Source: Candidatus Zixiibacteriota bacterium
GTDB lineage: Bacteria > Zixibacteria > MSB-5A5 > GN15 > FEB-12
Assembly: GCA_034439475.1 (NCBI GenBank)
Contig: JAWXAN010000070.1
Span: forward strand, 26,906 to 90,905
Direction of reading: 5' to 3'
Length of the DNA stretch: 64,000 nt
Part shown: positions 1 through 64,000 of the stretch, piece after piece
Position numbering within the stretch: position 1 is the stretch's first letter
Layout of the letters: every line of letters begins with the position of its first letter
Made by a program: the position numbers and the translations under genes
Notes under the pieces: generated by a model
Database searches by the model: none
The model's input: the letters and a program-made list of their open reading frames with translations, nothing else
What the model was told of the DNA's origin: nothing

Positions 1-134
1 GACACAGTAACTGAATTCGGCGTATAGATCATGTTGCCGACAGCTACATTATGGATTGTGGCAAAGGTGTCGCTTCCAAACGAAACGAGCAAAATGCCTG
101 CGAGAATTGCAACAAAGCGCATATGGGAGCGCAT
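1..134 (-). CDS. Secreted protein, N-terminal fragment only (gene runs off the left edge of the window)
   Basis: The reverse strand reads GGAGG-6nt-ATG (ATG = complement of 132-134). It then encodes MRSHMRFVAILAGILLVSFGSDTFATIHNVAVGNMIYTPNSVTV..., a signal peptide, and stays open to position 1. It is absent from the ORF track because it is truncated. Function cannot be called from about 20 mature residues. Confidence 0.4.
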   Translation of the reverse strand, partial: MRSHMRFVAILAGILLVSFGSDTFATIHNVAVGNMIYTPNSVTV

Positions 135-433
135 AGATTACCTCCTACTAGCGAAAGTGGGTATTACGATTCAGTTTTTGCGTACATCATACTGCCTTCT
201 TGGCCACGTTCTGGCGCGATAGACGAAGGGAAAGAAAGTCACCTAATATCACAGAAGCCGAATGAGAAGGACTTCTCAACCACTCCGACTATGCCCAAGT
301 ATGACAATTAATCTGGCTTCTGTCAAGCAAAAAAACGATCACACACCTCCCCCGGAGGAACGAATAGTGTGCGGCTTGCCAATAAGGAGTTGGAAATGGT
401 GAGATTTCGGAAACTAACTTTTGCCGGAATCGG

Positions 434-2092
434 TTATACAGGAACCTTTTGCAGAAGATTTTCTTCCGCAAACTCAATTGCCTGGACAGATCGCTCGAAA
501 ATATGCTCAGTCGGCACTAACGATTGAAACTCCTTGCTGGCCAACAGCTGTTCCTCGACCCGTATTTGCAACCCGCTAAAGAGAACATAGATGCCGCGCC
601 CTTTTCTTTCGCGCACAAAAGCTTTCAGACGTGTCTGTCCCGTTGCGTCAATAAATGGCACATGCTTCATCCGAATGAGGATTATCGGACGCGCCATATG
701 CATATGCTCATTGACCTTCTTTTCAAAAATACTCATCGTGCCAAAAAAGAATGGGCCGTTGATTGTATAGACCGCCATTTTATCTTTCAGGAGGGGATGG
801 GCATTGAGTGTCGCGCTGATAGTATCAGTCGGGTCATATTCTTCCAGCGCGCGAATGTCACTCGTGTTCACCAGCCGAACAAAGAGCAGAAATATAGCGA
901 AGAACATTCCGATCTGTACAGCAAAGACCAAATCAGTTAGGACCGTCAGCCCCAATGTCACAAACAGAATAATCGTGTCCTGCCTGCTTATCCGCATTAT
1001 CGTTTTTATCTCGTCGATATTAATCATTTTGAATGAGACAAACATGAGAATCCCAGCGAGAAACGCCTTTGGAATATGACTAACAATAGACGCAAAAACC
1101 AGCATGAAAGACAACAAAAAAAGCGCATGAATAATTCCCGCGCCTTTCGTTTTTGCGCCCTCACGCACATTCACTGCACTTCGCGCGATAGCCGCCGTAC
1201 AGGGGATGCCGCCAAACCAAGGGAGAATCGCGTTAGCGATTCCCTGAGACTTTAATTCTTTGTCGCTGTCATGTTTGGTATTGGTCATACCATCGCACAC
1301 CACAGCGCAGAGAAGAGCTTCGATTGAACCAAGCAGCGCGATGGTGAGTGCCGCTGGTAGGACTTGGCGCGCCAAGTCGAAATTAAAACTTAGTAAATTA
1401 AATGCCGGAAGCCCGCTCGGTACATCGCCGACTTCGGGAAGAATCCAGCCAAGATGCATCGTTGCCGCGACCGAAAGCGACAAGGGCACAAGCGATGGCG
1501 GCAAATTTTTCAATGGCCGAATTCGTTTGAACATCGAAGGCAAAAAGACCAGCATGAGAATAGTTCCTACTACGATTATCACGGCCGAGAGATTGACCGA
1601 ATGAAACTCTTTCACGATGTCGACAACTGTGTGGCCGATAAATTCCTCAGCCGGGATGGAAATCCCCAGCCCGTTCGCAATTTGTCCGATAAAAATGATT
1701 ATGCCGATTCCCGCCGTAAAACCCGAGACAACTGGCAATGGAATATATTTGACGAATGTTCCAACCTTGGCCACGCCAAAAGCAATTTGAATCAGACCGG
1801 CCAGAAGTCCCGCCATGAGAAGGCCTTCGATTCCAAATCGATTGACCGTGGCGAGTATAATTACAGTCATCGCGCCGGTCGGCCCGGTAATCGAGAACTT
1901 TGAGCCGCCGAATGTTGAGCCGAGTAGACCTGCAATGACCGCCGTGTATAATCCCATAATAGGGGGCACACCAGATGCGATGGCAAAAGCGATAGCAAGA
2001 GGCAAAGCGACTATGGCCGTGATGAATCCGGCTTTGATGTCAAAGAGAGCTGAGCCTTTTAAATAGGCTGTGATGTTCTGGTGTATATTCAT
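434..2092 (-). CDS. SulP-family inorganic anion permease with C-terminal STAS domain
   Basis: 552-aa ORF with many hydrophobic helices. It has the SulP signature region GSTFGGSKFSITGPTGAMTVI and a C-terminal STAS-like segment (MAVYTINGPFFFGT...HVPFIDATG...LFSGLQ). Confidence 0.9.
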   Translation of the reverse strand: MNIHQNITAYLKGSALFDIKAGFITAIVALPLAIAFAIASGVPPIMGLYTAVIAGLLGSTFGGSKFSITGPTGAMTVIILATVNRFGIEGLLMAGLLAGLIQIAFGVAKVGTFVKYIPLPVVSGFTAGIGIIIFIGQIANGLGISIPAEEFIGHTVVDIVKEFHSVNLSAVIIVVGTILMLVFLPSMFKRIRPLKNLPPSLVPLSLSVAATMHLGWILPEVGDVPSGLPAFNLLSFNFDLARQVLPAALTIALLGSIEALLCAVVCDGMTNTKHDSDKELKSQGIANAILPWFGGIPCTAAIARSAVNVREGAKTKGAGIIHALFLLSFMLVFASIVSHIPKAFLAGILMFVSFKMINIDEIKTIMRISRQDTIILFVTLGLTVLTDLVFAVQIGMFFAIFLLFVRLVNTSDIRALEEYDPTDTISATLNAHPLLKDKMAVYTINGPFFFGTMSIFEKKVNEHMHMARPIILIRMKHVPFIDATGQTRLKAFVRERKGRGIYVLFSGLQIRVEEQLLASKEFQSLVPTEHIFERSVQAIEFAEENLLQKVPV

Positions 2093-2327
2093 TTAAACTT
2101 TTACATCGAAAGCCGGGCTGTCACTGAAACCATAAGGGTGGAAATAATAGTTTTCAGGATAATTTGCAAGAGATTAACAGGGGTGATTCCATATTTTTCA
2201 GGCCGGGTTCGTTTCTTAATATTCTGGTGGGCAACAATTCAAATCAAAGAAAAAGTCCTAACTGGCGTCGATAAACCAGATTCGTTATAGTTACAAAAAG
2301 TACACCAACACTAGTGGAGGACTCTTC

Positions 2328-2738
2328 ATGAACAAACGACATAACATCTCATCCGGCGCAAAATGGGAGGATATTGTCGGTTACTCGCGAGCCGTTCGAA
2401 TTGGCAATCTAATCGAAATCTCCGGCACCACGGCTGTCGATGAAGCGGGTAAAACAGTTGGCATCAACAATCCCTACGAGCAAACACGGTTTATTCTCCA
2501 GAAGATCGAAAGAGCGCTCAAGTCAGCCGGTGCGACCATAGCCGATGTTGTGCGAACGCGAGTGTATGTCATGGATATTACACAGTGGCAGGAAATCGGC
2601 CGGGCGCATGCCGAGTATTTCAAAGATATAAAACCGGCGACATCCATGATTCAGATTTCAGCGCTCATTGATCCGAGCTTACTGGTCGAAATTGAAGTCA
2701 CAGCCGTTGTGAGCGACGGTATACCCGATGTCAGCTAA
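2328..2738 (+). CDS. RidA/YjgF/UK114-family protein
   Basis: 136 aa. YSRAVRIGNLIEISGTTAVD...VRTRVYV...IEVTAVV matches the Rid-family core. GGAGG lies 7 nt upstream of the ATG. Confidence 0.8.
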   Translation: MNKRHNISSGAKWEDIVGYSRAVRIGNLIEISGTTAVDEAGKTVGINNPYEQTRFILQKIERALKSAGATIADVVRTRVYVMDITQWQEIGRAHAEYFKDIKPATSMIQISALIDPSLLVEIEVTAVVSDGIPDVS

Positions 2739-2741
2739 TGA

Positions 2742-3377
2742 TTAATCAGTGAAGTTTTGAGCGAGCCACTCCTGCCCCACAACGATATCCTCGCTTGTAA
2801 GTTGATGGCCGGTATCCAGCCAGTGAACCAGTACCTGCGCGCCGGACTGTTTGAGAATATCAGCAAGGTCTTCTCCGCTACCCGGAGGCATTGTCGGGTC
2901 ATGACGCCCTTCGCAGATGAGAGCTTTTGTCCCGCTTAAATTCGGTCGGGGATGCGGGTCGAGTGTTTTCATGGCGCGTAAAAGCAAACCTCCAGCACAA
3001 AGCCCCGGGGCTTCCAACAAGAGTGCATTCGCAATATTAGCGCCATTGGAATAGCCGACAGCTACGATTCTATTTTTGTCGAAACCATACTCCTCGCTTG
3101 CCGAGGTAATGAATTGGGCGAGTTCATTGGCGCGGACTTTCAAATCCTCAAGGTCCAACACTCCTTCGGCGAATCTTCTAAAGAAGCGGGGCATCCCGTT
3201 TTCGAGAACTTTCCCGCGTGGGCTAAGTATTCCCGCCGATGGAGCGAGCATTTTTCCGAGCGGCAAAAGATCGGACTCATCACCGCCAGTGCCATGAAGC
3301 AGCAAAATTGTAAGTTTTGAAGCCGGATTCCCTGGAGGTATATATTTATGAATAAAATCAAGAGTCGGCTTGCTCAT
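2742..3377 (-). CDS. Alpha/beta hydrolase, phospholipase/carboxylesterase family (MhqD/YodD-like)
   Basis: 211 aa with LLLHGTGGDESDLLPLG, the nucleophile elbow GYSNG and a late His (DTGHQL). It starts 12 nt downstream of the dioxygenase gene on the same strand. Confidence 0.8.
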   Translation of the reverse strand: MSKPTLDFIHKYIPPGNPASKLTILLLHGTGGDESDLLPLGKMLAPSAGILSPRGKVLENGMPRFFRRFAEGVLDLEDLKVRANELAQFITSASEEYGFDKNRIVAVGYSNGANIANALLLEAPGLCAGGLLLRAMKTLDPHPRPNLSGTKALICEGRHDPTMPPGSGEDLADILKQSGAQVLVHWLDTGHQLTSEDIVVGQEWLAQNFTD

Positions 3378-3389
3378 GAATCCTGCAAC

Positions 3390-4352
3390 TTATGACTGTC
3401 TTTGCTTTTGCTTCGACGGCAGTGTCAGCGGAGGGAGCGCTGCTTCAAGCTGACTGCGCTTCGTCTCAAGATGGGGCGGTAGCAGCAGTTTACCGCCAAG
3501 CTTATCAAGCGGTTCATCTATGGCAAACCCAGGCTGATCAGTGGCAATCTCAAAGAGCACATGCCCCGGTTCACGAAAATAAACCGAATGAAAATAATTT
3601 CTGTCAATGACGGGTGTTACATTTTGGCCGGCTTTTACCAATGATTCGCGAAGCCGCAACTGGTGTGCGTCGTCTTTTGCCCGCCATGCGACATGATGAA
3701 CAATTCCAGCTCCCATCCCGCCCATACGAAGATCTGGCTGGCAAAGAATATCGACAAACGATCCGGAGCCGCCATCGCCGCTTTCATATCTGAACAAATT
3801 ACCATGCTGCGACCGTAAACGAAAGCCAAGCTGGGTTGTCATAAGACCTGCTGTCCGCTCGTATCCTTCGAGAGTAAGTGTCACACTGTGGAAACCGCGG
3901 ATGCCATGTTCGGCTGGGACTTCGCCTTCACCCCATGCCTCTCGCGAATCAAAGGCGACTCCGACAAGCTGAAGCTCCATTCCATCGGGGTCTTCGAAAA
4001 TGAGCGTCTGTTCACCGGACGCGGTCATCGTTTCCTCGAATTGAATTTGATTCCGAATCAACCTGTCGGCCCAATACTGGATGGACGAAGGAGGCACCGA
4101 AAAAGTGGTCGATGTCACTTGGCCGCTCCCTCGTCGTCCGCGCGGTATTTTCGGCCAAGGAAAGAATGTGAGCGCCGAACCGGGCGAGCCGATTTTATTG
4201 CCGTAGTAGAGATGATAGGTTCCCGGGTCGTCGTAATTGACGGTGAGTTTGAGCAGACGCATTCCGAGCAGATTCACATAAAAGTCAAGATTCCGCTGCG
4301 GATCGCTTGCAATTGCTGTCACATGGTGAATTCCAAGAACGCCATCTGTCAT
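3390..4352 (-). CDS. Ring-cleaving dioxygenase of the vicinal-oxygen-chelate (glyoxalase) superfamily, MhqE/MhqO-like
   Basis: 320 aa. The N-terminus GIHHVTAIASDPQRNLDFYVNLLGMRLLKLTVNYDDPGTYHLYYGN is the hallmark of two-domain VOC dioxygenases. A second VOC repeat starts at GFHSVTLTL. Confidence 0.85.
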   Translation of the reverse strand: MTDGVLGIHHVTAIASDPQRNLDFYVNLLGMRLLKLTVNYDDPGTYHLYYGNKIGSPGSALTFFPWPKIPRGRRGSGQVTSTTFSVPPSSIQYWADRLIRNQIQFEETMTASGEQTLIFEDPDGMELQLVGVAFDSREAWGEGEVPAEHGIRGFHSVTLTLEGYERTAGLMTTQLGFRLRSQHGNLFRYESGDGGSGSFVDILCQPDLRMGGMGAGIVHHVAWRAKDDAHQLRLRESLVKAGQNVTPVIDRNYFHSVYFREPGHVLFEIATDQPGFAIDEPLDKLGGKLLLPPHLETKRSQLEAALPPLTLPSKQKQRQS

Positions 4353-4589
4353 CTGCTTTTAAGTCCTCACACTGAGATTCTAACTTTTTCAATTATACAA
4401 TAACGGGAAACCTGAGCAAATATTTTTTCTGCTGGCAGTCTGGCTGCCCCAATTGGTCCCACCACTCAAGCCAATCGGATCTGCCTAATGACCGCCCGAA
4501 CTATAGTATTCCGCCAATGGTTTCACCATTCCCTTCGGTCACTGCTGGCCGTCGAGAGCCGGGATATGTTTGAAATGTCCTCGGCCCCA

Positions 4590-5774
4590 TCAGCTCTGCT
4601 TCTGCTGAAACTGCTCGAGCGTTTCTATCAATTTATCGATATCTGATTCATCATTGAAGAGATGAACCGAGACCCTGATTGAACCCTCGCGGGTCACCAG
4701 AATGATCCCGGCCTTAAGTATCATCTTGTGAAGCTCTTCAAACTTCGGACAGGTGAAAGTGAAAATAGCCGAACGGTGTTTCTCCTCAAGCGATGAAGTG
4801 ACAGTATAATATCCGCTGGACTTTACATAGTCGGCCAGCCGGTCAATGAGGACATGATTGTGTTTCTGAATGTTCTCAATTCCCAAATCAAGAAACAGAT
4901 TCGCGCTTGCCTTCATGCCAAGGATATTGAGCACGGCATAATAGCCCAACTCATATTTCTGGGCCGAATCAAAGTAAGGCCTATCGTAATGAAACAAGTC
5001 CCCAAATTTCATTTCCCAATCGACTCCCAGCCAGCTCATAAATGGAATGCCGAGCCGTTTGCGGATTTGGTCAGAAAGGTAGAAAAAGCCGCAACCCTGG
5101 GGAGCAAGAAGCCATTTTTGACAGCCCGAAGTGAAAATATCAATTCCGATCTTGGTCACATCGACCGGCTCGACTCCCATCCCCTGAATACCGTCCACCA
5201 CAAAATAGATATTATTCTCTTTGCAGATTTTTGATAAAGCCGCCAAATCATTTTTATAGCCATTAAAAAACTGCACGTATGACAGCGACAGTACTTTCGT
5301 CTTGGCCGTGATACATTCCTGAAATTTGTTTATGTCAAACTGTCTATCAGTCGAAGCCACAAAGCGGACCTTCAGACCGCGCGTTTGCGCCGCCGCCTGC
5401 CATGTATAGACTATTGCCGGAAATTCGATATCCGAGACAAGAATTTCATCGCCAGGCTCCAAGGGAAGTCCAAAAGCGGCTATATTAAGCCCAAAACTTG
5501 TATTCAGCCCAAGGCCAATTTGGCGACTATCTGCGCCAACAAGTGTAGCATAATCGCCTCGTAGCTGTTCTGCTGCTTCAAAGGTATCATGAGAATCATC
5601 CCGGTCCGCCGCGAGTCTGACGGCAATATTGGCTTCGATAGCTTTTTGCACGGGTGTGCAAAATGGTCCATACGAAGCAGAGTTAAAGTAGCTGATTGAA
5701 TTCGTGTGAGGAAAAAGCAGCCTCGCCTGGCTGAATTTGTCCATCACTACTTTGTGGGTTGATACTTGCATCAT
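4590..5774 (-). CDS. Class V aminotransferase-fold PLP enzyme (cysteine desulfurase/epimerase-like)
   Basis: 394 aa with the PLP-lysine context FTSGCQKWLLAPQGCG. Its start overlaps the upstream gene by 4 nt (ATGA). Confidence 0.75.
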   Translation of the reverse strand: MMQVSTHKVVMDKFSQARLLFPHTNSISYFNSASYGPFCTPVQKAIEANIAVRLAADRDDSHDTFEAAEQLRGDYATLVGADSRQIGLGLNTSFGLNIAAFGLPLEPGDEILVSDIEFPAIVYTWQAAAQTRGLKVRFVASTDRQFDINKFQECITAKTKVLSLSYVQFFNGYKNDLAALSKICKENNIYFVVDGIQGMGVEPVDVTKIGIDIFTSGCQKWLLAPQGCGFFYLSDQIRKRLGIPFMSWLGVDWEMKFGDLFHYDRPYFDSAQKYELGYYAVLNILGMKASANLFLDLGIENIQKHNHVLIDRLADYVKSSGYYTVTSSLEEKHRSAIFTFTCPKFEELHKMILKAGIILVTREGSIRVSVHLFNDESDIDKLIETLEQFQQKQS

Positions 5775-6190
5775 AACAGATAAACATACCCGATAATTAT
5801 TAAAGAACCGCCAAGTTTTATCAGTAGGCTAAGCATCAGAAATAAGAGCCATGAGAGTGGAAGCTTCAATCGTACCGAAAGGCTCATCAATGCCGGAGCC
5901 GCGCCAACAAGGAAAGCAAACAACGCAGCGGCCATTGCGGCCCGAGTCCCGGAAAAAGGGAGAACAAATGCAAAAAATCCGTAGGCGAGGGTCGGGATGA
6001 CCACAAAAAAGAGTGATTCCATCATGAAATTCATCAACCACCAGACACCAGAAGATTCCTCGAGGATTTCAGATGGAATTGATTCCGTCAGCCGTAGTTT
6101 TTTCGATACATATTCGCTGAGAAGCGAGATGATTAGGAGATAAGCCCCTGCTGCGATCAGGCAGTAGATCAGCAGGGTCGAGGAAATCAT
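5771..6190 (-). CDS. Small integral membrane protein (about 4 TM), function unknown
   Basis: 139 aa with four hydrophobic stretches. The 4-nt overlaps with both neighbours imply translational coupling. Confidence 0.6.
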   Translation of the reverse strand: MISSTLLIYCLIAAGAYLLIISLLSEYVSKKLRLTESIPSEILEESSGVWWLMNFMMESLFFVVIPTLAYGFFAFVLPFSGTRAAMAAALFAFLVGAAPALMSLSVRLKLPLSWLLFLMLSLLIKLGGSLIIIGYVYLL

Positions 6191-7179
6191 TTAATCCATC
6201 CCCGCTCTTTGTACCAGTCGAAAGTGTCCTTCACTCCGCGCTCGAATGGAATAGAGGATTCAAATCCGAGCACGTCACGGGCTTTGTCGGTCGAGACCGA
6301 CCACGGGGCGAGCAGTTCATTCGCCTTTTCGCGAGTGAGCATCGGCGTAGCGCGAACAGTTCGAAATCCCAGTTCAGAAATGGCAGCGATCCCCTCAAAC
6401 AGCCAACCCGGCATGGGAAGTTTCAGCGCATTTTTCCCGCTTGCAGTTTCAATAGCGCTCATCATTTCTGACATTGTATAAGCGCGGTTCTCCGAAATGA
6501 AAAAAACCGAACCGGAGGCCGCTTTCGATACAGCAGCAAGATAGACGCCACGGCATAGATCGTCTACATGGACTAACTGAATTGGCCGTTCAGGATCCCC
6601 AAACATCGGTTTTATACGGCATTTGACGGTCTGAAAAATTGTCAGGATTTCTCTATCCCCAGGACCATAAACACCGGATGGGCGAATGATAAGAATAGGC
6701 AGTGTATCGGTATAGCGGGCGATAACCCTCTCGGCAGCAAGTTTCGAGCTGCCATAGGTAGTAATCGGAAGGGGCATGTCATTTTCTTTCGATGGGCGCC
6801 CGCCTATTGAAGGGCCAGCAACTGCAAGCGACGACAGATAGATGACATTTTTGACTTTCGGATTGTGTTGTGTGATCGCTTCGAGTAGATTGAATGTCCC
6901 GCGTTCATTTACCTCAAAAAAGGTTTTGTCCTCTTTCGCCTTTACCAGCCCGGCGTTATGAATAATATAGTCTGCATGTTTGACCATATCAATCAAAGTA
7001 GCCGGATCGCAAATATCACCGTAGCGATACTCGATAGAAACTCCATTGAGCAACTCAAGATTCGCCGTAGGGCGCACCCCGGCTATTATATGGAAGCCGC
7101 GTGTTGAGAACTCACGACAAAGCCGTGAGCCTATAAACCCGTTTGCGCCGGTGATGAGTACGGTTGGCTTTTTATCCAT
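6187..7179 (-). CDS. NAD(P)-dependent epimerase/dehydratase (extended SDR)
   Basis: Rossmann motif VLITGANGFIGSRL and catalytic YGSSK (Y-x3-K). The ORF extends to 7206, but the MDKKPTVLITG start at 7179 gives a normal N-terminus. Confidence 0.85.
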   Translation of the reverse strand: MDKKPTVLITGANGFIGSRLCREFSTRGFHIIAGVRPTANLELLNGVSIEYRYGDICDPATLIDMVKHADYIIHNAGLVKAKEDKTFFEVNERGTFNLLEAITQHNPKVKNVIYLSSLAVAGPSIGGRPSKENDMPLPITTYGSSKLAAERVIARYTDTLPILIIRPSGVYGPGDREILTIFQTVKCRIKPMFGDPERPIQLVHVDDLCRGVYLAAVSKAASGSVFFISENRAYTMSEMMSAIETASGKNALKLPMPGWLFEGIAAISELGFRTVRATPMLTREKANELLAPWSVSTDKARDVLGFESSIPFERGVKDTFDWYKERGWIK

Positions 7180-7231
7180 GCGATAAATGTAGCTCATTGA
7201 ACACAAGCCGACAAGTAGTTATCTTTTGGCT

Positions 7232-7582
7232 ATGCGATTCGGGTACACGTTGGTAAAAGACGCCCATGGCCGTATTGAGTACAAACAGCGGCCTGGGAAG
7301 AAAAAGCATTTCCATCTGGCGGTTTTTATTGACGAGCCCGATGACATTTTGAGCGCAATTAGACTTGTGGAATATCAACTGCATGAGACCTTCAAAGAAC
7401 CCCTTCGCCACAATGACAATCGTGACGTGAGATTTGTCGAGACGTTTTTTACCTGGGGAAAGTTCAACATAGAAGCAACTGTCCTCTTTCTTAATGGCGC
7501 ACGTGAAACATATAACTTCTACCTCGATTATGATTTACCGTCCGATTATGGACTTAATTATATCCAGCTTCCGGTGGAATAG
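7232..7582 (+). CDS. Stand-alone prokaryotic YEATS-like (pYEATS) domain protein
   Basis: HFHLAVFIDEPDDILSAIRLVEYQLHETFKEPLRHNDNRDVRFVETFFTWGKFNIEATVLFLNG..NFYLDYDL aligns block for block with human AF9 YEATS as I recall it (HDWMVFVRGP...VEKVVFHLHESFPRPKRV...ESGYAGFILPIEVYFKN...RFDYDLFL). The ORF-track start at 7226 is TTG; the first ATG is at 7232. Confidence 0.65.
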   Translation: MRFGYTLVKDAHGRIEYKQRPGKKKHFHLAVFIDEPDDILSAIRLVEYQLHETFKEPLRHNDNRDVRFVETFFTWGKFNIEATVLFLNGARETYNFYLDYDLPSDYGLNYIQLPVE

Positions 7583-7724
7583 TTGAGTGATTTCTGTACA
7601 AAATCGATGTAGAAAAGATGGTAATTCGGATTAACTCCAGGTATTATAAAGGAGCGATGTGTCATTGAAAATATCACTTGCCAAAGCAACACCAAGGCTG
7701 TTTCTTTTTTTCGTTAATATAGAT

Positions 7725-7804
7725 CCGTTGGGGGTGGCGTAATACGACCGCCTGAGATCATACCCCCTAGACCTGATTCGGGTAATGCCGACGTAGGGAA
7801 ACGG
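7725..7804 (+). promoter_or_regulatory. TPP (THI-box) riboswitch aptamer
   Basis: ccgtt-GGGGTGGCG..CGCCTGAGA..ACCCCC..ACCTGAT.CGGGTAATGCCGACGTAGGGAA-acgg. All conserved TPP-aptamer blocks are present in canonical order, closed by a P1 helix ccgtt/aacgg. The aptamer lies about 100 nt upstream of the TonB-receptor ATG. Confidence 0.9.
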
Positions 7805-7903
7805 AGATGCTTACTACATCCCCTCCTGCCTAATTATGGGCAGACCTATCGACACAGGACGGAATCTTGCAAAACTTTTACCGTTTTACGCGAGGTTACT
7901 GTC

Positions 7904-10447
7904 ATGAAATCTTCTTCAATCGCCGGATTGTTATCCGGCCTGTGGCTGGCGTTTATGCCATCCCCATCTCAAAGCGCGTCCTTTTCCGGAACCGTGGTTG
8001 ACCCCGAACGGCATCCGCTCAGGTCAGTTACAGTTGCCGGGAATGTGAGAGGCCGCGGGGCAATCACTGACTCGCTCGGGCATTTCTTCATCGTCTCAGC
8101 CGAGGCGGCACCAGACTCGCCGCAACCGGGCGTTGCCCAGCTTACTCATCTGACTTTTTCATCGGTCGGATTTGCCCCGCGAAGATTCGCTGTGAGTCAG
8201 TTGCCCGACACCATTATTCTCTCTCCAATTTATTACGAGGGGAAAGAGATAACTGTCACTGCCAACCGGGCAAAAGCCGGAGTGACACCAGTTGCCTTCG
8301 AAAACATCTCGAGGGATGAAATCATGCGGGATTACACCGTCGGCGACCTGCCAACACTATTGCAGACATCTCCAAATCTTTATTCTTACTCCGATGCCGG
8401 TGGCGGACTTGGCTATACATATACCCAGATTCGTGGATTCGACGATAAACGTATAGCGACCTATCTCAATGGCGTTCCGCTCAACGACCCCGAAGACCAA
8501 TATGCCTATTGGGTCGATTTGCCGGATTTCACCTCAAGTGTGAGTGATGTCCAGATCCAACGCGGTGTAGGGAATTCCCTTTATGGCGATGCCTCATTCG
8601 GGGGCTCAATCAACGTCGTCAGCGGCATCCTCGGGAAAGAACGCATGACTTCAGTCACATCGGGTTATGGAGAATTTTCAAGTAATAGCAAGGCAATCGG
8701 CAAAACGACAAAACAGACATTTGATTATGCGTCTGGTTTAATTGACGGCCAGTGGGCTTTTGGCGGACGGTTTTCAAAACAGAAAAGCGACGGCTACCGC
8801 GAACAAAGCTGGGTGGACAGCTGGGCATACCACCTCTCTCTTGCGCGTCTCGATCCGAATATGACGACTGAACTTCAGTTATTCGGCGGGCCGACAAGTC
8901 TGCATCTGGCGTATTATGGGATTCCGCGTGATACACCAAACCGACGCTCCAACCCGCTCACCTACGAAAACGAAACCGATAATTTTAACCAGCCGCACTA
9001 TCATCTGCACAACACCTACCTGCTGTCCCAGAACGCGACATTGTACAACACCCTCTATTACATTCGCGGACGCGGTTATTTTGAGCAATATATCGGAGAT
9101 GCGCTCTACAGCGATTATAATATAGATTCCACATTTACCGACAGCCTCAAAGCAAACGGGGATCTCATCCGAAGACAATCTGTTGCCAAATATCAAATCG
9201 GCTGGAATCCACGGTTTGATCTCGTTCATTCCCGCGGTAGTCATTCACTCGGCGGTTCGTACTATTTCTTCGAATCTGACCACATTGGGACTGTGGAATG
9301 GAGCGAAAACAGCAATAGATTAGTCCTGCCGGGACATCGATACTACCAATATTACGGCAAGAAGCATGTGGCCTCGTTCTATGCGCAGGAGTATTTCAAA
9401 ATCACTGACAGACTTTCAACCCAGGCGACTGCGCAGCTTCGCTATCAGACCTACAGCTTTAATCAGGAAAGATTCGGCGCGTTTCAAGGCTATCAATATG
9501 ACGTCCACTGGCTTTTCCTTTCCCCTCGTCTCGGATTTAATTATTTGTTGTCTGACAACGAGGAATCAAAGCTGAACGTGTATACGAACTTCGCTCTCGC
9601 CTCGCGCACGCCGACCGATGCCGCGCTTTATGATGCCAGCGATCCGTATATTACCCCATCGTTTGAAATCGACGATATCTTGCTTACCGCGTCGGGCGAT
9701 TCGGCGGTTGTCTTTGGTGACCCGACTGCCCGCTCAGAGCGCGTTTATGATCTGGAGATTGGAAGCGTGTACCGAACCCAAAAATATTCATTCGGCGTAA
9801 ATCTTTTCAGGATGGATTTCAAAGACGAGATTATCCCCTATGGTGGCATAAACCCAAGCACTGGTCAAGCGATAACGGTCAATGCCGACGGGTCGGTCAG
9901 ATCGGGGATTGAATTGAACGGAAGCATTAACCTGACAAAACCTCTGAGTCTAAGCGGAAGTCTTGCTTTCAACCGCTATCGCATCAAAGATTTCGTGGAT
10001 ACAATCGATGTTTATGACGGAACCGGCGCCTTTTTCGGTCAAGCTGAAGTAAATCTCAATAATAGACGGGGACTTGGTTTCCCCGACATGCTCGGCTCAT
10101 TCGTAGCGGATCTGCATAAAAATAGTTGGCGTCTGACATACCGCCTGCAGATGGTCGGAAAACAATATCTTGAGCTTGTCAATATTGAATCGCTCGCTAT
10201 CGAAGCATTCACGGTCTCATCACTTTCTGCGCAGCTGACCCTGAAAAATGCTCTTAATATCGGCAACCTGACTCTATCCGGAACGATCGACAATCTTTTT
10301 GATCTCAAATACGAGCGTTCCGGCTATGGTTGGAATTATGGCGTAATAGACCCATCCACTGGCGGGGTAACTCTTGCCGGGGACGCAGAATATTATGTCG
10401 CTGCAGAACGGTCATTTTATGCGCAACTTCGCCTCGAACTGTTTTAA
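7904..10447 (+). CDS. TonB-dependent outer-membrane receptor (with N-terminal carboxypeptidase-regulatory-like domain)
   Basis: 847 aa with a signal peptide, a plug region (ITVTANR...FENISRDEIMR...YTQIRGFDDKRIATYLNGVPLNDPE) and a long beta-barrel ending in the OMP-typical ...QLRLELF. Confidence 0.9.
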   Translation: MKSSSIAGLLSGLWLAFMPSPSQSASFSGTVVDPERHPLRSVTVAGNVRGRGAITDSLGHFFIVSAEAAPDSPQPGVAQLTHLTFSSVGFAPRRFAVSQLPDTIILSPIYYEGKEITVTANRAKAGVTPVAFENISRDEIMRDYTVGDLPTLLQTSPNLYSYSDAGGGLGYTYTQIRGFDDKRIATYLNGVPLNDPEDQYAYWVDLPDFTSSVSDVQIQRGVGNSLYGDASFGGSINVVSGILGKERMTSVTSGYGEFSSNSKAIGKTTKQTFDYASGLIDGQWAFGGRFSKQKSDGYREQSWVDSWAYHLSLARLDPNMTTELQLFGGPTSLHLAYYGIPRDTPNRRSNPLTYENETDNFNQPHYHLHNTYLLSQNATLYNTLYYIRGRGYFEQYIGDALYSDYNIDSTFTDSLKANGDLIRRQSVAKYQIGWNPRFDLVHSRGSHSLGGSYYFFESDHIGTVEWSENSNRLVLPGHRYYQYYGKKHVASFYAQEYFKITDRLSTQATAQLRYQTYSFNQERFGAFQGYQYDVHWLFLSPRLGFNYLLSDNEESKLNVYTNFALASRTPTDAALYDASDPYITPSFEIDDILLTASGDSAVVFGDPTARSERVYDLEIGSVYRTQKYSFGVNLFRMDFKDEIIPYGGINPSTGQAITVNADGSVRSGIELNGSINLTKPLSLSGSLAFNRYRIKDFVDTIDVYDGTGAFFGQAEVNLNNRRGLGFPDMLGSFVADLHKNSWRLTYRLQMVGKQYLELVNIESLAIEAFTVSSLSAQLTLKNALNIGNLTLSGTIDNLFDLKYERSGYGWNYGVIDPSTGGVTLAGDAEYYVAAERSFYAQLRLELF

Positions 10448-10453
10448 CGTCCA

Positions 10454-11845
10454 ATGCACCCTCTCGATATTGGCATAATTGCCTTCTATGCCGCCGCTAT
10501 TTTATGGTTGGGGTTTCGCACACGACTCCAGCCCGAAAGTTCGACGAGCGAACTCATTCTTGGCGGACGTATGCTCACTGTGCCAGCTTTTGCCGCAAGT
10601 CTGGTCTCGACGTGGTACGGAGGAATACTCGGCATCGGAGAATACACCTACCGCTATGGCCTTTCGAACTGGCTCGTTTTCGGACTGCCGTATTATGTGG
10701 CGGCATTTCTCTTCGCGATTTTTCTGGCCAAAAAGGCTCGTCAGTCGGAGTTGCTGACTATTCCTGACCGCCTTGCAAAAATTTATGACACCAAAACCGC
10801 CGTCCTTGGGGCGTCGATTATCTACCTCATGACCGTCCCCGGCGCGTATATACTTATTCTGGGCGTTCTCTGCCAAACACTTTTCGGCTGGCCGTTTTGG
10901 ACTGGCGCGGTCGCGGGGAGTCTCTTTTCAATTATCTATCTGTTTTTGGGAGGCTTCAAATCGGTCGTACGCACCGATATCTTTCAGACAGTCCTCATGT
11001 TCCTTGGATTCATCGTTCTTGTGATTTATCTTATCGCCACATACGGCGGATTTGAGTTTTTGCAGTCGCGTCTGCCCGAAAATCATCTGACTTGGCATGG
11101 CGGCCAACCGACATTCTATATTGCGACATGGTATGTCATCGCCCTTGCGACCTTGACCGAACCGGCTTTTTTTCAGCGTTGTTATGCCGCAAAATCAGGT
11201 TCCGTCGCGCGGAATGGCATCTTTCTTTCCATTGGCTTTTGGGCCTTGTTTGATTTTTTGACGACAACCTGTGGTTTGTATGCGCGCGTCCTTATGCCCG
11301 ATTTGGCTGACCCGGTGACATCTTTTCCGGCGCTCGCCCAGCAGATACTTCCCGTTGGAGTGTTGGGGTTGTTTGTTCTGGCGATGTTTGCAACAGCGCA
11401 ATCGACCGCAGATTCGTATTTTTTTATCGCCGCTACCACATTCAGTAATGATATAATTGGCCGCCTGCGAAAGCTCGACAATTCGTCCATTTTGAAATTC
11501 ACACATATCGGATTGTGGCTGACCGCCGTTCTGGCCATTGTCTGTGTGCTTGTATTTCGCTCAGTCGTTGATATCTGGTATGCTTTCGGCTCGATTGGCA
11601 CACCCGCCCTTCTGATACCTGTCTTTTTCAGTTTTGTCGGCAATCGGCGATTATCAGGCACATCGGCCTTTTGGACTATCGTATTGTCCGGCTCGTTATC
11701 CGCGGTCTGGTATTTATCCCAGTATTGGACGCCGGATAATAGCTTCTGGTTCGGCTTGCAGCCTATTTTCCCCGGGCTTGCCCTTTCTCTGTTCATCTAT
11801 GGACTCTTTGCAAAACGGACGCCATCGCCGTTGCCTTCAGGATAA
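10454..11845 (+). CDS. Sodium:solute symporter (SSS) family transporter
   Basis: 463 aa with about 12-13 TM segments. The N-terminal region LILGGRMLTVPAFAASLVSTWYGGILGIGEYTYRYGLSNW is SSS-like. It starts 6 nt after the TonB-receptor stop, so it is probably co-transcribed. Confidence 0.8.
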   Translation: MHPLDIGIIAFYAAAILWLGFRTRLQPESSTSELILGGRMLTVPAFAASLVSTWYGGILGIGEYTYRYGLSNWLVFGLPYYVAAFLFAIFLAKKARQSELLTIPDRLAKIYDTKTAVLGASIIYLMTVPGAYILILGVLCQTLFGWPFWTGAVAGSLFSIIYLFLGGFKSVVRTDIFQTVLMFLGFIVLVIYLIATYGGFEFLQSRLPENHLTWHGGQPTFYIATWYVIALATLTEPAFFQRCYAAKSGSVARNGIFLSIGFWALFDFLTTTCGLYARVLMPDLADPVTSFPALAQQILPVGVLGLFVLAMFATAQSTADSYFFIAATTFSNDIIGRLRKLDNSSILKFTHIGLWLTAVLAIVCVLVFRSVVDIWYAFGSIGTPALLIPVFFSFVGNRRLSGTSAFWTIVLSGSLSAVWYLSQYWTPDNSFWFGLQPIFPGLALSLFIYGLFAKRTPSPLPSG

Positions 11846-11867
11846 TTTGAATGTATATTAGAGCCCT

Positions 11868-12344
11868 ATGAGTGAACCTATCTATTTATCTAAAGAGGGC
11901 CGCATGAAAATGGAAGATGAGCTTAAAAAGCTCAAATTCGAATTGCGCCCAAAATTGGTCGCTGAAATCAAGCGAACCATGGAGCTTGGCGATTTATCCG
12001 AAAATGCGGAGTATCATGCCGCAAAGGACGCCCAGAAACATCTGGAGCGGAAAATTGCTGAGATTGAAGATAAGATGTCTCGCATTCGATCGGTCGACCC
12101 CGAGAAGATTCCGTCAGATAAAGTCTATCTTTTCGCTAAAGTGCTCGTGAAGGACCTTCGCAATAAAGAGGAAATTCTCTACACAATTGCCCCGGCTGAA
12201 GAAGCCGATGTCGACAACGATGTTATTTCGATTAAATCACCAATTGGGGCGGCGCTTCTGGGTAAAGTTGTTGGGGAGACCGTAGAAATCACTATCCCGA
12301 CCGGTACGATTAAATATAAAGTACTGAATATCTCGCGCTCTTAG
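11868..12344 (+). CDS. greA: Transcription elongation factor GreA
   Basis: 158 aa. LSKEGRMKMEDELKKLK...ELGDLSENAEYHAAKDAQ...I forms the coiled-coil finger, followed by the C-terminal globular domain. Confidence 0.95.
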   Translation: MSEPIYLSKEGRMKMEDELKKLKFELRPKLVAEIKRTMELGDLSENAEYHAAKDAQKHLERKIAEIEDKMSRIRSVDPEKIPSDKVYLFAKVLVKDLRNKEEILYTIAPAEEADVDNDVISIKSPIGAALLGKVVGETVEITIPTGTIKYKVLNISRS

Positions 12345-12408
12345 AATAAGAGCGAAAGAGGAAGGTCAGATTAAATCGTTGTCTCGTGGAGTCGATGTCG
12401 ATAATAGA

Positions 12409-12576
12409 TTATTCTTCCTCGCCGAAATACTCATCGATCATTTCTTCCTCGAAATATTCTTCTTCTTCAGGCTCGATTCCGGAAGCGAGATTGGCGCATT
12501 CGAGTGAGCAGTAATAGTCGGTTGCCTGTTTGATTGGCTTTCCAACAATTTTCTCCGTACAGTTAGCGCAAAACAT
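12409..12576 (-). CDS. Small Cys4 zinc-ribbon/TRASH-like protein with poly-acidic C-terminal tail
   Basis: MFCANCTEKIVGKPIKQATDYYCSLECANL carries a C-x2-C...YYCS-x2-C pattern and is followed by EPEEEEYFEEEMIDEYFGEEE. GGGAGG lies about 13 nt upstream of this ATG. The ORF track extends to 12636 without better support. Confidence 0.5.
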   Translation of the reverse strand: MFCANCTEKIVGKPIKQATDYYCSLECANLASGIEPEEEEYFEEEMIDEYFGEEE

Positions 12577-12790
12577 AGATATTTCTATACCTCCCTCTTG
12601 ACGTGTATAATTATCCAACCGGATGATTTTCCACACTCAATCTATTTCCCATTAGCGGTCTATGGTTATAGTCTGAATTCTTTTTTGTCAAATGTTTTTT
12701 TTCAAGAAATATCCAAAATTATCATTTTCTGCGAAGCCGCAGACTTTGCAGGCCATGAACTCAGTCTCAGATTTGACCTAAGTCCCGTAG

Positions 12791-12827
12791 GGGAATTGCT
12801 TGACAATTCCCGCTTCCTTCATAAATT
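12791..12827 (+). promoter_or_regulatory. Candidate promoter (TTGACA-16 nt-TAAATT) overlapped by a perfect 8-bp-arm palindrome GGGAATTG-5-CAATTCCC
   Basis: Read directly. The palindrome is at 12791-12811, TTGACA at 12800-12805 and TAAATT at 12822-12827, about 60 nt upstream of the CBS-like gene. Confidence 0.3.
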
Positions 12828-12885
12828 ATTATCAATTATTGAGTTGATGGAAAATTACGCCGATCCCATGTAACAAAGGGGCAAC

Positions 12886-13911
12886 ATGACAACAAACGTT
12901 TTAAGAAGCGAGACAGCCACGAAGATGGAAAAGACATTTTATGCTCATGATATAACCGAGGCAATCGGAAATACCCCCTTGGTCAAACTGCAGAGGATGA
13001 CAAAGGAGCGGGGGATTGCGGCCACAGTGTTGGTAAAGCCCGAATTTCTTAACCCGACCGGGTCAGTAAAAGACCGAATGGCGGTCTACATCCTCCGCAA
13101 AGCCATTGCCTCCGGCGACCTTAAGCCCGGTGGGACAATTGTCGAAGCGACGTCAGGAAATACCGGCGCCGCAGTGGCCATGTTTGCCGCAGTGTACGGT
13201 TATAAGGCCATACTCAGCATCCCGGATAAAATGTCCAAAGAGAAAGTCGATACAATGCGGGCATTTGGCGCCGAAGTTCATATCTGCAAGACTGCCGTGC
13301 CAGCAGAATCACCTGAAAGTTACTATGAGACCGGGCGGAGAATCGCCGACCAGACCCCAAATTCGTATTTTATCGGTCAGTACAATAACTTGAATAACAT
13401 CGAAGCGCACTATATGCTCACCGGCCCTGAAATATGGCGGCAGACCGGCGGTAAAATTGATGTCTTTGTCGGCGGCATCGGGACCGGCGGCACTGTCTCC
13501 GGAACTGCCCGATTCCTCAAAGAGAAAAATCCGAAAATCGAGGTCGTCGCTGCCGATCCTATCGGGTCAATTTACTATCAGTATCATAAAGACAAATCGA
13601 TGATCGAGCCGCACACCTACCTTGTGGAGGGAATCGGCGAGGATATGATGTGCAAAGCTATAGACTTTACGGTTATCGATAAAATCTACCAAGTTAATGA
13701 TCAGCAATGTTTTCTCGCGGGGAGGGATTTGGCCCGAAAAGAGGGAATGCTCGGCGGCGGTTCTTCCGGCGCGGCTGTCCATGTTGCGCTCGAGCACGCA
13801 AAAACACTTTCAGCGGACAAAATAATGGTCGTGATTCTGCCCGACAGTGGCACAAAATATATAAGCAAAATGTTTAACGATGACTGGATGCGCGAGAAAG
13901 GATTTCTATAA
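12886..13911 (+). CDS. PLP-dependent cysteine synthase / cystathionine beta-synthase family enzyme (no CBS-pair domains)
   Basis: 341 aa with GNTPLVKL, the PLP-lysine motif NPTGSVKDR, and TSGNTGAAVA. Confidence 0.85.
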   Translation: MTTNVLRSETATKMEKTFYAHDITEAIGNTPLVKLQRMTKERGIAATVLVKPEFLNPTGSVKDRMAVYILRKAIASGDLKPGGTIVEATSGNTGAAVAMFAAVYGYKAILSIPDKMSKEKVDTMRAFGAEVHICKTAVPAESPESYYETGRRIADQTPNSYFIGQYNNLNNIEAHYMLTGPEIWRQTGGKIDVFVGGIGTGGTVSGTARFLKEKNPKIEVVAADPIGSIYYQYHKDKSMIEPHTYLVEGIGEDMMCKAIDFTVIDKIYQVNDQQCFLAGRDLARKEGMLGGGSSGAAVHVALEHAKTLSADKIMVVILPDSGTKYISKMFNDDWMREKGFL

Positions 13912-13917
13912 CCATAT

Positions 13918-15093
13918 ATGAAAGACAGCAATTTCGACAAGAAAAAGTTCGCCACTCGCGCGATTCATGCCGGCCATGTCCCACAGGACGAAAGCGGCTC
14001 GGTCACCACACCAATCTATCCGTCATCGACCTACCGTGTCGGATTTCCCGGAGATGAATCCGGTTATGTCTACTCGCGCTGGTCAAATCCGACCCGAAAC
14101 GCGCTCGAAGACGCGCTTGCCTCGCTTGAGGGAGGAAGTCACGCCTACGCCTTTGCATCGGGGCTGTCGGCAATGCATGCCGTGCTGTCACTTTTGAAAA
14201 GCGGCGACCATGTTGTTTCGGTCAGTGATCTGTACGGGGGGAGCCGAAGACAGTTTGAGCGGGTGATGAGAAATTTCGGGCTCGATTTCTCCTATGTCGA
14301 TGGACGTGCGTCTCAGAACTTTGCCAAAGCCTGCAATGAGCACACCAAATTATTCTGGCTTGAGTCGCCCACCAATCCGCTCTTGCAACTGATAGACATT
14401 TCAGCCGTCGCAGCAATCGGCAAACCACGAGGGATTCTGACGGCAGTCGACAATACCTTTGCCACACCGTTTCTTCAGCGGCCGCTTGAAAGCGGGGCGG
14501 ACATTGTCCATCACTCAGCCTCGAAATATCTGGCTGGGCACTGCGATGTTATCGCCGGAGCACTTATAGTCAACGACGAAAATTTGGCTGAACGGCTTAG
14601 ATTTAATCAGTATGCTATCGGCGCGGTCTTGAGCCCGTTTGATTCCTGGCTGGTGTTGCGCGGTCTGAAGACGCTTCATCTTCGTATGGAGCGGCACAGC
14701 GAAAACGCCCAGAAAATAGCCGCCTATCTGAAGTCAGTTGATCTTGTTGAAACGGTATTCTATCCCGGACTGGATGGGAAACCCCTCCTGAACAAAATGT
14801 CTCTTCCCGGCGGGATGGTTTCATTTGTTCTCAAGGCTGATTTTGAGACGGTAAAAGCTTTTGTCATGGCGACTGAAGTCTTTGTTCTTGCTGAATCGCT
14901 GGGCGGTGTCGAGTCTCTTATCAATCACCCGGCATCGATGACCCATGCTTCGATTCCAAAAGAGATCCGCGAGAAGAATGGCATTAGCGACGGCCTTATC
15001 CGCCTATCGGTTGGGCTTGAGCACATTGACGACCTGATGACTGATCTCAAGGGCGCATTTGAGAAGGTTCGTCAGTTGGCAGTGAAGAGGTAG
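13918..15093 (+). CDS. Cystathionine gamma-lyase/gamma-synthase family PLP enzyme
   Basis: 391 aa. It has the Cys/Met-metabolism PLP family pattern, including HSASKYLAGHCDV (PLP lysine) and the C-terminal IRLSVGLE. Confidence 0.9.
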   Translation: MKDSNFDKKKFATRAIHAGHVPQDESGSVTTPIYPSSTYRVGFPGDESGYVYSRWSNPTRNALEDALASLEGGSHAYAFASGLSAMHAVLSLLKSGDHVVSVSDLYGGSRRQFERVMRNFGLDFSYVDGRASQNFAKACNEHTKLFWLESPTNPLLQLIDISAVAAIGKPRGILTAVDNTFATPFLQRPLESGADIVHHSASKYLAGHCDVIAGALIVNDENLAERLRFNQYAIGAVLSPFDSWLVLRGLKTLHLRMERHSENAQKIAAYLKSVDLVETVFYPGLDGKPLLNKMSLPGGMVSFVLKADFETVKAFVMATEVFVLAESLGGVESLINHPASMTHASIPKEIREKNGISDGLIRLSVGLEHIDDLMTDLKGAFEKVRQLAVKR

Positions 15094-15351
15094 CGGGAAC
15101 CCGACCCTCGACAGCGGGATGACGCGGCAATCTCATGTTTTCCGATATTCGTAGGTCAGCGATCCTTGTGATCCTGACGACTTCATTCGTAGGTGTCGGG
15201 CAGAGAGGCCCGACACCACGGAACCAACGGTAAGATCACACCGCAAGCGGTGTGCTACAAATGCTTGTGCAGGCTTGGGCCACCCCGCACGAAGATACGG
15301 TTGGCTCGGGCTTTTCGCCAGCGCAGGAAGTAAGGACAAAAAAACATCCTG
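15094..15351. repeat. Mosaic intergenic hairpin-repeat cluster 1
   Basis: Contains GGCAATCTCAT (15126-15136), the TAGGTCAG..GATCCTGAC unit (15147-15178), the hairpin GGTGTCGGGC-agaga-GCCCGACACC (15192-15219) and GATCACACCGCAAGCGGTGTGCTACAA (15234-15260). Each recurs in other clusters. Confidence 0.8.
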
Positions 15352-16065
15352 CTACTTCATCTCCGGCTGTTCGACCAAACTCATCATATCCCCAATGAGC
15401 GGCGGCTCAAAAGCCGCAAAGCCAAGGCCGTATTTGCACCGTGCAAGCTGGCCGAATGAACGGGACATGGCCGTCAACTGTTCGATATAATCCCGTCCCT
15501 TGTCAGGGTTGAGAAACTGCGATTTATGCGCCGAGAGCGAGGCTATCCACTTGTCATAATGCACGGTTATGTCCACCACAAATGTCGGGAAAACGCCGGG
15601 CGGCAGAAAGTAATGAAAAACGCGCTGGACTTGGTGCGGTTCTCCCGGGACATCGGCTTTCCGAAGACTCGCGATATTGGCGGCATTGACTGTAATAATT
15701 CCAGCGGCGACATGATCCGGATGTGATTGTCGTCTGCCATGCGCAACCTGCGGATACGGAGTAAGAATTATTTTCGGTTTGGCAACTCGGATAATTCGCG
15801 CTATCTCAAGCCGGTTCGCAGATGTGTCTTCAAGCTTGGTATCGCCCCAATTGAAATGACCGAGAATGTCTGCGCCCAGAATAGATGCGGCATCCTTTGC
15901 TTCCTGCTTCCGGATATCCACCGAGCCGCCGGTTCCCATTTCACCGAGGGTCATGATAACCATGCCGCATGTGTAACCGTGGCTGGCCAGATCTATAAGA
16001 ACGCCGCCGCAGCCGACTTCGATATCGTCAGGATGCGCTCCAATAGCGAGTAGATCGTATGACAT
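15352..16065 (-). CDS. PIG-L family N-acetylglucosaminyl deacetylase (BshB1-like)
   Basis: 237 aa with LAIGAHPDDIEVGCGG, a later HPDH motif, and overall BshB/LmbE-like order. Confidence 0.75.
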   Translation of the reverse strand: MSYDLLAIGAHPDDIEVGCGGVLIDLASHGYTCGMVIMTLGEMGTGGSVDIRKQEAKDAASILGADILGHFNWGDTKLEDTSANRLEIARIIRVAKPKIILTPYPQVAHGRRQSHPDHVAAGIITVNAANIASLRKADVPGEPHQVQRVFHYFLPPGVFPTFVVDITVHYDKWIASLSAHKSQFLNPDKGRDYIEQLTAMSRSFGQLARCKYGLGFAAFEPPLIGDMMSLVEQPEMK

Positions 16066-16090
16066 GGTCTAAATTATTCCCGTTTAGGTT

Positions 16091-16120
16091 AAAAAAAACC
16101 CGGAGGACTTGTCCTCCGGG
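16091..16120 (-). terminator. Rho-independent terminator of the FadL-like/esterase-like operon
   Basis: On the minus strand the sequence reads CCCGGAGGA-caag-TCCTCCGGG followed by T8, just after the stop at 16142. Confidence 0.8.
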
Positions 16121-16141
16121 CGTATCATGCTAAAACTGTTA

Positions 16142-17470
16142 TTACTCTTGAAAATTCTTTGAATGGAACATCAGCATTTCACGGAGCAAATCATTTACAT
16201 ACTGATCTTTGGTCGCGGGATTACCGAGGCGTCCACTGTATGAATATTCCTGAACGCGTCCAATACCGTAGATTCCTCTGAGGTAGTTCTTCCATGACTG
16301 GGTCATGTCATAATATCCATCGGCGGCCTCGGGGGTCGACGCCATGAAGATGTTGACTCCGTAGAGTGGTTTGTTGCTGACCGCGTCTTCATGCAATTGG
16401 GCAAGGTCGTTGTCCATCCACATGTCCCAAATAGGTTGATTAATGGCGCCCATGCTGTCGTAGGGGAGATGAATGCCAAAATAGTGCCTACCGCCGCCGC
16501 TCGTGGGGTGCAGGGTAACGGAGAAAATACTGTCGACTTTTGAAGCTGTGGCGCCTATTGTGTTAGGCGAGGAAAGAGTAACGCTGAGACGGGTGTGCAC
16601 AAGAACGCCATTGATTATTACGTCTCTGTCAAGAATAGTACCAAGGGTGGCATTTGTGTCATTGGGAGAAAAGGCGAGCGATCCTCCGGTGAAGAGCATT
16701 GACAAAGGAATAGTCGCTGGATTAACAATGGGACTATTTACCGTCGTCCTGAAGCGTTTGGAAAACGAAGCTACAGTGTCTGTGGATGCATTCAGGGGCT
16801 CATTGCTTGCGCGGACAAACAAATTCTTGAGTCCACTGTTGCCTGTCGGACCGTCAAAGTCGAGCGGGCCATCGTTGGCGCTCACTGACCCATAGACGCC
16901 GGGACTTTTAATTGCGGCGCGGAACGCGCCATAACCGCCCATACCAATTCCTCCGATACCATGCTTGCTGGTCTGGGGAAGGACAATGTCGAGGCGATCT
17001 TTGATGTGGTCGAGCAGTTGCCCACCCAAAATATTGTCGTAAAATCCGCCGGGAATGCTATTGGCAAAGAAACTCCCGCCAAAGCTCGACTCATTAGTGA
17101 GACAGACAATAATCATCGGCTTAATCTCACCCTTTTGGATCATATCTTCAGCGAGTTCATAAAGACCGCGCTCAAAGTAATAGTACTGAGTTCCAAAAGC
17201 AGGGGGAAGAAGAACTAACACCGGCAGGGGCTGTCCCTGATCAAAAAATCTCTTGGGCGCGTAAATGGCCATTTTTTGCATTCCGGGGGAATTTCGCGGC
17301 TGGAAGTACAGGCCGGGAAAGTCAAAGACATGATCGGCGCCTAATCCGGCGATAATACCCTTCTCGTCCACATCGGATTTAACCGAGTAGGAACCGCGGT
17401 CTGAACAGCTCAAGGATAACAGAGCAATGATCAGAAGAAAACTGGCTGGCTTAAAAAATCTCGATATCAT
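16142..17470 (-). CDS. Esterase-D/'putative esterase'-fold lipoprotein lacking the nucleophile serine
   Basis: 442 aa with a lipobox-like LSLSCSD. KHGIGGIGMGGYGAFRAAIKSPGVYGSVSA aligns with esterase D ...[27 protein letters not shown], but the nucleophile position is Gly (codon 16943-16945). Confidence 0.7.
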   Translation of the reverse strand: MISRFFKPASFLLIIALLSLSCSDRGSYSVKSDVDEKGIIAGLGADHVFDFPGLYFQPRNSPGMQKMAIYAPKRFFDQGQPLPVLVLLPPAFGTQYYYFERGLYELAEDMIQKGEIKPMIIVCLTNESSFGGSFFANSIPGGFYDNILGGQLLDHIKDRLDIVLPQTSKHGIGGIGMGGYGAFRAAIKSPGVYGSVSANDGPLDFDGPTGNSGLKNLFVRASNEPLNASTDTVASFSKRFRTTVNSPIVNPATIPLSMLFTGGSLAFSPNDTNATLGTILDRDVIINGVLVHTRLSVTLSSPNTIGATASKVDSIFSVTLHPTSGGGRHYFGIHLPYDSMGAINQPIWDMWMDNDLAQLHEDAVSNKPLYGVNIFMASTPEAADGYYDMTQSWKNYLRGIYGIGRVQEYSYSGRLGNPATKDQYVNDLLREMLMFHSKNFQE

Positions 17471-17488
17471 TATGATCTCTCCTCGTTC

Positions 17489-18991
17489 CTAAAATCGATG
17501 GCCGACAGAAATAATGGTTTCAAAACCCCGCGCGCCGTATGTGCCCGGGAAATTGTCATTGATTCCATCGTTATCAAGATCGATGAAACCGGAAATAGTC
17601 TGGTCTGGAAAATCTGTGAAACTTGTGACGAGGCCGAAATCCCAGCGCGAGAGATGGAACAGTCCGCCAAGATTAACTGTCAGCTTGTTACCGGTATCTA
17701 CAAATTGCGGTTTGACCGCAATTCCTTCGCGCGCAACTGACTGATCAAGTGATGCGCCGGCCATGATGGTAAGCAAATTGTTCAATTTATAATTGAGCCC
17801 CGCCATAATTTTTCCTGAGTTATTCCACTCGACTGGAGATGAAAGGTCAGAGGTGAAAAATTCAGGGGTGGAGTCGATAGCTCGGTATTCAGAAATACGT
17901 GGGTAGGAAAAATCTGCATATTCGAATTCAAGACCATTGTATTTAGACCAAAGCGTATATTCGACATCAAAAGCCACATTCAGCTTTTCGTTGACATTAT
18001 AGGCAATTCCAGCGGCAAGCGATGTCGGCAGTTTGAGGGTTGTTTCGAAATTGGCCGAGATGGGAACGAGGCTTCCGTTGGTGAAAAGAAACTCTTCGCT
18101 GCCGGGCTGATACTGCGGTGAGAGAAAGGTATTGCGCGGCATCAGGAAACTCAGGGTCGACTCACCGCTTATTTTAATATCAAAAGGAATCTTGACTGTT
18201 GCCGCGACATTCATCTTAGGGGTGACCTTCATCATCATACCGGCATTGATGCCGAACCCCCAGCCGCGACCGTCGTTGGAACTGAATTCAGGCACCAAAT
18301 CTCGAGGCCGATCGGAAACCGGCGAGGCGAGTGGATTATTCCGGAAGGTAAGGTCGTTAAAGACAAGGTCTCCGCGAAGCAACTGGAGGCCGAGTCCAAT
18401 AGAGAGTTTATCAGGAATGAACTCTCTGGCCGCGGTTAACTGAAAAGCGACAACGTCCAGATTGTTACTGAACTGCGAGGTCGGAATATCAAGTCGGTTT
18501 GTGTCGGCACCGTTTAATTGGACAAGGTCGTTGTAGGCCTCAGGCGGGGTATAGAGATTCCAGGAGATGTTATAGTCAAATGGCTCGAAAGCCGAAAGCC
18601 CAAAAACGGTCTCCTGCCATACCGGAAATCTTAGAAGAAAACCGGCTGAGGGAATATTGAGAATCTCATGGGAATTGTTGACCTGATGGTCATTGAAAAC
18701 ACCCGTTTCTACGCGATTTCCGAAATTATCACGGTATCCGTAATTCGGGGTGAGTTCATGCCGCAAATAAGGAAACGCCCAGTTGAGCCCGAGCTGGTTG
18801 TCCGGGATGAAGGCATATCCAGCCGGATTATAGTATGCGGCTGTCCAGTCATTTGCAGTGGCTCGAAAAGCCTCGCCCATACCCTTGGATGTAGCGCCAA
18901 CACTTGTATTCTGAAAACCGGCGGCAGAAACCTGCAAGCAGGCAAAAAGCCCAAGAGACAAACCAAGCACTGTAAATTTAATCATCCCCAT
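17489..18991 (-). CDS. FadL/OMPP1-family outer-membrane transport protein
   Basis: A signal peptide MGMIKFTVLGLSLGLFACLQVSA is followed by AGFQNTSVGATSKGMGEAFRATANDWTAAYYNPAGYAF (compare FadL AGFQLNEFSSSGLGRAY..A.ADDA....NPA). The C-terminus ends in ...VGHRF. The ORF track extends to 19135, but the ATG at 18991 or 18985 fits the signal peptide. Confidence 0.75.
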   Translation of the reverse strand: MGMIKFTVLGLSLGLFACLQVSAAGFQNTSVGATSKGMGEAFRATANDWTAAYYNPAGYAFIPDNQLGLNWAFPYLRHELTPNYGYRDNFGNRVETGVFNDHQVNNSHEILNIPSAGFLLRFPVWQETVFGLSAFEPFDYNISWNLYTPPEAYNDLVQLNGADTNRLDIPTSQFSNNLDVVAFQLTAAREFIPDKLSIGLGLQLLRGDLVFNDLTFRNNPLASPVSDRPRDLVPEFSSNDGRGWGFGINAGMMMKVTPKMNVAATVKIPFDIKISGESTLSFLMPRNTFLSPQYQPGSEEFLFTNGSLVPISANFETTLKLPTSLAAGIAYNVNEKLNVAFDVEYTLWSKYNGLEFEYADFSYPRISEYRAIDSTPEFFTSDLSSPVEWNNSGKIMAGLNYKLNNLLTIMAGASLDQSVAREGIAVKPQFVDTGNKLTVNLGGLFHLSRWDFGLVTSFTDFPDQTISGFIDLDNDGINDNFPGTYGARGFETIISVGHRF

Positions 18992-19415
18992 ATACTTCTC
19001 CACTGAGTCTATAAGACATATAACAACTCCCAACCTATTAACCGAAAACCTTGGGCAGCCTCGAGAATGGCGGCCGCTTATCATTTCATAACCTAAGTCG
19101 ATACATATAGACGCAGTCACCTGGGCATACGTCAAAATCAGAATTCTAAAGTAAATAATCCGTCGGGCAAAGTCAAGAGGACATCGCTTTTCGATACCCT
19201 AACTTCCGAATCATTGGCGTCGAGTCTGCTCTTTGAAGAGGGGCCTTGGCAGTCTGACAGGAGACCGAGAGTAAATTTGTTAACTGAAATAAGGAAAAAA
19301 AGACCATCCCATCCGGAAGAGCTTGCCTGTTTTGTATTAGGATAATCCATCTCAGTGATATTAAGGTCCGCGTATAGCCTTGTCTTCTATTGACTTCTGA
19401 AGCCGCCGCAGAGCT

Positions 19416-19431
19416 TGGCATTCTCCTTGCA
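19416..19431 (+). promoter_or_regulatory. Sigma-54 (-24/-12) promoter TGGCAT-N5-TTGCA
   Basis: The sequence ttGGcattctccttGCa keeps the exact GG-N10-GC spacing, 81 nt upstream of the ATG at 19512. Confidence 0.65.
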
Positions 19432-19511
19432 CTATGTTGGTTTAGCCCTCAAGGAAGGGGCTAAAGGATAAATGTGAGAATAGAGAAATTGTCAAAGGAA
19501 GGTAAAAGACA

Positions 19512-21878
19512 ATGAAAAGGATTTTTCTGCTGTTACTACTGGTCATTGTGCTGGTATCATTGAATTGGTTCAAAGAGCTCTTTGCGCAGGACCTGTCATC
19601 GCTTTCGGCGGCTGAAAAGGAAGCATACGTAAAAAAGTATCAAAGTTCGCTTTCACAAGCCAAACCTGAGAACAACTCCTACAAAACCGCTTCGATCTAT
19701 GACTCAACCGTAGAAACAAAATTGCCAGTCGTCTCCGAGCGAGTGTTCAATGGCGCAGGTCAGGGGAAAAATCTGTCTGATTCCAGCAACCAAACTGTCA
19801 CAGAATCAGCCAATCTGACAGACCAAAAAGAGGGTGTATTGCGTCCGTTTGGAACTGAACTTTTCAACGCCCCGTTTGAGAGCGCCCCACCTAATGATAT
19901 TGCATCGTCACCTGATTATATTCTTGGTCCCGGCGATAATGTCATTATCTATCTGTGGGGAAGAGTTGAAAAAGAATTCAATCTCACTATAGATAGGGAA
20001 GGAAAAATTTTCATCCCTAAAGTCGGCGAAGTTCTGGCCTATGGTATGTCGCTTGCTGATTTCAAAACGAGTGTGCGACGACAGCTCAGCGAAGTCTATA
20101 CCGAGTTTGACCTCAATGTCTCGTTAGGCAAAATACGCTCAATACGTATCTATCTGACAGGCGAAGTGAATCGTCCCGGGGCATACACGGTCTCTTCATT
20201 GACCTCGCTCTTTAACGCCCTATTTCTTGCCGGCGGTCCCAATGAACATGGTTCCATGCGGGCAATACGGCTGATGAGAAACGGGGTCAAGGTCAAAGAG
20301 ATTGACCTCTATAAATTTTTACTCGAAGGTGACAATAGCCTCGATACCAGACTTGAGTCTGGCGACGCAATCTTTGTCCCGGTCTCAGGCGCTCGTGTGG
20401 CGGTCTCTGGAAAAGTTATACGCCCCGCCCTCTATGAACTCAGAGGAGGTGAGACAGCCCTTCAAGTTCTCGCTTTGGCGGGCAATGCCACAGCCGATGC
20501 TCACCTTGACCGTGTGATGCTCGAGCGCATTGCCGATCGCGATGAATGGGAAGTCATTGATTTAAATCTCAGATCCGACAGTGCCGGAGGAGTAAGCGAC
20601 CTTGAACTGCTTGACGGTGACAAACTGACCATTTTTTCTGTTTTTGAATCAAAGAATAATATGGTCTCCATTGGCGGGATGGTCAAACATCCCGGCTATT
20701 TTGAACGGAATGACTCCACTCGGATATCCGACCTGCTTGGCCGGTCGATACTTCAGCCCTATGATGTCCATTTTGAGCGCGCAAATCTTTTCCGACGCCA
20801 CACCGACGGTAGCCGCGAAGTCGTACCTGTAAATTTGACTGCCATTCTGGCTGGCAATTCTGAACAGAACATCATTCTCAGAGATCGTGATTCATTGCAT
20901 GTCTACTCGATGTCCGAAGTCACCCGCGAAAAATATGTCCAGATCGAGGGAGAAGTTCACAACCCCGGTAAATATCCCCTCTATGCCGACATGACCGTGA
21001 ACGACCTCGTCTTCCTCGCCGGCTCTTTCACACGCGGAGCCTCGCGGCTTCAAGCTGAAATAGGGCGGGTTGATGTCAGCGGCGAGGTGTCATTGCAGTA
21101 TATCAGCCTAAATAGCGAACAAGTGTCACTGGTAAAATTAGAACAAGATGATCGTGTCTACATCAGACAGATTCCGCAATGGCGCGTCCACCGCACCGTT
21201 GTCTTGGAGGGAGAGGTTAACTATCCCGGCGAATATCTTTTGAGCGGGGAACAGGAAACGCTCTACGACTTGCTTCTTCGTGCCGGTGGCTTCAGCCCAA
21301 GTTCATTCCCGAAAGGGACGATTTTCGAACGGAAAACAATAAGCAATAACCTTGACCGACTCCGTGTTCCCAGTCTGCTTGTCAAATCAAGCCCGATGGT
21401 AAAAGACTCGCTGGGCAATATTTCGAGAATCAAACCTTTTGAATACGACCCAAGCTCGGTCAATAGACTCGTTATAAATATGGATCAGATTGTAGCGAGC
21501 GAAGGCAAAATCGGCAATGTTGTCCTTGAGCCGGGCGATTATATCTATATTCCGGCGACTCCAAGCGGTATTTCGGTACTTGGGGCAGTTTCCTCCGATG
21601 GAACCATAAAGTATCAGGAAAAAAAGAATGTCAGCTTCTACATCAAACAAGCCGGCAATTTTTCTTTTCAGGCCGATAAAAAAGGGACAAATCTCATCAA
21701 GGCAAATGGCTCGGTCTATTCCGGCTCAGGCGCCCTCGGTAAACGCGTAGAGCCCGGCGATGTCATTGTTGTTCCGACCAAAATTCAGACGAGCAGAGAT
21801 TGGACTAAAACACTTACGGCGGTGGTGACCACGACCGCAGGACTTCTAACTACAATACTCTTAATAGATAAACTTTAG
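19512..21878 (+). CDS. Polysaccharide export protein (Wza-like Poly_export domain plus multiple SLBB domains)
   Basis: 788 aa with a signal peptide and DYILGPGDNVIIYLWGRVEKEFNLTIDREGKIFIPKVGEVLAYGMSLADF. Repeated G.V..PG.Y.L....TL.DLL..AGG units follow, and there is a C-terminal hydrophobic helix. Confidence 0.85.
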   Translation: MKRIFLLLLLVIVLVSLNWFKELFAQDLSSLSAAEKEAYVKKYQSSLSQAKPENNSYKTASIYDSTVETKLPVVSERVFNGAGQGKNLSDSSNQTVTESANLTDQKEGVLRPFGTELFNAPFESAPPNDIASSPDYILGPGDNVIIYLWGRVEKEFNLTIDREGKIFIPKVGEVLAYGMSLADFKTSVRRQLSEVYTEFDLNVSLGKIRSIRIYLTGEVNRPGAYTVSSLTSLFNALFLAGGPNEHGSMRAIRLMRNGVKVKEIDLYKFLLEGDNSLDTRLESGDAIFVPVSGARVAVSGKVIRPALYELRGGETALQVLALAGNATADAHLDRVMLERIADRDEWEVIDLNLRSDSAGGVSDLELLDGDKLTIFSVFESKNNMVSIGGMVKHPGYFERNDSTRISDLLGRSILQPYDVHFERANLFRRHTDGSREVVPVNLTAILAGNSEQNIILRDRDSLHVYSMSEVTREKYVQIEGEVHNPGKYPLYADMTVNDLVFLAGSFTRGASRLQAEIGRVDVSGEVSLQYISLNSEQVSLVKLEQDDRVYIRQIPQWRVHRTVVLEGEVNYPGEYLLSGEQETLYDLLLRAGGFSPSSFPKGTIFERKTISNNLDRLRVPSLLVKSSPMVKDSLGNISRIKPFEYDPSSVNRLVINMDQIVASEGKIGNVVLEPGDYIYIPATPSGISVLGAVSSDGTIKYQEKKNVSFYIKQAGNFSFQADKKGTNLIKANGSVYSGSGALGKRVEPGDVIVVPTKIQTSRDWTKTLTAVVTTTAGLLTTILLIDKL

Positions 21879-21928
21879 AGCTTCACACAACGATTTCAGC
21901 TTCCTTTTCTTATCTCACCTTCCTTAAA

Positions 21929-21970
21929 ATCACCGGAGGCTCTCTACCAGCCTCCGGTGATGATAGTTTT
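21929..21970 (+). terminator. Rho-independent terminator after the export gene
   Basis: ATCACCGGAGGCT-ctctacc-AGCCTCCGGTGAT followed by gatagtttt. The 13-bp stem is strong but the T-tract is weak. Confidence 0.6.
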
Positions 21971-22114
21971 GGGAATAGATTTCCTGAACTGGGGAAAGAA
22001 GGTCTCGCTCAGGCGAAATTTCTTCTGTGCGTTAGAACATTTTGTCGGTCGTGCGGCCTGTTAACTCATTTTATTCCATAGCCTTACTGTGTGATGTTCG
22101 ATTTCTGATCATCT

Positions 22115-22130
22115 CGGCACCTTCCTTGCA
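22115..22130 (+). promoter_or_regulatory. Sigma-54-like promoter CGGCAC-N5-TTGCA
   Basis: The sequence cGGcaccttccttGCa keeps GG-N10-GC, 59 nt upstream of the 22189 start. Confidence 0.5.
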
Positions 22131-22188
22131 ATTACCAAGTCAGCCGACCTAAAACAAAAGATAGAATCGGCCTCGCTCAACGGCGAGA

Positions 22189-23292
22189 GTGATGAGTAAG
22201 AAGAAGGAAAAAAGAATGAAAACTATTGAGAACCTACAGTTTCGCACGGCCGAAGAGTCACTGCAGCATATTCTTCCGCTTTTAGGCACACAGTTCAAAG
22301 TCGAGCCGAATTCGCTTTTGGTCTATAACGATTCGACCGATTTCATGACGGCCCTGCTGGCTGTCTGGAATGAACCTTCGACCAAGCTTGTTGTTGCGGG
22401 TCATTGCACACCCGATCTGGCAATCTCGGCCGACCGGGCCGGAATTGAAATAATTGAAGCGTTGTCTCTGTCCCCCTTTTCCGGTGATGTTGAAGCCGTC
22501 CTCTCCCAAATCGAAAGATCCGAAGACATTGTTTTCATTGCCAATCCTAACCGTCTGACTGGCTCCTCTTTTTCAATGGCTGATATTGAGCAGTTCGCAC
22601 AAGCCGTGCCTCGTGGACTGGTTATTATAGATGAATACTATATCGATTACTTCGGGGCGACCGCACTGCCTTTGCTCCAACAATACACCAATCTCGTGAT
22701 TCTGAGAAGCTTACACGGCCATACTACAGCCATTTCCCATGCAGCAGGAGTGCTTATTGGCAGCGCTTCGACGATGCGAAAGATTAGGAATGAAATTCGC
22801 CTGGAAAAAATTTCCAGTCAAACCATTGCTCTTGCAGCCAAAGCGATCGAAGCTGGATCAAGTGTTGCAGAACAGGTCATTTCGACACATGAGGAAATGC
22901 TTCGCATTGCCACCGTTTTAACAAAGCTTGGTGTACACTATCGTCTTGTCGCAACAGACTTTATGCTTATCCGGGTTGCCCAGCCGATTCAGGCCGGCAA
23001 CTGGCTTGTTCGGGAAGGAGTCAATTTCGAGAATCTCGACGGCTATCCCGGCCTTGAAGGTTATCTCAGATATTCAATCCACTCCGTCAATATGAATGCT
23101 CTACTCACGCGGGCCTTTCAATCAATGCCGAAAGAGTCTTATGCCATTAATCGAATGGACAATCGGCCGGTCACACTTCGCAAGGGCACCAGCGAATCTG
23201 AGCCAATGCCTATGGCCAAAGAGTCAGTTTTTGATGTGCGGAGGGTCTCTGTGTATCGGGCGGATAAAAATGCCAAGGTTGAAATTTCATGA
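22189..23292 (+). CDS. HisC-like class I/II aminotransferase-fold protein lacking the PLP-binding lysine
   Basis: IANPNRLTG, VIIDEYYIDYF and LVILRSLHGHTTAISHAAGVLIG align with HisC NPNNPTG, VADEAYIEF and [20 protein letters not shown]. The SK position reads HG (22708-22722). Confidence 0.6.
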   Translation: MMSKKKEKRMKTIENLQFRTAEESLQHILPLLGTQFKVEPNSLLVYNDSTDFMTALLAVWNEPSTKLVVAGHCTPDLAISADRAGIEIIEALSLSPFSGDVEAVLSQIERSEDIVFIANPNRLTGSSFSMADIEQFAQAVPRGLVIIDEYYIDYFGATALPLLQQYTNLVILRSLHGHTTAISHAAGVLIGSASTMRKIRNEIRLEKISSQTIALAAKAIEAGSSVAEQVISTHEEMLRIATVLTKLGVHYRLVATDFMLIRVAQPIQAGNWLVREGVNFENLDGYPGLEGYLRYSIHSVNMNALLTRAFQSMPKESYAINRMDNRPVTLRKGTSESEPMPMAKESVFDVRRVSVYRADKNAKVEIS

Positions 23293-24899
23293 CTCCTCCG
23301 GCGACAACCGCTGCCCCAGTCATGGATGAAATCGGTATCGGTTTAGAGGGTGAAATGGTACGCGAATCGATCACTGTTGAGGAAGTTGAGACCCCTTCAC
23401 ACACAGAAACCTCCATAAATAAAATCCGAAGTTCGGTTCAGGTCGAAATTGAATCGTCGACCTCTCGCTCGGCAAACTTCGAAAGAAAGAAAAATTTTCT
23501 GTTGGCATTTGCCGGACAGACAGGCGAAACGATTGTCGCAACGGCTTCTCTTATAACAGCTTTGCTTTTAACTTCAAACTGGCAGAGCTGGATGATGCAA
23601 GCGTTGATGGTCGGGATTGCTATTCGAGTAGGCTACTATATTACTCGCGGTCCCCAGCCTGCGCTCACTTTTTCACGGATTCGAAAGAGATTGGGCTGGC
23701 TGTTTGCGGATGAGGCAAAACTGAGTCTTGCATTTCTGGCCACGAGCTATCTTTTTGTCTGGCCGATTGATAGAACGGCAGTGGGACTTTTTATTCTTTT
23801 AAACCTTGCTTCACAATTAATATTGTATAACATTGCAAAAGTAATTTTGGATTACGTTCGTCGTCAACGGAACACTTTTGGTCTGCGAGCGAAAGGATTG
23901 CCCGACCAATTCTCTTCCGTCAGGAAGGTTCTCATCGTTGGGACAGGCGTTCAAGGAAGAACAGTTGCCGATATGATTTTTGATTCTCCAGAACTAAAAA
24001 CGGATGTCACCGGTTTTGTTGATTTTCATCAGACCGGATTGTGGCGCTATCGGGATATCCCGCTTGCCGGACATCCTGATAATCTGGTCAAAATTATCGA
24101 GAAGGATCGGGCTGACGCTATTTTTGTGGCTGTTGAGCCGCAGGATCTCCCGCGCTCTCGCGCGCTTTTCGAAGCGGCTGAGAGAATGGGAGTGAGCCTT
24201 TTTGTCATGCCTGAGTTGTTCAAGCCACAGATAGCAGTTCCACGTTCAACTTATATAAATGGTTTGCCGGCATTTCTGTATCGTTCCGCGCCCACCAATC
24301 AGATTGCGCTTTTGGCCAAGGCTTTAGTCGATCGTATAGGTTCCGCCATTAGTCTGATGCTGCTGTCTCCGATTCTGTTGCTGATTGCGGCTGTTATTAA
24401 AATCGACAGCTGCGGGCCGATTTTTTTCAAGCAGGTCAGGGTCGGCCTCAACGGACGGCCGTTTATGCTCTATAAATTCAGGAGCATGTGCACCGATGCG
24501 GAGCAGAAGAAAGATGACCTGCTTGACCAAAATGAGATGTCAGGACCCGTGTTCAAAATTAAGGAGGATCCGCGAGTAACAAGACTCGGGAAATATCTCC
24601 GGGGATTTTCAATTGATGAGCTCCCTCAGCTTATCAATGTTTTCCGGGGCGAGATGTCTCTTGTCGGTCCCAGACCCGCGCTTCCGAACGAGGTGCGCAA
24701 CTTTGAGCCGTGGCATCGCCGCAAACTCTCTGTAAAACCCGGCATGACTTGTATCTGGCAAGTCAGCGGACGAAATGCGATTGATTTTGACAATTGGATG
24801 AGACTCGACCTTGAATATATCGACCGCTGGTCGCTCTGGCTTGACGCAAAGCTGATTATGAAAACTATCCCGACCGTGATTAAAGGGACCGGGATGTAG
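23289..24899 (+). CDS. Polyprenyl-phosphate glycosyl-1-phosphate transferase (WbaP/EpsB-type priming sugar transferase)
   Basis: The C-terminal bacterial sugar-transferase domain is present: SPILLLIAAVIKIDSCGPIFFKQVRVGLNGRPFMLYKFRSM...DPRVTRLGKYLRGFSIDELPQLINVFRGEMSLVGPRP. TM segments lie upstream. The start overlaps the previous gene (ATGA). Confidence 0.9.
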   Translation: MTPPATTAAPVMDEIGIGLEGEMVRESITVEEVETPSHTETSINKIRSSVQVEIESSTSRSANFERKKNFLLAFAGQTGETIVATASLITALLLTSNWQSWMMQALMVGIAIRVGYYITRGPQPALTFSRIRKRLGWLFADEAKLSLAFLATSYLFVWPIDRTAVGLFILLNLASQLILYNIAKVILDYVRRQRNTFGLRAKGLPDQFSSVRKVLIVGTGVQGRTVADMIFDSPELKTDVTGFVDFHQTGLWRYRDIPLAGHPDNLVKIIEKDRADAIFVAVEPQDLPRSRALFEAAERMGVSLFVMPELFKPQIAVPRSTYINGLPAFLYRSAPTNQIALLAKALVDRIGSAISLMLLSPILLLIAAVIKIDSCGPIFFKQVRVGLNGRPFMLYKFRSMCTDAEQKKDDLLDQNEMSGPVFKIKEDPRVTRLGKYLRGFSIDELPQLINVFRGEMSLVGPRPALPNEVRNFEPWHRRKLSVKPGMTCIWQVSGRNAIDFDNWMRLDLEYIDRWSLWLDAKLIMKTIPTVIKGTGM

Positions 24900-24978
24900 G
24901 TTGTATCATCGAGAACAGTCATGCACTGGCTGTTCTCAAAAATCTGCGCCGTGCGCAATGTGTCATTTTCTTCGACCC

Positions 24979-26445
24979 ATGAGACATTACCCTTCAACTT
25001 TTTTGCTCGTACTAATTGCCGCTTCGGCATTAAAACCAATTAGCGCTTCCGCTGGCGGAGTGTTGCCGCTTGGGCAGGCTGAATATAACTTTATTTATGA
25101 CCGTCTTGAGAGACACGAAATATTTGCTTTGGACCGCTATGATTACCAGTGTGGACCATACCTCTGCAGCGACATAGACTGCTCCGTAGCGCCGTTTGCT
25201 GACATCCAAAATGTGCCTGCATCGAGACTGTCGCTGTTTGGTTTTATCGACGAAGATTTCCGATCAGGGAGATTTAGCCGACCGCAGGGTTTTGAGCGAA
25301 TGAGGGGGGGGGGCTCAGGCGAACCATTGAATAATTTATTTATCTACTCAGCTTTTGTGCTCGACGAACGGCGTGCCCGCGATGAAAAGTATCGTGGCAA
25401 AAAGTGGCGAGGGTTCGCTGGAGATGTCGAATATGCTTTCGGCAGTTATCAGACAAATCGTGTCCATCTTCTCGTGGGGCGTTTTTCCCAATTCTGGGGA
25501 GAGCGGCAATCATTGTTTCTATCGCCTGAGCGCAAACTCGACGGCTTTGCCTATGCCTTAAAATGGGGGAACTTGACAGTTTCATATCGCTTGGCGCGTC
25601 TCGACGGTTTGAACACCGATATTGATGCAGTCGCGCAATTTGAGAATCGGTATTTCGCTGGACATCGTTTGGATATGCATTTTAGTCCTCAGTTTCGACT
25701 CGGATTGATTGAAACAGTTATTTTCGGCGGTGTAGGACGACAGCTTGATCTGTTTTATCTCAATCCGATTATTTTCTATCATGGCTCGCAGTTGAATGAG
25801 GATGTCAATGACAACACGCTGCTTGGGTTTGACTTTACCTACAAACCTGCGCGGGGATATAAATTCTTCGGCCAGTTGCTTATCGATGATATTCAGCTTG
25901 ATAATAAGTCGCGCGGAGACAAAGAGCCGACTGAGATGGGAATCTTGTTAACCGGATATATCGCCGATGTTTTACCTTCATACGATCTCACCATGGATTA
26001 CAGTAGGGTCACAAACTGGACATTTAATCAGATTGCTCCGAGAAACAGATACACAATCGATAATAATCTCATCGGAGCCGCGCTTGGCAACGACTATGAC
26101 CTGAGCACAATCTCGCTCACACGCTGGTTTGGGACATCAGTAAATAGCTCACTCACATTTCGATATCTCCGTCAGGGCGAAGGAAGTATCGATGCGATCT
26201 GGAGCGAACCCTGGATTACAGCCGAAGGAGCCTATACCGAACCGTTTCCAACCGGGGTCGTTGAAAAGATTGCAATTGTTTCAGCGGGCTTGAAAGGCTT
26301 TGTAAAGACCTTTGGATTTTTCGATATTGAAACCGGCATAGAGCAGATAAGAAATCAGGGGCATGTGAACGGCAAAGAACAAACTGTGCCGTTTTTCCAG
26401 TTGAAGATTTCGACATTTTTTTCAAAGATAATTTCCATAGAGTAA
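24979..26445 (+). CDS. Outer-membrane protein, probably capsule-assembly Wzi-like
   Basis: The signal peptide starts at MRHYPSTFLLVLIAASALKPISASA. LPLGQAEYNFIYDRLERHEI resembles Wzi-family N-termini, and long beta-rich repeats follow. Its position in the EPS cluster fits this call. The ORF-track start at 24901 is a TTG. Confidence 0.5.
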   Translation: MRHYPSTFLLVLIAASALKPISASAGGVLPLGQAEYNFIYDRLERHEIFALDRYDYQCGPYLCSDIDCSVAPFADIQNVPASRLSLFGFIDEDFRSGRFSRPQGFERMRGGGSGEPLNNLFIYSAFVLDERRARDEKYRGKKWRGFAGDVEYAFGSYQTNRVHLLVGRFSQFWGERQSLFLSPERKLDGFAYALKWGNLTVSYRLARLDGLNTDIDAVAQFENRYFAGHRLDMHFSPQFRLGLIETVIFGGVGRQLDLFYLNPIIFYHGSQLNEDVNDNTLLGFDFTYKPARGYKFFGQLLIDDIQLDNKSRGDKEPTEMGILLTGYIADVLPSYDLTMDYSRVTNWTFNQIAPRNRYTIDNNLIGAALGNDYDLSTISLTRWFGTSVNSSLTFRYLRQGEGSIDAIWSEPWITAEGAYTEPFPTGVVEKIAIVSAGLKGFVKTFGFFDIETGIEQIRNQGHVNGKEQTVPFFQLKISTFFSKIISIE

Positions 26446-26489
26446 GATAAAACTTCACTCTGTCTTCGTGGCGATTCTTCGGGCCAGAG

Positions 26490-26806
26490 AAGGATGCTGT
26501 CAGGCGAGGGCGCCTGACAGCACAGCATCTCAGTTCATCGTCTCTTTGTCTGGTAGCGCGGGTCATTCTTATGCCCCGCGGGTCTTTTTTCGTCTCCAAA
26601 ATTTAATTAGCCCTCACCGCGTCCTCTCACAGCAGGGAAAGAGAAGATCACACCGCAAGCAGTGTGGTACAAGATTAAAGAGAAGATGGACCCCAGCTTT
26701 CCTGCCACAGCGGTCAGGCGCTTGGGTGACACTATGTATGTGGGTGACATTTTAACATCGTCATTGCGAGTCCCGATTCTGAGAGGGACGTGGCAATCTC
26801 ATGTTC
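26490..26806. repeat. Mosaic intergenic hairpin-repeat cluster 2
   Basis: Contains the hairpin GCTGTCAGGCG-aggg-CGCCTGACAGC (about 26495-26520), GATCACACCGCAAGCAGTGTGGTACAAG (26646-26673) and CGTCATTGCGAG-hairpin-GTGGCAATCTCAT (26759-26802). Confidence 0.8.
26557..26590 (+). terminator. Possible terminator downstream of the Wzi-like gene
   Basis: CGCGGG-12 nt loop-CCCGCG, then ggtc and T6. The stem is short and a spacer precedes the T-run. Confidence 0.35.
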
Positions 26807-26888
26807 TCCTATACCCTCTTCAAGCCTGCCAAAACATCATAAAAGTATTTCTCCTATAGCCTTCTATTTCGTATAATAGCAACAGACT

Positions 26889-28991
26889 TTGAGCTTTGTA
26901 ATACAAAGGGAAAATTGTTTGAAGCAGGCAGTTGAAACATCGCACTCGCACACAAATCGGCTCATCAGCGAAAACTCCCCGTATCTGCTGTCGCATGCTC
27001 ACAATCCTGTCGACTGGTACCCTTGGGGATCTGAAGCGCTCTCCCGGGCCAAGGCGGAGAACAAGCCGATCTTTCTCTCTATTGGCTACGCTGCCTGTCA
27101 TTGGTGTCACGTCATGGAGCGCGAGTCGTTTGAAAATCCTGAAATTGCCGAGATAATGAATCGTCTTTTTATAAGCATCAAAGTCGACCGTGAGCAGAGG
27201 CCCGATTTGGATCACATATACATGTCGTTCACCACAGCTATGACCGGACAGGGCGGATGGCCGATGTCTGTTTTTCTGACGCCGCAACTCAAACCCTTTT
27301 TTGCCGGGACCTATTTCCCACCGGATGATAGGTATGGCCGGCCGGGGTTCAAGAAAGTACTTACTGAACTTGGGCAGGCATACGGTGACCAAGCCGGGCA
27401 AATTATCGAGTCGTCTGAGGAGATTTTTGCGGAGGTCGAACGACACCTCTCTTCAACCGCCGAACCGACTTTACTAACCAAAGATGTGATAGCTTCCGGT
27501 GTGAAGCAATTGATTGGCACAATTGACCATCAATATGGCGGGTTTGGAACAGCGCCAAAGTTTCCTCATTCAGTCGAATTATCACTATTTCTCAGGCACT
27601 ATCGCGCGTCCGGCGATCTTAGTTATCTGCAAGCCGCACAGAAAGCGCTTGTAGGAATGGGGCAAGGCGGAATCTATGATCATATCGGCGGGGGATTTTC
27701 ACGGTATTCGGTCGATGCAATGTGGCTCGTTCCGCATTTTGAGAAAATGCTCTATGATAACGCTCTACTGGTGACGACCTACGTCGAAGCCTTTCAAATC
27801 ACGGGCATAGATTTTTATCGCACAATAGTGTGTGGCGTTCTTGATTTTATCCTGCAAGAGATGACAGACTCGTCGGGCGGCTTTTATTCCGCGCTCGATG
27901 CAGACAGCGAAGGCGAAGAAGGAAAATTCTATGTTTGGTCGGCCGATGAAATCAAAAGTATCCTCGGAGCGGACGCCGACCTCTTCATGCAATATTATAA
28001 TGTTACACAGGAGGGGAATTTCGAAGGACTCAATATCCTTAACATCAATCTGAACTCGGAAAATGTGCGGGAGTCGTGTGGCTTGACGCCTGACGCATTT
28101 ATTGAAAAAATTGCGGAGTGCAGGTACAAACTATTTGAAGCGCGCGCCAAGCGTATTCGACCGTTGACCGATGACAAGATTTTGACTTCATGGAACGGAC
28201 TCGCGCTCTCGGCTTTCTGCAAGGGGTACCAAATAACCTCAGAAACGCGCTACCTCGATGCCGCAATTGCCAATGCCGAATTTGTTTCCAAAAAGCTGCA
28301 TCGCGACGGGAGGCTGACTCATTCCTTTCGAGAAGGCATTCATTCCGAAGGGCAGTTTCTCGAAGACTATGCCTACTATCTCCGCGGCCTGATTGATTTG
28401 TATGAGAGCGACATCAAAGACAACACAAAGTGGCTTGCATTTGCCCGACAGCTTGCCGATAGCGCCCTCGAGCTATTCATGGACGAAGGCGGTAATCTCT
28501 ACCTGCGCGAAGCAAACCAAGCCGATCTGATTGTCCGTCCTAAGGAAGAAAATGATTCTGCACTTCCGGCCCCGGGGTCGTTTTTTATTGAAGCTCTTTT
28601 GAAACTGAATCGCATAACAGGCGAACAAAAGTATCTATCGGCGGCAGAAAATGGACTGAGAAAGCTTTCCGGCAAAATGGCCAAATATCCATCTGCGTTT
28701 TCGTCGGCCCTGCTCGCGCTGGACTACTGGCTTGGCGATAAAATTGAAATAGTTCTGGTCGGCAACTCAGCTGACGCATACGAAATGCGTCAAGAAGTTT
28801 ATCGCCGGTATCTACCACACAAGGTGTTGTCAATGGCATTCGGCGACAAAGCCCAGCTCACATCATCGCCGCTCTTTGAAGGACGGCTGCCGACTAAGGG
28901 CAGGACCACAGCGTATGTTTGCCGCAATAGTACCTGTGAACTTCCTGTCACCGACCTTGAAGCTTTCAAAGCACAACTAAATAATCTCTGA
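26889..28991 (+). CDS. Thioredoxin-domain protein of the YyaL/SSP411 (DUF255 plus six-hairpin) family
   Basis: [69 protein letters not shown] is the family hallmark. Total length is 700 aa. The start is uncertain: the ORF-track start is TTG and there is no nearby ATG. Confidence 0.9.
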
Positions 28992-29130
28992 TTGTCAATT
29001 CCCGAAATTCTTTCAACTCGCGCTTGGATAAAATCTACAGTATATTTGCGATTGTGCGATTGAATGAGAGTAATAAACACCGTGACATAAGTGTGACCAC
29101 GAAACAAACAATGAAGCTATAACGGATTAT

Positions 29131-30504
29131 ATGGAGACTATGTTGACCTATGAAACAGTCGCCTCTGGCGATGGCTACTCAATCACTCAATTTACTGATG
29201 AGCCTTTGTCGCATTATTCATATGCCATACTCGGCGAGCAGATGGCAATAATTGACCCGTCACGTGACGCGCAGACATATATCCAATTCGCCGCCAGTCA
29301 TGATATTCCTATTACCGCCATAATCGAAACTCACCCCCATGCTGATTTTGTCAGCGGCCATCTTGAGATAGCCAAGTTGTCTGGAGCGAAGATTTATGCA
29401 AGCAAACTTATGTCGCCGGAATTTCCCTTTGTCCCTTTCGATGAAGGAGATGTTTTATCGCTTGGCTCGGTCACGCTGCATGCCTTGAACACACCCGGCC
29501 ACTCTCCGGACAGCATTACCGTTTTGTTAAAGAACAGGTTTGTCCAGACCGTGGCGGTTTTCACTGGTGATACCCTTTTTATTGGCGATGTCGGACGGCC
29601 CGATTTGCGCGAGTCTGTAGGAGCGATAACCGCCGAGCGAAAGCAACTTGCCCGGCAGATGTTCCATTCGACCAGAACAAAACTTATGAACTTGCCGAAC
29701 AGCGCGCTCGTATTTCCCGCGCATGGAGCCGGCAGTCTGTGCGGGAAAAATTTGAGCAAAGATCATTACAGCACGATTGAACGTGAACTCAAAACCAATT
29801 ACGCTCTGCAGCCGATGAGCGAGGATAGGTTTGTCGAACTGCTCACCGCCGATCAGCCTTTTGTCCCGAAATATTTCTCATATAATGTGAATTTGAACAA
29901 ACAAGGAGTGTCCGGGTTGGCTCGTGCGGCGCGGGATGTTCGTGTTGTCAATGACAAAAGCTTATTGGAGCCAGGCATACCAATCGTCGATGCCCGAACA
30001 CGTGAGCAATTCGAAGCCGGACATCTCACCGGGGCGATACATATTCCGTCCAATTCCCGATTTGAAACTTGGCTGGGGTCGATCATTGCGCCCACGGAAT
30101 CATTTTACGTAGTCATTGAAAATATTTTTGAAAAAAAGTCGATATTTGCCCGAATCTCCAAGATAGGATATGAAGTGAATCTCAAAGCTTTCATCTCAGG
30201 TCTTGATGCTGATATCAAGAGCCCGGGATTCAGTATTTCCAAAATTGCGGACGATGCTTCAGCGTTTACCATAGTCGATGTTCGAAACCCATCCGAAGTC
30301 CGTTTAGGAAAAGCATTTGAAAACAGCATTTCCATACCCCTCTATGAACTGCGCGAGCGAGTGCATGAAATCCCCCAAGGAAAGCCGATAGTTGTCCATT
30401 GCGCCGGCGGTTCGCGATCGACAACAGCCGCGAGCATAATTAGCGGCCTGCGCAGTGAACCTGTCTATGATATGAAAGAATCAGTGTGTCAATTTTTACC
30501 ATAA
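29131..30504 (+). CDS. Metallo-beta-lactamase-fold hydrolase fused to rhodanese domains (persulfide-dioxygenase/sulfurtransferase-like)
   Basis: It has the MBL motifs IIETHPHADFVSGH and NTPGHSPDS. The C-terminal rhodanese domain has the active-site loop VVHCAGGSRS. Confidence 0.8.
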   Translation: METMLTYETVASGDGYSITQFTDEPLSHYSYAILGEQMAIIDPSRDAQTYIQFAASHDIPITAIIETHPHADFVSGHLEIAKLSGAKIYASKLMSPEFPFVPFDEGDVLSLGSVTLHALNTPGHSPDSITVLLKNRFVQTVAVFTGDTLFIGDVGRPDLRESVGAITAERKQLARQMFHSTRTKLMNLPNSALVFPAHGAGSLCGKNLSKDHYSTIERELKTNYALQPMSEDRFVELLTADQPFVPKYFSYNVNLNKQGVSGLARAARDVRVVNDKSLLEPGIPIVDARTREQFEAGHLTGAIHIPSNSRFETWLGSIIAPTESFYVVIENIFEKKSIFARISKIGYEVNLKAFISGLDADIKSPGFSISKIADDASAFTIVDVRNPSEVRLGKAFENSISIPLYELRERVHEIPQGKPIVVHCAGGSRSTTAASIISGLRSEPVYDMKESVCQFLP

Positions 30505-30548
30505 AGCGTATGCGCTTCCAACCTTTGTGTAGAAAGCTTGATTTGTGT

Positions 30549-31070
30549 ATGAAACATCTTTGTCTAGCCTTGGTCTGTGGTCTTGCGCTCGCTGGCTGCG
30601 GACCTAAGAAAATCGAAAATGTTGCGGTAAAATGGACTCCTTACAGCGAAGTGGCGAGTAGTTTCCCTGCCTACAGCAAACCGATCTTCTTATATGTCAA
30701 TCAATCCCATTGCGAGCACTGCGAGAAAATGCAGGACACAATTTTTACCCGCCCTGAAGTGGCATGGTTTCTCAATGAGAATTTTACGTCAGTGAATGTT
30801 AATGTCGACACCGATCTGCCGATTGTTATCCAGGGCACACAATATGACTATGCCGGCTTTTGGAATCTGCTCAATATTGAAGGATTACCCACATACTATT
30901 TTTTTGACAGCACGGGGAAAGTCAATGGCCTGCTTCATGGCGCGCAGGATGTGCGAACCTTCAAACGTCTGCTGGTGTATGTGAAAAATAACCACTTTTA
31001 TAAGACTCCGTGGCTTGACTGGCTCAAGACTGAAGAGGCCAACCTGGATACGCTGCCGGGAATTTTTTAA
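30549..31070 (+). CDS. Thioredoxin-fold lipoprotein (CxxC)
   Basis: MKHLCLALVCGLALAGCGP contains a lipobox (LAGC). YVNQSHCEHCEKMQ provides the CxxC motif in a thioredoxin-like context. The ORF-track start at 30486 adds an implausible leader. Confidence 0.65.
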   Translation: MKHLCLALVCGLALAGCGPKKIENVAVKWTPYSEVASSFPAYSKPIFLYVNQSHCEHCEKMQDTIFTRPEVAWFLNENFTSVNVNVDTDLPIVIQGTQYDYAGFWNLLNIEGLPTYYFFDSTGKVNGLLHGAQDVRTFKRLLVYVKNNHFYKTPWLDWLKTEEANLDTLPGIF

Positions 31071-31074
31071 GACG

Positions 31075-31419
31075 CGAAGAGACTGGGGCCGCTGTCAGCG
31101 GATAGCAATCTCCTGTTTGTTCTATTCCGTCAGGTCTTGCCTTTGGCTAAGCGCAGAGAAGACAAAGGTGTGACCTGACGGTCACTTGGTGCGCGGCGAG
31201 AGCAATCTCTTGTTTGTTTTTCTTTGTCATCCCAGCGAAAGGTCGCTGTGCTGACGCAGAATAAGGAATTGCTGAACCGCAAGGGTTCAGCGCTACAAGA
31301 TAATGAAATATGAGATTGCCACGCCCCGATAGGAATCGGGGCCCGCAATGACGGTGTTGAAAATTTCTCCTTTGAATCTTGTACCACACTCCGCCGTGGC
31401 GGAGTGACCGACCCCCCAT
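31075..31419. repeat. Mosaic intergenic hairpin-repeat cluster 3
   Basis: Contains two direct AGCAATCTCYTGTTTGTT units (31104-31121 and 31201-31218) and GACGGTCACTTGGTGCGCG (31177-31195). It also holds an inverted GGCAATCTCAT unit (31310-31354) and an inverted GTGTGGTACAAG unit (31378-31409). Confidence 0.8.
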
Positions 31420-32229
31420 TCAGCGTATCCTTCGCGCCACAAAACAGACTCTGGTAGACTTATTATTCGGTCGTTCGAGCGTAAAGCAATTGTAGATTCC
31501 TCTTACATGGAAACCAGCAACCGCCAGCAATTGTTTTATTCGACTGTTCGGATATGCGCATTCTGTATGCAGTTCTTCGAAACGCTCCCAAGAACCGGCT
31601 TGTCTGTAAAAGAATGTCGTATTGCAGGTCGCTATGCCCGTCACGGCATCAAATCTGTTCTGCCAAAACCAGGCAATGTCATCTTTGACGCCGCTCCAGT
31701 TGGTATTGTTCCAGATAGTAGCCAAAGCGTGAGGAGTGTTCATATCAAAAATAAAATAACCGTCGGCCTGAAGATGCCTGTACACTGCTCTGAATGTTTT
31801 GAGCAACTCCTTCTCGGTCAGGAGATAATTGAGCGCGTCATAAAACGATGTAATCAGATCAAAACGGGCAGTCTGAACTTTGTTATTTCTCTGGCGCGGT
31901 TGTAACTCAGAAATTGCTACATGAGGAAGCCGTTGACAGTAAAGCGGGATTTCGCGGCCAAGGAGCTTCTCATCCGCTCGGTCAAGCATCTCCTGGCTTC
32001 CATCAAGCCCGCTCATCTGGATCCCGCGCTGATCAAAGAGTTTGAGCGCTGTTCCGGTTCCACAGCAGAGATCCAGACATGTGGAAACATCCTTTTCAAA
32101 AACGGAAAGTAAAAGCATGGTATAATCGACCATTGCGATAGAATGTTTATCGGCTCCCATTTTGTCATAGACATCGGCAAAGCGAGAATAGGCCGCATAC
32201 GAAGAAACCTTTTTTATCGTTTTGCCCAT
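31420..32229 (-). CDS. Class I SAM-dependent methyltransferase
   Basis: 269 aa with the SAM-binding motif I CLDLCCGTGTALKLF and the post-I acidic residue (SGLDGS). Confidence 0.85.
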   Translation of the reverse strand: MGKTIKKVSSYAAYSRFADVYDKMGADKHSIAMVDYTMLLLSVFEKDVSTCLDLCCGTGTALKLFDQRGIQMSGLDGSQEMLDRADEKLLGREIPLYCQRLPHVAISELQPRQRNNKVQTARFDLITSFYDALNYLLTEKELLKTFRAVYRHLQADGYFIFDMNTPHALATIWNNTNWSGVKDDIAWFWQNRFDAVTGIATCNTTFFYRQAGSWERFEELHTECAYPNSRIKQLLAVAGFHVRGIYNCFTLERPNNKSTRVCFVARRIR

Positions 32230-32424
32230 ATGTAAACCACTTTCAAGAAGGTGAACAAGAGTCCTTGTCCGGTTCTTTCCGTTTTAAGTTGACATGGTGA
32301 TTCGTTCAGAGCAATCATAGCAGAGAATTATTGAATCTTTATGCCGCGCGCAAGGCCTATTTATTCTCAAAGACCACGGTCGTTGAATATGGGCAGGGGC
32401 ACGGCATGCAGAGAAGGAGAGCTG

Positions 32425-32850
32425 ATGGAGACAATGTTTTGGATTTGGATGGCGGCGGCCGTGATATTTCTTATTCTTGAACTGCTCTTGCCGACGCTCT
32501 TCTTTGCCTGCTTTGCTGTGGGTGGTTTTGTGTCCGCCATCTATGCCCATTTTGCGGCAGATGAATATTACTGGCAGGTAGGAGTATTTATCATAGTCTC
32601 GGTTGCGCTGCTGCCATTGACCCGCCGATTTGCAAAACGCATCACCGTCGACCAGCCCGAGCACGCCAACATCGACAGAATGCGCGGCAAAATTGCCATT
32701 GTGGTTAAGGCGATTGACGCCGACAGCGGGGGACAAGTGAAATTTGAAGGTGAAGTCTGGAATGCGCGGGCGATGCAGAATATAGAAGAAAACGCCCGGG
32801 TGAAGATTGTGGATGTAACAGGCACACGGGTCAATGTGGAACGCGCATAG
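32425..32850 (+). CDS. NfeD-family membrane protein
   Basis: METMFWIWMAAAVIFLILELLLP... gives two or three TM segments, followed by a C-terminal OB-like domain (GKIAIVVKAID...GQVKFEGEVWNARA...VKIVDVTGTRVNVE). AGGAGA lies upstream of this ATG. It sits upstream of an SPFH gene, which is the classic pairing. Confidence 0.85.
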   Translation: METMFWIWMAAAVIFLILELLLPTLFFACFAVGGFVSAIYAHFAADEYYWQVGVFIIVSVALLPLTRRFAKRITVDQPEHANIDRMRGKIAIVVKAIDADSGGQVKFEGEVWNARAMQNIEENARVKIVDVTGTRVNVERA

Positions 32851-32890
32851 ATTGTATACTCGCGCAAAAAGATACGAAGGAGCTTAGGAA

Positions 32891-33850
32891 ATGAATCCGG
32901 TTATCATATTTCTCATAGTCGCGCTGGTCTTCTCTTTCATCATTGTCAGTTCATCAATTCGCATCATCCGTCCCTTTGAAAAGGGGCTGGTGGAGAGGCT
33001 GGGAAAATTTCAGCGTGTGCTCGACCCCGGGCTTAATATGATTCTCCCATTTTTTGACACGGTGCTGAAGGTGGATATGCGCGAAGTTGTCATCGAAGTT
33101 CCGCCGCAGTTGGTTATCACCCGTGACAATGTCAATGTCGAAGTCGACGGTATAATCTACTGCCAGGTGACCGATCCATTCCGGTCGCGTTATGAAATCA
33201 CAAACTACATCCAAGCCGCAACCAAACTTGCTCAGACAAATCTGAGAAATGTTGTCGGAGAAATAGACCTCGATGCCGTGCTCTCCTCGCGCGAACGGAT
33301 TAATTCCCAGCTTCGCGATGTAATGGATCAGGCGACCGATAAGTGGGGAGTTAAAGTCAATCGCATTGAACTACAGCGTATAGATCCACCGGTTGACATC
33401 ACCAACGCGATGAGCCGCCAAATGAAAGCTGAGCGGGACAAACGCGCGACCATTCTCGATGCCGAAGCTGTCAAGCAGGCTGATATAACTAAATCGGAAG
33501 GCTCAAAGCTTTCGCAAATTCTCGAAGCTGAAGGTTATTCTTCTGCGGTCAGGCTCAAAGCTGATGCCGAAAAATACCGACAGCTGGCCGTAGCCGAAGG
33601 CGAAGCTGGCGCTATCGCGAGCGTTTTCAATGCCATTCAGACCGCGAATCCCGACGAAAAGGTTATTACCCTTAAATACCTTGAGATGCTCCCCAAACTT
33701 GCCGAAGGCTCAGCCAATAAGATTTTCCTGCCCTATGAGGCAAGCGGCATCCTGTCATCACTTTCAGCCATGGTAGCCTCGGTTTCAAATAGTGGCGGCG
33801 GCCCGCAGCCATCGAATAGATTGCCCGGTGTCCCCAAAAATCCCGCGTAG
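32891..33850 (+). CDS. SPFH/band-7 (stomatin-like) protein
   Basis: 319 aa with an N-terminal TM segment and IRIIRPFEKGLVERLGKFQRVLDPGLNMILPFFD...ITRDNVNVEVDGIIYCQV, followed by a coiled-coil tail. Confidence 0.9.
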   Translation: MNPVIIFLIVALVFSFIIVSSSIRIIRPFEKGLVERLGKFQRVLDPGLNMILPFFDTVLKVDMREVVIEVPPQLVITRDNVNVEVDGIIYCQVTDPFRSRYEITNYIQAATKLAQTNLRNVVGEIDLDAVLSSRERINSQLRDVMDQATDKWGVKVNRIELQRIDPPVDITNAMSRQMKAERDKRATILDAEAVKQADITKSEGSKLSQILEAEGYSSAVRLKADAEKYRQLAVAEGEAGAIASVFNAIQTANPDEKVITLKYLEMLPKLAEGSANKIFLPYEASGILSSLSAMVASVSNSGGGPQPSNRLPGVPKNPA

Positions 33851-34033
33851 AAACGGATGTAGTTCTCAATTCATTTACTTTGTTTTCTCTCTGGTTGTAA
33901 CTTAAGGAACTGCGCACCTAAAACTGTATATAAGCCATAGACAATCGATATGAGTCGCGGTTGACTCTCTATTTTGTATTATTTGAACTTCTTCTACAGT
34001 TTGTTCTGTTTTGGGACGCATCTATGAACGTAT

Positions 34034-35536
34034 TTGACATTTGAACGGAAAGCAGTTACTTTCGCAAGTCACCTGCATAAAGAAAAGGACCAAGTGGAAA
34101 ACCAGGATCATGACATTCGAAAACCAGCAGTGGCTGGGACATTTTATCCTTCCAATCCGGTCGAGCTGACTAAGACGATTGCTGGATTTTACGCCGATGT
34201 CGACAAGGTCACGCTTGGCGGACGACCTATGGGTCTCATCGCTCCCCATTCCGGTTATCCATATTCTGGTAAGATTGCCGCGAAAGCATTCAAGCTTCTC
34301 GAAGGCGAGCACTTTGATACGGTGGTCATCGTCTCTCCCTCGCACACCGTTTTCTTTCAAGGTTCATCCATCTACGGCGGGGCGGGCTACCAGACCCCGA
34401 TTGGCGTCATTGAAACAGATATTGCGCTTGCCCAGAAAATTGCCGCTATTAATCCGAGCGCGGTTTACTTTTCGAATATGGGGCATTCAAGCGGCACAGC
34501 TCGCGGCGAACACTCACTCGAAGTACAGCTTCCATTCCTACAAATCGTACTCGGCAAATTCAAACTCGTCGCGATAGTTATGGGTGATCAGGACCCGGAC
34601 TCAGGCCGATTGCTCGGTGAGACACTCGCCGCCGCGCTCAAAGGCACGAATACATTGCTTGTTGCAAGTACCGATCTGTCGCACTTTCATGCTGAAAAAG
34701 AAGCGCGACGACTCGACTTTGCGGTTCAGGATGCCATCGAAAAATATGACACTCAGCTTCTAATCGATACCCTCGACAGCGGGAGAGGCGAAGCCTGCGG
34801 AGGCGGCGCAGTGGCCTCGGTAATGCTGGCATCCAAACGGCTCGGCGGAAGCACAGTCAAATTTCTTGACTATGGGACATCCGGCTCTGTAACCGGAGAT
34901 TTTGATGATGTTGTCGGCTATATGAGCGCGGCAATTGTCTCGGGTCGTCCTCCGGTTATGGAGAAGACTATTTTGGGCGCAATTCCTCTCCGAATAAAGG
35001 AAGCGAAAGACTTGACATCCGAGGACAAACGGCAAATTCGTGAGATCGCCCGAATGGCAATCGAAACGCGCGCCGACGGCAAATCATTTGTTCCGCCGCT
35101 GAGCGAGCGGCTCAATGTGCAATTCGGTCTGTTTATGCGCGTCCATGTCGATGACTCGGTCCATCTTCCGTATGGACGCATCCGGCCTGAGGGTACTATT
35201 TTGCATGCTTCGGCGGAGATTGCGCAGTTGGCGGCATTCGAAGACCCGCGCTATGACCCGCTCGCACCTGAGCAATTACAATCATACGGTCTTGATATCT
35301 ATGTTCTCTCGAAGCTTGAACGCTTGCGTGAATTTGATGATATCAAAATCGGCCGTGATGGACTCATGGTAAAGCTTGATATGCACTCCGCGCTCATGCT
35401 TCCGGTTGAAGCCGCGGATAAAAGCTGGACTGCAGGTGAATTTTTTGAGCAAGTCTGCCTCAAAGCTGGTCTTCCACGCGGCGCATATAAAGAACGCTAC
35501 GCCGAAGTGTATAAATTCACCACCGAAGTCTGCTGA
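34034..35536 (+). CDS. MEMO-family (AmmeMemoRadiSam protein B-like) fused to a divergent AMMECR1 domain
   Basis: The N-terminal half has RKPAVAGTFYPSNPVEL...GLIAPHSGYPYSG...VVIVSPSH, which is MEMO. The C-terminal half has GRDGLMVKLDMHSALMLPVEA..W..EFFEQVCLKAGLP, which is AMMECR1. The start is uncertain (TTG at 34034 or GTG at 34094). Confidence 0.75.
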   Translation: MTFERKAVTFASHLHKEKDQVENQDHDIRKPAVAGTFYPSNPVELTKTIAGFYADVDKVTLGGRPMGLIAPHSGYPYSGKIAAKAFKLLEGEHFDTVVIVSPSHTVFFQGSSIYGGAGYQTPIGVIETDIALAQKIAAINPSAVYFSNMGHSSGTARGEHSLEVQLPFLQIVLGKFKLVAIVMGDQDPDSGRLLGETLAAALKGTNTLLVASTDLSHFHAEKEARRLDFAVQDAIEKYDTQLLIDTLDSGRGEACGGGAVASVMLASKRLGGSTVKFLDYGTSGSVTGDFDDVVGYMSAAIVSGRPPVMEKTILGAIPLRIKEAKDLTSEDKRQIREIARMAIETRADGKSFVPPLSERLNVQFGLFMRVHVDDSVHLPYGRIRPEGTILHASAEIAQLAAFEDPRYDPLAPEQLQSYGLDIYVLSKLERLREFDDIKIGRDGLMVKLDMHSALMLPVEAADKSWTAGEFFEQVCLKAGLPRGAYKERYAEVYKFTTEVC

Positions 35537-35559
35537 AGACAATTCTATTCCAAAAATGA

Positions 35560-35850
35560 GTTTAGTCGGGCGGGTCTGCGGACAGACCTGCCGATTATTT
35601 CAATGTCATACCGGCGGAAGCCGATAACCAAATAACTCCACTATTAGTAGGTCAAGCTCTTTGTGATCCTGACTTCTCATTTTATGTCGGGCAGAGACGT
35701 CCGACGCCACAGAACAGCGGGCAGGCGCGGCAACCTCAGTTGATGTTCCGTCAGGTATTGGCTATATCGTTGCGTGAGCAAGGATATAGCCAATACCTGG
35801 ACGGTCACTTGGCGCGCGACAGGGTCACCGTCCTCTGTCGGTGGCGTCTC
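35560..35850. repeat. Mosaic intergenic hairpin-repeat cluster 4
   Basis: Contains the TAGGTCAA..GATCCTGAC unit (35643-35673) and the hairpin ATGTCGGGC-agaga-GTCCGACGCCAC (35684-35710). It also holds a 17-bp perfect-stem hairpin (35752-35768 / 35783-35799) and GACGGTCACTTGGCGCGCG (35800-35818). Confidence 0.8.
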
Positions 35851-35854
35851 ACAT

Positions 35855-35891
35855 AAAAAAACTGCCCGAACAATGCGTCCGGGCAGTTTTT
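35855..35891. terminator. Bidirectional rho-independent terminator
   Basis: A7-CTGCCCG-11 nt loop-CGGGCAG-T5. On the minus strand it sits 35 nt after the adhesin-like gene stop. Confidence 0.75.
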
Positions 35892-35925
35892 CATTTACCA
35901 GCAAAGGTTCTTGTTCAGAAAGAGA

Positions 35926-37791
35926 TTATTTGTTCTCCATCTGAGCCCTGAGCAATTCTCTCTCGGCTTGTTCAGCATCGAGCCGGGTGCGCAGAACCTT
36001 TAGTTCTAATTCACGAAGGTCAACTTTGTAAAAGTCATCTATCTTAACCGTCGTGATACTGTCGGTAGCAGAGGGCCAGTTGACATGCTCTCCCATCAGT
36101 ACAAAATCAGCGCTACCGCGTCCGACAAAGCTCGCGACCGATCCATACGAGCTTGGAATATACAGGGCCGTTATACGTGGGGCCTGGATATTCGTAATTG
36201 CGTTTGAACCATTCATCGGGTGGGCCAAACCTTCGAATGCGAACGTGTAATTACCGGCTTCCTTATAAAAAATTTGCTCTGAACCGACATACATATAATG
36301 TCTGCGAGACGGGGCGTCGTTGTCGCCATTTCCGATTAGTCGAGACTGCGGACCCAACGCACCTGTGCTGGGCTCAGACCCGACTTGGACGTACGCCTGA
36401 TTGCGCTGACTGGTTCCATATATCTCGAGATAAGCTTCACCCCGAACAAGGACATACCCGGCGGCTGGCAACACTATGGTTACACTCGTCAAGGCTTGTG
36501 TGGCAGTCGAACGCTGTGTCAAGGTGACTGTTGAGGAAACAACATTTGAAGCCAATCCTGGTTCATCGAGAATTTCAGGAGACGCTATCGCGTCATCAGG
36601 AAGGTTTACCGAGCCGTCGCCTCCCTCGCCAACAACATCCAATAAGCCAGTTGGATTATCCGTACCTATTCCGACACCGCCTCGAGCGCGGACGATGAAT
36701 TGATCTTCACCGGTAGTCGAAAAGTCCTCGTCAAGTTGGTCTGCCCAGACAAAGGACCCATTATGCAGAGCTTTGGCGCGATAGCCGGCCGCAAGGGAAT
36801 GGTCGCCATTTGCTTCGTTATTGTTACCGCCCGGGACTGTTGCATACGCGCCATCGGCCCCATTTTCAAATCCTCCGCTGATTGTAGAGTACAGTCCATC
36901 GGCTGAGTTGTGGGCGCCGCCGCCAATTGTTGCTCCTTCGGCTGTGGCCGAATTACTATAGCCACCGCCAACTACTGAGATCGTTCCCGACGCTGCATTT
37001 CCAGAACCGCCGCTGATTGTCGAAGAGTCGCCATCGCCAGCATTCTCAAAGCCAAATACGGTTGTGTTATTGCCATCGGTGCTGTTTTGACCCATGGTAA
37101 TCTGCCCGATACCCGTAATGTCTCCGCCAGGAGAAACTACAAACGTTGTATCCTGCTCTGTTTCACCAAAAAAGGTCATTGACCCATCGCGAATTTCGAT
37201 GCTTCTGGTCAATCCGGTGGCTCCACTGCGGGCACGTGAATCTACTGGTTCATAAATACCAAGTATCGGCGAACCAGTTCCTGAAAATCCGATCAGTATT
37301 CTCCCTACTTCGGCTACACTCTGATTCGTCGGTTCCCCTGCCGTGAAAAAGGATGGTCCCGACGGCGTGATTGATAGGCCGCCGATAATATTGCCTCCGG
37401 TTGTGTTATCAATAGTAGCAACCCGAAGAGCATATCCGCTCGATGTCAACCGTGTGCGAGGCAAAATTGTCTCGCCACCCACGCTGATCTCAAGATAGCG
37501 CTCTGTGCCTCTGAAAACCGAATCAACCAAGGGGACAAGTGAGCCAAGGACGACATTGAAAAGTCCGTCCATGACAAGCACGCCCGTATGCGGCTCAGAC
37601 CATTTCGCCGCACCGCCAGTTGGCGCGTCATAAATGGAAAATGTGATATCATACTGGCTGTTTGGTACTGGCGCGCCTGAGAGCTCAAGCCGGCCTTGAT
37701 AGCTCATAAGCGTCGGCGCTTCGGCGTGACCGCTCTGCGCTACAATCAGCGCGAGAGTGAGAGTGAAGAGAATCTTTCGCAATCTGTTCAC
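35926..37791 (-). CDS. Secreted adhesin/tail-fibre-like repeat protein with C-terminal coiled coil
   Basis: 621 aa with a signal peptide. The N-terminal MSYQGRLELSGAPVP...ITFSIYDAPTGGAAKWSE...V.V.DGLFNVVLGS resembles tail-fibre-domain proteins. The central part carries G-rich beta-helix repeats (ISGGSGNAASGTISVVGGGYSNSATAEGATIGGGAHNSADG...). The protein ends in LELKVLRTRLDAEQAERELLRAQMENK. Confidence 0.6.
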   Translation of the reverse strand: MNRLRKILFTLTLALIVAQSGHAEAPTLMSYQGRLELSGAPVPNSQYDITFSIYDAPTGGAAKWSEPHTGVLVMDGLFNVVLGSLVPLVDSVFRGTERYLEISVGGETILPRTRLTSSGYALRVATIDNTTGGNIIGGLSITPSGPSFFTAGEPTNQSVAEVGRILIGFSGTGSPILGIYEPVDSRARSGATGLTRSIEIRDGSMTFFGETEQDTTFVVSPGGDITGIGQITMGQNSTDGNNTTVFGFENAGDGDSSTISGGSGNAASGTISVVGGGYSNSATAEGATIGGGAHNSADGLYSTISGGFENGADGAYATVPGGNNNEANGDHSLAAGYRAKALHNGSFVWADQLDEDFSTTGEDQFIVRARGGVGIGTDNPTGLLDVVGEGGDGSVNLPDDAIASPEILDEPGLASNVVSSTVTLTQRSTATQALTSVTIVLPAAGYVLVRGEAYLEIYGTSQRNQAYVQVGSEPSTGALGPQSRLIGNGDNDAPSRRHYMYVGSEQIFYKEAGNYTFAFEGLAHPMNGSNAITNIQAPRITALYIPSSYGSVASFVGRGSADFVLMGEHVNWPSATDSITTVKIDDFYKVDLRELELKVLRTRLDAEQAERELLRAQMENK

Positions 37792-38156
37792 ATTTCCTTC
37801 CTGTTCTATTGGCAGCCCACTGCCTCAAAAAAGTTAGCTTGCCATTATCGTCTGCCTGCTCTCAACGTAACTGAAGCGGCCTTCATTAATGCCGCATCGC
37901 TCAGAGAAAGGCTACTTTTCTGTAGATTGCCTCAGGAAGAAATAAGCTTCAGAATGTTCGTCAACCTAAGTCAATCCAGGATACGTCCCCACGATAGAAA
38001 TTCGAAAGTGTACCCTTCTAATGCCATAAAATCGCCTTTTTTTCAAAAATGTCAAGAGTAAATTGCGAGTGATTCGCATAAAAATGCGTTCAGGATGTAA
38101 TGGATGAGTAGTTTCGTATTTCAATCCGAGGCTGACTTGGCTATCCTACCTGTACC

Positions 38157-39338
38157 ATGCTTCTTAAACGACTCGGAATCTCCAAGAATGTCTTCGTCCT
38201 CGGATGGGTCAGCTTTTTTAATGACATCGCATCCGAAATGATTTACCCCCTCATTCCCATATTTTTAACAACAACTCTGGGCGCGCCGGTAAGTGTTGTC
38301 GGGCTGATCGAAGGGATAGCCGAAGCCATATCCAGCATTCTCAAAATAATTTCGGGCAGGGTGTCCGACAGAGTCAGGCTCCGAAAGCCCTTTGTTACAA
38401 TTGGTTATCTGCTCAGTTCTGTCTCCAAAGCGTTGCTCGGCGCAGCAACCGGGTGGCCGCTCGTGTTGGCGGCTCGCTTTACAGATAGATTTGGCAAAGG
38501 TATTCGGACCTCGGCTCGCGACGCCCTCATTGCCGAAAGCTCTGAATTATATTCCATTGGCCGCTCATTTGGCTTTCATCGCGCTCTTGACACCCTTGGC
38601 GCAGTCATCGGCCCGCTGATCGGTTTGGCCATCCTCAGCGCGGTTCAAGGCAGCTATTCAATTGTGTTCCTTCTCTCGGCCATCCCCGGTTTGGTCGGTG
38701 TCGCGCTTTTGATTTCCTATGTGAAGGAAACGCGAACTATTAAGGCGGCCAGCCCATTGCCGAAATTCCAATGGAAGACCCTCAGTCCCTCGTATAAAAT
38801 ATTCTTGCTGATTATTATTATCTTTTCACTCGGTAACAGCTCCGATGCCTTTTTGATCCTTCGCGCCCAGCAGATGGGGATGTCCACAACAAACATCGTC
38901 TTACTCTATACGCTCTTCAATTTAGTCTACGCCCTCGGCTCAATTCCCGCCGGGATTCTGAGCGATCGCTTTGGCTCAAAGCGTATTCTGAATGCCGGGT
39001 TTTTTCTCTTTGCTTTGGTCTATGCCGCTTTTGGACTGATAACTGAAAGCGCATTACTCTGGCTTCTCTTCCCGCTCTACGGTCTCTATATGGCATTGAC
39101 TGAGGGAGTGAGCAAAGCCTTTATCGCATCCCTTATTCCGCGCGAACAAAGCGGAACTGCTTTTGGTATCTTTCAGACGGCAATTGGTCTTTCCAGTTTG
39201 GTCGCGTCCGTTGTGGCGGGGATTCTGTGGACCGAAATCTCAGTCCCTGCACCGTTTCTTCTCGGCTCTGCCACAGCTCTTTTGGCGGCTTTGCTCTTTT
39301 TTTGGCTTATGAGAGCCCGTGCGATTACAGTAGATTGA
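38157..39338 (+). CDS. MFS transporter
   Basis: 393 aa with about 12 TM segments and the MFS loop motif SGRVSDRVRLRKP between TM2 and TM3. Confidence 0.85.
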   Translation: MLLKRLGISKNVFVLGWVSFFNDIASEMIYPLIPIFLTTTLGAPVSVVGLIEGIAEAISSILKIISGRVSDRVRLRKPFVTIGYLLSSVSKALLGAATGWPLVLAARFTDRFGKGIRTSARDALIAESSELYSIGRSFGFHRALDTLGAVIGPLIGLAILSAVQGSYSIVFLLSAIPGLVGVALLISYVKETRTIKAASPLPKFQWKTLSPSYKIFLLIIIIFSLGNSSDAFLILRAQQMGMSTTNIVLLYTLFNLVYALGSIPAGILSDRFGSKRILNAGFFLFALVYAAFGLITESALLWLLFPLYGLYMALTEGVSKAFIASLIPREQSGTAFGIFQTAIGLSSLVASVVAGILWTEISVPAPFLLGSATALLAALLFFWLMRARAITVD

Positions 39339-39389
39339 TCATGTGGAACTCTATTCGCATGACGCAAGACAAATAAGAAAAGGAAATCG

Positions 39390-39761
39390 ATGAAGAAACA
39401 AGTGATATTAAAGTTTGAGCATCGCGGTCAGGACCTGCTTGCTAAGCATGTTTACCTTCGGAGGCTCACGGCCACTGTGTTTTTCTCCGCAGTGATACTG
39501 CTCCTCTGGCTTCTCGTTGGAATGTTTGGTTATCATTGGTTCGCTGATTTGTCTTGGATCGATGCATTTCTCAATGCATCAATGATAATGAGCGGCATGG
39601 GGCCGGTTGACACCATTCACCCTGCGGCCGCAAAGGCATTTGCCGGTTTCTATGCCATCTTGAGTGGAGTCATTTTCCTGGGAGTCTTTGGTCTGCTGGC
39701 CGCCCCTATCATTCATCGATTCCTTCATCGCTTCCACATCGATGAGAACAATCGCACATAA
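39390..39761 (+). CDS. Small 2-TM ion-channel-like protein (K-channel pore fold with non-canonical filter SGMGPVD)
   Basis: TM1, then SWIDAFLNASMIMSGMGPVDTIHPAAAKAFAGFYAILSGVIFLG. This aligns with the K-channel pore-helix, filter and inner-helix pattern F.DA.YFS..T.TTVGYGD..P.T..GK.F...Y...G. Confidence 0.55.
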   Translation: MKKQVILKFEHRGQDLLAKHVYLRRLTATVFFSAVILLLWLLVGMFGYHWFADLSWIDAFLNASMIMSGMGPVDTIHPAAAKAFAGFYAILSGVIFLGVFGLLAAPIIHRFLHRFHIDENNRT

Positions 39762-39799
39762 GCTCGTATAATCCTCTTGAGCTTTATTTCAAAGGGTGC

Positions 39800-40085
39800 C
39801 TACTCCCGATCTCTGTGGTGTCGGGCGGGGCGCCCGACACCACGTGTCCCGTCGTTGCGAGTCCGCCGCAGGCGGACTGACCTACTAATTGGATAGAGAG
39901 CTATTTTAGCCGTCTTAAAGCTCGATACGAACAGCACCGTGGACTTGCTGTTCATCATCGTACAAACTACTTGGCATGGTACTTCAAACTCTGACCGAAA
40001 CGAATCAAGAACCCACACATTTTGATCATAATGCCCATTGCGACGAGTCCCGCTTCCTTAGCGGGACGAGGTGGCAATCTCATAT
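39800..40085. repeat. Mosaic intergenic hairpin-repeat cluster 5
   Basis: Contains the hairpin GTGGTGTCGGGC-gggg-GCCCGACACCAC (39815-39843), an inverted TAGGTCAG unit (39877-39890) and CCCATTGCGACG-hairpin-GTGGCAATCTCAT (40034-40083). Confidence 0.8.
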
Positions 40086-40102
40086 TCCGCGTCGGTTTAA
40101 TT

Positions 40103-41626
40103 TTATCTTAACAAGACCATCTTGCGCGAGGCAATCGATTCACCGGTCTTTAACTGATACAAGTACATTCCCGAGCCCACCTGTTCGCCGCGGTTGTTAC
40201 GTCCGTCCCAGATCACTGAATGCCTTCCGGCAGACTGTCTTTCGTCTACCAGTTGACGTACTCTCTGCCCAAGAATATTCAGAACATCCAATTGAACAGT
40301 AGTTGGCTGGGAGAGGTCATATTCAATTCTCGTTTCCGGATTGAATGGATTTGGATAATTTTGATCGAGCGTAAAGGAAGCCGGCAGCGGCGCTTGTTCT
40401 CTCTCTGCATCAACAACAGACTCAAAAGTATAAAGATAGAGAGTATCTCCGCCGATGCCTGCCAAAAGAAGCTGTTTCTCTGGCGTCTGTCGTTCGACAA
40501 AACGCGGTGAGCGAATACAGTGATCGAGATAGTGGCTACCTGTGAGCCGACCGCTTTCCCACTGCATCACAACCACCTTGTCGCATCCGTGCATACCGAC
40601 CAGACACGATTCCGGTTCATATTTTTCCATGAATTTCTGCCCGGTGAGTGGTGTAAACCATTTCTCTTCAATTATATCACGAGAATAGCTGTAACAAATA
40701 GCGTACCTTCCAGCATTCGCGTGGTTGCCTAACCAGTCAACGCCTGAGCCGTGATAAATAATTTCATGATAATTATCGCTTGGATCAAAATTACCAGAAA
40801 AGATTGGACCCCATTTAGAGCCATGTAGCCATTTTTTTCCGATAGCGGAGCCGTTCCTATTTGCGAGGGTCAATAGGCTCCCGGCACCATATAACACATT
40901 GGGATCATCGTAAGACTCCCTAAAATCGTGCCCGTAAACGTCCCATCGGTATCCCCATATTTCCTGCGTGCTGTCATCGGAGAAGTTGCCGCTCACATTG
41001 TTGGTCATGTTCCACTGGGCTTGAACAGTATCGAGGTAAGATGTAAATTCAGTTGTCAGAGTCCATGTGTACCACCACGGCCCTTGAGTGAGCTCATAAC
41101 ACTCGAAGTAATGTGAAAAACCCAAAGTAATGCTGTACGAGCCATCAGGCTTGGAATTAAACCGTATATGGTTTTCCAAGGTTTTTCCTGACATGCAGTG
41201 ACCGGAGTAATTAGTTTTCCAGACCTGAGAAATACGCACTGTATCGTCTGTTATACGCAACATCAGCACACCGGGAAATCTCAACGATTCCTGATTTTCG
41301 TTCATTATATAGACCGCATAAATCACCAACGTATCGCGGTTGTCTGAGTAGCGATGAATAATTTTCCCCGGATGATGCGCCAGCGAAATCTCGCGCTTTA
41401 CACCGCCAGCTCCGTCAAATACCGTGATTTTCTTGTTAGCCGAGTCAGATAAAATAAATCCGCTAATTTCCCCCATGTCACTTTGAAGAATATCAATATA
41501 CTGAACACTGTCGATTCTATGAAGATGTTTTGAGAACAAGAGTTGTGGCGGCTCAAGAGCAAACGCATCGAATGCGACTGTGGACAATATGAGCGTGAGC
41601 AGTGCTGCTAAATTAGCTTTTCTCAT
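40103..41626 (-). CDS. Secreted protein with T9SS-type C-terminal sorting domain
   Basis: The signal peptide is MRKANLAALLTLILSTVAFDAFA. The C-terminal approximately 80 aa (LDQNYPNPFNPETRIEYDLSQPTTVQLDVLNILGQRVRQLVDE...GMYLYQLKTGESIASRKMVLLR) form the Por-secretion sorting-domain pattern. The ORF track extends to 41668. Confidence 0.8.
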   Translation of the reverse strand: MRKANLAALLTLILSTVAFDAFALEPPQLLFSKHLHRIDSVQYIDILQSDMGEISGFILSDSANKKITVFDGAGGVKREISLAHHPGKIIHRYSDNRDTLVIYAVYIMNENQESLRFPGVLMLRITDDTVRISQVWKTNYSGHCMSGKTLENHIRFNSKPDGSYSITLGFSHYFECYELTQGPWWYTWTLTTEFTSYLDTVQAQWNMTNNVSGNFSDDSTQEIWGYRWDVYGHDFRESYDDPNVLYGAGSLLTLANRNGSAIGKKWLHGSKWGPIFSGNFDPSDNYHEIIYHGSGVDWLGNHANAGRYAICYSYSRDIIEEKWFTPLTGQKFMEKYEPESCLVGMHGCDKVVVMQWESGRLTGSHYLDHCIRSPRFVERQTPEKQLLLAGIGGDTLYLYTFESVVDAEREQAPLPASFTLDQNYPNPFNPETRIEYDLSQPTTVQLDVLNILGQRVRQLVDERQSAGRHSVIWDGRNNRGEQVGSGMYLYQLKTGESIASRKMVLLR

Positions 41627-41933
41627 GATACCCTCGCTTGAATCTTCGGCACTTATGCTCCGACCCAATGATTAGTATATTTTCTTCGCTACTCTGTGCC
41701 TCTTTCATTGTACACACACCTCATCCGACAGGAGGCACTTTCAATATAATTAACCGACAGAAATTAACCAGCGAATAATGAACCCACATCCCCAATATAC
41801 CGCTTCGATATCGGGCCACTCCCCACCATTGGACATCTTCTCAAACCCTGCTGGCGGTGTTTCGGCAGGCTATGCTTGCGCCTGCGATTTTTGCGAGAGT
41901 GACGGGGGGGATTCTTAAGGCAGAAGATTTCTT

Positions 41934-44594
41934 CTACCGGCTGAGATCTTTTTCCCAATTGAGAGTTATCACAAAAGTCGCCTCTTGCTGATTGCCATCT
42001 GGAACATTAATGATAAATCGCTGGCCGTCTCTTGAAACATCGTAGCGATACATAAGACCGATTCCTTTCGTATTATATCTCCGGTTAAAGAGCTTCTGCG
42101 GCGCACCAATGGTAATTTTATCTCCATCGATGGAAACCGGAACTGCCATAAAATCCCATTCCGGTGTGACATAATATAGTTCCTTGCCGTCTGCTCGGAA
42201 TTTTGGGGCAAATCCCTCAGAGGTTGAAACCTGCCATTTGCCGCTCGTGCCAGATGAATTCCGAATGTATATTTGGCTTGTTCCGGATTCGTCACTTTGA
42301 TACGCGACAAACCGTCCGTTAGGCGTAAATGAACCGCGACGTTCCTGAAATTCCTTGTTCGTAGAAATTTCTTGAATTTTGCTCGTATCCTCAAGATTGA
42401 GGATGAAAATATTCCATTGGTCGGTCCACTTGTTAAAGAGCAAGAATTTCCCATCGCGCGAAGCCTCTGCCGCAGTACAGAAAGATTCTCCTGAGGCGAG
42501 TATACTTCGGGGATCGCCCGACCCGTCTGACCTTAGTGAGAAAATCTGTCCGGATCCACCGGCGTCGGAGGTGTAAAAAATCGACTCATTGTCGAATGAC
42601 CATGCTGGGTGGAATTCGTTACCGCCGGAGAAAGTTAATTTTGAGGAAATATTTCGGGGAATATCGTGAACCCAAATGCTCACATCAAAATCGTCCCCAC
42701 GCTCGTACACGCCATAAACCAATTTTTGATCGTCGAACGAAAGATCCACGTCGCCATAGTAATCGCTCCCGCCAATTCTACTCAGTTCTTTGCCTCCACG
42801 GTCGAACCAAATAAGGTTGGATTTAGAATTGCCGCTTCCTTGTTGGTAGGCGAGTGTGCCGTTTTGTGATACCGAGAATAGTCCCACAAGCTCTTCGACC
42901 GCTATATTGTCAGTGATCGCTGTTGCGTCGCCCACGAATTCTAAAACATCCTCGTCAAACTTCTGCATCACCAAAACACCGTCTCGAATGAAGATTACAT
43001 GACCTGACGAAGTAAATTCTACGCGAGAGCCGACATCGAAGAAAGACTTATCTGCCGTGCCGTCTACTGCGCCCAGTTTGAGCATATTCGCACGAGAAGC
43101 GGCCGCACCCGTGTCAATAAAGGCGATATAAAAAAAGTGATTTCCATCGGGCAGAAAGGTAGGCCAGGCGTGAAATTTCTCTCCTTGAGCACGGTTTATT
43201 TTTGTTGCCCCTATTACTGCGCCGCCAGCTGCTGGCAACATCTGAATTGAATCAAAAGTCGACGCGTCAAAGATTACGACCCCATTCGTTCCCCAACTGC
43301 CGTCGCCGCCTCTCACCTGTACCACTTTTTGGGCAGGTCCTCCACTCACAAGGATTTTCTTAAATCCTTCTTGGCTGAAAAACCCGATAGACCGACTGTC
43401 CGGAGACCAGAACGGACGTTCCGCAATCTCGGTCCCGGGAAGTTTGTATGCTTGTAGCGCGTTCAGGGGACGAACCCATATACTTCTACTGCCGGATGAA
43501 TCAGAACCCAAAAAAGAGAGCATTTTGCCGTCTGGTGAAAGTTTCGGACTACCGATCGATTCAAATTCCGGCATGGAAAGTGTAAATCGTGTAACTTCTA
43601 CTTCTTCTTTCGGTTGGAAGAAGTATAGAGATGTAAAAACAACAGCCGTAATTATGCCGAGTGCCGCGACAATATTCGACATCCTGAATTGAAATCTTCT
43701 CTTCGAGGAAACTGAAAATGGTATTCCCGCCTGTGAACCAGATTGTGAAATCCAGCGAAGCTCATCGGTGAGGTCGCGAGCCGACTGCCATCTGTAGTGC
43801 GGGTCTTTTAAAAGACATTTTTTGACTACTCTATCGAGCGCGGGCGGGGTGAGAGGTTTAATTTCGGAAATCGACCTCGGTTCTCGCTCAATAATTGCGG
43901 CAATGAGACTCGCTTGGCTTTTTCCCTCGAACGGCCTGTTTCCCGTTATCATTTCATAGAGCAGTGCGCCAAAAGCAAAAATATCAGAGCGGGCATCGGC
44001 TTCACCCCCCTCGAGCTGTTCCGGCGACATATAGTTGAGCGTCCCCATAATTGCACCGGTACCCGTGAGCGGAGTCGACTGAGTCATGGCCGTGAGCGAT
44101 TGGACAGCGCCCCCTTGCACGGTTATCTTTGCGAGCCCGAAATCGAGAAGCTTTGCGCCTTCACGAGTGAGAATGACATTGCCTGGTTTTAGGTCCCGGT
44201 GAATCAGTCCGCGCTCGTGAGCGGCGCTTAGCGCCGTGCCAATCTGAATTGCATAGTTCAGGACATCTTCGGTTGAGAGTGATGTCCTCTTGAGGCGCTC
44301 GGAAAGCGTTTCCCCTTCGAGATACTCCATGACAAAAAACGAAGTGCCATTTTCAAATCCGACATCATAGAGCGTGCAGATATTCGGATGGTTCAAGCTG
44401 GAGACAATTTTGGCTTCGCGTTCGAAACGGGCGCGAAGATCCTTGTCATGCGCCATGCGCTCCGGAAGGATTTTGAGAGCGACAATTCGGTCGAGCCGCG
44501 TATCCTTGGCTTTATAGACTTCGCCCATGCCGCCTGCGCCAATAGCAGATTCAATTATATATGGCCCGAGCTGTTGGCCTATTGTGAGAGACAT
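41934..44594 (-). CDS. Ser/Thr protein kinase with TM segment and C-terminal TolB-like (PD40/WD40-like) beta-propeller
   Basis: Kinase motifs are present: GAGGMGEVYKA, VALKIL, HRDLKPGNVIL, DFGLAK and SPEQ. Repeated FSPDGK, WSPDSR, FLPDGN and FTPNGR propeller blades follow. Confidence 0.9.
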   Translation of the reverse strand: MSLTIGQQLGPYIIESAIGAGGMGEVYKAKDTRLDRIVALKILPERMAHDKDLRARFEREAKIVSSLNHPNICTLYDVGFENGTSFFVMEYLEGETLSERLKRTSLSTEDVLNYAIQIGTALSAAHERGLIHRDLKPGNVILTREGAKLLDFGLAKITVQGGAVQSLTAMTQSTPLTGTGAIMGTLNYMSPEQLEGGEADARSDIFAFGALLYEMITGNRPFEGKSQASLIAAIIEREPRSISEIKPLTPPALDRVVKKCLLKDPHYRWQSARDLTDELRWISQSGSQAGIPFSVSSKRRFQFRMSNIVAALGIITAVVFTSLYFFQPKEEVEVTRFTLSMPEFESIGSPKLSPDGKMLSFLGSDSSGSRSIWVRPLNALQAYKLPGTEIAERPFWSPDSRSIGFFSQEGFKKILVSGGPAQKVVQVRGGDGSWGTNGVVIFDASTFDSIQMLPAAGGAVIGATKINRAQGEKFHAWPTFLPDGNHFFYIAFIDTGAAASRANMLKLGAVDGTADKSFFDVGSRVEFTSSGHVIFIRDGVLVMQKFDEDVLEFVGDATAITDNIAVEELVGLFSVSQNGTLAYQQGSGNSKSNLIWFDRGGKELSRIGGSDYYGDVDLSFDDQKLVYGVYERGDDFDVSIWVHDIPRNISSKLTFSGGNEFHPAWSFDNESIFYTSDAGGSGQIFSLRSDGSGDPRSILASGESFCTAAEASRDGKFLLFNKWTDQWNIFILNLEDTSKIQEISTNKEFQERRGSFTPNGRFVAYQSDESGTSQIYIRNSSGTSGKWQVSTSEGFAPKFRADGKELYYVTPEWDFMAVPVSIDGDKITIGAPQKLFNRRYNTKGIGLMYRYDVSRDGQRFIINVPDGNQQEATFVITLNWEKDLSR

Positions 44595-44832
44595 TTCTTT
44601 CCTACCTTAATTTATCGTATCCGCGTGTTGTTCAATATAATCGATTCTCATGCTAAGATTCATAATTGAGTGGCCGGACAGCAAGGAGAAATTCGGACAG
44701 ACCAAAGAATGCTTTTAGATCAACTGGGCACCCCAAACTTATATTTGTCTTAGCCCCGCTATGATCGTATGATATTATCAAATGAGAAGGCGGCAGAATC
44801 TGTATCACAACCACCCCCCCGAATCATAAACC

Positions 44833-45099
44833 ATGCCAACATCGACAAAGCCAATCAAACTCTACATCCTTCGCTGTCGCGACAATAGTCTCTACACCGG
44901 AATTACAACCGATATCGACGAACGGCTTCGTGCCCACAACACCGGCAAAGGAGCAAAATACACTCGCGCACGTTTGCCTGTCAATTTGGTCTACACAGAA
45001 CAGTGCGGTTCGCGATCACTTGCGCTCAAAAGAGAATGGCAGATCAAACGCTGGAACAAACAGAAAAAAGAGGCCTTCGTAAAAGCCTCATCTCAATAA
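44833..45099 (+). CDS. GIY-YIG nuclease family protein (UPF0213/YhbQ-like), copy L
   Basis: 88 aa. KLYILRCRDNSLYTGITTDIDERLRAHNTGKGAKYTRARLPVNLVYTE...ALKREWQIKRW matches the GIY...YTG...R..H...Y core. Confidence 0.9.
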   Translation: MPTSTKPIKLYILRCRDNSLYTGITTDIDERLRAHNTGKGAKYTRARLPVNLVYTEQCGSRSLALKREWQIKRWNKQKKEAFVKASSQ

Positions 45100-45425
45100 A
45101 TTATCAAAGCCGGATAGCCGCGTTAATATCGCTCATCCAACCGCCACATTTCTCTTTTAAGAAATAGTCCCGACAGGTTGGGCTCTTGTTCGGTCATTTC
45201 TCTGTCGATATATGTATTATGAATGGAACGACTCTTCTCATCGGTCTCATCACCGGATCGGTTGGCTCGGGATTCTTTATCTATGGCAAAAAGCAACGCA
45301 AATGGCTGCCGATGCTTTCTGGAGTCCTGCTATGTATCGCGCCCTATTTTGTCGAGAATCTGACACTGCTTGTGGGCCTGTCTATAGTTCTCTGCGCGGT
45401 CCCTTTTGTTATCAAGGGTGATTGA
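44845..45425 (+). repeat. Left arm of diverged inverted duplication (GIY-YIG + small membrane gene)
   Basis: It aligns with the reverse complement of about 61684-62380, at roughly 80-90 percent nt identity by eye. Homology starts a few codons into the GIY-YIG ORF and ends exactly at the membrane-gene stop codon. Confidence 0.85.
45219..45425 (+). CDS. 68-aa hydrophobic membrane protein, copy L
   Basis: MNGTTLLIGLITGSVGSGFFIYGKKQRKWLPMLSGVLLCIAPYFVENLTLLVGLSIVLCAVPFVIKGD has two or three TM segments. It is conserved as a second copy at 61684-61890. The ORF-track start at 45186 is not conserved in copy R. Confidence 0.7.
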   Translation: MNGTTLLIGLITGSVGSGFFIYGKKQRKWLPMLSGVLLCIAPYFVENLTLLVGLSIVLCAVPFVIKGD

Positions 45426-45767
45426 CACTTCGAAAGCAGATGCAGGAAGAGCATATGCTGTCGCTCGTTGCAGCCCGGTATGACTTGCAGAGCCCCCTTG
45501 AAGTCGACCTTCTTGATCCCGCCCAAATTTTATTTGGATATCTGAGACCAAAAGAGTATCCTATTGGTATAGCCAGCGCTACCATGCGCTGGCCGATGTG
45601 GACTTCGTACCGATGCCAAACGTGAATAACATCACTCAGTTGCTGTCCTCCGTGCGCCGCCTGAGCCGCCGGATCGTCCGCCTCAGCCCCCGCCGCGTCC
45701 ATAGCTAACATCACCGCCAGTTCCTCCGGGATCGACTTACGTATAAGTGACTCGAAGAATAGCTCAG

Positions 45768-48700
45768 TTATTCAACCTGTCGGTTTTTCTGTTCACGCTT
45801 AAGTTGACTCAGCCGCCAGTACGTGTAAATGACTGGAATGACCTCAAGGGTTAAAAAAGCAGAAGTTATGAGTCCGCCAACCATCGGGGCGGCGATTCGC
45901 TTCATAACGTCTGCTCCTGAGCCTGTAGCCCAGAGTAAAGGAATCAGCCCGAAGAGCATAGTACCGACTGTCATCAGCTTTGGACGAACTCGCATAACGG
46001 TGCCTTCCATGTGCGCCCAGATAATATCGTCGAGATTGCGAATCTTTCCTGCCTGTTTGCGCTTCTCATAGGCCTGGTCAAGATAGAGAATCATCACAAT
46101 TCCAGTCTGAGTTGCTAATCCAACAAGGGCAATTATTCCTACCAATGTGGCGGTGGAATAGTGGTAGCCGAGGAAATACATCAGCCAGATGCTGCCGACT
46201 AATGCGAAGGGAACGGAAGTGAGGACAATAAGTGTTTCTGTAATATTACGGAAGTTCAAAAATAGGAGCACCATCACAAGAATAAGGGTAATTGGAATAA
46301 CCAATTTCATTCGCGCAGCCATTTGCTCGTATAGCTCATATTGTCCTGTCCATTTGAGATGGAAGCCCGCGGGCATGTCGATTTCGCGCCTTACAGCGGC
46401 CTTTGCTTCATTCACATAACCGCCTATATCACGTTGACTCTGATCAATGTCGACGTACACATAGCCGACCAGCATGCCATCCTCGTCACGAATCATTGGC
46501 GGACCAGTGACAATCTTGACTTCAGCAATTTGCCCAAGAGGAATCGATGAACGACCTCGTGATACGTTTGGGTCATTTGCACGACTCCCTCCAGATGAAC
46601 CAGACGAACTATTCATTGAAGATTTCGACCCTCCGCTCGGGGCAGATTGCAATGCTGAATACGGCGAATTCATAGGTAAGCCGCCCATACTTCCGCTGCC
46701 TGTTGAAGGAACTGACATGCCAGAAGGTTGATTGCCGGCAGATATAGATGACATTGAATTTCCACCAGATGACGTGTTTGAAATTGTCGTACTATTTTCT
46801 AAAGTCATCGGCAGAGGAACAAGAATCTGTTTCAACTGTTCTAGGTTGCTTCGGTATTCTCGCGGATAACGGACATTAATCGAAAAACGATTTCTACCGT
46901 CAACGGTTAAGCCAACCTGCGCGCCGCCAATGGCTGATTCGACAATGTCTTGTACATTTGAAACTGTCAAACCGTATCGAGCGATGGCCTTGCGATCCGG
47001 AATTATGTCTATAAAGTAACCGCCGGTGTTGCGATCTGAATAAACACTTCGTGTTCCTTCAAGTTTTGAAAGGGATTGTTCAAGCTGTTTGCCGATGCGT
47101 TCGATTTCTTCAAGATTGTTGCCGAATATTTTTACACCAATGGGTGTGCGAATTCCCGTGGAGAGCATATCGATACGTGTCTTAATGGGCATTGTCCAAG
47201 CATTTGTCCATCCAGGCATTTGCAGGGCTTTATCCATCTCAGTTGTCAGCTCATTCCACGTGATGTGCCTTGAGTCCGGCCAAATCGGTCGAAATACTGA
47301 TTTCAGGAAGTCTGGCGACCACGATGAATACCATCGCCTTTGAGGCACTTTCCGCCACTGATCATTCGGTTTTAACTGAACCACTGTTTCGATCATGCTC
47401 AGCGGTGCGGGGTCAGTTGGTGTTTCCGCCCGTCCGGCTTTGCCAAAAACAGTTTGGACTTCGGGGAAGGATTTAATAACTCGATCCTGAAACTGTAAAT
47501 ACTGCTTTGCCGCCTCTATAGAAATGTTTGGAAAAGTTGTTGGCATATAGAGCATGTCGCCTTCATTGAGCGGAGGCATGAACTCCGAGCCAATTTTTGG
47601 AATCATAGGAAGAGCCGAGAGAATGGCCATAATACCGATTGCAACGGTGGTCTTGGGATTGCGGAGCGCGACATAGACAAATGGTTTGTAGATCCCAATA
47701 ATAAATCGTGATACCGGATGTCGGGATTCTGGTCGAATTTTCCCCTTCAGTAAGGTGACCATAAGAGCTGGAGCGATCGTAATTGCAGTGATCGCTCCAA
47801 AGAACATTGCAAAGGTTTTGGTAAAGGCAAGCGGTTTGAAAAGCTTTCCCCCCTGACCGGTTAGCGCAAAAATCGGAAGAAACGATATTGTGATAATGAG
47901 CAGGGCAAAAAATATCGCAGGGCCTACTTCCTTAGCCGCAGCTATGATAACTTCCTTGCGATCAGTTTTATCTGTTGCATGCTCCAAGCGCTTATGCGCA
48001 TTTTCGACCAAGACAATACTCGCATCGATCATCGCGCCCACTGCAATTGCAAGGCCTCCCAGACTCATAATATTTGAGTTAATGCCCAGCAGATACATTG
48101 GAATAAAAGATAGGCCGATTGCAATAGGAAGTGTCAGTATAGGCACAAGCGAGCTTCCGAAATGAAGTAAAAAGAGAATGATAACCAGCGCGACCACAAT
48201 ACCTTCTTCGATGAGACTATGGCGCAAAGTTTCAATACTCCTCTCGATTAATCCGCTGCGATCGTAGACTGTCCTGAGTTCAATACCAGTGGGAAAGGAG
48301 GGTTGAAGATCTTTAAGTTTTGTCTTAATCCTCTCGATTACCTCAAGGGCATTTTCGTTGTAGCGCATGACCACGATACCGCCAACAGCCTCTCCGATCC
48401 CATCAAATTCACCGAGACCGCGACGCATATCGGGTCCAAGCTTCACTGTTGCAACATTCTGAAGCAGAATAGGCGTTCCCGTTGCTGTTGAACCAAGTGA
48501 TATCTCGCGAAGGTTATCTATGTTCTTAACATAGCCGCGGCCGCGTATAAAATACTCGCGCTCTGTCATCTCAAGGATACGTCCCCCGACATCCGAATTG
48601 CTTTGCCGAACAGCGCTTATAACATCGCTAATTGAAAGACTAAAAGCCTGCAGACGCACTGGGTCGACTTCAATTTGGTACTGCTGCTGGTATCCGCCCA

Positions 48701-49238
48701 CCGTGGCAACTTCGGCGACACCTGGAATTGCAGACAATGCCAATCGGAGATTGAAGTCTTGATACGTCCTCAAATCAGCAAGGCTATGTTGGCCGGACGT
48801 ATCGACAAGCGCATATTGGAATACCCAGCCAACGGCCGAAGCGTCAGGGCCAAGAAGAGGAGAGACACCTGGCGGCAGTTTCCCCTCGAATTGCTTCATG
48901 TATTCAAGAACTCTACTTCGCGCCCAGTATATATCAGTACCATCATCAAAGATGACATAGACGAACGACATGCCAAACATAGAATATCCGCGAACAGCCG
49001 AAACTGCTGGGGCGGACAGCAGAGCAGAGACAATGGGGTAGGTAATCTGGTCTTCAACCAAATCAGGGCTTCGACCCATCCATTCAGTCCAGAGAATTAC
49101 CTGTACGTCAGAAATATCTGGAATCGCATCAAGAGGTATACTTTTGATGGCATACCACGACCCGATAGAAGCAAAAACGGTAGCTATAAGAACTACAGAC
49201 CGATTGCGGGCACAGAAATCAATAATCGCTTTTATCAT
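45768..49238 (-). CDS. cusA: CusA-type heavy-metal efflux RND pump with an approximately 88-aa Ser/Gly/Met-rich insertion
   Basis: 1156 aa. [28 protein letters not shown] matches the E. coli CusA TM4 region ([26 protein letters not shown]). The overall CusA/CzcA architecture is present, with the insertion at 46545-46808. Confidence 0.9.
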   Translation of the reverse strand: [1156 protein letters not shown]

Positions 49239-49249
49239 TGTGTTCTCTT

Positions 49250-50893
49250 TTACTCTTTCATTCCGCCGTGACCGGCGTGAGGGTCAGATTGAATCGAGGT
49301 CATACCGGCTAATGCGGCCTTCAAGCGGCTCTCTGAGTCAATCAAAAAGTTCGCGCTGTTTACTACAATCTCCCCTTCGCGCAGGCCCGAAAGTATTTCA
49401 ATTCTGTCATCTGTGCGGCTGCCTGTAGTGATAAGTCGCGGTTCGAAATGGGAAGTATTATGCACAACAAATACATACTGTCGCGAACCTTCATCAACTA
49501 TGGCGTCTGGCGAGATTGTAAGCGCATCGGCAGCTGTCTGTTTAAACCGAACCGTAACAAACATGCCCGGTTTGAAATGTCCCTCTGGATTCGATAATGG
49601 AATCCGCGCTTTGGCTGTACGAGTGCTCTCGTTCAGAGTCGGATAGATAAATTGGACTTTACCTTGTATTGGATTAGCGGATCTGCCAAGGGTGATTTCG
49701 GCTGATTGTCCAGAAGAGACTTTGGTAAGGTCTGTTTCGTAGATATCTGCCAATACCCAGACTATGCTGAGATCGGCGACAGTATAGAGGGCTTGGTCGG
49801 AGGTGATGGATTGACCCACATTGACCATCTTCTCAAGCACAATGCCGCTAATGGGTGAACGTAAGAGCAGCTCAGGATTAGTTTTTCCAGACTTGATTAT
49901 TTCTTCTATTTCTTTTTCAGACAACCCAAGAAGGCCAAGTCTGTGGCGTGACGACAAGAGAAGCTCAGTTCTCGTTCTCTTTAATGTGCTGTCGCCAATT
50001 GATTGCGCAGCTGATTGGGCGGCAAGAAGAAACTCTTGCTGAGCTTGGAAGAGTTCTGGACTATAAAGAGACAGCAAAGGCTCACCACGTTCGATTCTCT
50101 GACCGGTTTCATTTATAAAAAGCTTTTGTACAAATCCATTCGTGCGGATGCTGACTGAAGCCGTTTTCGCTTCGTCAGCAACTATGTAACCAACAGTCTC
50201 GATATCTTCGCTCAGACTCTCGTGTTTAACTGTTTCGGTCTTGACGTTGATAAGTTGCAGACGTTGCGGTTCAATAGTCACCGATACCAACCCGGGCACA
50301 TTGCCAACATTCATATCCATATCGCCATGCATTTCATGCTCTTCTGCATCGCGAGGAATCAAATCCATTCCGCATTTTGGACATTCTCCGGCACTGTCTG
50401 AGACAACTTCCGGATGCATTGGACAGTAGAATTTGGCTGAAGAGTTTGTAGCTTTCATCGCTGGCTCAAGATTCATGCCGCACTTGGGGCACTTGCCCAT
50501 TGTGTCAGAAACAACTTCTGGGTGCATCGGACAGGTGTAGTAAACCGAGGTATCAGAAGTAGAGGTCATGTTTTCGGAAGGGGTATCCGCCATTATATGA
50601 TCTTTGCCGCCAATTGGAACAAGGCTCATGCCACAGATGGGACAATCCCCAGGCTGATTGCTCACGTATGTGGGATGCATTGGGCAATGGTATTGAATTT
50701 TTGCATCGACCGTCGTCTGCCAAGGCGCCAGGTCAAATGCTGTTAGAACCATTACTATGGCAAAGAGGGTCATAGCGCCAAGAAGGCCCCATCGTACAAT
50801 TGACATCGTTTTCGTACCGGGAGGAGGAGCTTCTTCGCCTTCTGGCATTGCATTTGGGTCATTAAAATTATGTACGTTGTGTTCTTCTGTCAT
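49250..50893 (-). CDS. cusB: RND periplasmic adaptor (CusB-like) with three N-terminal CPMHP...CPxCGM heavy-metal-binding domains
   Basis: 547 aa with a TM anchor. Three repeats (YHCPMHPTYVSNQPGDCPICGMSLVP, YTCPMHPEVVSDTMGKCPKCGMNLEP, FYCPMHPEVVSDSAGECPKCGMDLIP) are followed by EEHEMHGDMDMN and then the MFP barrel-sandwich and beta-barrel regions. Confidence 0.85.
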   Translation of the reverse strand: MTEEHNVHNFNDPNAMPEGEEAPPPGTKTMSIVRWGLLGAMTLFAIVMVLTAFDLAPWQTTVDAKIQYHCPMHPTYVSNQPGDCPICGMSLVPIGGKDHIMADTPSENMTSTSDTSVYYTCPMHPEVVSDTMGKCPKCGMNLEPAMKATNSSAKFYCPMHPEVVSDSAGECPKCGMDLIPRDAEEHEMHGDMDMNVGNVPGLVSVTIEPQRLQLINVKTETVKHESLSEDIETVGYIVADEAKTASVSIRTNGFVQKLFINETGQRIERGEPLLSLYSPELFQAQQEFLLAAQSAAQSIGDSTLKRTRTELLLSSRHRLGLLGLSEKEIEEIIKSGKTNPELLLRSPISGIVLEKMVNVGQSITSDQALYTVADLSIVWVLADIYETDLTKVSSGQSAEITLGRSANPIQGKVQFIYPTLNESTRTAKARIPLSNPEGHFKPGMFVTVRFKQTAADALTISPDAIVDEGSRQYVFVVHNTSHFEPRLITTGSRTDDRIEILSGLREGEIVVNSANFLIDSESRLKAALAGMTSIQSDPHAGHGGMKE

Positions 50894-50908
50894 ATTGATT
50901 TGCCTTAC

Positions 50909-52258
50909 TTATTCGATTGTATTGTTGGGTGAGATAGAAATCTCACCAGTTCGCATTCCCGCTTGAAGTAGTGTCATTGCCAAATCAAGCTTCAGTTGCT
51001 CAAGGGATATGGCGTTGTCTTGAACCGCTCTTGCCTGCTGGATTACAGAACTATATGGTGTACGATTGGAAGAATATCCAGACATTCCGATTCGGAGAGC
51101 GTCTTCTGAGGCAGGAAGAATGCGGTTCTCATAAAGATGAATTTGTTCCTGAATGCGAATTGCTTTCTCAAATAATGCTGTCAATTCGGCATAAAGTTCA
51201 CGTCGGCGCTGGGAAAGCTCACGCTCAACGCTTTGACTCATTATTACCATGGAATGAGCCATCTTTTTCTGCGAACGACCATTGAAAAGCGGTAATGATA
51301 CATTAGCGCCAAAACTGACCATATCATCGCGAGGCATTTCATCACCGCCCATCCCTATATCTGAACCGGAGCGAAATCCGTATTCTGTCCTCAGTTCAAT
51401 CATAGGCCATGACATCCGTTTGTTGGCTTGTGCTGATAGTCTCAATGACTCACTCTGTCCCTGTAGTCGAATGAGTTCAGGATTATGCTTTTCTGCTTGA
51501 TTTAGCCAAGCGATGGGCGATGTGGGCACTGGAAGGCTATCCGGCAAGAGCGCGACAACAGGTCGAGATAAATCCTCGTTTCCACGAAGGGCGTTAATTT
51601 GAATAGTTGCCTCGATAAGTTCCTGGCTATAATTGATTATTGCAGCTTCATGCCGCCATTTTTCACTTTCAAGCGCCAAGACCTCGTCCTGTCCTGCTAA
51701 GTTAGAACTAAATCGAGCATGAGCCGATGCGGTAAGCTGGTCATCAAGAGCATGCTGGCGGACAAGACGCTCCAATGTAGTCTGTCGAAAGTAGAGTTGA
51801 TAGAACGCCATAATCGAAGCCGACTCCACCTCAAGCTCCTTCATCGCGCTGTCTGCAGCCGCTTGGTCAATCTCCGCAAACGAGGCCTTACGTTCAAAGC
51901 CTCGCCTGCCGGAATAGGGGAGCTCCCAAGAAAGACCAAGAGTCTTCATGGTCATTGGGTCTTGGTTAACGTCGAACGAGGTGGGCAAATTCTCAATGCC
52001 AACCATAAGCATTGGATCGGTCCAAGCGCCGGAAGCCGATGATTTCTCGCGAGCCGATTCTATCATGAGCCTTGATGCCGCCAAGCGGTCGTTTCGCTCA
52101 AGAACCTGCGAGAGGAGCGAGCTAATCGTCAGCGTATCGGCATAGAGAACGTCAGGTGTCTCATTCGTCACCTGCGCGTCTGCAATACCATTAAGAAATA
52201 GCAAACTTGCAACAACTCTAATGCAGATCTCAATTCCTATTTGAGGAACCATGTTCAT
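50909..52258 (-). CDS. cusC: TolC/OEP-family outer-membrane efflux protein (CusC-like)
   Basis: 449 aa with a signal peptide. ISSLLSQVLERNDRLAASRLMIESA is a typical OEP N-terminal repeat, and the helical repeats are duplicated. It sits first in a C-B-A gene order. Confidence 0.8.
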   Translation of the reverse strand: MNMVPQIGIEICIRVVASLLFLNGIADAQVTNETPDVLYADTLTISSLLSQVLERNDRLAASRLMIESAREKSSASGAWTDPMLMVGIENLPTSFDVNQDPMTMKTLGLSWELPYSGRRGFERKASFAEIDQAAADSAMKELEVESASIMAFYQLYFRQTTLERLVRQHALDDQLTASAHARFSSNLAGQDEVLALESEKWRHEAAIINYSQELIEATIQINALRGNEDLSRPVVALLPDSLPVPTSPIAWLNQAEKHNPELIRLQGQSESLRLSAQANKRMSWPMIELRTEYGFRSGSDIGMGGDEMPRDDMVSFGANVSLPLFNGRSQKKMAHSMVIMSQSVERELSQRRRELYAELTALFEKAIRIQEQIHLYENRILPASEDALRIGMSGYSSNRTPYSSVIQQARAVQDNAISLEQLKLDLAMTLLQAGMRTGEISISPNNTIE

Positions 52259-52395
52259 TCCTTCAGCTATACTTCGTGCATAGCAAAGTTGATAGTTTTC
52301 GAAGATGTAGTGTTGCCCTTAGACAACAAAACGCCTTAACAATGTTGGTGTGGGATTAGCAGATCGTCCAGTTAAAAACGATCTGCAAGAAAAAA

Positions 52396-52830
52396 TCAGA
52401 GGCGAAGAACTGAGAATGTCCCCGGTGAATGGTCGAAGAAGAGTTCAAGGGCATGAGCATTATATGTGGAATAATCTTCAAGAGAAGATTGCATACCTTG
52501 TATCAGGGAGGGCAAATACGGTCCGTAAGAAAGCAGAGATAAAGTATTGATCTCTCCGACTTGGTCGCCAGCCTTCAAGTAGTAGAACCACCCTGGGCAA
52601 CAGCTATGACTACGTGAATGATCAGAGGAGGAATGACAGGGTGAAGTAGTACTTGAAGAGGTTTCACTGTGACAGCATGGAGAGGCCGGAGGCGTGTCCG
52701 TAGGCGAAGCAGTGGTTACCGCTTTTGAATCAGAAGGATAGACAATACTACAAATACATCTGGTCTCGAATAATGAGACCATCGCCAGCAGAGCGATAAA
52801 GAGTTGAAATTGTTTTAAAAGACTTTTCAT
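52396..52830 (-). CDS. Small secreted Cys/His-rich protein, unknown function (leader gene of the cus-like operon)
   Basis: 144 aa. The signal peptide is MKSLLKQFQLFIALLAMVSLF, followed by PCCHSETSSSTTSPCHSSSDHSRSHSCCPGW. There is no obvious SD, and the C-terminal half is unrecognisable. Confidence 0.45.
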   Translation of the reverse strand: MKSLLKQFQLFIALLAMVSLFETRCICSIVYPSDSKAVTTASPTDTPPASPCCHSETSSSTTSPCHSSSDHSRSHSCCPGWFYYLKAGDQVGEINTLSLLSYGPYLPSLIQGMQSSLEDYSTYNAHALELFFDHSPGTFSVLRL

Positions 52831-53282
52831 ATTTTAAAATAGTCTACACTAAGTGTCGACACAACTAATACATAAATCAAGAATAAAATGTTCATTTTAT
52901 TTTGGGGGGACAATGTCGCAACTTTTGAGCGCGGAGATTCATCAGGATTGAGAAGAAATACTCAAAAGTGACCGCAATCTTGTATACTGCTCCCTCGTCC
53001 ACAAGGGTATAATCCTTCTTTCGAGATTTAGTGTTTATTTTGGCTGAGTCACGAGATCTTGAAAGTGAAGTCAAAGTTTCTCTGAGCATATGATCCGGTA
53101 GAATTGCTCCAATGAAGAGAAGCGCGTCGTTTGCATGGCTGGTAACTAACCATTGTTTCCGCCACCTCTCAGGGGTGATATTGTAAAAGGATGTTTTAGC
53201 TTGCTTTTAAATAGAATTGGAATGATCTTTACTTAATCAATCAGATCGTACTCATCAAAACCTTAAAGGGATAATTCGAGTC

Positions 53283-55841
53283 ATGGCACATGAATCATCA
53301 TTTAAACCGGGCATGATGATTGGCTCTTATGAGATTGTACGGCTTGCTGGTTCGGGCGGGATGGGGGAAGTTTATCTTGCGAACGATACAAGACTTCATA
53401 GGAAGGTTGCGCTCAAGGTTCTGGCCATTGACCATCAGCGGCCAGTTGATGTCCGTATGCGGCTTCAGCAAGAAGCGCAAGCATTAGCGTCTGTGAGCCA
53501 TCCAAACATTGGCTCTATTTATGATCTCGTTGAGATTGACAATCGGCTCGTGATGGTCATGGAGTGGATAGAAGGTAAACTCCTTTCCAGTATAGTAGGG
53601 AGTGTCTCACAAGATCAGCTGCAATCAATAGCTGTGGATGTTGCTGCCGCTCTTTCTGCGGCTCACCACGCAGGCATTTGTCACGGGGACATTAAGCCGT
53701 CCAACATTATTCGCGGTGACGATGGCCGGACTCGGGTATTTGATTTCGGAATAGCGCGGACGTTTGCCGATTCCCTGAGTTACGCTGACTATTCCGGCAC
53801 AATATCCTATATGGCCCCTGAGCTGATTTCAGGAAATGCTCCGTCACCACAGTCTGACCAGTTCTCGCTGGGTGTGCTTTTGTACGAACTAGCAACCGGA
53901 ACAAAGCCGTTCTCTGGTGACTACGAAGCGGTCGTTCAATACCAAATCCTGAATCTGACCCCCGCACCGATAACTACGCTCCGTTCTGATCTGCCTCAGT
54001 TTTTGATTGACACGATTAATCAATTGCTCGAAAAGAATCCGGATCAACGATTTGGTGATACGTCAGAGATTTGTGCAGCGCTCGGACAACAGACTGCGGA
54101 GCCCGCATCAGGCCTCTTGTGGCGGCGTTCAGTCCGGGTCGCTTTGTCAGCAATTATCGCGGTGATTATTTTAAGCGCAGGTACGGCCATAGTCCGGTAC
54201 GGCGGGCATGAGGAAACAGATGATTCAGAACGAAGGACAATCGCCGTGCTCCCCTTCGAAAACACCGGAGGACCGTCGCAAGGATATTTCGCTGATGGCA
54301 TGACTGATGCGATAATCGCAGGACTCGCCCAAGACACGGCCGTCAGCGTTATCTCACGGCAGAGCGTTATGAACTACAGAGGGAGCAGTAAGACTATTCA
54401 AGAGATCGGCCGCGAACTGGCGGTCGCCTTCATCCTGACCGGCGGCATTCAGAGAAGCGCCAATACGAACGGTGATAATCTCCGCATAAGCGCGAATCTT
54501 GCCGACGTTCGCACTGGTCGAATGAGATGGGCCAAAGTGTACGACAGAAATCTGAATGGACTATTTGCCGTTCAGAATGAACTCGCAGTTGATGTGAAAA
54601 AGGCCCTGCATCTGAGCGACACTACTGGCAGGAATCTACCACCGCCCACTTTTAGTCTGAGCGCATACGATTTCTTCTTAAGAGGCAACGACTACTTTAA
54701 TCGGGGCTGGTCTCACGAGGACATTCGGTTCGCAATCGGAATGTACGAAAATGCGGTTGCCGAAGACTCGAGCTTTGCGATGGCTTATGCTATGCTTGCG
54801 CGATGTCACGCCAGTATGTTTTGGGAGTATTTTGATCGTACTGATAGTCGATGCCTCCGAGCGCGGCAAGCGGCAGATCGTGCGATGACGCTTAAAAGTG
54901 ATCTTCCTGAAGCATACCTCGCACTCGGCTACTACTATTATCATTGCGAGCTTGACTATATACGAGCGCTAGAGCAATTCTATATTGCACTTCGGTTAGA
55001 TCCTAATAATTGCGAATTGCTGAATGCCATCGCCGCCGTAGAACGGCGTCAGGGAAATCTCCCCATGGCTTTGGAGCATTTTAAACAGTCTCAAAAGATC
55101 GATCCACGCTCACATCTTAAAGCATTTGAAGTTGGGCTGACATATGGACTGATGCGGCAATATTCCGATGCGCACATATACCTCGATCGCGCCATAACGC
55201 TTTGTCCAGACTGGTCGCTGGCATATATTTATAAGGCATGGTTGTCCATTCTAGAGGACGGCGATATTGAAGCCGCGCGAGGGACACTTGCAAAAGCTCC
55301 ACCTGAAGCAAATCTGCAAAGAAGTCACTACTATTGGTGGCTTCAGCGAATTGTCCAACCGAATGTATCTCCCGAAATGACCCATATCCCAGTTATGGAT
55401 GACACCGCAGCGTACTATCTGTTTCTGAGTCAAATAAACCGATTGAGGTCCAATTCCTATATGCGGCGTGCTTATGCTGATTCGGCACGTAACTGGATAG
55501 CGCCGCGACTTGCCACCGCGCCGAACGCCGCCCGATATAACAGCTATCTTGGATTGGCTTATGCCGAATTGGGCGAGAAAGAAAAGGGGGTGCAATTCGG
55601 ACAGAAGGCATTGGAATTATTGCCGACCTCTCGCGATTCATTTGATGCCCTTTTTCTTCTTCTTAATATGGCCGAAATTCTGGTGATTGTAGGAGAGCAG
55701 GAACAAGCGATTGGGCAGATTCAATATATGCTCAGCCTGCCGGGGTTTGTCTCGAAGCCATATTTCAAGGTCGATCCGTTATGGAGGTCATTAGAGGCGC
55801 AGCCAGAATATCGAAAGCTGATATATGGAAGCAGCAGTTGA
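53283..55841 (+). CDS. Ser/Thr protein kinase (non-RD, HGD) with TM segment, TolB-N/FlgO-like periplasmic module and TPR repeats
   Basis: Kinase motifs are present: GSGGMGEVYLA, VALKVL, CHGDIKPSNII and DFGIAR. A TM segment (VALSAIIAVIILSAGTAIV) follows, then RRTIAVLPFENTGG...FADGMTDAIIAGL and a long TPR-like C-terminus. Confidence 0.85.
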   Translation: MAHESSFKPGMMIGSYEIVRLAGSGGMGEVYLANDTRLHRKVALKVLAIDHQRPVDVRMRLQQEAQALASVSHPNIGSIYDLVEIDNRLVMVMEWIEGKLLSSIVGSVSQDQLQSIAVDVAAALSAAHHAGICHGDIKPSNIIRGDDGRTRVFDFGIARTFADSLSYADYSGTISYMAPELISGNAPSPQSDQFSLGVLLYELATGTKPFSGDYEAVVQYQILNLTPAPITTLRSDLPQFLIDTINQLLEKNPDQRFGDTSEICAALGQQTAEPASGLLWRRSVRVALSAIIAVIILSAGTAIVRYGGHEETDDSERRTIAVLPFENTGGPSQGYFADGMTDAIIAGLAQDTAVSVISRQSVMNYRGSSKTIQEIGRELAVAFILTGGIQRSANTNGDNLRISANLADVRTGRMRWAKVYDRNLNGLFAVQNELAVDVKKALHLSDTTGRNLPPPTFSLSAYDFFLRGNDYFNRGWSHEDIRFAIGMYENAVAEDSSFAMAYAMLARCHASMFWEYFDRTDSRCLRARQAADRAMTLKSDLPEAYLALGYYYYHCELDYIRALEQFYIALRLDPNNCELLNAIAAVERRQGNLPMALEHFKQSQKIDPRSHLKAFEVGLTYGLMRQYSDAHIYLDRAITLCPDWSLAYIYKAWLSILEDGDIEAARGTLAKAPPEANLQRSHYYWWLQRIVQPNVSPEMTHIPVMDDTAAYYLFLSQINRLRSNSYMRRAYADSARNWIAPRLATAPNAARYNSYLGLAYAELGEKEKGVQFGQKALELLPTSRDSFDALFLLLNMAEILVIVGEQEQAIGQIQYMLSLPGFVSKPYFKVDPLWRSLEAQPEYRKLIYGSSS

Positions 55842-55851
55842 GCATGCTTGA

Positions 55852-57438
55852 TTAATCGGCAGGCAGCTTGAAACCGTAACGGACCATTTTGTCTTTCAGC
55901 CCCTTTCGAGTCAAACCCAACTGATCTGCTGTGCGCATGATATTGCCATTGGTTTCGGCAAGCGTTGACACAATCATGGTCTTCTCTAATTTTTCAACGG
56001 CCTGACGCATTTCCCCAAGCGAAGTACCAATACTTGAGATTTCCTCAGTCTCATCGTGGATTTCAGGAGATAGATGATAAGGCTTAATCTCAGTTTCTGG
56101 ATTGCAGACGACCGCCGCGCGCTCGATCACATGTTCGAGCTGCCGAGCGTTTCCGGGCCAGGAATATCGGTAAAGGGTGTCAAGCGCTTCCGATGAGACA
56201 GCCAGATTTGGCGCATTGAGCTTGATGCGCAGCAAGGAAAGAGCATGTTGCACCAACAGCGGAATATCGTCGCGTCGTTCTCTCAATGGCGGCAGTTCGA
56301 TCGTGAATGTGTTCAGTCGATAGTAAAGATCTTCCCGAAACGTGCCCTTGGCGATTTCGTCCTTAAGGTTGCGATTTGTGGCCGACAGGACTCGCACCTT
56401 TACTGTTTCGGTCTTACTTGCGCCAACTGGCCTGATTTCACCCGACTGGATGACACGCAAAATCGCAGCCTGGGTTGACAGCGGCGCATCCCCAATTTCA
56501 TCAAGAAAGATAGTACCACCTTGAGCCTCTTTGAATAGTCCCGGCTTTTCCTTGTCTGCGCCGGTGAATGCTCCCCTGACGTGGCCGAAGAGCTCTGATT
56601 CAAGCAGCGACTCTGTTTTAATTGCGCAGTTTTTCACAACAAATGGCTGGTGCCGGAGATCGCTGTTCGCGTGAATTGCCCGGGCAATGAGTTCCTTCCC
56701 CGTGCCGGTTTCCCCTGTGATAAGTACCGGAGCGTTATTAGCGCTAAACTTTGACGCCAGCATAAGCACATGACGAATTGCGCGAGACGAACCGACGATA
56801 TTCTCAAAAGAAGGGCCAACCCCAAGCTCCGTGCGCAATATTGCGTTTTCATCCTTAAGCTGTTTGTACGATAACTCAAGCAGTTCGTTGTTCTGAGCCA
56901 GGTCTTTCAAGAGCTGTGCGTTGGCGAGTATTTGCGCAGACTGGGCCGAAAGAATTCCAACTAAACGGCAATGGTCCTCGGTGAATGGTCCCTTCTGACG
57001 TGATCGCACTAGCGCTACTACTCCTATCGCCTCGTCCCGAACTAAGAGCGGGCAACAGATCGCCGACGTGAACCGCCCATTATCGGAATCGAGATCCTGA
57101 AAACGTCTGTCAGTGTCCAGATCATCAATCCGCGCTAACTGGCGGTGAGAGAGCACCCAGCCAGCAAGTGATTGGCTTATTTGAAAAGGAAGTTCAGAAT
57201 TTCGTCGGTCATTATTGCGAATAACTGTCGTTAATGCGTCAGCTTGCTTTTTTGACACGATGCTTATGACTCCCTGATCCGCTTCGGTTACTCTTGTCAA
57301 CTCAGTAAGAATGATATTCATGATGTGATTTACTTCGCGGACCTGACAAATACGGCCGACTACTGTGTTAATCAGACGCAGTTCCTCTACGGCCTGCCAA
57401 TTTCTCGGATCGGGTTGCATTGCGCTCATTTTTCTCAA
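55852..57438 (-). CDS. Sigma-54-dependent transcriptional activator (GAF - AAA+ - Fis-type HTH)
   Basis: It has an N-terminal GAF-like domain and Walker A VLITGETGTGKE. The GAFTGA loop is exact (RGAFTGADK). The C-terminal HTH is NGNIMRTADQLGLTRKGLKDKM. There is no receiver domain. Confidence 0.9.
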   Translation of the reverse strand: MRKMSAMQPDPRNWQAVEELRLINTVVGRICQVREVNHIMNIILTELTRVTEADQGVISIVSKKQADALTTVIRNNDRRNSELPFQISQSLAGWVLSHRQLARIDDLDTDRRFQDLDSDNGRFTSAICCPLLVRDEAIGVVALVRSRQKGPFTEDHCRLVGILSAQSAQILANAQLLKDLAQNNELLELSYKQLKDENAILRTELGVGPSFENIVGSSRAIRHVLMLASKFSANNAPVLITGETGTGKELIARAIHANSDLRHQPFVVKNCAIKTESLLESELFGHVRGAFTGADKEKPGLFKEAQGGTIFLDEIGDAPLSTQAAILRVIQSGEIRPVGASKTETVKVRVLSATNRNLKDEIAKGTFREDLYYRLNTFTIELPPLRERRDDIPLLVQHALSLLRIKLNAPNLAVSSEALDTLYRYSWPGNARQLEHVIERAAVVCNPETEIKPYHLSPEIHDETEEISSIGTSLGEMRQAVEKLEKTMIVSTLAETNGNIMRTADQLGLTRKGLKDKMVRYGFKLPAD

Positions 57439-57649
57439 TTTCTTTGGTGCGTGTCTTCCATCTCAAAATAGGAAGGCAATGCCGTGAGGTCAACCTTTTA
57501 GTACTGATTGATTGAAAGCAAGTAACCACCAATTCAGCCTCAATTGTATAGTTTCTATCCTCTCGCTATTAATTTCGTCTTGATCTTGCTGCTGTCCACA
57601 CCCTTGTCTGGCTTTAGCTTCAGACAGTTTCGAGCAAGTCGAATGTCTT

Positions 57650-57665
57650 TGGCACTAACCTTGCC
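57650..57665 (+). promoter_or_regulatory. Sigma-54 (-24/-12) promoter TGGCAC-N5-TTGC
   Basis: The sequence tTGGCACtaaccTTGCc is a perfect consensus core, 126 nt upstream of the ATG at 57791. It is divergent from the activator gene. Confidence 0.8.
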
Positions 57666-57790
57666 TTGCATAGAGACATGGTAAACAAAATGGCTCGAAA
57701 GGAAGAAATGAGTACGAACGAAACTCAGAGGGTTAGTACGACCAAACTCATACAATCAGCAATTAAAACAATGACAGGAGAAGGAACACT

Positions 57791-59035
57791 ATGATTTCAC
57801 GAATGATCGCTCTGTTTGTGTGTATGGCACTGGCATTAATAGCCGGCGCCTGCCAAGAGAATAAAAACCCCATGAATTATGCCGACAACTTCTCGGCGAG
57901 GGCCAACAACGAAAACGCCGCGCTGAGTCCGGCGGCCTCTGCTCCTGATCCGTCGGGGCAGGTGACGATATCGGCAGGCAGCAAATCACTGACGTTCTGG
58001 CCATTCACATCGAACAACTTCGAGGGAGAACCGCAAGACCCGATTAACCTAATCTTTTTTGGGAAATGCGATCCAAGACAAATTCGCGCCGCATTAATGG
58101 GTCTGGATGGTGACCGATCGGCATTGGGCTTTCCGGCTGTTGCGCCCTTTAACTCACGATGGGATGATGCTATTGGAGATGTTCAAACCAGTTACGGCGA
58201 TGGCGGATGGACCGGCGGCGTTATTCAACTCGCCTGCGGTGATTATATGTCAGTCCGTTTTCATTTACGACTGTTTACTATGGGCGAGTGGACGGTCGGC
58301 AATGTTCATTTTGAAGCATTGATCCCCGGCACGGCCGATCACCAAGTCCTCAATTGGGAAGTTGCCGAGCAGTTCGTGGTCGGTGATTTTTTCCGAAGCG
58401 GCTTGCTTGACGCAACTACTCCGGTAATCCAGACCGAGCAGATAAATCCCTCTCCATTTCGAACGATACCAGCAATTATCTATAATGGTCTCCCGCACGA
58501 ATTACAGGGACTTATCGGAGGACCGATTGGACAGGTGCAAAACGACGTTCCGATAGGAACCGACGGCCATGCGATGATTTTGAATCTTGCTCATGCCGTT
58601 CCCGTAGTTCCCGAAACCAAGGTTCAGGAATTCGTAGTGTTTTACGACCAGGTCATTCCGAAACCATTCTGCAACGATGGCGATGATTACCTCTACGCGC
58701 AGGGACCGGTTACACTCGAACAGGTAGTGACAATAACTCATGATCTCAATTATGAGTTATCTTTCAAAGCTGAAGGCACATTGACCCTGACTCCGGTCAA
58801 TCCGTTGGACGGTCAGCCCCTTGGTCCATCTCTGAGGGCGAAAGTAATGGAAAAACATAGGGGACGATTCACAACACGTAACTGGACAGTGGGCAGTTCC
58901 AAGCTGCAAAAGATCACTCCCGCCAACGCGCCAGGGGCGGGCTCGCTCAAAAGCGATCTTGAAATAAACTCAAATGGCAAAAACGACTACTCTATTTTCA
59001 TCCGGTGCGCCGATGAGGCGATCGCTGGGAAATAG
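57791..59035 (+). CDS. Probable lipoprotein, unknown function (operon gene 1)
   Basis: 414 aa. AGGAGAAGGA precedes the ATG. The signal peptide is MISRMIALFVCMALALIAGAC. I cannot name any domain with confidence. Confidence 0.7.
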   Translation: MISRMIALFVCMALALIAGACQENKNPMNYADNFSARANNENAALSPAASAPDPSGQVTISAGSKSLTFWPFTSNNFEGEPQDPINLIFFGKCDPRQIRAALMGLDGDRSALGFPAVAPFNSRWDDAIGDVQTSYGDGGWTGGVIQLACGDYMSVRFHLRLFTMGEWTVGNVHFEALIPGTADHQVLNWEVAEQFVVGDFFRSGLLDATTPVIQTEQINPSPFRTIPAIIYNGLPHELQGLIGGPIGQVQNDVPIGTDGHAMILNLAHAVPVVPETKVQEFVVFYDQVIPKPFCNDGDDYLYAQGPVTLEQVVTITHDLNYELSFKAEGTLTLTPVNPLDGQPLGPSLRAKVMEKHRGRFTTRNWTVGSSKLQKITPANAPGAGSLKSDLEINSNGKNDYSIFIRCADEAIAGK

Positions 59036-59116
59036 AGCTCATTGACATTAAGACGGGCGCCAGAAGGTTGGTTTTCTGCCCATATCTCTGGCGCCGCGAA
59101 TAGGAGAAGAAGAAAC

Positions 59117-59878
59117 ATGAAATATTATTTATCTTCGTCGGCCTTTATGTTCTGCATACTTGCGATTCTTAGCGCAGACAGCGCCACAGCCGCTTCGAAA
59201 CGGTCAGCGGCAGAGCTTGCAGGTCTGCCTGCCGTCGACAGCGCGCTCAAGATTACAAAGGTGCACACACCGGTCAGTTTTCCGCGTCTGATCACAGGGC
59301 TGGGTATTGGGCTCGCTACGGCCGGTACATCTTCGATCAAATCAGGATTGGATACCGTGCTGGCCTCATATGGAGTTGCTGGCAACTCCCGTATTGGTGA
59401 GCCGTCCACTTCAATTACCGCGGGTTTCCGCTTTCAATTCTCGGAGCGGCTAGGAATCTTTTTAGATTTTCTAAATGGAGGCACCCCGAACGCAAACCAG
59501 TTCATCAAATCGGCCGCCAGTGTCGGGTTAGTTGTGACTCCGTTTCGAACTCGCACCGGTTCCGCCGCTGTTTCGTTTGGAAGCGGTATAACGGTTCAGA
59601 AACTCGAGTCACATACTACCTATAACCTCCCCATACCCTCCAGCTTTGGCACACTGGAATACATTAGGATCGAAACACACAGTACTCTCGGCGTCCCGCT
59701 GGTTGCGATGCTGGAATTGCCCGCCGCCGCGACCTCACGATACAGCATGATATTCACTGCGCGGCACGTCTTCTCACCCGACGCCAAAGTGGAGGAAAAC
59801 TACTCCCCCGGCACAAATTTTAAGGTCAATATGTCGGGAAACTACTTTTCCATAATGCTGAACGCTGGCATAAATTAG
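59117..59878 (+). CDS. Secreted protein, possibly small beta-barrel OMP, unknown function (operon gene 2)
   Basis: AGGAGAAG precedes the ATG at 59117. The signal peptide is MKYYLSSSAFMFCILAILSADSATA. The body has an alternating beta-like pattern, is Gly/Ser/Thr-rich, and has no C-terminal Phe. The ORF-track start at 59042 adds an Arg-rich leader. Confidence 0.6.
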   Translation: MKYYLSSSAFMFCILAILSADSATAASKRSAAELAGLPAVDSALKITKVHTPVSFPRLITGLGIGLATAGTSSIKSGLDTVLASYGVAGNSRIGEPSTSITAGFRFQFSERLGIFLDFLNGGTPNANQFIKSAASVGLVVTPFRTRTGSAAVSFGSGITVQKLESHTTYNLPIPSSFGTLEYIRIETHSTLGVPLVAMLELPAAATSRYSMIFTARHVFSPDAKVEENYSPGTNFKVNMSGNYFSIMLNAGIN

Positions 59879-59910
59879 ATTTTAGGTTTATAGAAAGAAG
59901 AGAGACTATT

Positions 59911-61461
59911 ATGAAAAAGATAACGCCTTCAACAATTACATTGATTCTGATGACATTTCTTATGCTCAATAGTTGCGTACCCTACCGGCAGTGGGTGCCG
60001 CCACAGGGTCTGACAGCGAACACTAAAGGCCGCATGGAAGTTCTGACAAGGAACGGCAATGTCTATCGATTATCCAATGGACGTTTTATGAATTACAATA
60101 TCTTGGGGTTAGGATCGGTGACAACAACCGAAAATAAGACAGATGCATTTGGGGGAAGTATCCCATTGGACAGTATTGCGCTTGTGCAGGTGCACCGCGA
60201 AGATCTGTTCGCTGGCCTGTTATCTACGGCGAGCACACTCGCAGTCGTCGTCTTGGGCATTGTTGCAACTGCCGAAGGCCAGACTGGGGTGACTGTCGGT
60301 ATCCGTTACCCTCCTAGCTCCGGCGGCGGGTGGGGTTCCTGTCCGCTCGCTTATTCGCTCAAGGATGACAGCCTTCATCTCGAATCCGAAACCTATGTAG
60401 GCGCAATTTGCGGCAAACTTGAGCGAACTGCAACCGATGTGCTGAGACACTTAGGGCCATCTGGTGACAGTCTGACTCTCAGTATTCGAAACGACTCGCC
60501 TGAAACTCATCTGACCAATTCGGTGAGCCTGATGGCAGTAGATCATCCGTTAGGGACAGAGGTCGTTACAGATATCTACGGCACACTACATACCGTTGGA
60601 GATCGTATTCCCTGCAGAATGGCTCGCGATGAACGAGGGCGCGATGTCACATCGCTGGTCGTATCCAGAGATAGCTCTTCGTATACAGCCAATCTGATTG
60701 AAATCGATCCTGAAAATGAGGAAGATCTTCGCGATGCCGTCACAGTTGAATTTAACTGTCCGCCCGAAGCACGCCGCGCCAAACTTATCGTGACCTGCAT
60801 GAACTCAGACCTTGCCGACTACGCTCTCAACAAGCTCTTCTCGTTGCGCGGTCCATCAAAACTGCAGTACTATCACAAGCTCGACAATGACCGATCTGAA
60901 TTTTTTAAGCTGGTTGGATGGATGTTTCGCGAGGGCGGGCTTGAAGTTTCGGTGTGGGATAATGACCATTGGGTCCGCAATGGTTCAATTGCAGGAGTAG
61001 GCGGACGAGTCTTTGGCGAGCGAATAGTTTTAATTGATCTTGCGGTAACTGACAGTAAAGTCCGTGTGAAACTTGAAGGGACATCCGGACTGTGGAAGGT
61101 CGATGCGGTTGAAATAGATTACTCCGAAGATGCCGCGTTCGAGCTTACGGAAGCTCACTTGCGTCAGGCGCTGACAAACAAGGGGGAAAATATTGCGTCA
61201 ATTCTCGCTGACCAGGATCAGGACTACTTCCGGACAATCACAGATGAATGGGTCAATTTGTCATTTGATACTGTTAAGATCAAGTCCGGCTTCAGCCGAA
61301 GCTACATTTTGAAAACGACCGGCCACTACTTCGGCTGGTTTGAACAGGATGATCAGGACAATAGCGCTGTAGCCGATCGCATTTTGACCGAGCCATTGTA
61401 CGGAAGTAAGCTCTATCTCAAAGACTGGCTGCGGGCGAAAGCGACGGTTGCGAAAAAATAA
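59911..61461 (+). CDS. Secreted/lipid-anchored protein with one internal hydrophobic segment, unknown function (operon gene 3)
   Basis: 516 aa. MKKITPSTITLILMTFLMLNSC is a signal peptide ending in Cys. A hydrophobic stretch LFAGLLSTASTLAVVVLGIVATA is followed by ...WGSCPLAYSLKDD.... I cannot name any domain. Confidence 0.7.
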   Translation: MKKITPSTITLILMTFLMLNSCVPYRQWVPPQGLTANTKGRMEVLTRNGNVYRLSNGRFMNYNILGLGSVTTTENKTDAFGGSIPLDSIALVQVHREDLFAGLLSTASTLAVVVLGIVATAEGQTGVTVGIRYPPSSGGGWGSCPLAYSLKDDSLHLESETYVGAICGKLERTATDVLRHLGPSGDSLTLSIRNDSPETHLTNSVSLMAVDHPLGTEVVTDIYGTLHTVGDRIPCRMARDERGRDVTSLVVSRDSSSYTANLIEIDPENEEDLRDAVTVEFNCPPEARRAKLIVTCMNSDLADYALNKLFSLRGPSKLQYYHKLDNDRSEFFKLVGWMFREGGLEVSVWDNDHWVRNGSIAGVGGRVFGERIVLIDLAVTDSKVRVKLEGTSGLWKVDAVEIDYSEDAAFELTEAHLRQALTNKGENIASILADQDQDYFRTITDEWVNLSFDTVKIKSGFSRSYILKTTGHYFGWFEQDDQDNSAVADRILTEPLYGSKLYLKDWLRAKATVAKK

Positions 61462-61683
61462 GCTTCGAAGAAAGGACCGCCTGCCTTCACACCATGGTGG
61501 ACAGTGGTTCCGCCTTGGGTGTCAGTCTCGACGCGCTATTTTTACACTGACCGGGGAAGCTTAAGACATGAGTAAGGTCACTTGCGCTGAAATTTTCACT
61601 TTTCTCATTGGTCGATTCCATTAGTCTAAATGGATGAAAATGAATAATACCATTAGTAAAAGTGTAACGAAGTATTTTATCAT

Positions 61684-61890
61684 TCAGTCACCCTTGATAA
61701 CAAAGGGGACAGTGCAGAGAACTATCGACAGGCACACAAGCAGTGTCAGGTTCTCGACAAAATAAGGCGCGACACACAACAGGGCTCCTGAGAGCATCGG
61801 CAGCCACCGGCGTTGCTTTTTGCCATAGATGAAAAATCCGGAGCCAACCGATCCGGTGATGAGCCCGATAAGGAGAGTGGTTCCGGTCAT
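61684..61890 (-). CDS. 68-aa hydrophobic membrane protein, copy R
   Basis: MTGTTLLIGLITGSVGSGFFIYGKKQRRWLPMLSGALLCVAPYFVENLTLLVCLSIVLCTVPFVIKGD matches copy L at 62 of 68 residues. Confidence 0.7.
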   Translation of the reverse strand: MTGTTLLIGLITGSVGSGFFIYGKKQRRWLPMLSGALLCVAPYFVENLTLLVCLSIVLCTVPFVIKGD

Positions 61891-62380
61891 TGTCTTTTCG
61901 TCCAGCGCTTAACGTTATTGATAGGTCAAACATATATACCTGCCGCAGGGAATTTTTCATCAAGGATTCACCGGGGCAGGTTACTTTACGTTTGACAGGA
62001 TCATAGTAAATATATCGGGAGAAGATTGGCTGAGCATGAGCCCAACCAGTTGGGACTATTTGTCAAACAAGAGTCGTAATGCTCGAATCAGCGAAATCAA
62101 TGCGGCTGTCCGGCCTTGATGAATGGTTGAGCAGACTCCTTCACAAACGCCTCTTTTTTCCGTTTGGTCCATCCTTTAATCTGCCATTCTCTTTTGAGAG
62201 CAAGTGATCGCGAACTGCACTGTTCTGTGTAGACCACATTGACCGGTAGACGAGCGCGAGTGTATTTGGCTGCATTACCAGCGTTGTGCGCACGAAGCCG
62301 CTCGTCTATATCAGTTGTTATTCCGGTATACAGACTATTATCGCGGCAGCGAAGAATGTAGAGTTTGAGCGGCTTTTTGT
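61684..62380 (-). repeat. Right arm of diverged inverted duplication (GIY-YIG + small membrane gene)
   Basis: It is the reverse complement of the left arm. Relative to the left arm it carries an extra stretch of about 90 nt between the two genes. Confidence 0.85.
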
Positions 62381-62390
62381 GCGCTGACAT
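62097..62390 (-). CDS. GIY-YIG nuclease family protein (UPF0213/YhbQ-like), copy R
   Basis: 97 aa. KLYILRCRDNSLYTGITTDIDERLRAHNAGNAAKYTRARLPVNVVYTE...ALKREWQIKGW. It runs 9 codons longer at the C-terminus than copy L, which has a premature TAA relative to it. Confidence 0.9.
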   Translation of the reverse strand: MSAHKKPLKLYILRCRDNSLYTGITTDIDERLRAHNAGNAAKYTRARLPVNVVYTEQCSSRSLALKREWQIKGWTKRKKEAFVKESAQPFIKAGQPH

Positions 62391-62671
62391 ATTTTACAAT
62401 CCGTGCATATCGTTTTGACGTATACTCTCTTGCCAGTCGGGCAATTCAATGTCTTCTCATCTACTATTATGATACCGCGTTCACTGAGCGAGGTCAAATG
62501 TTCTCGTTGAAGTCCTATATGGCAATATAAATTGTTGGGCGGCTGTAAAGAAGAATGTAACTCCAGAAAAAGTGAACCGTCAGGTGACACTTCTGCCTCG
62601 CTCAAATCGCGTCGCAAGCGAGAGCTGAGGGAACGGTTCTACCACTGCCCATGCGCCACCGAAAAGACCGC

Positions 62672-63151
62672 TTAGTCGAATTCATTCCTGGGATCGGCGG
62701 GGACCTGCGCCAATCCAATCCGACCCATTGCTATATTCGCTTGACTGTAGCTTTCTCCTTTCATCGGAGCGCCATGAAGACGCCGGAGCATCGCCAGTTG
62801 TCCGGTATGCGTCAGGGCATCGGCAATCGGCCCTTGGAAGATTTTCGTCAGATCCGTTGCAATCGGCCCCTCTGTAGAGAGTGCATCATCGAACTTGCCA
62901 AGTGCTTTAAAAAAGCGTTCGCATTCCTGCGTCCAAGGGAGAGGCGTGGCATCGTTCCACTTGATATTCCCGCTCACCATGGTGAATGCCCAGTCGAACA
63001 CATCCCCCATGTGCGCCACAACCTGAACCGGAGTTTTTGAGGTAGGCCCCGGTTTAAAATCTGCAAATGACTCCGGTGCTCCGCGCATTGTCTTGGCCGC
63101 GCGGTATGCGAGAGTGGCTATTGTGTGTCTGAGAAACTCTCTATCGGTCAT
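62672..63151 (-). CDS. DinB-family (four-helix-bundle, metal-binding) protein
   Basis: MTDREFLRHTIATLAYRAAK...VVAHMGDV...ADALTHTGQLAMLRR fits the DinB-like His-triad helices. AGGAG lies 5 nt upstream of the ATG at 63151. The ORF-track start at 63175 is GTG. Confidence 0.55.
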   Translation of the reverse strand: MTDREFLRHTIATLAYRAAKTMRGAPESFADFKPGPTSKTPVQVVAHMGDVFDWAFTMVSGNIKWNDATPLPWTQECERFFKALGKFDDALSTEGPIATDLTKIFQGPIADALTHTGQLAMLRRLHGAPMKGESYSQANIAMGRIGLAQVPADPRNEFD

Positions 63152-63349
63152 AAACTCTCCTGTTGGTATTCGCACCGTCTTGGCTCATCCGGAGCCGGGT
63201 GTTCCATTTCAATGTTCCGTCGGGCCTTGCCCATACCGAGGCTTTACCGAGGGATAAGTGTAACCTGAAGGAACATTTTTAACAAGATCACTTTAGAAAT
63301 CTTCGAATTGCCTGAATTTTTGCCTAGTTCGCAAAATCGTTCTAAATAG

Positions 63350-63422
63350 CTCCCGCGGCAGGACTCGAACCTGCGACCCGCTGATTAACAGTCAGCTGCT
63401 CTACCAACTGAGCTACACGGGA
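63350..63422 (-). tRNA. tRNA-Asn (anticodon GUU)
   Basis: The reverse complement is TCCCGTGTAGCTCAGTTGGTAGAGCAGCTGACTGTTAATCAGCGGGTCGCAGGTTCGAGTCCTGCCGCGGGAG. The acceptor stem is 7 bp, with a D-loop AGCTCAGTTGGTAGAGC, an anticodon loop CTGTTAA and a T-arm GGTTCGAGTCC. CCA is not encoded. Confidence 0.9.
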
Positions 63423-63696
63423 GTGTCAGACAATGATTCAATTTGAACGACGCCCCCAAAAACAGCTACCCCGCTCTTGTGCTAACTGATTGTCTCACAA
63501 AAGCTCCGTAACCGCTTCAAAGGCAGGCAATAGTATATCCCTTTTCCGGCCGTTGTCAACGCCTTTTTCCGTCCTATTTTATCTATAATAAAAATTAAAA
63601 TGCCCGCTTGAGCCTTGCGGAACAAATCAAAAAAACTCACGTACAACCGACCAGATATACGACCAACAACCACTTTTTTAAAGGAGTACTAACACT

Positions 63697-64000
63697 ATGA
63701 AAAGGATTCTCCCGCAGTCTCTTATCTTTGCATTGGCTGTGCTTTTCATCGGCGGCGACACTATCGCCCAGACAAAATATCGCTCCAAACGCTCCCCGAA
63801 CACCAATCATGCCCGCCTCGGTGTCTTTACCCAAACAGTCGATGACGACCTCGTGGACGCCTTCAAACTCAAAGTTGCTTATGGCGTCATTGTCAATTCC
63901 GTCGTCGATGACTCTCCCGCCGAAAAGGCCGGAATCGAAGAAGACGATATTATTATCGCCCTCAATGGCGACAGAATTACAGACGAAGATGAGCTTATTG
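63697..64000 (+). CDS. Secreted PDZ-domain protein, N-terminal part (runs off the right edge)
   Basis: AAGGAG lies 9 nt upstream of the ATG at 63697. The signal peptide is MKRILPQSLIFALAVLFIGGDTIAQ. YGVIVNSVVDDSPAEKAGIEEDDIIIALNGDRITDEDEL gives the PDZ pattern. Confidence 0.6.
   Translation, partial: MKRILPQSLIFALAVLFIGGDTIAQTKYRSKRSPNTNHARLGVFTQTVDDDLVDAFKLKVAYGVIVNSVVDDSPAEKAGIEEDDIIIALNGDRITDEDELI

What the first reader, a model, noticed from the sequence alone, without database searches (positions are those of the whole stretch)
7232..7582. Stand-alone bacterial YEATS-like domain with the eukaryotic reader-pocket residues retained
The 117-aa protein aligns along its whole length with eukaryotic YEATS domains as I remember AF9. 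The conserved blocks are VEYQLHETFKEP vs VVFHLHESFPRP, TWGKFNIEATVLF vs GYAGFILPIEVYF, and NFYLDYDL vs RFDYDLFL. YEATS domains are acyl-lysine readers in eukaryotic chromatin. Prokaryotic versions (pYEATS) have, to my knowledge, mostly been noted as domains fused to or next to conflict-system effectors. Here the domain is a single-domain protein with no obvious partner, sitting between a metabolic operon and a riboswitch. The His, Ser/Thr and Phe of the LH(E)(S/T)F motif and the aromatic-Gly pair are kept, which suggests a functional ligand pocket.
Basis: partly seen in the sequence, partly recalled or inferred. Interest (0 to 1): 0.55.

Follow-up and report, generated by a model that had tools for sequence, protein, structure and literature searches.

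The report
Solo bacterial YEATS reader-domain protein
This small gene encodes a complete bacterial copy of the YEATS domain, the fold that eukaryotes use to read acylated lysines, and it is a well-conserved lone member of an already described prokaryotic family whose ligand is still unknown.

Summary
ORF 7232-7582 (+) encodes a 116-aa protein that passes the curated cut-offs of both Pfam pYEATS (51.4 bits against 26.9) and eukaryotic YEATS (32.9 against 22). Its AlphaFold model (pLDDT 92.7) matches only YEATS structures in the top 50 entries (Z 9.2-10.8). The cage residues H51, T53, F54, W75, G76 and F78 align with Yaf9 H67, T69, Y70, W89, G90 and F92.

Neither feature is unusual. These residues are kept in 166-190 of 197 pYEATS domains, and 54 of the 150 best representatives are 140 aa or shorter.

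What is particular to this gene:
- It is a single-gene insertion beside a core SDR-membrane-aminotransferase cluster.
- It occurs in 12 of 108 genomes of one family.
- It is clustered on the tree and under strong purifying selection (dN/dS 0.04-0.06).
- Its nearest relatives (39-41% identity) are always paired with a SLATT/DUF4231-like membrane protein. That partner was not found here.

It is most likely an orphan acyl-amide binding module. I file it as a new member of a known kind, of modest interest.

The parts
7232..7582 (+). pYEATS gene: 116 codons plus a TAG stop. The whole protein is one YEATS Ig-like beta-sandwich.
   Evidence: ORF and sequence. Pfam PF20305 and PF03366 both above cut-off. 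Model pLDDT 92.7. YEATS-only structure matches. 12 other proteins of 110-116 aa.
7307..7309 (+). Codon of H26. It aligns with the His at index 34 of the Yaf9 chain (residue 39 by the offset derived). It lies in the first pocket loop.
   Evidence: Alignment. H in 13 of 13 rows of A1. Across 197 pYEATS domains the column is variable: H 31, Y 31, W 29, R 22, gaps 49. The role of this His in succinyl-lysine reading by GAS41 and Yaf9 is recalled, not read.
7379..7393 (+). L50-H51-E52-T53-F54, the first cage motif. It equals Yaf9 L-H67-D-T69-Y70.
   Evidence: In Yaf9, T69 hydrogen-bonds the acyl-lysine N-epsilon and Y70 is one wall of the aromatic sandwich (PMC5758897, passages). Conserved in A1: H 13/13, T/S 13/13, F 13/13.
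7451..7465 (+). T74-W75-G76-K77-F78, the second cage motif. It equals Yaf9 G-W89-G90-E91-F92. K77 occupies the '+2' selectivity position.
   Evidence: Yaf9 W89 is the other wall, W89A abolishes binding, and the +2 residue tunes which site is read (PMC5758897). W, G, K and F are each 13/13 in A1. K at this column occurs in only 5 of 197 domains overall.
6187..7206 (-). Context, not part of the feature: a divergent NAD-dependent epimerase/dehydratase (SDR). Its likely true start is the ATG at 7179, which leaves 52 bp to the pYEATS start.
   Evidence: Pfam PF01370 at 7.7e-33. Homologues are 330-335 aa. Adjacent to pYEATS in 8 of 8 ortholog loci.
5771..6190 (-). Context: a 139-aa membrane protein with no Pfam family, translationally coupled within the SDR cluster.
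   Evidence: Present in 98 of 108 genomes of the family, so it is core, unlike pYEATS.
4590..5774 (-). Context: a class-V aminotransferase-like gene, the last gene of the cluster.
   Evidence: Pfam PF00266 at 4.7e-45. Adjacent in 7 of 8 ortholog loci; not found in L006.
7720..7816 (+). Context: a TPP riboswitch that controls the downstream TonB-dependent receptor (7904-10447) and an SSF transporter (10454-11845). Unrelated to pYEATS.
   Evidence: Rfam RF00059 at 73.5 bits. Pfam. This downstream neighbour is shared by only 1 of 8 ortholog loci, L008.

Best explanation
The gene encodes a genuine, functional member of the prokaryotic YEATS (pYEATS) family. It is a cytoplasmic 116-aa protein that consists of nothing but the YEATS Ig-like sandwich.

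Shown here:
- Family membership and fold.
- An intact aromatic sandwich: F54 and W75 as walls, with H51, T53, G76 and F78 around them.
- Strong purifying selection.
- Occurrence as a single-gene insertion in one clade of one bacterial family. The record titles of relatives name Zixibacteria or Ignavibacteriales.
- No fused or linked effector.

Inferred:
- It binds the amide of an N-acylated amine in that cage. The ligand is most likely an acyl-lysine side chain on a protein, or a small N-acyl amine.
- It acts by occupancy, as a reader, adaptor or sequestering protein, because it has no catalytic or output domain.
- Its nearest relatives are the sensor halves of two-gene SLATT(DUF4231)+pYEATS modules. 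This lineage is therefore most simply an orphaned sensor that was kept for a function of its own. The long stem branch and the subfamily-specific Lys at the selectivity position fit a change of ligand or target.
For: Membership and fold.

Cage mapping: the alignment plus the Yaf9 structure and mutagenesis passages (PMC5758897). The cage residues are 13/13 in the orthologous group.

Selection: dN/dS is 0.041 (dS 0.55) and 0.060 (dS 0.44) in the two closest pairs. The flanking core genes in the same pairs give 0.023-0.070. Orthologs are 60-67% identical to the window protein. The adjacent SDR is 53-60% and the membrane protein 40-55%.

Distribution: orthologs (E<=1e-53) occur in 12 of 108 genomes of the family including the window's own, and in none of the other 177 genomes of the phylum searched. 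On a tree of the linked core genes, the 8 pYEATS-bearing rows among 26 need only 2 changes. The shuffled mean is 7.0, and 0 of 500 shuffles were as low.

Single-gene indel: in 5 of 8 sampled genomes without pYEATS, a Memo-AMMECR1 gene abuts the SDR gene on the same strand. In L001, L003 and L006 the pYEATS gene lies between these two genes on the other strand.

No partner:
- One pYEATS copy in a 98.7%-complete genome.
- No PADLOC or NCBIfam hit.
- No DUF4231 or A4-profile hit in the genome (both empty answers carry the tool's caveat that nothing rang anywhere).
- No longer fused form.

Sister modules: a roughly 200-aa protein abuts the pYEATS start in 6 of 6 loci with room upstream. Pfam DUF4231 matches 3 of these 6 at E<=0.1, and SLATT_4 matches 1. 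The own group is a clade (SH-aLRT 97) on a stem of 1.11, inside a 21-row set that holds all six SLATT-linked rows.
Against: No binding was measured, and no model coordinates were available to check the geometry of the cage. The pocket argument rests on alignment and fold.

The direction 'orphaned from a SLATT module' is not shown. The domain tree is short (119 columns), built in quick mode and midpoint-rooted. The grouping with SLATT-linked rows has only 80% SH-aLRT.

Contexts are known for only six sister loci. Seventeen other solo relatives in that tree have unknown contexts.

An unlinked partner elsewhere in the genome cannot be excluded by these searches.

The constant position next to the SDR cluster (8 of 8 loci) could still reflect a functional tie.

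Eukaryotic YEATS domains have been reported to bind nucleic acids as well (abstract of PMC13383808, seen in the listing). Acyl-amide is therefore not the only possible ligand, although the pI of 5.9 does not favour nucleic acid.
Confidence: 0.55

Rival explanations
1. It is still an immune or conflict component. On this reading it is a sensor or decoy that works in trans with an unlinked effector, or that soaks up a signal or a modified invader protein, as sponge-type proteins do.
For: The family's usual setting is conflict. Among 50 long representatives scanned there are fusions to TIR, caspase, papain-like peptidase, matrixin, kinase plus Mrr nuclease, TPR and pentapeptide repeats. Other pYEATS genes in the same phylum sit in operons with an EEP nuclease, with DUF4145 plus a Lon-like protease, or with a ClpP-like protease. 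The sister group is paired with a SLATT-like membrane protein. The ParA preprint lists pYEATS among ligand-binding sensor domains of immune systems (passage). The gene is accessory, present in 12 of 108 genomes, and has a slightly lower GC content than the window (44% against 48.5%).
Against: No effector is fused or adjacent, and there is no PADLOC hit. There are no relatives in viral contigs, phage records or plasmids. The gene is clustered on the tree rather than scattered. It evolves as slowly as core genes and shows none of the diversification usual for arms-race genes. There are no mobile-element repeats at its borders.
Confidence: 0.2
2. It works with the divergent SDR, membrane-protein and aminotransferase cluster. 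It might bind an N-acylated amine intermediate or product of that pathway, or an acylated lysine on one of its enzymes, and so modulate the pathway.
For: The SDR and the membrane protein are next to the pYEATS gene in 8 of 8 ortholog loci, and the aminotransferase in 7 of 8. The other flank varies: Memo-AMMECR1, LysE, a methyltransferase or a TonB receptor. Only 52 bp separate the two divergent start codons.
Against: The cluster is core. Its membrane protein is found in 98 of 108 genomes of the family, and in 71 of 73 high-quality ones. pYEATS is in only 12 of 108, so the pathway runs without it. All pYEATS-bearing genomes are related, so a shared position is expected from descent alone. The more distant homologues (L009 to L014) are not next to such genes.
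Confidence: 0.12
3. The cage is a relic. On this reading the protein is used only as an Ig-fold interaction or scaffold module, or it is a gene on its way out.
For: It has no output domain, and no expression data exist.
Against: dN/dS is 0.04-0.06. There are 48 invariant columns, among them every cage residue, across 13 proteins down to 64% identity. The reading frame is intact in all 12 genomes.
Confidence: 0.05

Closest known systems
Pfam PF20305, prokaryotic YEATS (pYEATS) domain family
   Same: The protein scores 51.4 bits against a cut-off of 26.9 over the whole 73-position model. It has the same LH-x-(T/S)-F and WG-x-F motifs as 166-190 of 197 family domains. Single-domain proteins are a common architecture in the family: 54 of the 150 best representatives are <=140 aa.
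   Different: It scores lower than most relatives, which reach 57-85 bits per domain. It belongs to an 'extended' subfamily that is split from typical pYEATS at 98% support. It has no fused or neighbouring effector, unlike the TIR, caspase, peptidase and nuclease contexts. It has an invariant Lys at the +2 selectivity position, which is rare in the family (5 of 197).
SLATT(DUF4231)-like 2TM protein plus solo pYEATS two-gene modules (loci L009, L084, L085, L086, L088, L093)
   Same: The pYEATS proteins have the same length class (115-125 aa) and align end to end at 39-41% identity. They share the N-terminal D..G(R/K)I.Y(K/R) motif and the C-terminal LP.D.G.NY motif. They are the nearest neighbours on the domain tree.
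   Different: In those loci a roughly 200-aa membrane protein abuts the pYEATS start (6 of 6 loci). In the window and its eight ortholog loci the upstream gene is instead a divergent SDR, and no such membrane protein was found in the genome. I found no description of this pairing in the searches. It may still be in print elsewhere.
Eukaryotic YEATS acyl-lysine readers (Yaf9, GAS41/YEATS4, AF9/ENL, Taf14, YEATS2)
   Same: PF03366 scores above its cut-off. Yaf9 is found at E=1.7e-5. The fold matches at Z 9.2-10.8 over about 95-100 residues. Each residue that contacts acetyl-lysine in Yaf9 (T69, Y70, W89, G90) has a counterpart here: T53, F54, W75, G76.
   Different: There are no C-terminal coiled-coil or complex-docking regions, and no histones or chromatin complexes in the host. 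Sequence identity is 16-28% in the Foldseek and VIA alignments. The wall residue is Phe rather than Tyr, so the water-mediated contact of the Yaf9 Y70 hydroxyl cannot be made. Binding has not been tested.

Membership tests
pYEATS (Pfam PF20305) | Profile match at or above the curated gathering score | tested here: met
   51.4 bits against 26.9, E=1e-13, model positions 1-73 of 73. The whole-genome scan gives the same single hit.
pYEATS (Pfam PF20305) | YEATS-type Ig-like beta-sandwich fold | tested here: met
   AF2 model with pLDDT 92.7. All 50 VIA entries are YEATS, with Z 9.2-10.8. All Foldseek rows shown are YEATS.
pYEATS (Pfam PF20305) | Conserved cage motifs LH-x-(S/T)-F and W-G-x-F | tested here: met
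   LHETF at residues 50-54 and WGKF at residues 75-78. Invariant in the orthologous group. Matches the family consensus.
pYEATS (Pfam PF20305) | Usual context: fused to, or in an operon with, conflict-system effector or NTPase domains. This is typical of the family, not a defining property of the domain. | tested here: not met
   Single domain. The neighbours are an SDR cluster and a TPP-riboswitch transport operon. No PADLOC hit.
Eukaryotic YEATS (Pfam PF03366) | Profile match at or above the gathering score | tested here: met
   32.9 bits against 22, E=6.3e-8. This is weaker than the pYEATS match, so the protein is filed under pYEATS.
Eukaryotic YEATS (Pfam PF03366) | Binds acyl-lysine in the aromatic sandwich | not testable with these tools
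   Only the residues could be checked. No model coordinates and no binding assay were available.
SLATT(DUF4231)+pYEATS two-gene module | A roughly 200-aa 2TM SLATT/DUF4231-like gene directly upstream on the same strand | tested here: not met
   The upstream gene is a divergent SDR in the window and in all 8 ortholog loci. Searches of the window's genome with PF14015 and with the partner profile A4 found nothing. Both answers warn that an empty result is weak evidence.

The most novel reading that the evidence does not exclude
This may be a bacterial post-translational-modification reader that has left the immune sphere. On this reading it is a vertically inherited, slowly evolving solo YEATS protein that reads lysine acylation on the cell's own proteins. 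The acyl group could be acidic, such as succinyl. H26 sits where, by my recollection, GAS41 and Yaf9 use a His to contact the succinyl carboxylate, and an invariant Lys lies at the selectivity position. If so, it would be a prokaryotic counterpart of chromatin readers acting in ordinary physiology.
Probability: 0.15. Interest if true: 0.7.

Novelty: new member of a known kind. Interest (0 to 1): 0.3.

Why it matters
To my knowledge no prokaryotic YEATS domain has a demonstrated ligand. The only text in the held library that names pYEATS in prokaryotes is one preprint passage, which calls it a ligand-binding sensor.

A 116-aa, single-domain, confidently modelled and strongly conserved member with a complete cage is about the simplest object on which to find out what bacterial YEATS domains bind. 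The contrast between this orphan and its SLATT-paired relatives offers a natural pair for asking how the sensor couples to an effector. As a genome feature, however, it is an expected member of a catalogued family.

Tried and rejected
- Homodimer test with complex prediction (two copies, alignment A1). Hand-ins were not forwarded. The tool was declared unavailable. Nothing was folded, so oligomeric state is untested.
- NCBIfam and PADLOC gave no family.
- Viral contigs, phage records and plasmids gave no relative at the sensitivity of those searches.
- The 'longer' protein search found no fused form. The tool itself calls this weak evidence.
The narrower alignments A3 and A1 were used instead.
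- The promoter and terminator scan of 6900-7950 gave nothing above the shuffled expectation.
- The repeat search at the gene's borders found only terminator-like hairpins and no mobile-element ends.
- Expression: no RNA holder was listed, and no reads were laid.
- Literature:
  - 'pYEATS' occurs in 5 held papers, of which 3 were listed and only one concerns prokaryotes.
  - The eLife 2020 and 2021 conflict-system papers do not contain the word in their main text. The two held supplements of the 2020 paper do not contain it either.
  - A search for 'CATASP' was useless.
  - The GAS41 succinyl-lysine paper is not held, and the two reviews opened do not name the His. That point is therefore recall.
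- Considered and dropped: a nucleic-acid-binding role (pI 5.9), and a signal peptide or membrane location (none is visible in the sequence).

Full report
**What is there.** On the + strand, an ORF runs from the ATG at 7232 to the TAG at 7580-7582 and encodes 116 residues. A TTG two codons upstream is also open. In alignment A1, 12 of the 13 rows begin at the position of the ATG; P0013, of 110 aa, lacks the first six columns.

**Family and fold.**
- Pfam places the protein in PF20305 (pYEATS, E=1e-13, 51.4 bits, cut-off 26.9, the whole 73-position model). More weakly, it also matches PF03366 (eukaryotic YEATS, 32.9 bits, cut-off 22).
- NCBIfam and PADLOC have nothing.
- Against PDB sequences the best hit is yeast Yaf9 (E=1.7e-5), followed by GAS41, Sas5 and Taf14.
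- An AlphaFold2 model built on the 13-sequence alignment has mean pLDDT 92.7 and pTM 0.83 and is a beta sandwich with one short helix.
- All Foldseek rows shown are YEATS domains.
- In the VIA-align second look, all 50 entries are YEATS domains, AF9 and ENL included. They have Z 9.2-10.8 and rmsd 2.3-3.8 A over 91-102 residues, and they cover model residues 1 to 103-111.

The whole protein is therefore one YEATS domain. The parts outside the short Pfam model are the first and last strands of the fold.

**The pocket.** The HMMER alignment to Yaf9 has an index offset of +5 for chain 3fk3_A. This follows from the 8-171 construct of 6axj described in PMC5758897. With that offset, H51, T53, F54, W75, G76, K77 and F78 fall on Yaf9 H67, T69, Y70, W89, G90, E91 and F92, and H26 falls on the His at residue 39.

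The passages of PMC5758897 that I read state the following:
- The acetyl group is sandwiched between Y70 and W89.
- It hydrogen-bonds the W89 backbone amide.
- The lysine N-epsilon bonds T69.
- W89A abolishes binding.
- The residue two places after the Trp sets site preference.

All of these positions are invariant in the 13 orthologs, with T or S at 53. This is not special to the protein. In 197 domains from the 150 best representatives, the counts are H 181, T/S 186, F 181, W 166, G 183 and F 190. Lys at the +2 position is unusual. It is found in 13 of 13 orthologs but in only 5 of 197 domains. The 55%-identical representative P0014 has Ile there.

**How common solo forms are.** A profile search of 1.84 billion representatives gave 897 proteins at E<=1e-3 and 84 at E<=1e-10. 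Of the best 150:
- 54 are 140 aa or shorter, 15 are 141-200 aa, 41 are 201-260 aa and 40 are longer.
- 43 carry two domains and one carries three.

I scanned 50 of the 96 representatives longer than 140 aa. They include fusions to papain-like peptidase C1 (seven proteins of about 600 aa with tandem pYEATS), TIR, caspase, matrixin, a kinase with an Mrr nuclease, TPR, pentapeptide repeats and a peptidoglycan-binding domain. This agrees with the one prokaryote-related mention of pYEATS that I could find in the held library. That is a preprint passage listing it among ligand-binding sensor domains of conflict systems.

**Surroundings.** Upstream and divergent lie three genes:
- An NAD-dependent epimerase/dehydratase (6187-7206; likely start at 7179, 52 bp from the pYEATS start).
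- A 139-aa membrane protein without a Pfam family.
- A class-V aminotransferase-like gene.

Downstream lie a TPP riboswitch (7720-7816), a TonB-dependent receptor and an SSF transporter.

In eight ortholog loci from species-representative genomes (60-67% identity; record titles name Zixibacteria in four, Ignavibacteriales in three and 'bacterium' in one), the SDR and the membrane protein are next to pYEATS in 8 of 8 and the aminotransferase in 7 of 8. The downstream side differs: Memo-AMMECR1 in L001, L002, L003 and L006, LysE in L005, an unknown protein and a methyltransferase in L007, and the TonB receptor only in L008. L004 ends at the contig edge.

**Is the neighbour a partner?** Probably not.
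- The membrane protein of the cluster is found in 98 of 108 genomes of the family, and in 71 of 73 high-quality ones.
- pYEATS orthologs (E<=1e-53) are in 12 of 108 genomes, spread over six genera, and in none of the other 177 genomes of the phylum searched. Those others carry tandem or other pYEATS types instead.
- In 5 of 8 sampled genomes without pYEATS, a 477-516-aa Memo-AMMECR1 gene lies directly upstream of the SDR gene on the same strand, 44-101 bp away. The other three have different neighbours.
- In L001, L003 and L006 the pYEATS gene sits between exactly these two genes, in the opposite orientation.

The gene is therefore a single-gene indel of roughly 0.4-0.5 kb in a conserved gene string. 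I saw no terminal repeats.

On a maximum-likelihood tree of the three linked core proteins (26 genomes; four of the 30 loci were dropped as incomplete), the eight pYEATS-bearing genomes fall in one 11-row part and need two changes. The shuffled mean is 7.0, and 0 of 500 shuffles were as low. Deep support is weak, and the tree comes from linked genes. This fits one gain followed by loss, and vertical inheritance.

**Selection.** In the two closest ortholog pairs, dN/dS is 0.041 (dS 0.55) and 0.060 (dS 0.44). The three flanking core genes in the same pairs give 0.023-0.070. Across the eight loci the pYEATS protein is more conserved (60-67%) than the SDR (53-60%) and the membrane protein (40-55%). 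The gene is functional and is not evolving like an arms-race gene.

**Nearest relatives outside the orthologous group.** A Pyrinomonadaceae locus (L009, 41% identity) and metagenome loci found with a profile of that tier carry 115-125-aa solo pYEATS proteins that align end to end with ours.
- In 6 of 6 loci with enough upstream DNA (L009, L084, L085, L086, L088, L093), a roughly 200-aa protein ends at, or overlaps, the pYEATS start.
- These partners are only 21-35% identical between distant loci, yet they are always there.
- Pfam finds DUF4231 in 3 of the 6 (L009 above its cut-off) and SLATT_4 in one.

SLATT domains are, from my knowledge of the literature, predicted two-helix membrane effectors of conflict systems.

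On a quick domain tree of 42 rows, the window's group is a clade (SH-aLRT 97) on a long stem (1.11). It lies inside a 21-row set (support 80) that contains all six SLATT-linked rows. The extended subfamily as a whole, which also contains two TIR fusions, is split from typical pYEATS at 98.

Neither PF14015 nor a profile of the six partners finds anything in the window's 98.7%-complete genome. Both empty answers come with the tool's warning that they are weak evidence.

Other pYEATS genes of the same phylum lie in operons with an EEP nuclease, with DUF4145 and a Lon-like protease, or with a ClpP-like protease and DUF488.

**Reading.** The protein is a true pYEATS. With a complete cage under strong constraint and no other domain, the most likely mechanism is binding of an acyl-amide ligand in the F54/W75 sandwich, with action by occupancy. 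The history that best fits is a sensor that lost, or never had, the SLATT-type partner of its nearest relatives and was kept in one clade for a role of its own. The direction of that change is not shown.

**Rivals.** The three rivals are an immune sensor or decoy that works in trans, a tie to the SDR cluster, and a relic cage. They are set out with their odds in the fields above.

**What could not be done.**
- No coordinates were available to measure the cage.
- The complex predictor never ran.
- No RNA run was listed.
- The paper that defined pYEATS could not be located in the held library. Its authors' view of solo forms and of any SLATT pairing is therefore unknown to me.

**Verdict.** The feature is an ordinary but clean member of a catalogued family: a new member of a known kind, with interest about 0.3. 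Its main value is as a minimal test object for what bacterial YEATS domains bind.

Noticed in passing
L009:976-2006; L084:4393-5354; L085:2421-3390; L086:4381-5354; L088:4393-5345; L093:4390-5345: This is a recurrent two-gene module. A roughly 200-aa DUF4231/SLATT-like 2TM protein ends at, or overlaps, the start of a 115-125-aa solo pYEATS (6 of 6 loci with room upstream). The membrane partner carries a conserved C-terminal G-x-D-A-P-D...V-G-R tail in four of the six. I found no description of this pairing in my paper searches.
   Followed up: partly
L010:7366-7683; L011:802-1116; L013:7824-8231; L012:7710-8282: Stand-alone pYEATS genes occur in archaeal MAGs, with record titles naming Thorarchaeota (two), an uncultured archaeon and Halobacteriales. 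Their scores on the eukaryotic YEATS model are higher (50-59 bits) than the window protein's (33 bits). In L010 and L011 a 174-aa unknown gene lies just upstream and a PLD-like nuclease gene follows nearby. An RHS-repeat giant gene follows in L012.
   Followed up: partly
window 7720-7816, 7904-10447, 10454-11845: A TPP riboswitch (73.5 bits) precedes a TonB-dependent receptor and a sodium:solute symporter-family transporter. This looks like a thiamine or thiamine-precursor uptake operon. The same block follows pYEATS in only one relative (L008).
   Followed up: partly
window 34034-35533 (+): This is a Memo-AMMECR1 fusion gene of 500 aa. In relatives it lies directly upstream of the SDR, membrane and aminotransferase cluster on the same strand. 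In this genome it lies about 27 kb away, so the string has been rearranged here.
   Followed up: partly
proteins P0037, P0043, P0050, P0054, P0071, P0077, P0145 (representative library): These proteins of about 600 aa combine an N-terminal papain-like peptidase C1 domain with two or three C-terminal pYEATS domains. This architecture recurred among the 50 long representatives scanned.
   Followed up: no
L097:4117-7129; L099:1407-5943; L100:4398-6619: Other pYEATS genes of the same phylum sit in compact same-strand operons. L097 has an unknown gene, a tandem pYEATS, another unknown gene and an EEP nuclease/phosphatase. L099 has an unknown gene, a tandem pYEATS, DUF4145 and a Lon-like protease. 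L100 has a ClpP-like SDH protease, pYEATS and DUF488.
   Followed up: no
L014:7887-8819 and 9370-10956: In a Bacteroidia MAG, a 311-aa pYEATS protein lies in a same-strand run of unknown genes that includes DUF2589 and a protein with a C-terminal XOO_2897-like deaminase domain. This resembles a polymorphic-toxin setting.
   Followed up: no
window 7170-7184 and 7224-7238: A 15-nt direct repeat (80% identical, 54 nt apart) covers the two divergent start codons, that of the SDR gene on the - strand and that of the pYEATS gene on the + strand. It is probably chance.
   Followed up: no

Follow-up and report, generated by a model that had tools for sequence, protein, structure and literature searches.

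In the 64-kb window (the whole stretch of 64,000 nucleotides analysed here) of a Candidatus Zixiibacteriota genome, two diverged copies of the same gene pair, a GIY-YIG nuclease gene followed by a small membrane-protein gene, lie in inverted orientation around a segment carrying metal-efflux and signalling genes. This geometry raises the question of whether the enclosed genes form an invertible segment, a genomic island caught between selfish nuclease cassettes, or ordinary DNA between two paralogues.

Extent and internal structure of the inverted arms

A repeat finder confirms the inverted duplication and places matching arms 16.26 kb apart. It returns two inverted matches, i.e. 44805–45222 with 62001–62418 (418 nt, 78%) and 45219–45425 with 61684–61890 (207 nt, 87%), compared with chance inverted matches of at most 33 nt in the same region. 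The left arm (about 44745–45425, plus strand) and the right arm (61684–62497, minus strand) face inward and have an identical internal order: a promoter-like site, a GIY-YIG gene, a spacer and a gene for a 68-aa membrane protein. The preliminary description, made by eye, had put nucleotide identity at roughly 80–90%; pairwise alignment gives 83–87% for the genes. The GIY-YIG genes are 83% identical at both the nucleotide and amino-acid levels, and the membrane genes are 87% and 91% identical, respectively. The spacers are only ∼70% identical and still clearly homologous (local-alignment z = 25). Perfect identity between the arms extends over 23 bp at most.

The two ends of the repeat behave differently. 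At the inner end, homology stops at the stop codon of the membrane gene, as had been described: the edge lies within ∼2 nt of that codon, and no homology is detectable beyond it (local-alignment z = 0.3). At the outer end, by contrast, homology does not begin inside the nuclease reading frame, as had been supposed; the first ∼6 codons are merely more diverged, and weak homology (z = 2.1) extends upstream of the GIY-YIG gene as far as promoter-like sites that align in register. On the left, this site is a sigma-70-like promoter candidate (TTGTCT-17-TATGAT; 44745–44773, plus strand) located 59 nt ahead of the GIY-YIG start, and detectable homology reaches outward no further than this site. Its right counterpart is TTGACC-17-TATCAT (62469–62497, minus strand).

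The left spacer (45100–45218, plus strand, 119 nt) contains a conserved block, AGTCCCGACAGGTTGGGCTC, at 45166–45185, and a terminator-like hairpin (45176–45195) followed by a T-rich tail. The right spacer (61891–62096, minus strand, 206 nt; fold z = −2.75) contains the corresponding block, AGTCCCAACTGGTTGGGCTC, at 62038–62057 and a hairpin at 62027–62048. It also carries a 114-nt insertion (61891–62004), limited to this arm, that is bounded by ATGA/ATGA and includes an ∼85-nt imperfect palindrome (61919–62003). The conserved block is confined to the two arms.

The two genes and their pairing

The nuclease genes encode proteins of 88 aa on the left (44833–45099, plus strand; PF01541, E = 3.8e-20) and 97 aa on the right (62097–62390, minus strand; E = 1.6e-20), with PF01541 scores of 72–74 bits against a cut-off of 22.6. 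The GIY-YIG domain occupies residues 10–79, and no second family was matched in either protein. The sole PDB matches are 1zg2 (UPF0213 protein BH0048; E = 3.9e-19) and 1ywl (E = 1.2e-15). Both structures belong to a bacterial Slx1-like cluster with mostly vertical inheritance, and selfish GIY-YIG enzymes derive from the UvrC+ lineage (PMC1564403). Judged from these matches, the nuclease is a member of the minimal Slx1-like/UPF0213 group and not of a homing or restriction lineage.

The family-invariant Y11, Y21, R31, H35, KYTR and E68 are intact in both nucleases. The left copy is nearer to the family consensus than the right, which is derived at four positions (K39N, G40A, L52V and G59S), all in family columns that are at least 94% conserved; the near-invariant GKGAKYTR motif has thereby become GNAAKYTR. 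The right copy also has a 9-aa C-terminal read-through extension. The two proteins are far closer to each other than to any other homologue among more than 7,800 (at most 68% amino-acid identity), and five departures from conserved family columns are common to both (W8, G46A, H61R, L74W and L82F). They are therefore sister paralogues.

The membrane proteins (left, 45219–45425, plus strand; right, 61684–61890, minus strand) are each 68 aa long. Three helices are predicted for the left copy, and its AF2 model (pLDDT 81) places them at residues 3–26, 29–44 and 48–65. No Pfam or NCBIfam family was matched. Homologues occur at 432 confirmed loci in reference genomes of different phyla, and the protein is part of a widespread uncharacterised family. 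A word-indexed protein search missed nearly all of this family.

The pairing of the two genes was seen only at this locus among those compared. No GIY-YIG gene lies within 10 kb of any of the best 80 of the 432 membrane-protein loci, four of them from other Zixibacteria, and the neighbours of the membrane-protein genes differ from genus to genus. Conversely, of 80 metagenomic loci that carry the closest relatives of the nuclease, none has the membrane gene. Across the window and the protein collection searched, there are only two copies of the two-gene unit. Long-term retention of the pair in duplicate hints at a joint function of the Slx1-like nuclease and the membrane protein in this lineage.

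Substitutions between the copies fall mostly at third codon positions (10/6/29 at positions 1/2/3 for the GIY-YIG gene and 5/3/18 for the membrane gene). The corresponding estimates are omega 0.12 and dS 0.73 for the GIY-YIG gene, and omega 0.09 and dS 0.49 for the membrane gene. The copies split long ago, and purifying selection (omega ∼0.1) acts on all four genes.

The enclosed segment and its surroundings

The enclosed 16.26 kb (45426–61683) comprises at least four separate transcription units, and its gene content had been described correctly: (i) cusA/B/C with a Cys/His-rich 144-aa gene (45768–52830, minus strand); (ii) a TPR Ser/Thr kinase gene (53283–55841, plus strand); (iii) a gene for a GAF sigma-54 activator (55852–57438, minus strand); and (iv) three unknown genes of 414, 278 and 516 aa (57791–61461, plus strand), preceded by a sigma-54 promoter-like site at 57650–57665.

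The preliminary description had proposed comparing the composition of the segment with that of its flanks. Overall GC is equal inside and outside (0.494 vs 0.492), but tetranucleotide and codon usage deviate modestly. The tetranucleotide distance between the segment and the 44.8 kb to its left is 14.9, where the null is 10.4 ± 0.65, and the segment genes deviate slightly more in codon usage (p = 0.001). This deviation is centred on cusCBA, which has the lowest GC3 in the window (0.45); the arm genes are compositionally unremarkable (tiles 42–46 kb and 60–64 kb). The deviation in both measures suggests that part of the segment may be foreign, and the metal-efflux operon may have come by horizontal transfer.

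A tRNA-Asn(GTT) gene (63349–63422, minus strand) lies beyond the right arm, as had been noted, at a distance of ∼0.9 kb and outside the repeat. A search for partial direct repeats of this tRNA, as had been suggested, found none: no 12-mer is common to the tRNA-Asn ± 40 nt and the rest of the window. The reported lack of transposase and integrase genes holds from position ∼35 kb to 6 kb past the window end, where no gene has such a family on record, and PADLOC, Rfam and recombinase searches gave no signals. Even the nearest sampled relatives are distant: identity in a neighbouring core protein is at most 44%, and gene order is no longer conserved in them.

Origin of the duplication

The most probable explanation is that the two-gene unit was duplicated once, in inverted orientation, long ago in one Zixibacteria lineage, and that its copies are now plain paralogues flanking ordinary DNA. 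In that lineage, the GIY-YIG and 68-aa membrane genes would have come together as a single, presumably co-transcribed unit of ∼0.68 kb, in the order promoter, nuclease, spacer with hairpin and membrane gene. The entire unit would then have been copied once, inverted, within the same genome, and synonymous divergence between the copies has since reached ∼0.5–0.7. Purifying selection has kept both genes of both copies, and the right copy has moved further away from the consensus of the family. The intervening 16.3 kb would be ordinary chromosomal DNA with several independent operons; the arms on either side would today be too diverged for efficient recombination, and they have no dedicated recombinase at their disposal. 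We infer, likewise, the order of the duplication and the arrival of the intervening genes. Among the readings offered earlier, simple paralogues is the one that stands, in the form of a duplication, particular to this lineage, of an entire transcription unit whose two copies are kept by selection.

Two observations count against this explanation. First, the homology edge at the membrane-gene stop codon is tidy for a random duplication; decay of unconstrained DNA at the divergence of the arms could, however, give the same sharp edge. Second, the composition of the enclosed segment differs modestly from that of its flanks. The result is mostly a negative one: a striking geometry of inverted repeats around cargo can be an old paralogous duplication and not a mobile or invertible element, and the analysis provides a list of tests that separate the paralogy, mobile-element and invertible-segment readings.

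It is unlikely that one of the units instead came by horizontal transfer from a close lineage, perhaps with neighbours such as cusCBA, and landed inverted. The modest compositional deviation beside the left arm would fit such a transfer, as would the different evolution of the arms, with only the right copy altered at near-invariant positions and extended at its C terminus. However, the lineage-specific pairing, the spacer and the five derived residues are common to both copies, so the donor would have to be a very close relative with the same unit. No such donor lineage is present among 5.8 billion proteins, and the arm genes themselves are compositionally normal.

An inverted duplication within the genome also accounts for the locus better than recombination between its arms. 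Inverted paralogous repeats (e.g. rrn operons and IS copies) recombine and give rise to chromosomal inversions, and here, too, homologous inverted stretches bracket a chromosomal segment. Homologous recombination between the arms might accordingly invert the 16.3 kb between them, or have done so in the past, which would make this an ancient invertible segment that reorients the efflux and signalling genes relative to the flanks. Inverted repeats of ∼0.7 kb provide the geometry needed, young arms would have been near-identical, and raw GC skew, mostly below zero in the flanking DNA, is around zero or positive within the segment. This skew pattern nonetheless vanishes on correction for gene strand (plus-strand GC3 skew −0.034 inside vs −0.017 outside, p = 0.68). 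Unlike rrn- or IS-type repeats, the arms are short (∼0.7 kb) and 13–30% diverged (13–17% in the genes) with at most 23 bp of perfect identity, and the ∼9 kb on each side contain no gene for an invertase or recombinase. Nor do the assemblies contain the orientation variants that such flipping would produce. More than 30 contigs from ∼12 assemblies all have one orientation, and those crossing the arms (10 on the left, 22–25 on the right) have the same junctions throughout and no chimeric arms. The compared contigs match the window with 100% identity and full collinearity, i.e. they represent one clonal population, so this uniformity has limited power; it was judged on assembled contigs, and rare inversions in a subpopulation would show at the read level. 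Taken with the flat GC3 skew, the lack of a recombinase and the short runs of identity, it makes an invertible segment distinctly improbable. A site-specific invertible segment (invertase switch or shufflon) was also considered and rejected; no recombinase family was found on neighbouring genes, and the arms are identical over no more than 23 bp at a stretch.

Very little likelihood attaches to a genomic island or composite mobile element that was captured, or was moved, between two selfish nuclease cassettes and possibly integrated beside the tRNA-Asn. The likeness to composite transposons and tRNA-linked islands lies in the cargo-like metal-efflux and regulatory genes between inverted repeats with a tRNA nearby. 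GIY-YIG domains occur in homing endonucleases, and metal-efflux operons are often horizontally transferred. Moreover, the 3′ end of the tRNA-Asn points toward the right arm, synteny in a distant relative breaks exactly after the same tRNA-Asn, and the compositional deviation is strongest for cusCBA. Against this, the nucleases (88–97 aa) have no DNA-binding domain and match UPF0213/Slx1-like structures, the pair has two copies here and is absent from 160 of 160 comparison loci, and overall GC equals that of the flanks. No integrase, transposase or target-site duplication was found in the window, nor any att-like repeat of the tRNA-Asn, and arms at dS 0.5–0.7 under purifying selection are unlike the ends of recently active elements. 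Three specific forms were rejected: (i) a tRNA-linked island, for which an integrase and a direct repeat of the tRNA-Asn 3′ end are missing; (ii) a composite transposon, because the arms encode only nuclease-domain and membrane proteins, without terminal IS or detectable flanking direct repeats; and (iii) a GIY-YIG homing endonuclease or selfish cassette, because the gene has no extra domain, exists in two copies, is intergenic with its own promoter-like site and is absent from the same 160 loci. It would be equally surprising if the two genes formed a new two-component module (e.g. a membrane-associated structure-specific nuclease) kept by selection, whose inverted copies flipped, or rarely still flip, the metal-efflux and signalling segment.

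Relationship to known GIY-YIG nucleases

Like the UPF0213/Slx1-like proteins of B. halodurans (BH0048, 1zg2) and E. faecalis (EF2693, 1ywl), the nucleases consist of a single GIY-YIG domain of ∼90 aa. They differ from this group in that the gene is followed by, and duplicated with, a membrane gene (an arrangement seen at 0 of 80 closest-relative loci), and in the altered GKGAKYTR motif of the right copy. A second point of comparison is the Ssn family of single-domain GIY-YIG site-specific ssDNA nucleases (CDD cd10448; Chenal et al. 2025, PMC11893778), from which UPF0213 proteins are treated as a separate (Slx1) family (PMC11893778). Ssn proteins are similarly small and single-domain, and both arms have a short, conserved hairpin-forming block immediately after the nuclease gene. 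In contrast to Ssn, the spacer block here occurs only in the two arms, and the published motif for Ssn-related hairpins (SRM; PMC11893778), which in Ssn systems flank the gene and recur in the genome, has no match in the 64-kb window, where shuffled sequences give 0.3 expected matches. The best structural relatives are UPF0213 proteins, and indirect evidence, drawn from sequence comparison, points to kinship of the nuclease with UPF0213 instead of Ssn cd10448.

Structure and age of the duplicated unit

The inverted repeat noticed in the preliminary description is real: a repeat finder and alignment of the two arms place it far above chance. The nuclease-side arms pair at 44805-45222 and 62001-62418 (418 nt, 78% identity) and the membrane-gene-side arms at 45219-45425 and 61684-61890 (207 nt, 87%); all remaining inverted matches in the region span 33 nt or less. 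Each arm contains a GIY-YIG nuclease gene (PF01541, E ~1e-20 for both), i.e. 44833-45099 on the plus strand in the left arm (88 aa) and 62097-62390 on the minus strand in the right arm (97 aa), followed by a gene for a 68-aa hydrophobic membrane protein (45219-45425, plus strand; 61684-61890, minus strand). Exact alignment of left and right copies gives 83% nucleotide and 83% amino acid identity for the nucleases, and 87% and 91%, respectively, for the membrane genes.

Local alignment was used to delimit the homology. The spacers are clearly homologous (~70% identity, z = 25), arm homology 5' of the nuclease start is weak (z = 2.1), and none is detectable 3' of the membrane-gene stop codon (z = 0.3). 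The earlier statement that homology starts a few codons inside the nuclease ORF should be softened, as the initial codons are merely more diverged. Promoter-like sites occupy aligned positions in the left arm (TTGTCT-17-TATGAT, 44745-44773, plus strand) and the right arm (TTGACC-17-TATCAT, 62497-62469, minus strand). Together, the homology limits and the aligned promoter-like sites indicate that the duplicated unit is one complete predicted transcription unit of ~0.68 kb (0.81 kb for the right copy) that starts at the promoter and ends with the membrane-gene stop codon.

Most differences between the copies fall at third codon positions (10/6/29 by codon position for the nucleases; 5/3/18 for the membrane genes). 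Nei-Gojobori estimates are dS 0.73 with omega 0.12 (nucleases) and dS 0.49 with omega 0.09 (membrane genes). These values indicate that the duplication is old and that selection maintains all four genes.

The nucleases as sister paralogues

The only solved structures matched by the nucleases are two UPF0213 proteins, BH0048 (1zg2) and EF2693 (1ywl). A 2006 phylogenomic study of GIY-YIG proteins placed both in a bacterial Slx1-like cluster, the minimal stand-alone form with mainly vertical inheritance, and assigned homing and restriction enzymes to the other (UvrC+) lineage (PMC1564403). The invariant family residues are retained in both copies. Both also depart from otherwise conserved columns in the same five places (W8, G46A, H61R, L74W and L82F), and these common derived residues make them sister paralogues. 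The right nuclease alone carries K39N, G40A, L52V, G59S and a 9-aa read-through tail, and is therefore the derived copy. Among >7,800 homologues, the closest relative of each nuclease is the other copy (83%), with the next best at ≤68%. Literature searches on YhbQ/UPF0213, and on Zixibacteria with GIY-YIG, returned nothing.

A widespread membrane protein and a lineage-specific pair

A word-indexed protein search recovered only four clusters of the membrane protein, which made it appear very rare. This view was rejected when a DNA-level scan of species-representative genomes confirmed 432 loci in many phyla (hosts include Acinetobacter, Nitrospira, cable bacteria and Zixibacteria). The apparent rarity is an artefact of the word index, since named clusters were recovered by exact look-up; a four-cluster result for a 432-locus family is a sensitivity gap worth knowing. 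The family has an invariant motif, G(Y/F)FIYGKKQ...PML(S/A)G, and exact look-ups show members annotated as 'hypothetical' or, under a propagated name, as 'amino acid transport protein'. Neither Pfam nor NCBIfam has a model for it, and Pfam hits at E up to 10 are sub-threshold noise only. An AlphaFold (AF2) model predicts three helices (pLDDT 81), and a fold search with it returned generic helical matches and no significant structural neighbour.

No gene neighbour is consistent across the family: among the best 80 of the 432 loci, neighbours are diverse and conserved within genera only, and GIY-YIG genes are absent from the surroundings (up to ±10 kb) of all 80, four of which are from other Zixibacteria. 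Conversely, the membrane gene lies beside the closest nuclease relatives at 0 of 80 metagenomic loci, and small hydrophobic ORFs found 3' of related nucleases (4 of 68 loci) are all unrelated to it. The nuclease is also absent from the contigs of three more distant membrane-protein homologues from protein databases. Absence of the pair at these comparison loci makes the pairing lineage-specific, with exactly two copies. On this genomic comparison, the nuclease and the membrane gene are judged not to be a recurrent module. The other Zixibacteria membrane-gene loci have no neighbours in common with either arm and thus give no indication of the ancestral one.

Origin of the arms and of the enclosed segment

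Three explanations had been proposed for the arms, and only paralogy is supported, by the sister nucleases, the lineage-specific pair and the lack of a mobility signal. We consider it probable that the arms go back to an inverted duplication of a two-gene transcription unit, old and confined to this lineage, and are paralogues with 16 kb of ordinary operons between them by chance.

A second explanation, a genomic island captured between selfish nuclease cassettes, draws something from composition. The enclosed segment (45426-61683) deviates modestly in tetranucleotide usage (distance to the left flank 14.9 versus 10.4 ± 0.65 for same-sized control pieces) and in codon usage (its genes deviate slightly more than those outside, p = 0.001), whereas GC is the same inside (0.494) and outside (0.492), as is third-position GC skew (p = 0.68), which follows gene strand only. 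Within the segment, GC3 of cusCBA (45768-52258) is lower than anywhere else in the window (0.452-0.453 versus ≥0.469) and its tetranucleotide distance is elevated, values compatible with possible horizontal acquisition of cusCBA alone. This composition fits a possibly acquired efflux operon in otherwise native DNA and not a clean island. The cassette explanation is further unsupported because the pair is lineage-specific and present in two copies, no gene between ~35 kb and a point 6 kb past the end of the window matches recombinase, integrase or transposase families, and partial tRNA-Asn repeats do not occur in the window. PADLOC defence models match neither the arm genes nor the three-gene operon of the segment, an NCBIfam search gave no matches, and Rfam scans of both arms, at gathering and permissive thresholds, gave no credible RNA family.

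An invertible segment is likewise unsupported, given a single arrangement, a longest perfect identity between the arms of 23 bp and no recombinase family match. The exact arm proteins were found on 10 (left) and 22-25 (right) contigs, drawn from seven JGI and four Logan assemblies plus one NCBI MAG; every such contig has the arrangement of the window and is 100% identical to it, although they represent one clonal population, which limits this test of orientation. If both orientations coexisted, assemblies would be interrupted or branched at the arms; the lack of such breaks argues against this. The raw GC skew profile was suggestive of an inversion footprint, but the signal disappeared at third codon positions with gene strand included.

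Independent assemblies do stop at common points elsewhere: four Logan contigs end inside the tRNA-Asn (63387-63402) and four contigs inside the AAA+ region of the sigma-54 activator (56316-56350). These ends are probably graph breaks at sequence common to other tRNA or activator genes, not structural variation.

Relatives are distant. The core PDZ protein beside the tRNA-Asn has no non-self match above 44% identity among 5.8 billion proteins. The two best long-contig relatives (≤44% identity) keep the PDZ-HPr kinase linkage, one of them also the tRNA-Asn; synteny with both stops just beyond the tRNA, and neither contig contains any of the segment genes. A metagenome scan anchored on the flanking kinase gave no matches.

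Spacer elements

The arms have a conserved spacer block, AGTCCCRACWGGTTGGGCTC. The best-conserved stretch of the spacer, AGTCCC(G/A)AC(A/T)GGTTGGGCTC (45166-45196, plus strand; 62027-62057, minus strand), overlaps a hairpin just 3' of the nuclease gene in both arms; the left-arm hairpin is terminator-like, with a T-rich tail behind it. This element could be an attenuator between the two cistrons. Pairing-preserving substitutions in the hairpin were given no weight, because its 5' arm is all G/T and any opposite transition still pairs.

This arrangement resembles that of Ssn (cd10448), single-domain GIY-YIG nucleases that cut hairpin repeats beside their own genes (2025; PMC11893778), in that a conserved hairpin block lies directly 3' of the nuclease gene in both arms. 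However, the published SRM motif has no match in the window, for which the Ssn/SRM hypothesis was rejected, and a window search found the block in the two arms only; both differences work against Ssn membership as far as sequence motifs can tell.

The right-arm spacer alone contains a 114-nt insertion (61891-62004, minus strand) bounded by ATGA/ATGA, with an ~85-nt imperfect palindrome (61919-62003; outer arms GTCAAAC...GTTTGAC). No further copies occur in the window; could it be a MITE-like or attC-like element?

Other genes and sites

Two Ser/Thr kinase genes, one just outside the left arm (41934-44594, minus strand) and one in the segment (53283-55841, plus strand), are mutually inverted, and their kinase-domain similarity (inverted repeat I3; 33 nt, 73%) reflects ordinary domain paralogy, separate from the arm duplication.

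Near-consensus sigma-54 promoter-like sites (TGGCAC-N5-TTGC) lie at 57650-57665, 19416-19431 and 22115-22130 (all plus strand), ~60-125 nt 5' of plus-strand genes; match counts overall are not enriched versus shuffles. The first lies between a divergent GAF sigma-54 activator gene (55852-57438) and three co-directional genes (57791-61461, plus strand; 414, 278 and 516 aa) with no Pfam, NCBIfam or PADLOC match, a position that suggests candidate control of this operon by the activator.

Three heavy-metal-binding repeats, CPMHP...CPxCGM (50412-50433, 50520-50541 and 50673-50694), lie in tandem at the N-terminus of the CusB-like adaptor (49250-50893, minus strand) and account for direct-repeat family D2. 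Upstream of cusC, a 144-aa Cys/His/Ser-rich protein (52396-52830, minus strand) has a signal-like N-terminus and no known-family match. A TPP riboswitch (7720-7816, plus strand; Rfam RF00059, 73.5 bits) lies upstream of an 847-aa gene (7904-10447).

Follow-up and report, generated by a model that had tools for sequence, protein, structure and literature searches.

A jointly conserved kinase and GAF-type activator of Zixibacteria appear to activate a sigma-54-dependent lipoprotein gene that is followed by a separate two-gene cassette

In the 64-kb stretch of DNA analysed here, which we call the window, a lipoprotein gene (gene 1) appears to be switched on by a membrane Ser/Thr kinase and a GAF-type sigma-54 activator, a pair that is conserved in Zixibacteria. 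Across species-level genomes, the conserved unit comprises the kinase, the activator and gene 1 with its sigma-54 promoter; the two genes behind gene 1 (genes 2 and 3) are a separate cassette, independent of it. Taking the explanation as a whole, we think it reasonably probable that the locus consists of two sigma-54-dependent units brought under one sensory pair. Envelope or lipid remodelling is our best guess at its function.

Locus layout

All four open reading frames of an earlier, sequence-only reading (the activator and genes 1–3) were recovered at the same positions (Table 1). The inverted repeats that it described as bracketing the segment are real, and each arm is a duplicated pair of genes, one for a GIY-YIG protein and one for a small membrane protein. 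We rejected the arms as transposon ends, as they are gene duplicates.

Table 1. Positions of the features of the locus within the window
Feature	Position	Strand	Description and basis
Inverted-repeat arms	44805–45425 and 61684–62418		84% identity between arms
Membrane Ser/Thr kinase	53283–55841	+	852 aa; Pfam and hydrophobicity
GAF-type sigma-54 enhancer-binding protein	55852–57438	−	528 aa from TTG; Pfam domains
Divergent activator–gene 1 spacer	57439–57790		352 bp
Imperfect palindrome TCAACCTTTTAGTACTGATTGATTGA	57490–57515	none	75% complementarity; some 150 nt 5' of the −24 element
Predicted sigma-54 (−24/−12) promoter TGGCACTAACCTTGC	57650–57664	+	Consensus TGGCAC-N5-TTGC, 0 mismatches
Gene 1 (lipoprotein)	57791–59035	+	414 aa; lipobox, AF2 model, homologue searches
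Hairpin GGCGCCAGA...TCTGGCGCC	59056–59095	+	In the 81-nt gene 1–gene 2 gap; no U-run
Gene 2 (secreted beta-rich protein)	59117–59878	+	253 aa; signal peptide
Gene 3	59911–61461	+	516 aa; lipoprotein signal, AF2 model, profile search
Weak terminator-like hairpin and T-run	61519–61543	+	58 nt past the gene 3 stop; consensus match only

The conserved regulatory unit

Judged from its sequence, the activator is a bona fide GAF-type enhancer-binding protein (bEBP) with all the hallmarks of that class. It carries Pfam GAF (residues 35–171), Sigma54_activat (214–381), AAA_lid_14 and HTH_8 (481–521) domains, with a Walker A motif (GETGTGKE) at residue 242, GAFTGA at 289, DEIG at 313 and a Walker B motif; the ATG starts chosen by other gene callers would shorten it to 522–525 aa. 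A Pfam search found no receiver domain. The GAF sensor, exact GAFTGA loop and Fis-type helix-turn-helix first read from the sequence all stand. Its scores do not reach the NCBIfam cut-off of any named equivalog, including NorR (345 bits against 476), NifA (339 against 528) and FhlA. In 25 other loci an orthologue with 54–62% identity is encoded divergently from gene 1.

The spacer between the two genes holds the sole perfect sigma-54 consensus match in the window. From this element to the gene 1 ATG is about 127 nt, so that the leader would be about 115 nt long. An equivalent element, counted if GG and GC were present with at most two mismatches, occurs in 24 of 26 activator–gene 1 spacers (background, 0.13 per 500 nt); at one mismatch or fewer, 18 of 34 Zixibacteria-like loci have it, against 0.03 expected. 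An in-register alignment of the spacers shows conservation in the columns of the promoter element alone, and across species no conserved fixed-distance motif or activator-binding site appears upstream of the promoters. These comparisons indicate that the predicted promoter, already proposed in the sequence-only reading, is real and phylogenetically conserved. The palindrome in Table 1, the only inverted repeat detected in the spacer, is a weak candidate for the activator-binding site.

Polysaccharide-export genes in the same window are preceded by sigma-54-like promoters. The upstream motif that the gene 1 promoter was said to have in common with the export promoter comes down to a 9-mer, TCCATCTCA, at unequal distances from the two promoters, and a short CCTTGTCT, a similarity not above chance.

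The kinase has a Pkinase domain (residues 16–258), a transmembrane helix at about 281–308 and an extracytoplasmic region with TPR repeats, as assigned by Pfam and hydrophobicity. Its gene had been treated as mere context, but full-length orthologues sit in the same position beside the activator and gene 1 in about 18–20 Zixibacteria species loci, with 40–47% identity (about 30% in a second clade), and we count it as a member of the conserved module. The order of kinase, convergent activator and divergent gene 1 repeats in about 18–20 species-level loci, and the genes 3' of gene 1 vary. With 10 bp between their stop codons, the convergent kinase and activator genes are not co-transcribed.

The gene 1 lipoprotein family

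Homologues of gene 1 form at least 858 clusters, come from 113 species genomes and are distributed over Zixibacteria, Gemmatimonadota and Eisenbacteria. Of 66 orthologues, 95% retain the lipobox cysteine (Cys21). The N-terminal alpha/beta domain (about 58–260) is rich in Arg, His, Asp and Glu positions that do not vary; a C-terminal domain (262–406) of seven long beta-strands follows it, and Cys294 and Cys406 are invariant. The AF2 model is confident (pLDDT 88, pTM 0.82); Foldseek returned no PDB match for it (best E 0.1) and none in BFVD. None of genes 1–3 matched Pfam, NCBIfam, PADLOC or PDB sequences even at E ≤ 1–10, and these profile and fold searches bear out the initial description of three tightly spaced genes with no assignable family.

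A sub-threshold LssY_C (PF14067) signal is present in 9 of 34 gene 1 family members (best E 0.089), where profile positions 11–34 are matched by the conserved motif that comes first in the family, P-I-N-L-I-F-x-G; in one inspected member the alignment covers only 24 profile positions. However, all matches lie below the gathering threshold, the gene 1 protein of the window gives none, and gene 1 carries an additional C-terminal beta-domain. Even a genuine relationship would tell little, since LssY_C itself has no assigned function.

Gene 1 invariably has a sensor/regulator neighbour, the type of regulator varying by phylum. Gemmatimonadota loci have the kinase with a Trans_reg_C/BTAD/AAA_16 regulator, two Gemmatimonadaceae loci have an AAA_16-TPR-LuxR regulator, and Eisenbacteria loci have a histidine kinase with a receiver-type bEBP, although no sigma-54 element was detected 5' of gene 1 in the latter. 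In other genomes the neighbours of gene 1 also include FA_desaturase, PAP2_3, DAGK_cat, CTP_transf_1, CDP-OH_P_transf and NAD_binding_4 genes, as well as ketoacyl synthase, GDSL lipase and B12 radical SAM genes; this enrichment in lipid genes is loose, covering about a quarter of loci.

The lipoproteins RcsF and NlpE pass envelope signals to their kinases, and by analogy the gene 1 product might be an extracytoplasmic co-sensor that binds the TPR region of the kinase, its sigma-54-driven synthesis closing a feedback loop. The idea draws on the persistence of gene 1 beside a homologous kinase in loci whose intervening transcription factor has been exchanged for a non-homologous one (a bEBP in Zixibacteria, a SARP/AAA protein in Gemmatimonadota), on TPR repeats being protein-binding modules, and on the dense invariant polar surface or pocket of gene 1. 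We nevertheless regard it as unlikely: in Eisenbacteria and some Gemmatimonadaceae, gene 1 adjoins regulators without this kinase, and the invariant Arg/His/Asp cluster resembles an enzyme active site as much as a binding surface.

The gene 2–3 cassette

Gene 2 has no family match. Its profile bears a weak similarity to that of the 'd3' proteins in their beta-rich C-terminal half (hhalign probability 24%, E 8e-4, 175 columns); across the wider family, the d3 genes lie just ahead of those for gene 3 homologues. The gene 3 protein comprises a lipoprotein signal (Cys22), a small beta-domain (23–98), a TM-like helix (97–122; Kyte–Doolittle 2.15) that is conserved in the family, a Gly/Ser linker, an invariant S143-C144-P145 within a WGSCPLAYS core, and a beta-sandwich-rich C-terminal domain (146–510). 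Its AF2 model (pLDDT 73, pTM 0.65) gives weak fold matches only, of jelly-roll, Eph-LBD or CBM-like type. All three proteins begin with an export signal, as had been claimed, but export of gene 3 is uncertain, since the conserved helix separates its N-terminal domain from the large C-terminal domain, which may therefore be cytoplasmic.

The independence of the cassette is seen in other genomes. Gene 2 orthologues (42–44% identity) lie directly 5' of gene 3 orthologues in loci L007, L011, L212 and L022. In the first three, from which gene 1 is absent, a sigma-54 promoter 76–78 nt before gene 2 is followed by gene 2, gene 3, a small lipoprotein gene and a receiver-type bEBP gene. In L022 a sigma-54 promoter precedes a 126-aa gene, gene 2 and gene 3, divergent from the same kinase–activator–gene 1 block, and in L020 a perfect sigma-54 promoter precedes an operon containing gene 2 in the same position. 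The units re-associate nearby in Zixibacteria (L022, L020) and also in Gemmatimonadota (L047, L055, L090); three loci of the latter phylum have a gene 3 homologue placed between gene 1 and the kinase/regulator genes.

Only in the present locus does the cassette sit promoter-less behind gene 1. The 81-nt gap contains no terminator and no sigma-54 or sigma-70 consensus, and it is not homologous to the promoter regions that serve gene 2 orthologues. Its hairpin (−24.6 kcal/mol, z-score −1.47) was rejected as a canonical terminator, as it lacks a U-run and a terminator scan was empty there; it could attenuate transcription. Co-transcription of genes 1–3, and with it the proposed control of the trio by one promoter, is plausible, an argument made from the absence of such signals in the gap.

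The family of gene 3 is large and carries no annotation (exhaustive profile search: 4,094 cluster representatives at E ≤ 1e-3 and 1,231 at E ≤ 1e-30). Across the wider family its usual partner is a radical SAM gene (radical SAM/SPASM or membrane radical SAM genes are 38 of 79 evaluable downstream neighbours) and only 2 of 64 operons are sigma-54 dependent, so the core function of the family may be unrelated to gene 1. Genes 2 and 3 might then be unrelated passengers, the cysteine of S-C-P (94–100% conserved, directly after the conserved helix) being modified by or working with a radical SAM enzyme encoded elsewhere, and their position an accident of rearrangement in the 16-kb segment, which the bracketing inverted gene duplicates could promote. 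We give this reading little credence: no such radical SAM gene lies in the window or within 8 kb of Zixibacteria-type cassettes, and in at least two other genomes Zixibacteria cassettes with sigma-54 promoters lie beside the kinase–activator–gene 1 block, which argues for a shared regulon rather than an accident.

A known parallel would be the pairing of a radical SAM maturase with its substrate; the anaerobic sulfatase-maturating enzyme, for example, acts on Cys/Ser-x-Pro-x-Arg. The wider gene 3 family is similar in its invariant S-C-P and in that about half of its loci have a radical SAM/SPASM gene next to the gene 3 homologue. It differs in that its motif is not C/S-x-P-x-R and its radical SAM neighbours reach no NCBIfam cut-off, and gene 3 of the window is without such a neighbour.

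The sequence-only reading had taken the activator and the trio as one dedicated, co-conserved system. Conservation of gene neighbourhoods shows otherwise for the trio, which is confined to one population, its genes 2 and 3 having their own promoter and activator elsewhere; the kinase–activator–gene 1 and gene 2–3 sub-modules do recur. A dedicated four-gene system whose products form a complex, for example of lipoprotein, outer-membrane barrel and anchored partner, would suit the tight spacing, the lack of terminators between the genes, the three export signals and the occurrence of gene 1 and gene 3 homologues within a few kb in other phyla, but is quite improbable given that the trio was found only in contigs of the same population, that 0 of 80 species-level gene 1 loci have genes 2–3 directly downstream and that the closest gene 3 relatives (56–67% identity) lack gene 1 and use a different activator.

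Discussion

In the two-unit explanation that we favour, unit A, ancestral in Zixibacteria, would pair a transmembrane Hanks-type kinase bearing a TPR sensor with a cytoplasmic GAF activator, the two controlling the promoter at 57650 and hence gene 1, a periplasm-facing lipoprotein. Unit B would be a mobile cassette for a secreted beta-rich protein (gene 2) and a membrane-anchored S-C-P protein (gene 3); having lost its own promoter here and lying 81 nt behind gene 1, it would most likely depend for its expression on transcription that starts at the gene 1 promoter and reads through. The kinase would sense an envelope signal, and/or the GAF domain, which could act by itself, would sense a small ligand. 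The activator, presumably signalled to by the kinase, would then oligomerise and remodel sigma-54 RNA polymerase at 57650, and the products of genes 1, 2 and 3 would alter or maintain the cell envelope, probably a lipid or outer-membrane component. We favour an envelope or lipid role because of the gene 1 lipobox, invariant cysteine pair and invariant Arg/His/Asp/Glu residues, its lipid-type neighbours, the sub-threshold LssY_C resemblance and the sigma-54-like promoters before polysaccharide-export genes; the enhancer-dependent, signal-induced envelope role first suggested for the locus seems reasonable.

Among known systems, the sigma-54 envelope regulons under enhancer-binding proteins (PspF–pspABCDE; NtrC-family GAF activators such as NorR, NifA and FhlA) are alike in the N-terminal GAF sensor, AAA+ domain with GAFTGA and Fis-type helix-turn-helix of the activator, and in their divergent layout, −24/−12 promoter and envelope-directed output. 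However, the target genes here have no domain in common with the Psp, Nor, Nif or Hyc proteins, and in place of a PspA-type antagonist or a known small ligand the conserved partner is a Ser/Thr kinase.

AfsK/AfsR-type pairs in Streptomyces couple a Hanks-type kinase to a SARP-AAA regulator, and kinase/bEBP networks also exist in Myxococcus. The regulator in the window differs from AfsR in being a GAF-bEBP rather than a SARP, with no FHA domain to read phospho-threonine, and the output is one lipoprotein gene, not a secondary-metabolite regulon. As in both of these systems, a membrane Ser/Thr kinase gene adjoins the gene of a large ATPase-type activator, and the Gemmatimonadota gene 1 locus has exactly the AfsR-like combination of Trans_reg_C, BTAD and AAA_16 beside its kinase.

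Activator, kinase and promoter

The gene transcribed away from the apparent three-gene operon (G1, G2 and G3) encodes a sigma-54 activator (bEBP) of the GAF type, and its Pfam domains and motif positions agree with what had been read from the sequence alone: a GAF sensor, an exact GAFTGA loop (residue 289) and a Fis-type HTH, with no receiver domain found in a Pfam search. The AAA+ domain (E 3.8e-66 against PF00158) also carries Walker A (GETGTGKE, residue 242) and Walker B (DEIG, residue 313) motifs, and these, together with the HTH, the N-terminal sensor and a nearby -24/-12 promoter, are features expected of the bEBP family. We regard the protein as a generic GAF-type bEBP rather than a named one because it falls below every NCBIfam equivalog cut-off (344.8 bits against 476 for NorR, 339.4 against 528.85 for NifA and 265 against 830 for FhlA), which rules out all three of these identities. 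The activator and the trio, with the tight spacing of the latter, lie exactly where the sequence-only reading had placed them (see table).

Features of the locus and of loci compared with it
Feature	Position or loci	Strand	Description
Activator	55852-57438	-	528 aa; GAF 35-171, Sigma54_activat 214-381, AAA_lid_14, HTH_8 481-521
Kinase	53283-55841	+	852 aa; membrane Ser/Thr kinase; Pkinase, TM helix ~281-308, TPR repeats; convergent with activator
Sigma-54 promoter TGGCACTAACCTTGC	57650-57664	+	perfect match to TGGCAC-N5-TTGC, within the 352-bp divergent spacer
Weak palindrome	57490-57515		in the divergent spacer; only candidate upstream site found
G1	57791-59035		414 aa; downstream of promoter 57650
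G2	59117-59878		253 aa; signal peptide, beta-rich; gap to G1 81 nt
G3	59911-61461		516 aa; gap to G2 32 nt
Sigma-54-like elements	19416, 22115	+	one mismatch each
Sigma-54-like element	3045	-	one mismatch
Inverted repeats	44805-45425 and 61684-62418		84% identity
Secreted Cys/His/Ser-rich ORF (…CCHSETSSSTTSPCHSSSDHSRSHSCCPGW…)	52396-52830	-	144 aa; no Pfam match
Second membrane Ser/Thr kinase	41934-44594	-	886 aa; Pkinase and PD40/TolB-like beta-propeller; just outside left repeat arm
Lipoprotein between G2-G3 cassette and receiver-type bEBP	L007 9870-10340; L011 2961-3431; L212 3448-3882		144-156 aa
G1 beside non-homologous regulator sets	L047, L055, L056, L058, L066, L075, L084, L086, L090		Gemmatimonadota
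	L060, L071, L073, L091		Eisenbacteria
	L052, L054

A scan of one genome per species, with an alignment as query (a single G1 sequence found nothing), detected G1 in 113 species genomes, and 80 loci were retrieved; the family comprises at least 858 homologous 90%-clusters (~50% identity). When the window proteins were mapped onto these 80 loci and all neighbouring ORFs were clustered, the Zixibacteria-type loci showed a recurrent block, kinase> activator< G1>, in the same arrangement as in the window. Full-length identity to the window's activator is 54-62% among the orthologues, and identity to its kinase is 40-47%, or ~30% in a second clade. Counting the window, 26 loci have activator and G1 in divergent orientation; the kinase is immediately adjacent in ~18 and no more than two genes away in a few more. 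The kinase had at first been treated as a mere neighbour; the adjacency holds, but the kinase is part of the block and not only its context. Likewise, the expectation that activator and trio would be conserved together stands for the pairing of activator with G1 but not for G2-G3, which directly follow G1 in the window only. Elsewhere the genes after G1 vary, and among them are a five-gene lipid cluster, an HMG-lyase/CoA-transferase pair, a B12-radical-SAM gene, GDSL lipases and genes for small secreted proteins. For each of the three products, the nearest named relatives are in Zixibacteria MAGs. An identical G3 in identical gene order was found on 21 contigs of several metagenome samples (JGI and SRA), which are one population.

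The five-gene lipid cluster adjoins the block in seven Zixibacteria loci (L012, L013, L016, L026, L032, L041 and L042) and encodes an NAD_binding_4 acyl reductase, a DAGK_cat kinase, a CTP_transf_1 cytidylyltransferase, a CDP-alcohol phosphatidyltransferase and an LCM methyltransferase. A metal-efflux operon occupies its position in the window.

The 352-bp divergent spacer does contain the consensus sigma-54 promoter first noted there by eye, and this is the sole perfect consensus match in the 64-kb window. Requiring the GG and GC dinucleotides and allowing at most two mismatches to TGGCAC-N5-TTGC, we found an equivalent element on the G1 strand in 24 of the 26 activator-G1 spacers (window included), against a background in the same loci of 0.13 per 500 nt, or 0.03 with at most one mismatch. 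In spacers aligned on the element, information is confined to the element's own columns, where C at position 4, A at position 5 and the TT of the -12 box, none of them forced by the search, are kept in 21-22 of 22. The alignment shows no upstream activator site conserved at a fixed distance, and that idea was dropped. An upstream motif supposedly in common with the EPS-export promoter amounts to a single 9-mer at differing distances from the two promoters and is not meaningful. Rfam gave nothing real in 55000-62500.

Three further sigma-54-like elements lie in the window. One, TGGCATTCTCCTTGC, is 96 nt upstream of a Wza-like Poly_export/SLBB gene (19512-21878), and another, CGGCACCTTCCTTGC, precedes an aminotransferase and sugar-transferase operon (22189-24899). 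Judging from such sites, this organism seems to use sigma-54 widely for envelope and polysaccharide genes.

Exchange of regulators beside G1

Outside the Zixibacteria-type loci, G1 is found beside regulators of other classes. The order in Gemmatimonadota is kinase> regulator> G1>, with a regulator of Trans_reg_C+BTAD+AAA_16 composition (SARP/AfsR-like architecture), and homology of the kinase to that of the window extends past the catalytic domain (in L057, 36% over residues 14-851). The Eisenbacteria loci have G1 in convergent orientation to a receiver-type bEBP and a GAF-HisKA-HATPase kinase, and two Gemmatimonadaceae loci have it convergent with an AAA_16-TPR-LuxR regulator. A sigma-54 element upstream of G1 was present in 0 of 31 Gemmatimonadota cases at no more than one mismatch and was undetected in Eisenbacteria. 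The gene orders suggest that the target stayed constant while its regulator underwent non-orthologous displacement. Since the type of regulator beside G1 differs by phylum, G1 is the constant element and the transcription factor the replaceable one, which argues that G1 is a dedicated target of sensory pairs; its product may possibly be their partner as well as their target.

Genes 2 and 3 as a cassette

The closest relatives of G3 (56-67% identity) occur in three loci, L007, L011 and L212, where a G2 orthologue (42-44% identical to that of the window) precedes G3, and G3 is followed by a lipoprotein and a receiver-type bEBP. G1 is absent from these cassettes, each of which has a sigma-54 element, CGGCAC-N5-TTGC, 76-78 nt upstream of the G2 start. 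The lipoprotein, which lacks a Pfam match and has no counterpart in the window, is 74-77% identical among the three loci, and the receiver-type bEBPs of L007 and L212 are 96% identical.

Both units also occur close together in other arrangements. On the Zixibacteria chromosome of L022, a 126-aa gene, G2 and G3 are driven by a sigma-54 element and run divergently from the kinase of a kinase-activator-G1 block; in L020 the same position has an operon containing G2, behind a perfect TGGCACCAAGCTTGC. Between kinase/regulator and G1, the Gemmatimonadota loci L047, L055 and L090 have a G3 homologue, which a ketoacyl synthase often accompanies. The G1 and G2-G3 units are therefore repeated neighbours, and only in the window are they fused into one apparent operon.

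The simplest reading of the window's arrangement is that G2-G3 would be transcribed by read-through from 57650. In the G1-G2 gap we found neither a terminator nor a consensus for sigma-54 or sigma-70; its one hairpin is without a U-run (-24.6 kcal/mol, z -1.47). A remnant sigma-54 promoter was looked for in the gap and not found, and the gap has no homology to the promoter regions of other G2-G3 cassettes.

Predicted proteins

The trio had been called unassignable to any known family, and it stayed so: as single sequences and as profiles, at permissive thresholds, G1, G2 and G3 gave no matches in Pfam, NCBIfam, PADLOC or PDB sequences. Foldseek comparison of the predicted G1 and G3 models, a check proposed at the outset, told the same story. 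The AF2 model of G1 (pLDDT 88, pTM 0.82), an alpha/beta N-domain joined to a C-domain of seven long antiparallel strands, had no significant match in PDB (best E 0.1, probability 0.12) or BFVD. The G3 model (pLDDT 73) consists of beta-sandwich domains and matched only generic jelly-roll, Eph-LBD or CBM-like folds in PDB, at query TM-scores below 0.2.

Across 66 G1 orthologues from several phyla, 93-100% conservation is found at the lipobox Cys21, at the pair Cys294/Cys406 and at D83, N86, R99, R109, D126, Q146, R156, H158, R160, H173, T181, H184, E190, E193, D199, R202 and Y231. This pattern would fit an enzyme acting outside the cytoplasm or a receptor that binds an anionic ligand. A resemblance to LssY_C (PF14067) appears as sub-threshold matches in 9 of 34 G1 relatives (E 0.089 or worse); in the one case inspected (P0100), the match covers the first motif only, with 11.6 bits over 24 profile positions. 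No relative reaches the gathering score of 25 bits and the window protein has no match, so membership of LssY_C was rejected, and the resemblance may serve as a lead rather than a family assignment. We found no relevant literature on Zixibacteria sigma-54, on LssY/PF14067 or on a Zixibacteria lipoprotein with a kinase.

The sole detectable relative of G2 outside its orthologues is the C-terminal, beta-rich half of the d3 proteins, small proteins that precede G3 homologues in the wider family (a weak hhalign match, probability 24%, E 8e-4). This match would be the one hint that G2 is an outer-membrane beta-barrel protein: G2 has no match to an OMP family in Pfam, and it ends in the non-aromatic ...NAGIN, the d3 proteins in ...GLHF. 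Homology of G2 to the small secreted proteins downstream of G1 elsewhere (c11, c31, c39 and c8) was rejected at hhalign probabilities of 1.6% or less.

G3 belongs to a far larger family: a word-indexed search yielded six relatives, whereas an exhaustive profile search raised this to 4094 cluster representatives, with E<=1e-30 for 1231. Its hallmarks, conserved at 87-100%, are a lipobox Cys (87%), a small N-terminal beta-domain, a TM-like helix (median Kyte-Doolittle 2.03, and at least 1.6 in 84% of members), then S143-C144-P145 (94%, 98% and 100%), E198, W354, W395, D436 and G471. The window G3 carries the lipobox Cys, the helix, S-C-P and the other five residues, so the signal ending in Cys and the internal hydrophobic segment picked out by eye are both real and conserved in the family. 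If the N-terminus is outside and the helix spans the membrane, the S-C-P domain would be cytoplasmic and reachable by a radical SAM partner, and this would contradict the earlier claim that all three proteins are exported.

We sampled the wider family through 120 metagenome loci (L092-L211) retrieved with a degenerate DNA pattern for CPF[VI]YSFDG, which covers the motif-bearing part of the family only and not the window's SCPLAYS branch. The recurrent cassette there (for example in L109, L170, L162 and L179) typically has the G3 homologue preceded by a small protein, either a lipoprotein or beta-rich (d3, d4 or d5), and followed by a radical SAM enzyme. In 38 of 79 evaluable cases, the downstream neighbour is a radical SAM+SPASM protein (d1) or a membrane-bound radical SAM protein (d2). 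The non-enzyme members have no Pfam or NCBIfam model, and none of the radical SAM proteins reaches an NCBIfam cut-off. General sigma-54 dependence of the wider family was ruled out (2 of 64 operon starts). A tblastn search with 16 family radical SAM proteins found no such gene in the window, and none was found near the L007, L011, L022 and L212 cassettes.

Proposed pathway and its relation to known systems

We envision that the kinase, a ligand of the GAF domain or both would activate the bEBP, which would open the sigma-54 promoter; G1 would then be made, with read-through into G2-G3, and the three products would act on the envelope. We are highly confident of the regulatory architecture and of the division of the locus into two units; our confidence is moderate for the involvement of the kinase and for co-transcription, and low for a biochemical role in lipid or outer-membrane remodelling. 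The last is loosely pointed to by G1 neighbourhoods elsewhere, which hold genes for FA desaturase, PAP2, DAG-kinase-like, CdsA-like, CDP-alcohol phosphatidyltransferase, acyl reductase, ketoacyl synthase, GDSL lipase and B12 radical SAM proteins.

The locus operates in the manner of other bEBP/sigma-54 envelope regulons, and its Gemmatimonadota version resembles AfsK/AfsR-type kinase-regulator pairs. It differs from the Psp system in that the target operon lacks PspA/IM30 and PspB/C, and G1-G3 have no Pfam or NCBIfam match at E<=1; these effectors belong to families absent from both databases. Because the equivalog cut-offs are not reached and Psp, Nor and Nif components are lacking, the locus belongs to no named system. 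We know of no described case of direct control of a GAF-type bEBP by a Hanks-type kinase.

A bolder proposal, which we consider unlikely, is that G1 would be a new-fold lipoprotein family forming the conserved output, and possibly co-sensor, of an undescribed envelope-signalling pathway in FCB-group phyla (Zixibacteria, Gemmatimonadota and Eisenbacteria). A Hanks-type kinase would be wired there to each lineage's own activator, with direct control of a GAF-type sigma-54 activator among the cases; G3 would represent a large membrane family with its invariant Cys as a radical-SAM site, and its Zixibacteria branch would have shed the maturase and been recruited to the regulon.

A bEBP, a sigma-54 promoter and envelope genes are familiar, and the regulation is ordinary. 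What is unfamiliar is the G1 family, with its 113 species genomes in at least three phyla, confident predicted structure without a detected PDB relative, dense invariant polar residues and ties to sensory regulators wherever it occurs. The exchange of regulators between non-homologous classes, with kinase and target kept, offers a clean natural experiment on Hanks-type kinase-transcription coupling in little-studied phyla, and G3 opens a family of ~4000 sequence clusters outside the domain databases, usually paired with radical SAM enzymes. Worth following are both the G1 family, which swaps regulators and has no structural relative, and the large G3 family associated with radical SAM enzymes; together with the regulator swap they provide handles on the envelopes of uncultured Zixibacteria and Gemmatimonadota.

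Genomic surroundings

The inverted-repeat bracket reported from the sequence proved genuine. Each arm consists of a duplicated GIY-YIG gene (88 and 97 aa) and a 79-aa small membrane-protein gene, and the arms enclose a 16.3-kb segment with the metal-efflux operon (RND efflux genes), the kinase, the activator and G1-G3. A composite transposon or mobile island was rejected: the arms are duplicated ordinary genes and not transposon ends, and no transposase was seen in them or in the segment. The kinase-activator-G1 block occurs in other genomes without such repeats, and the two copies could mediate inversion of the segment between them.

The secreted 144-aa ORF directly upstream of the efflux operon (OEP/CusB-like/AcrB-type), in which the CusB-like protein has three HMBD repeats, may encode a metal-binding accessory protein of the periplasm.
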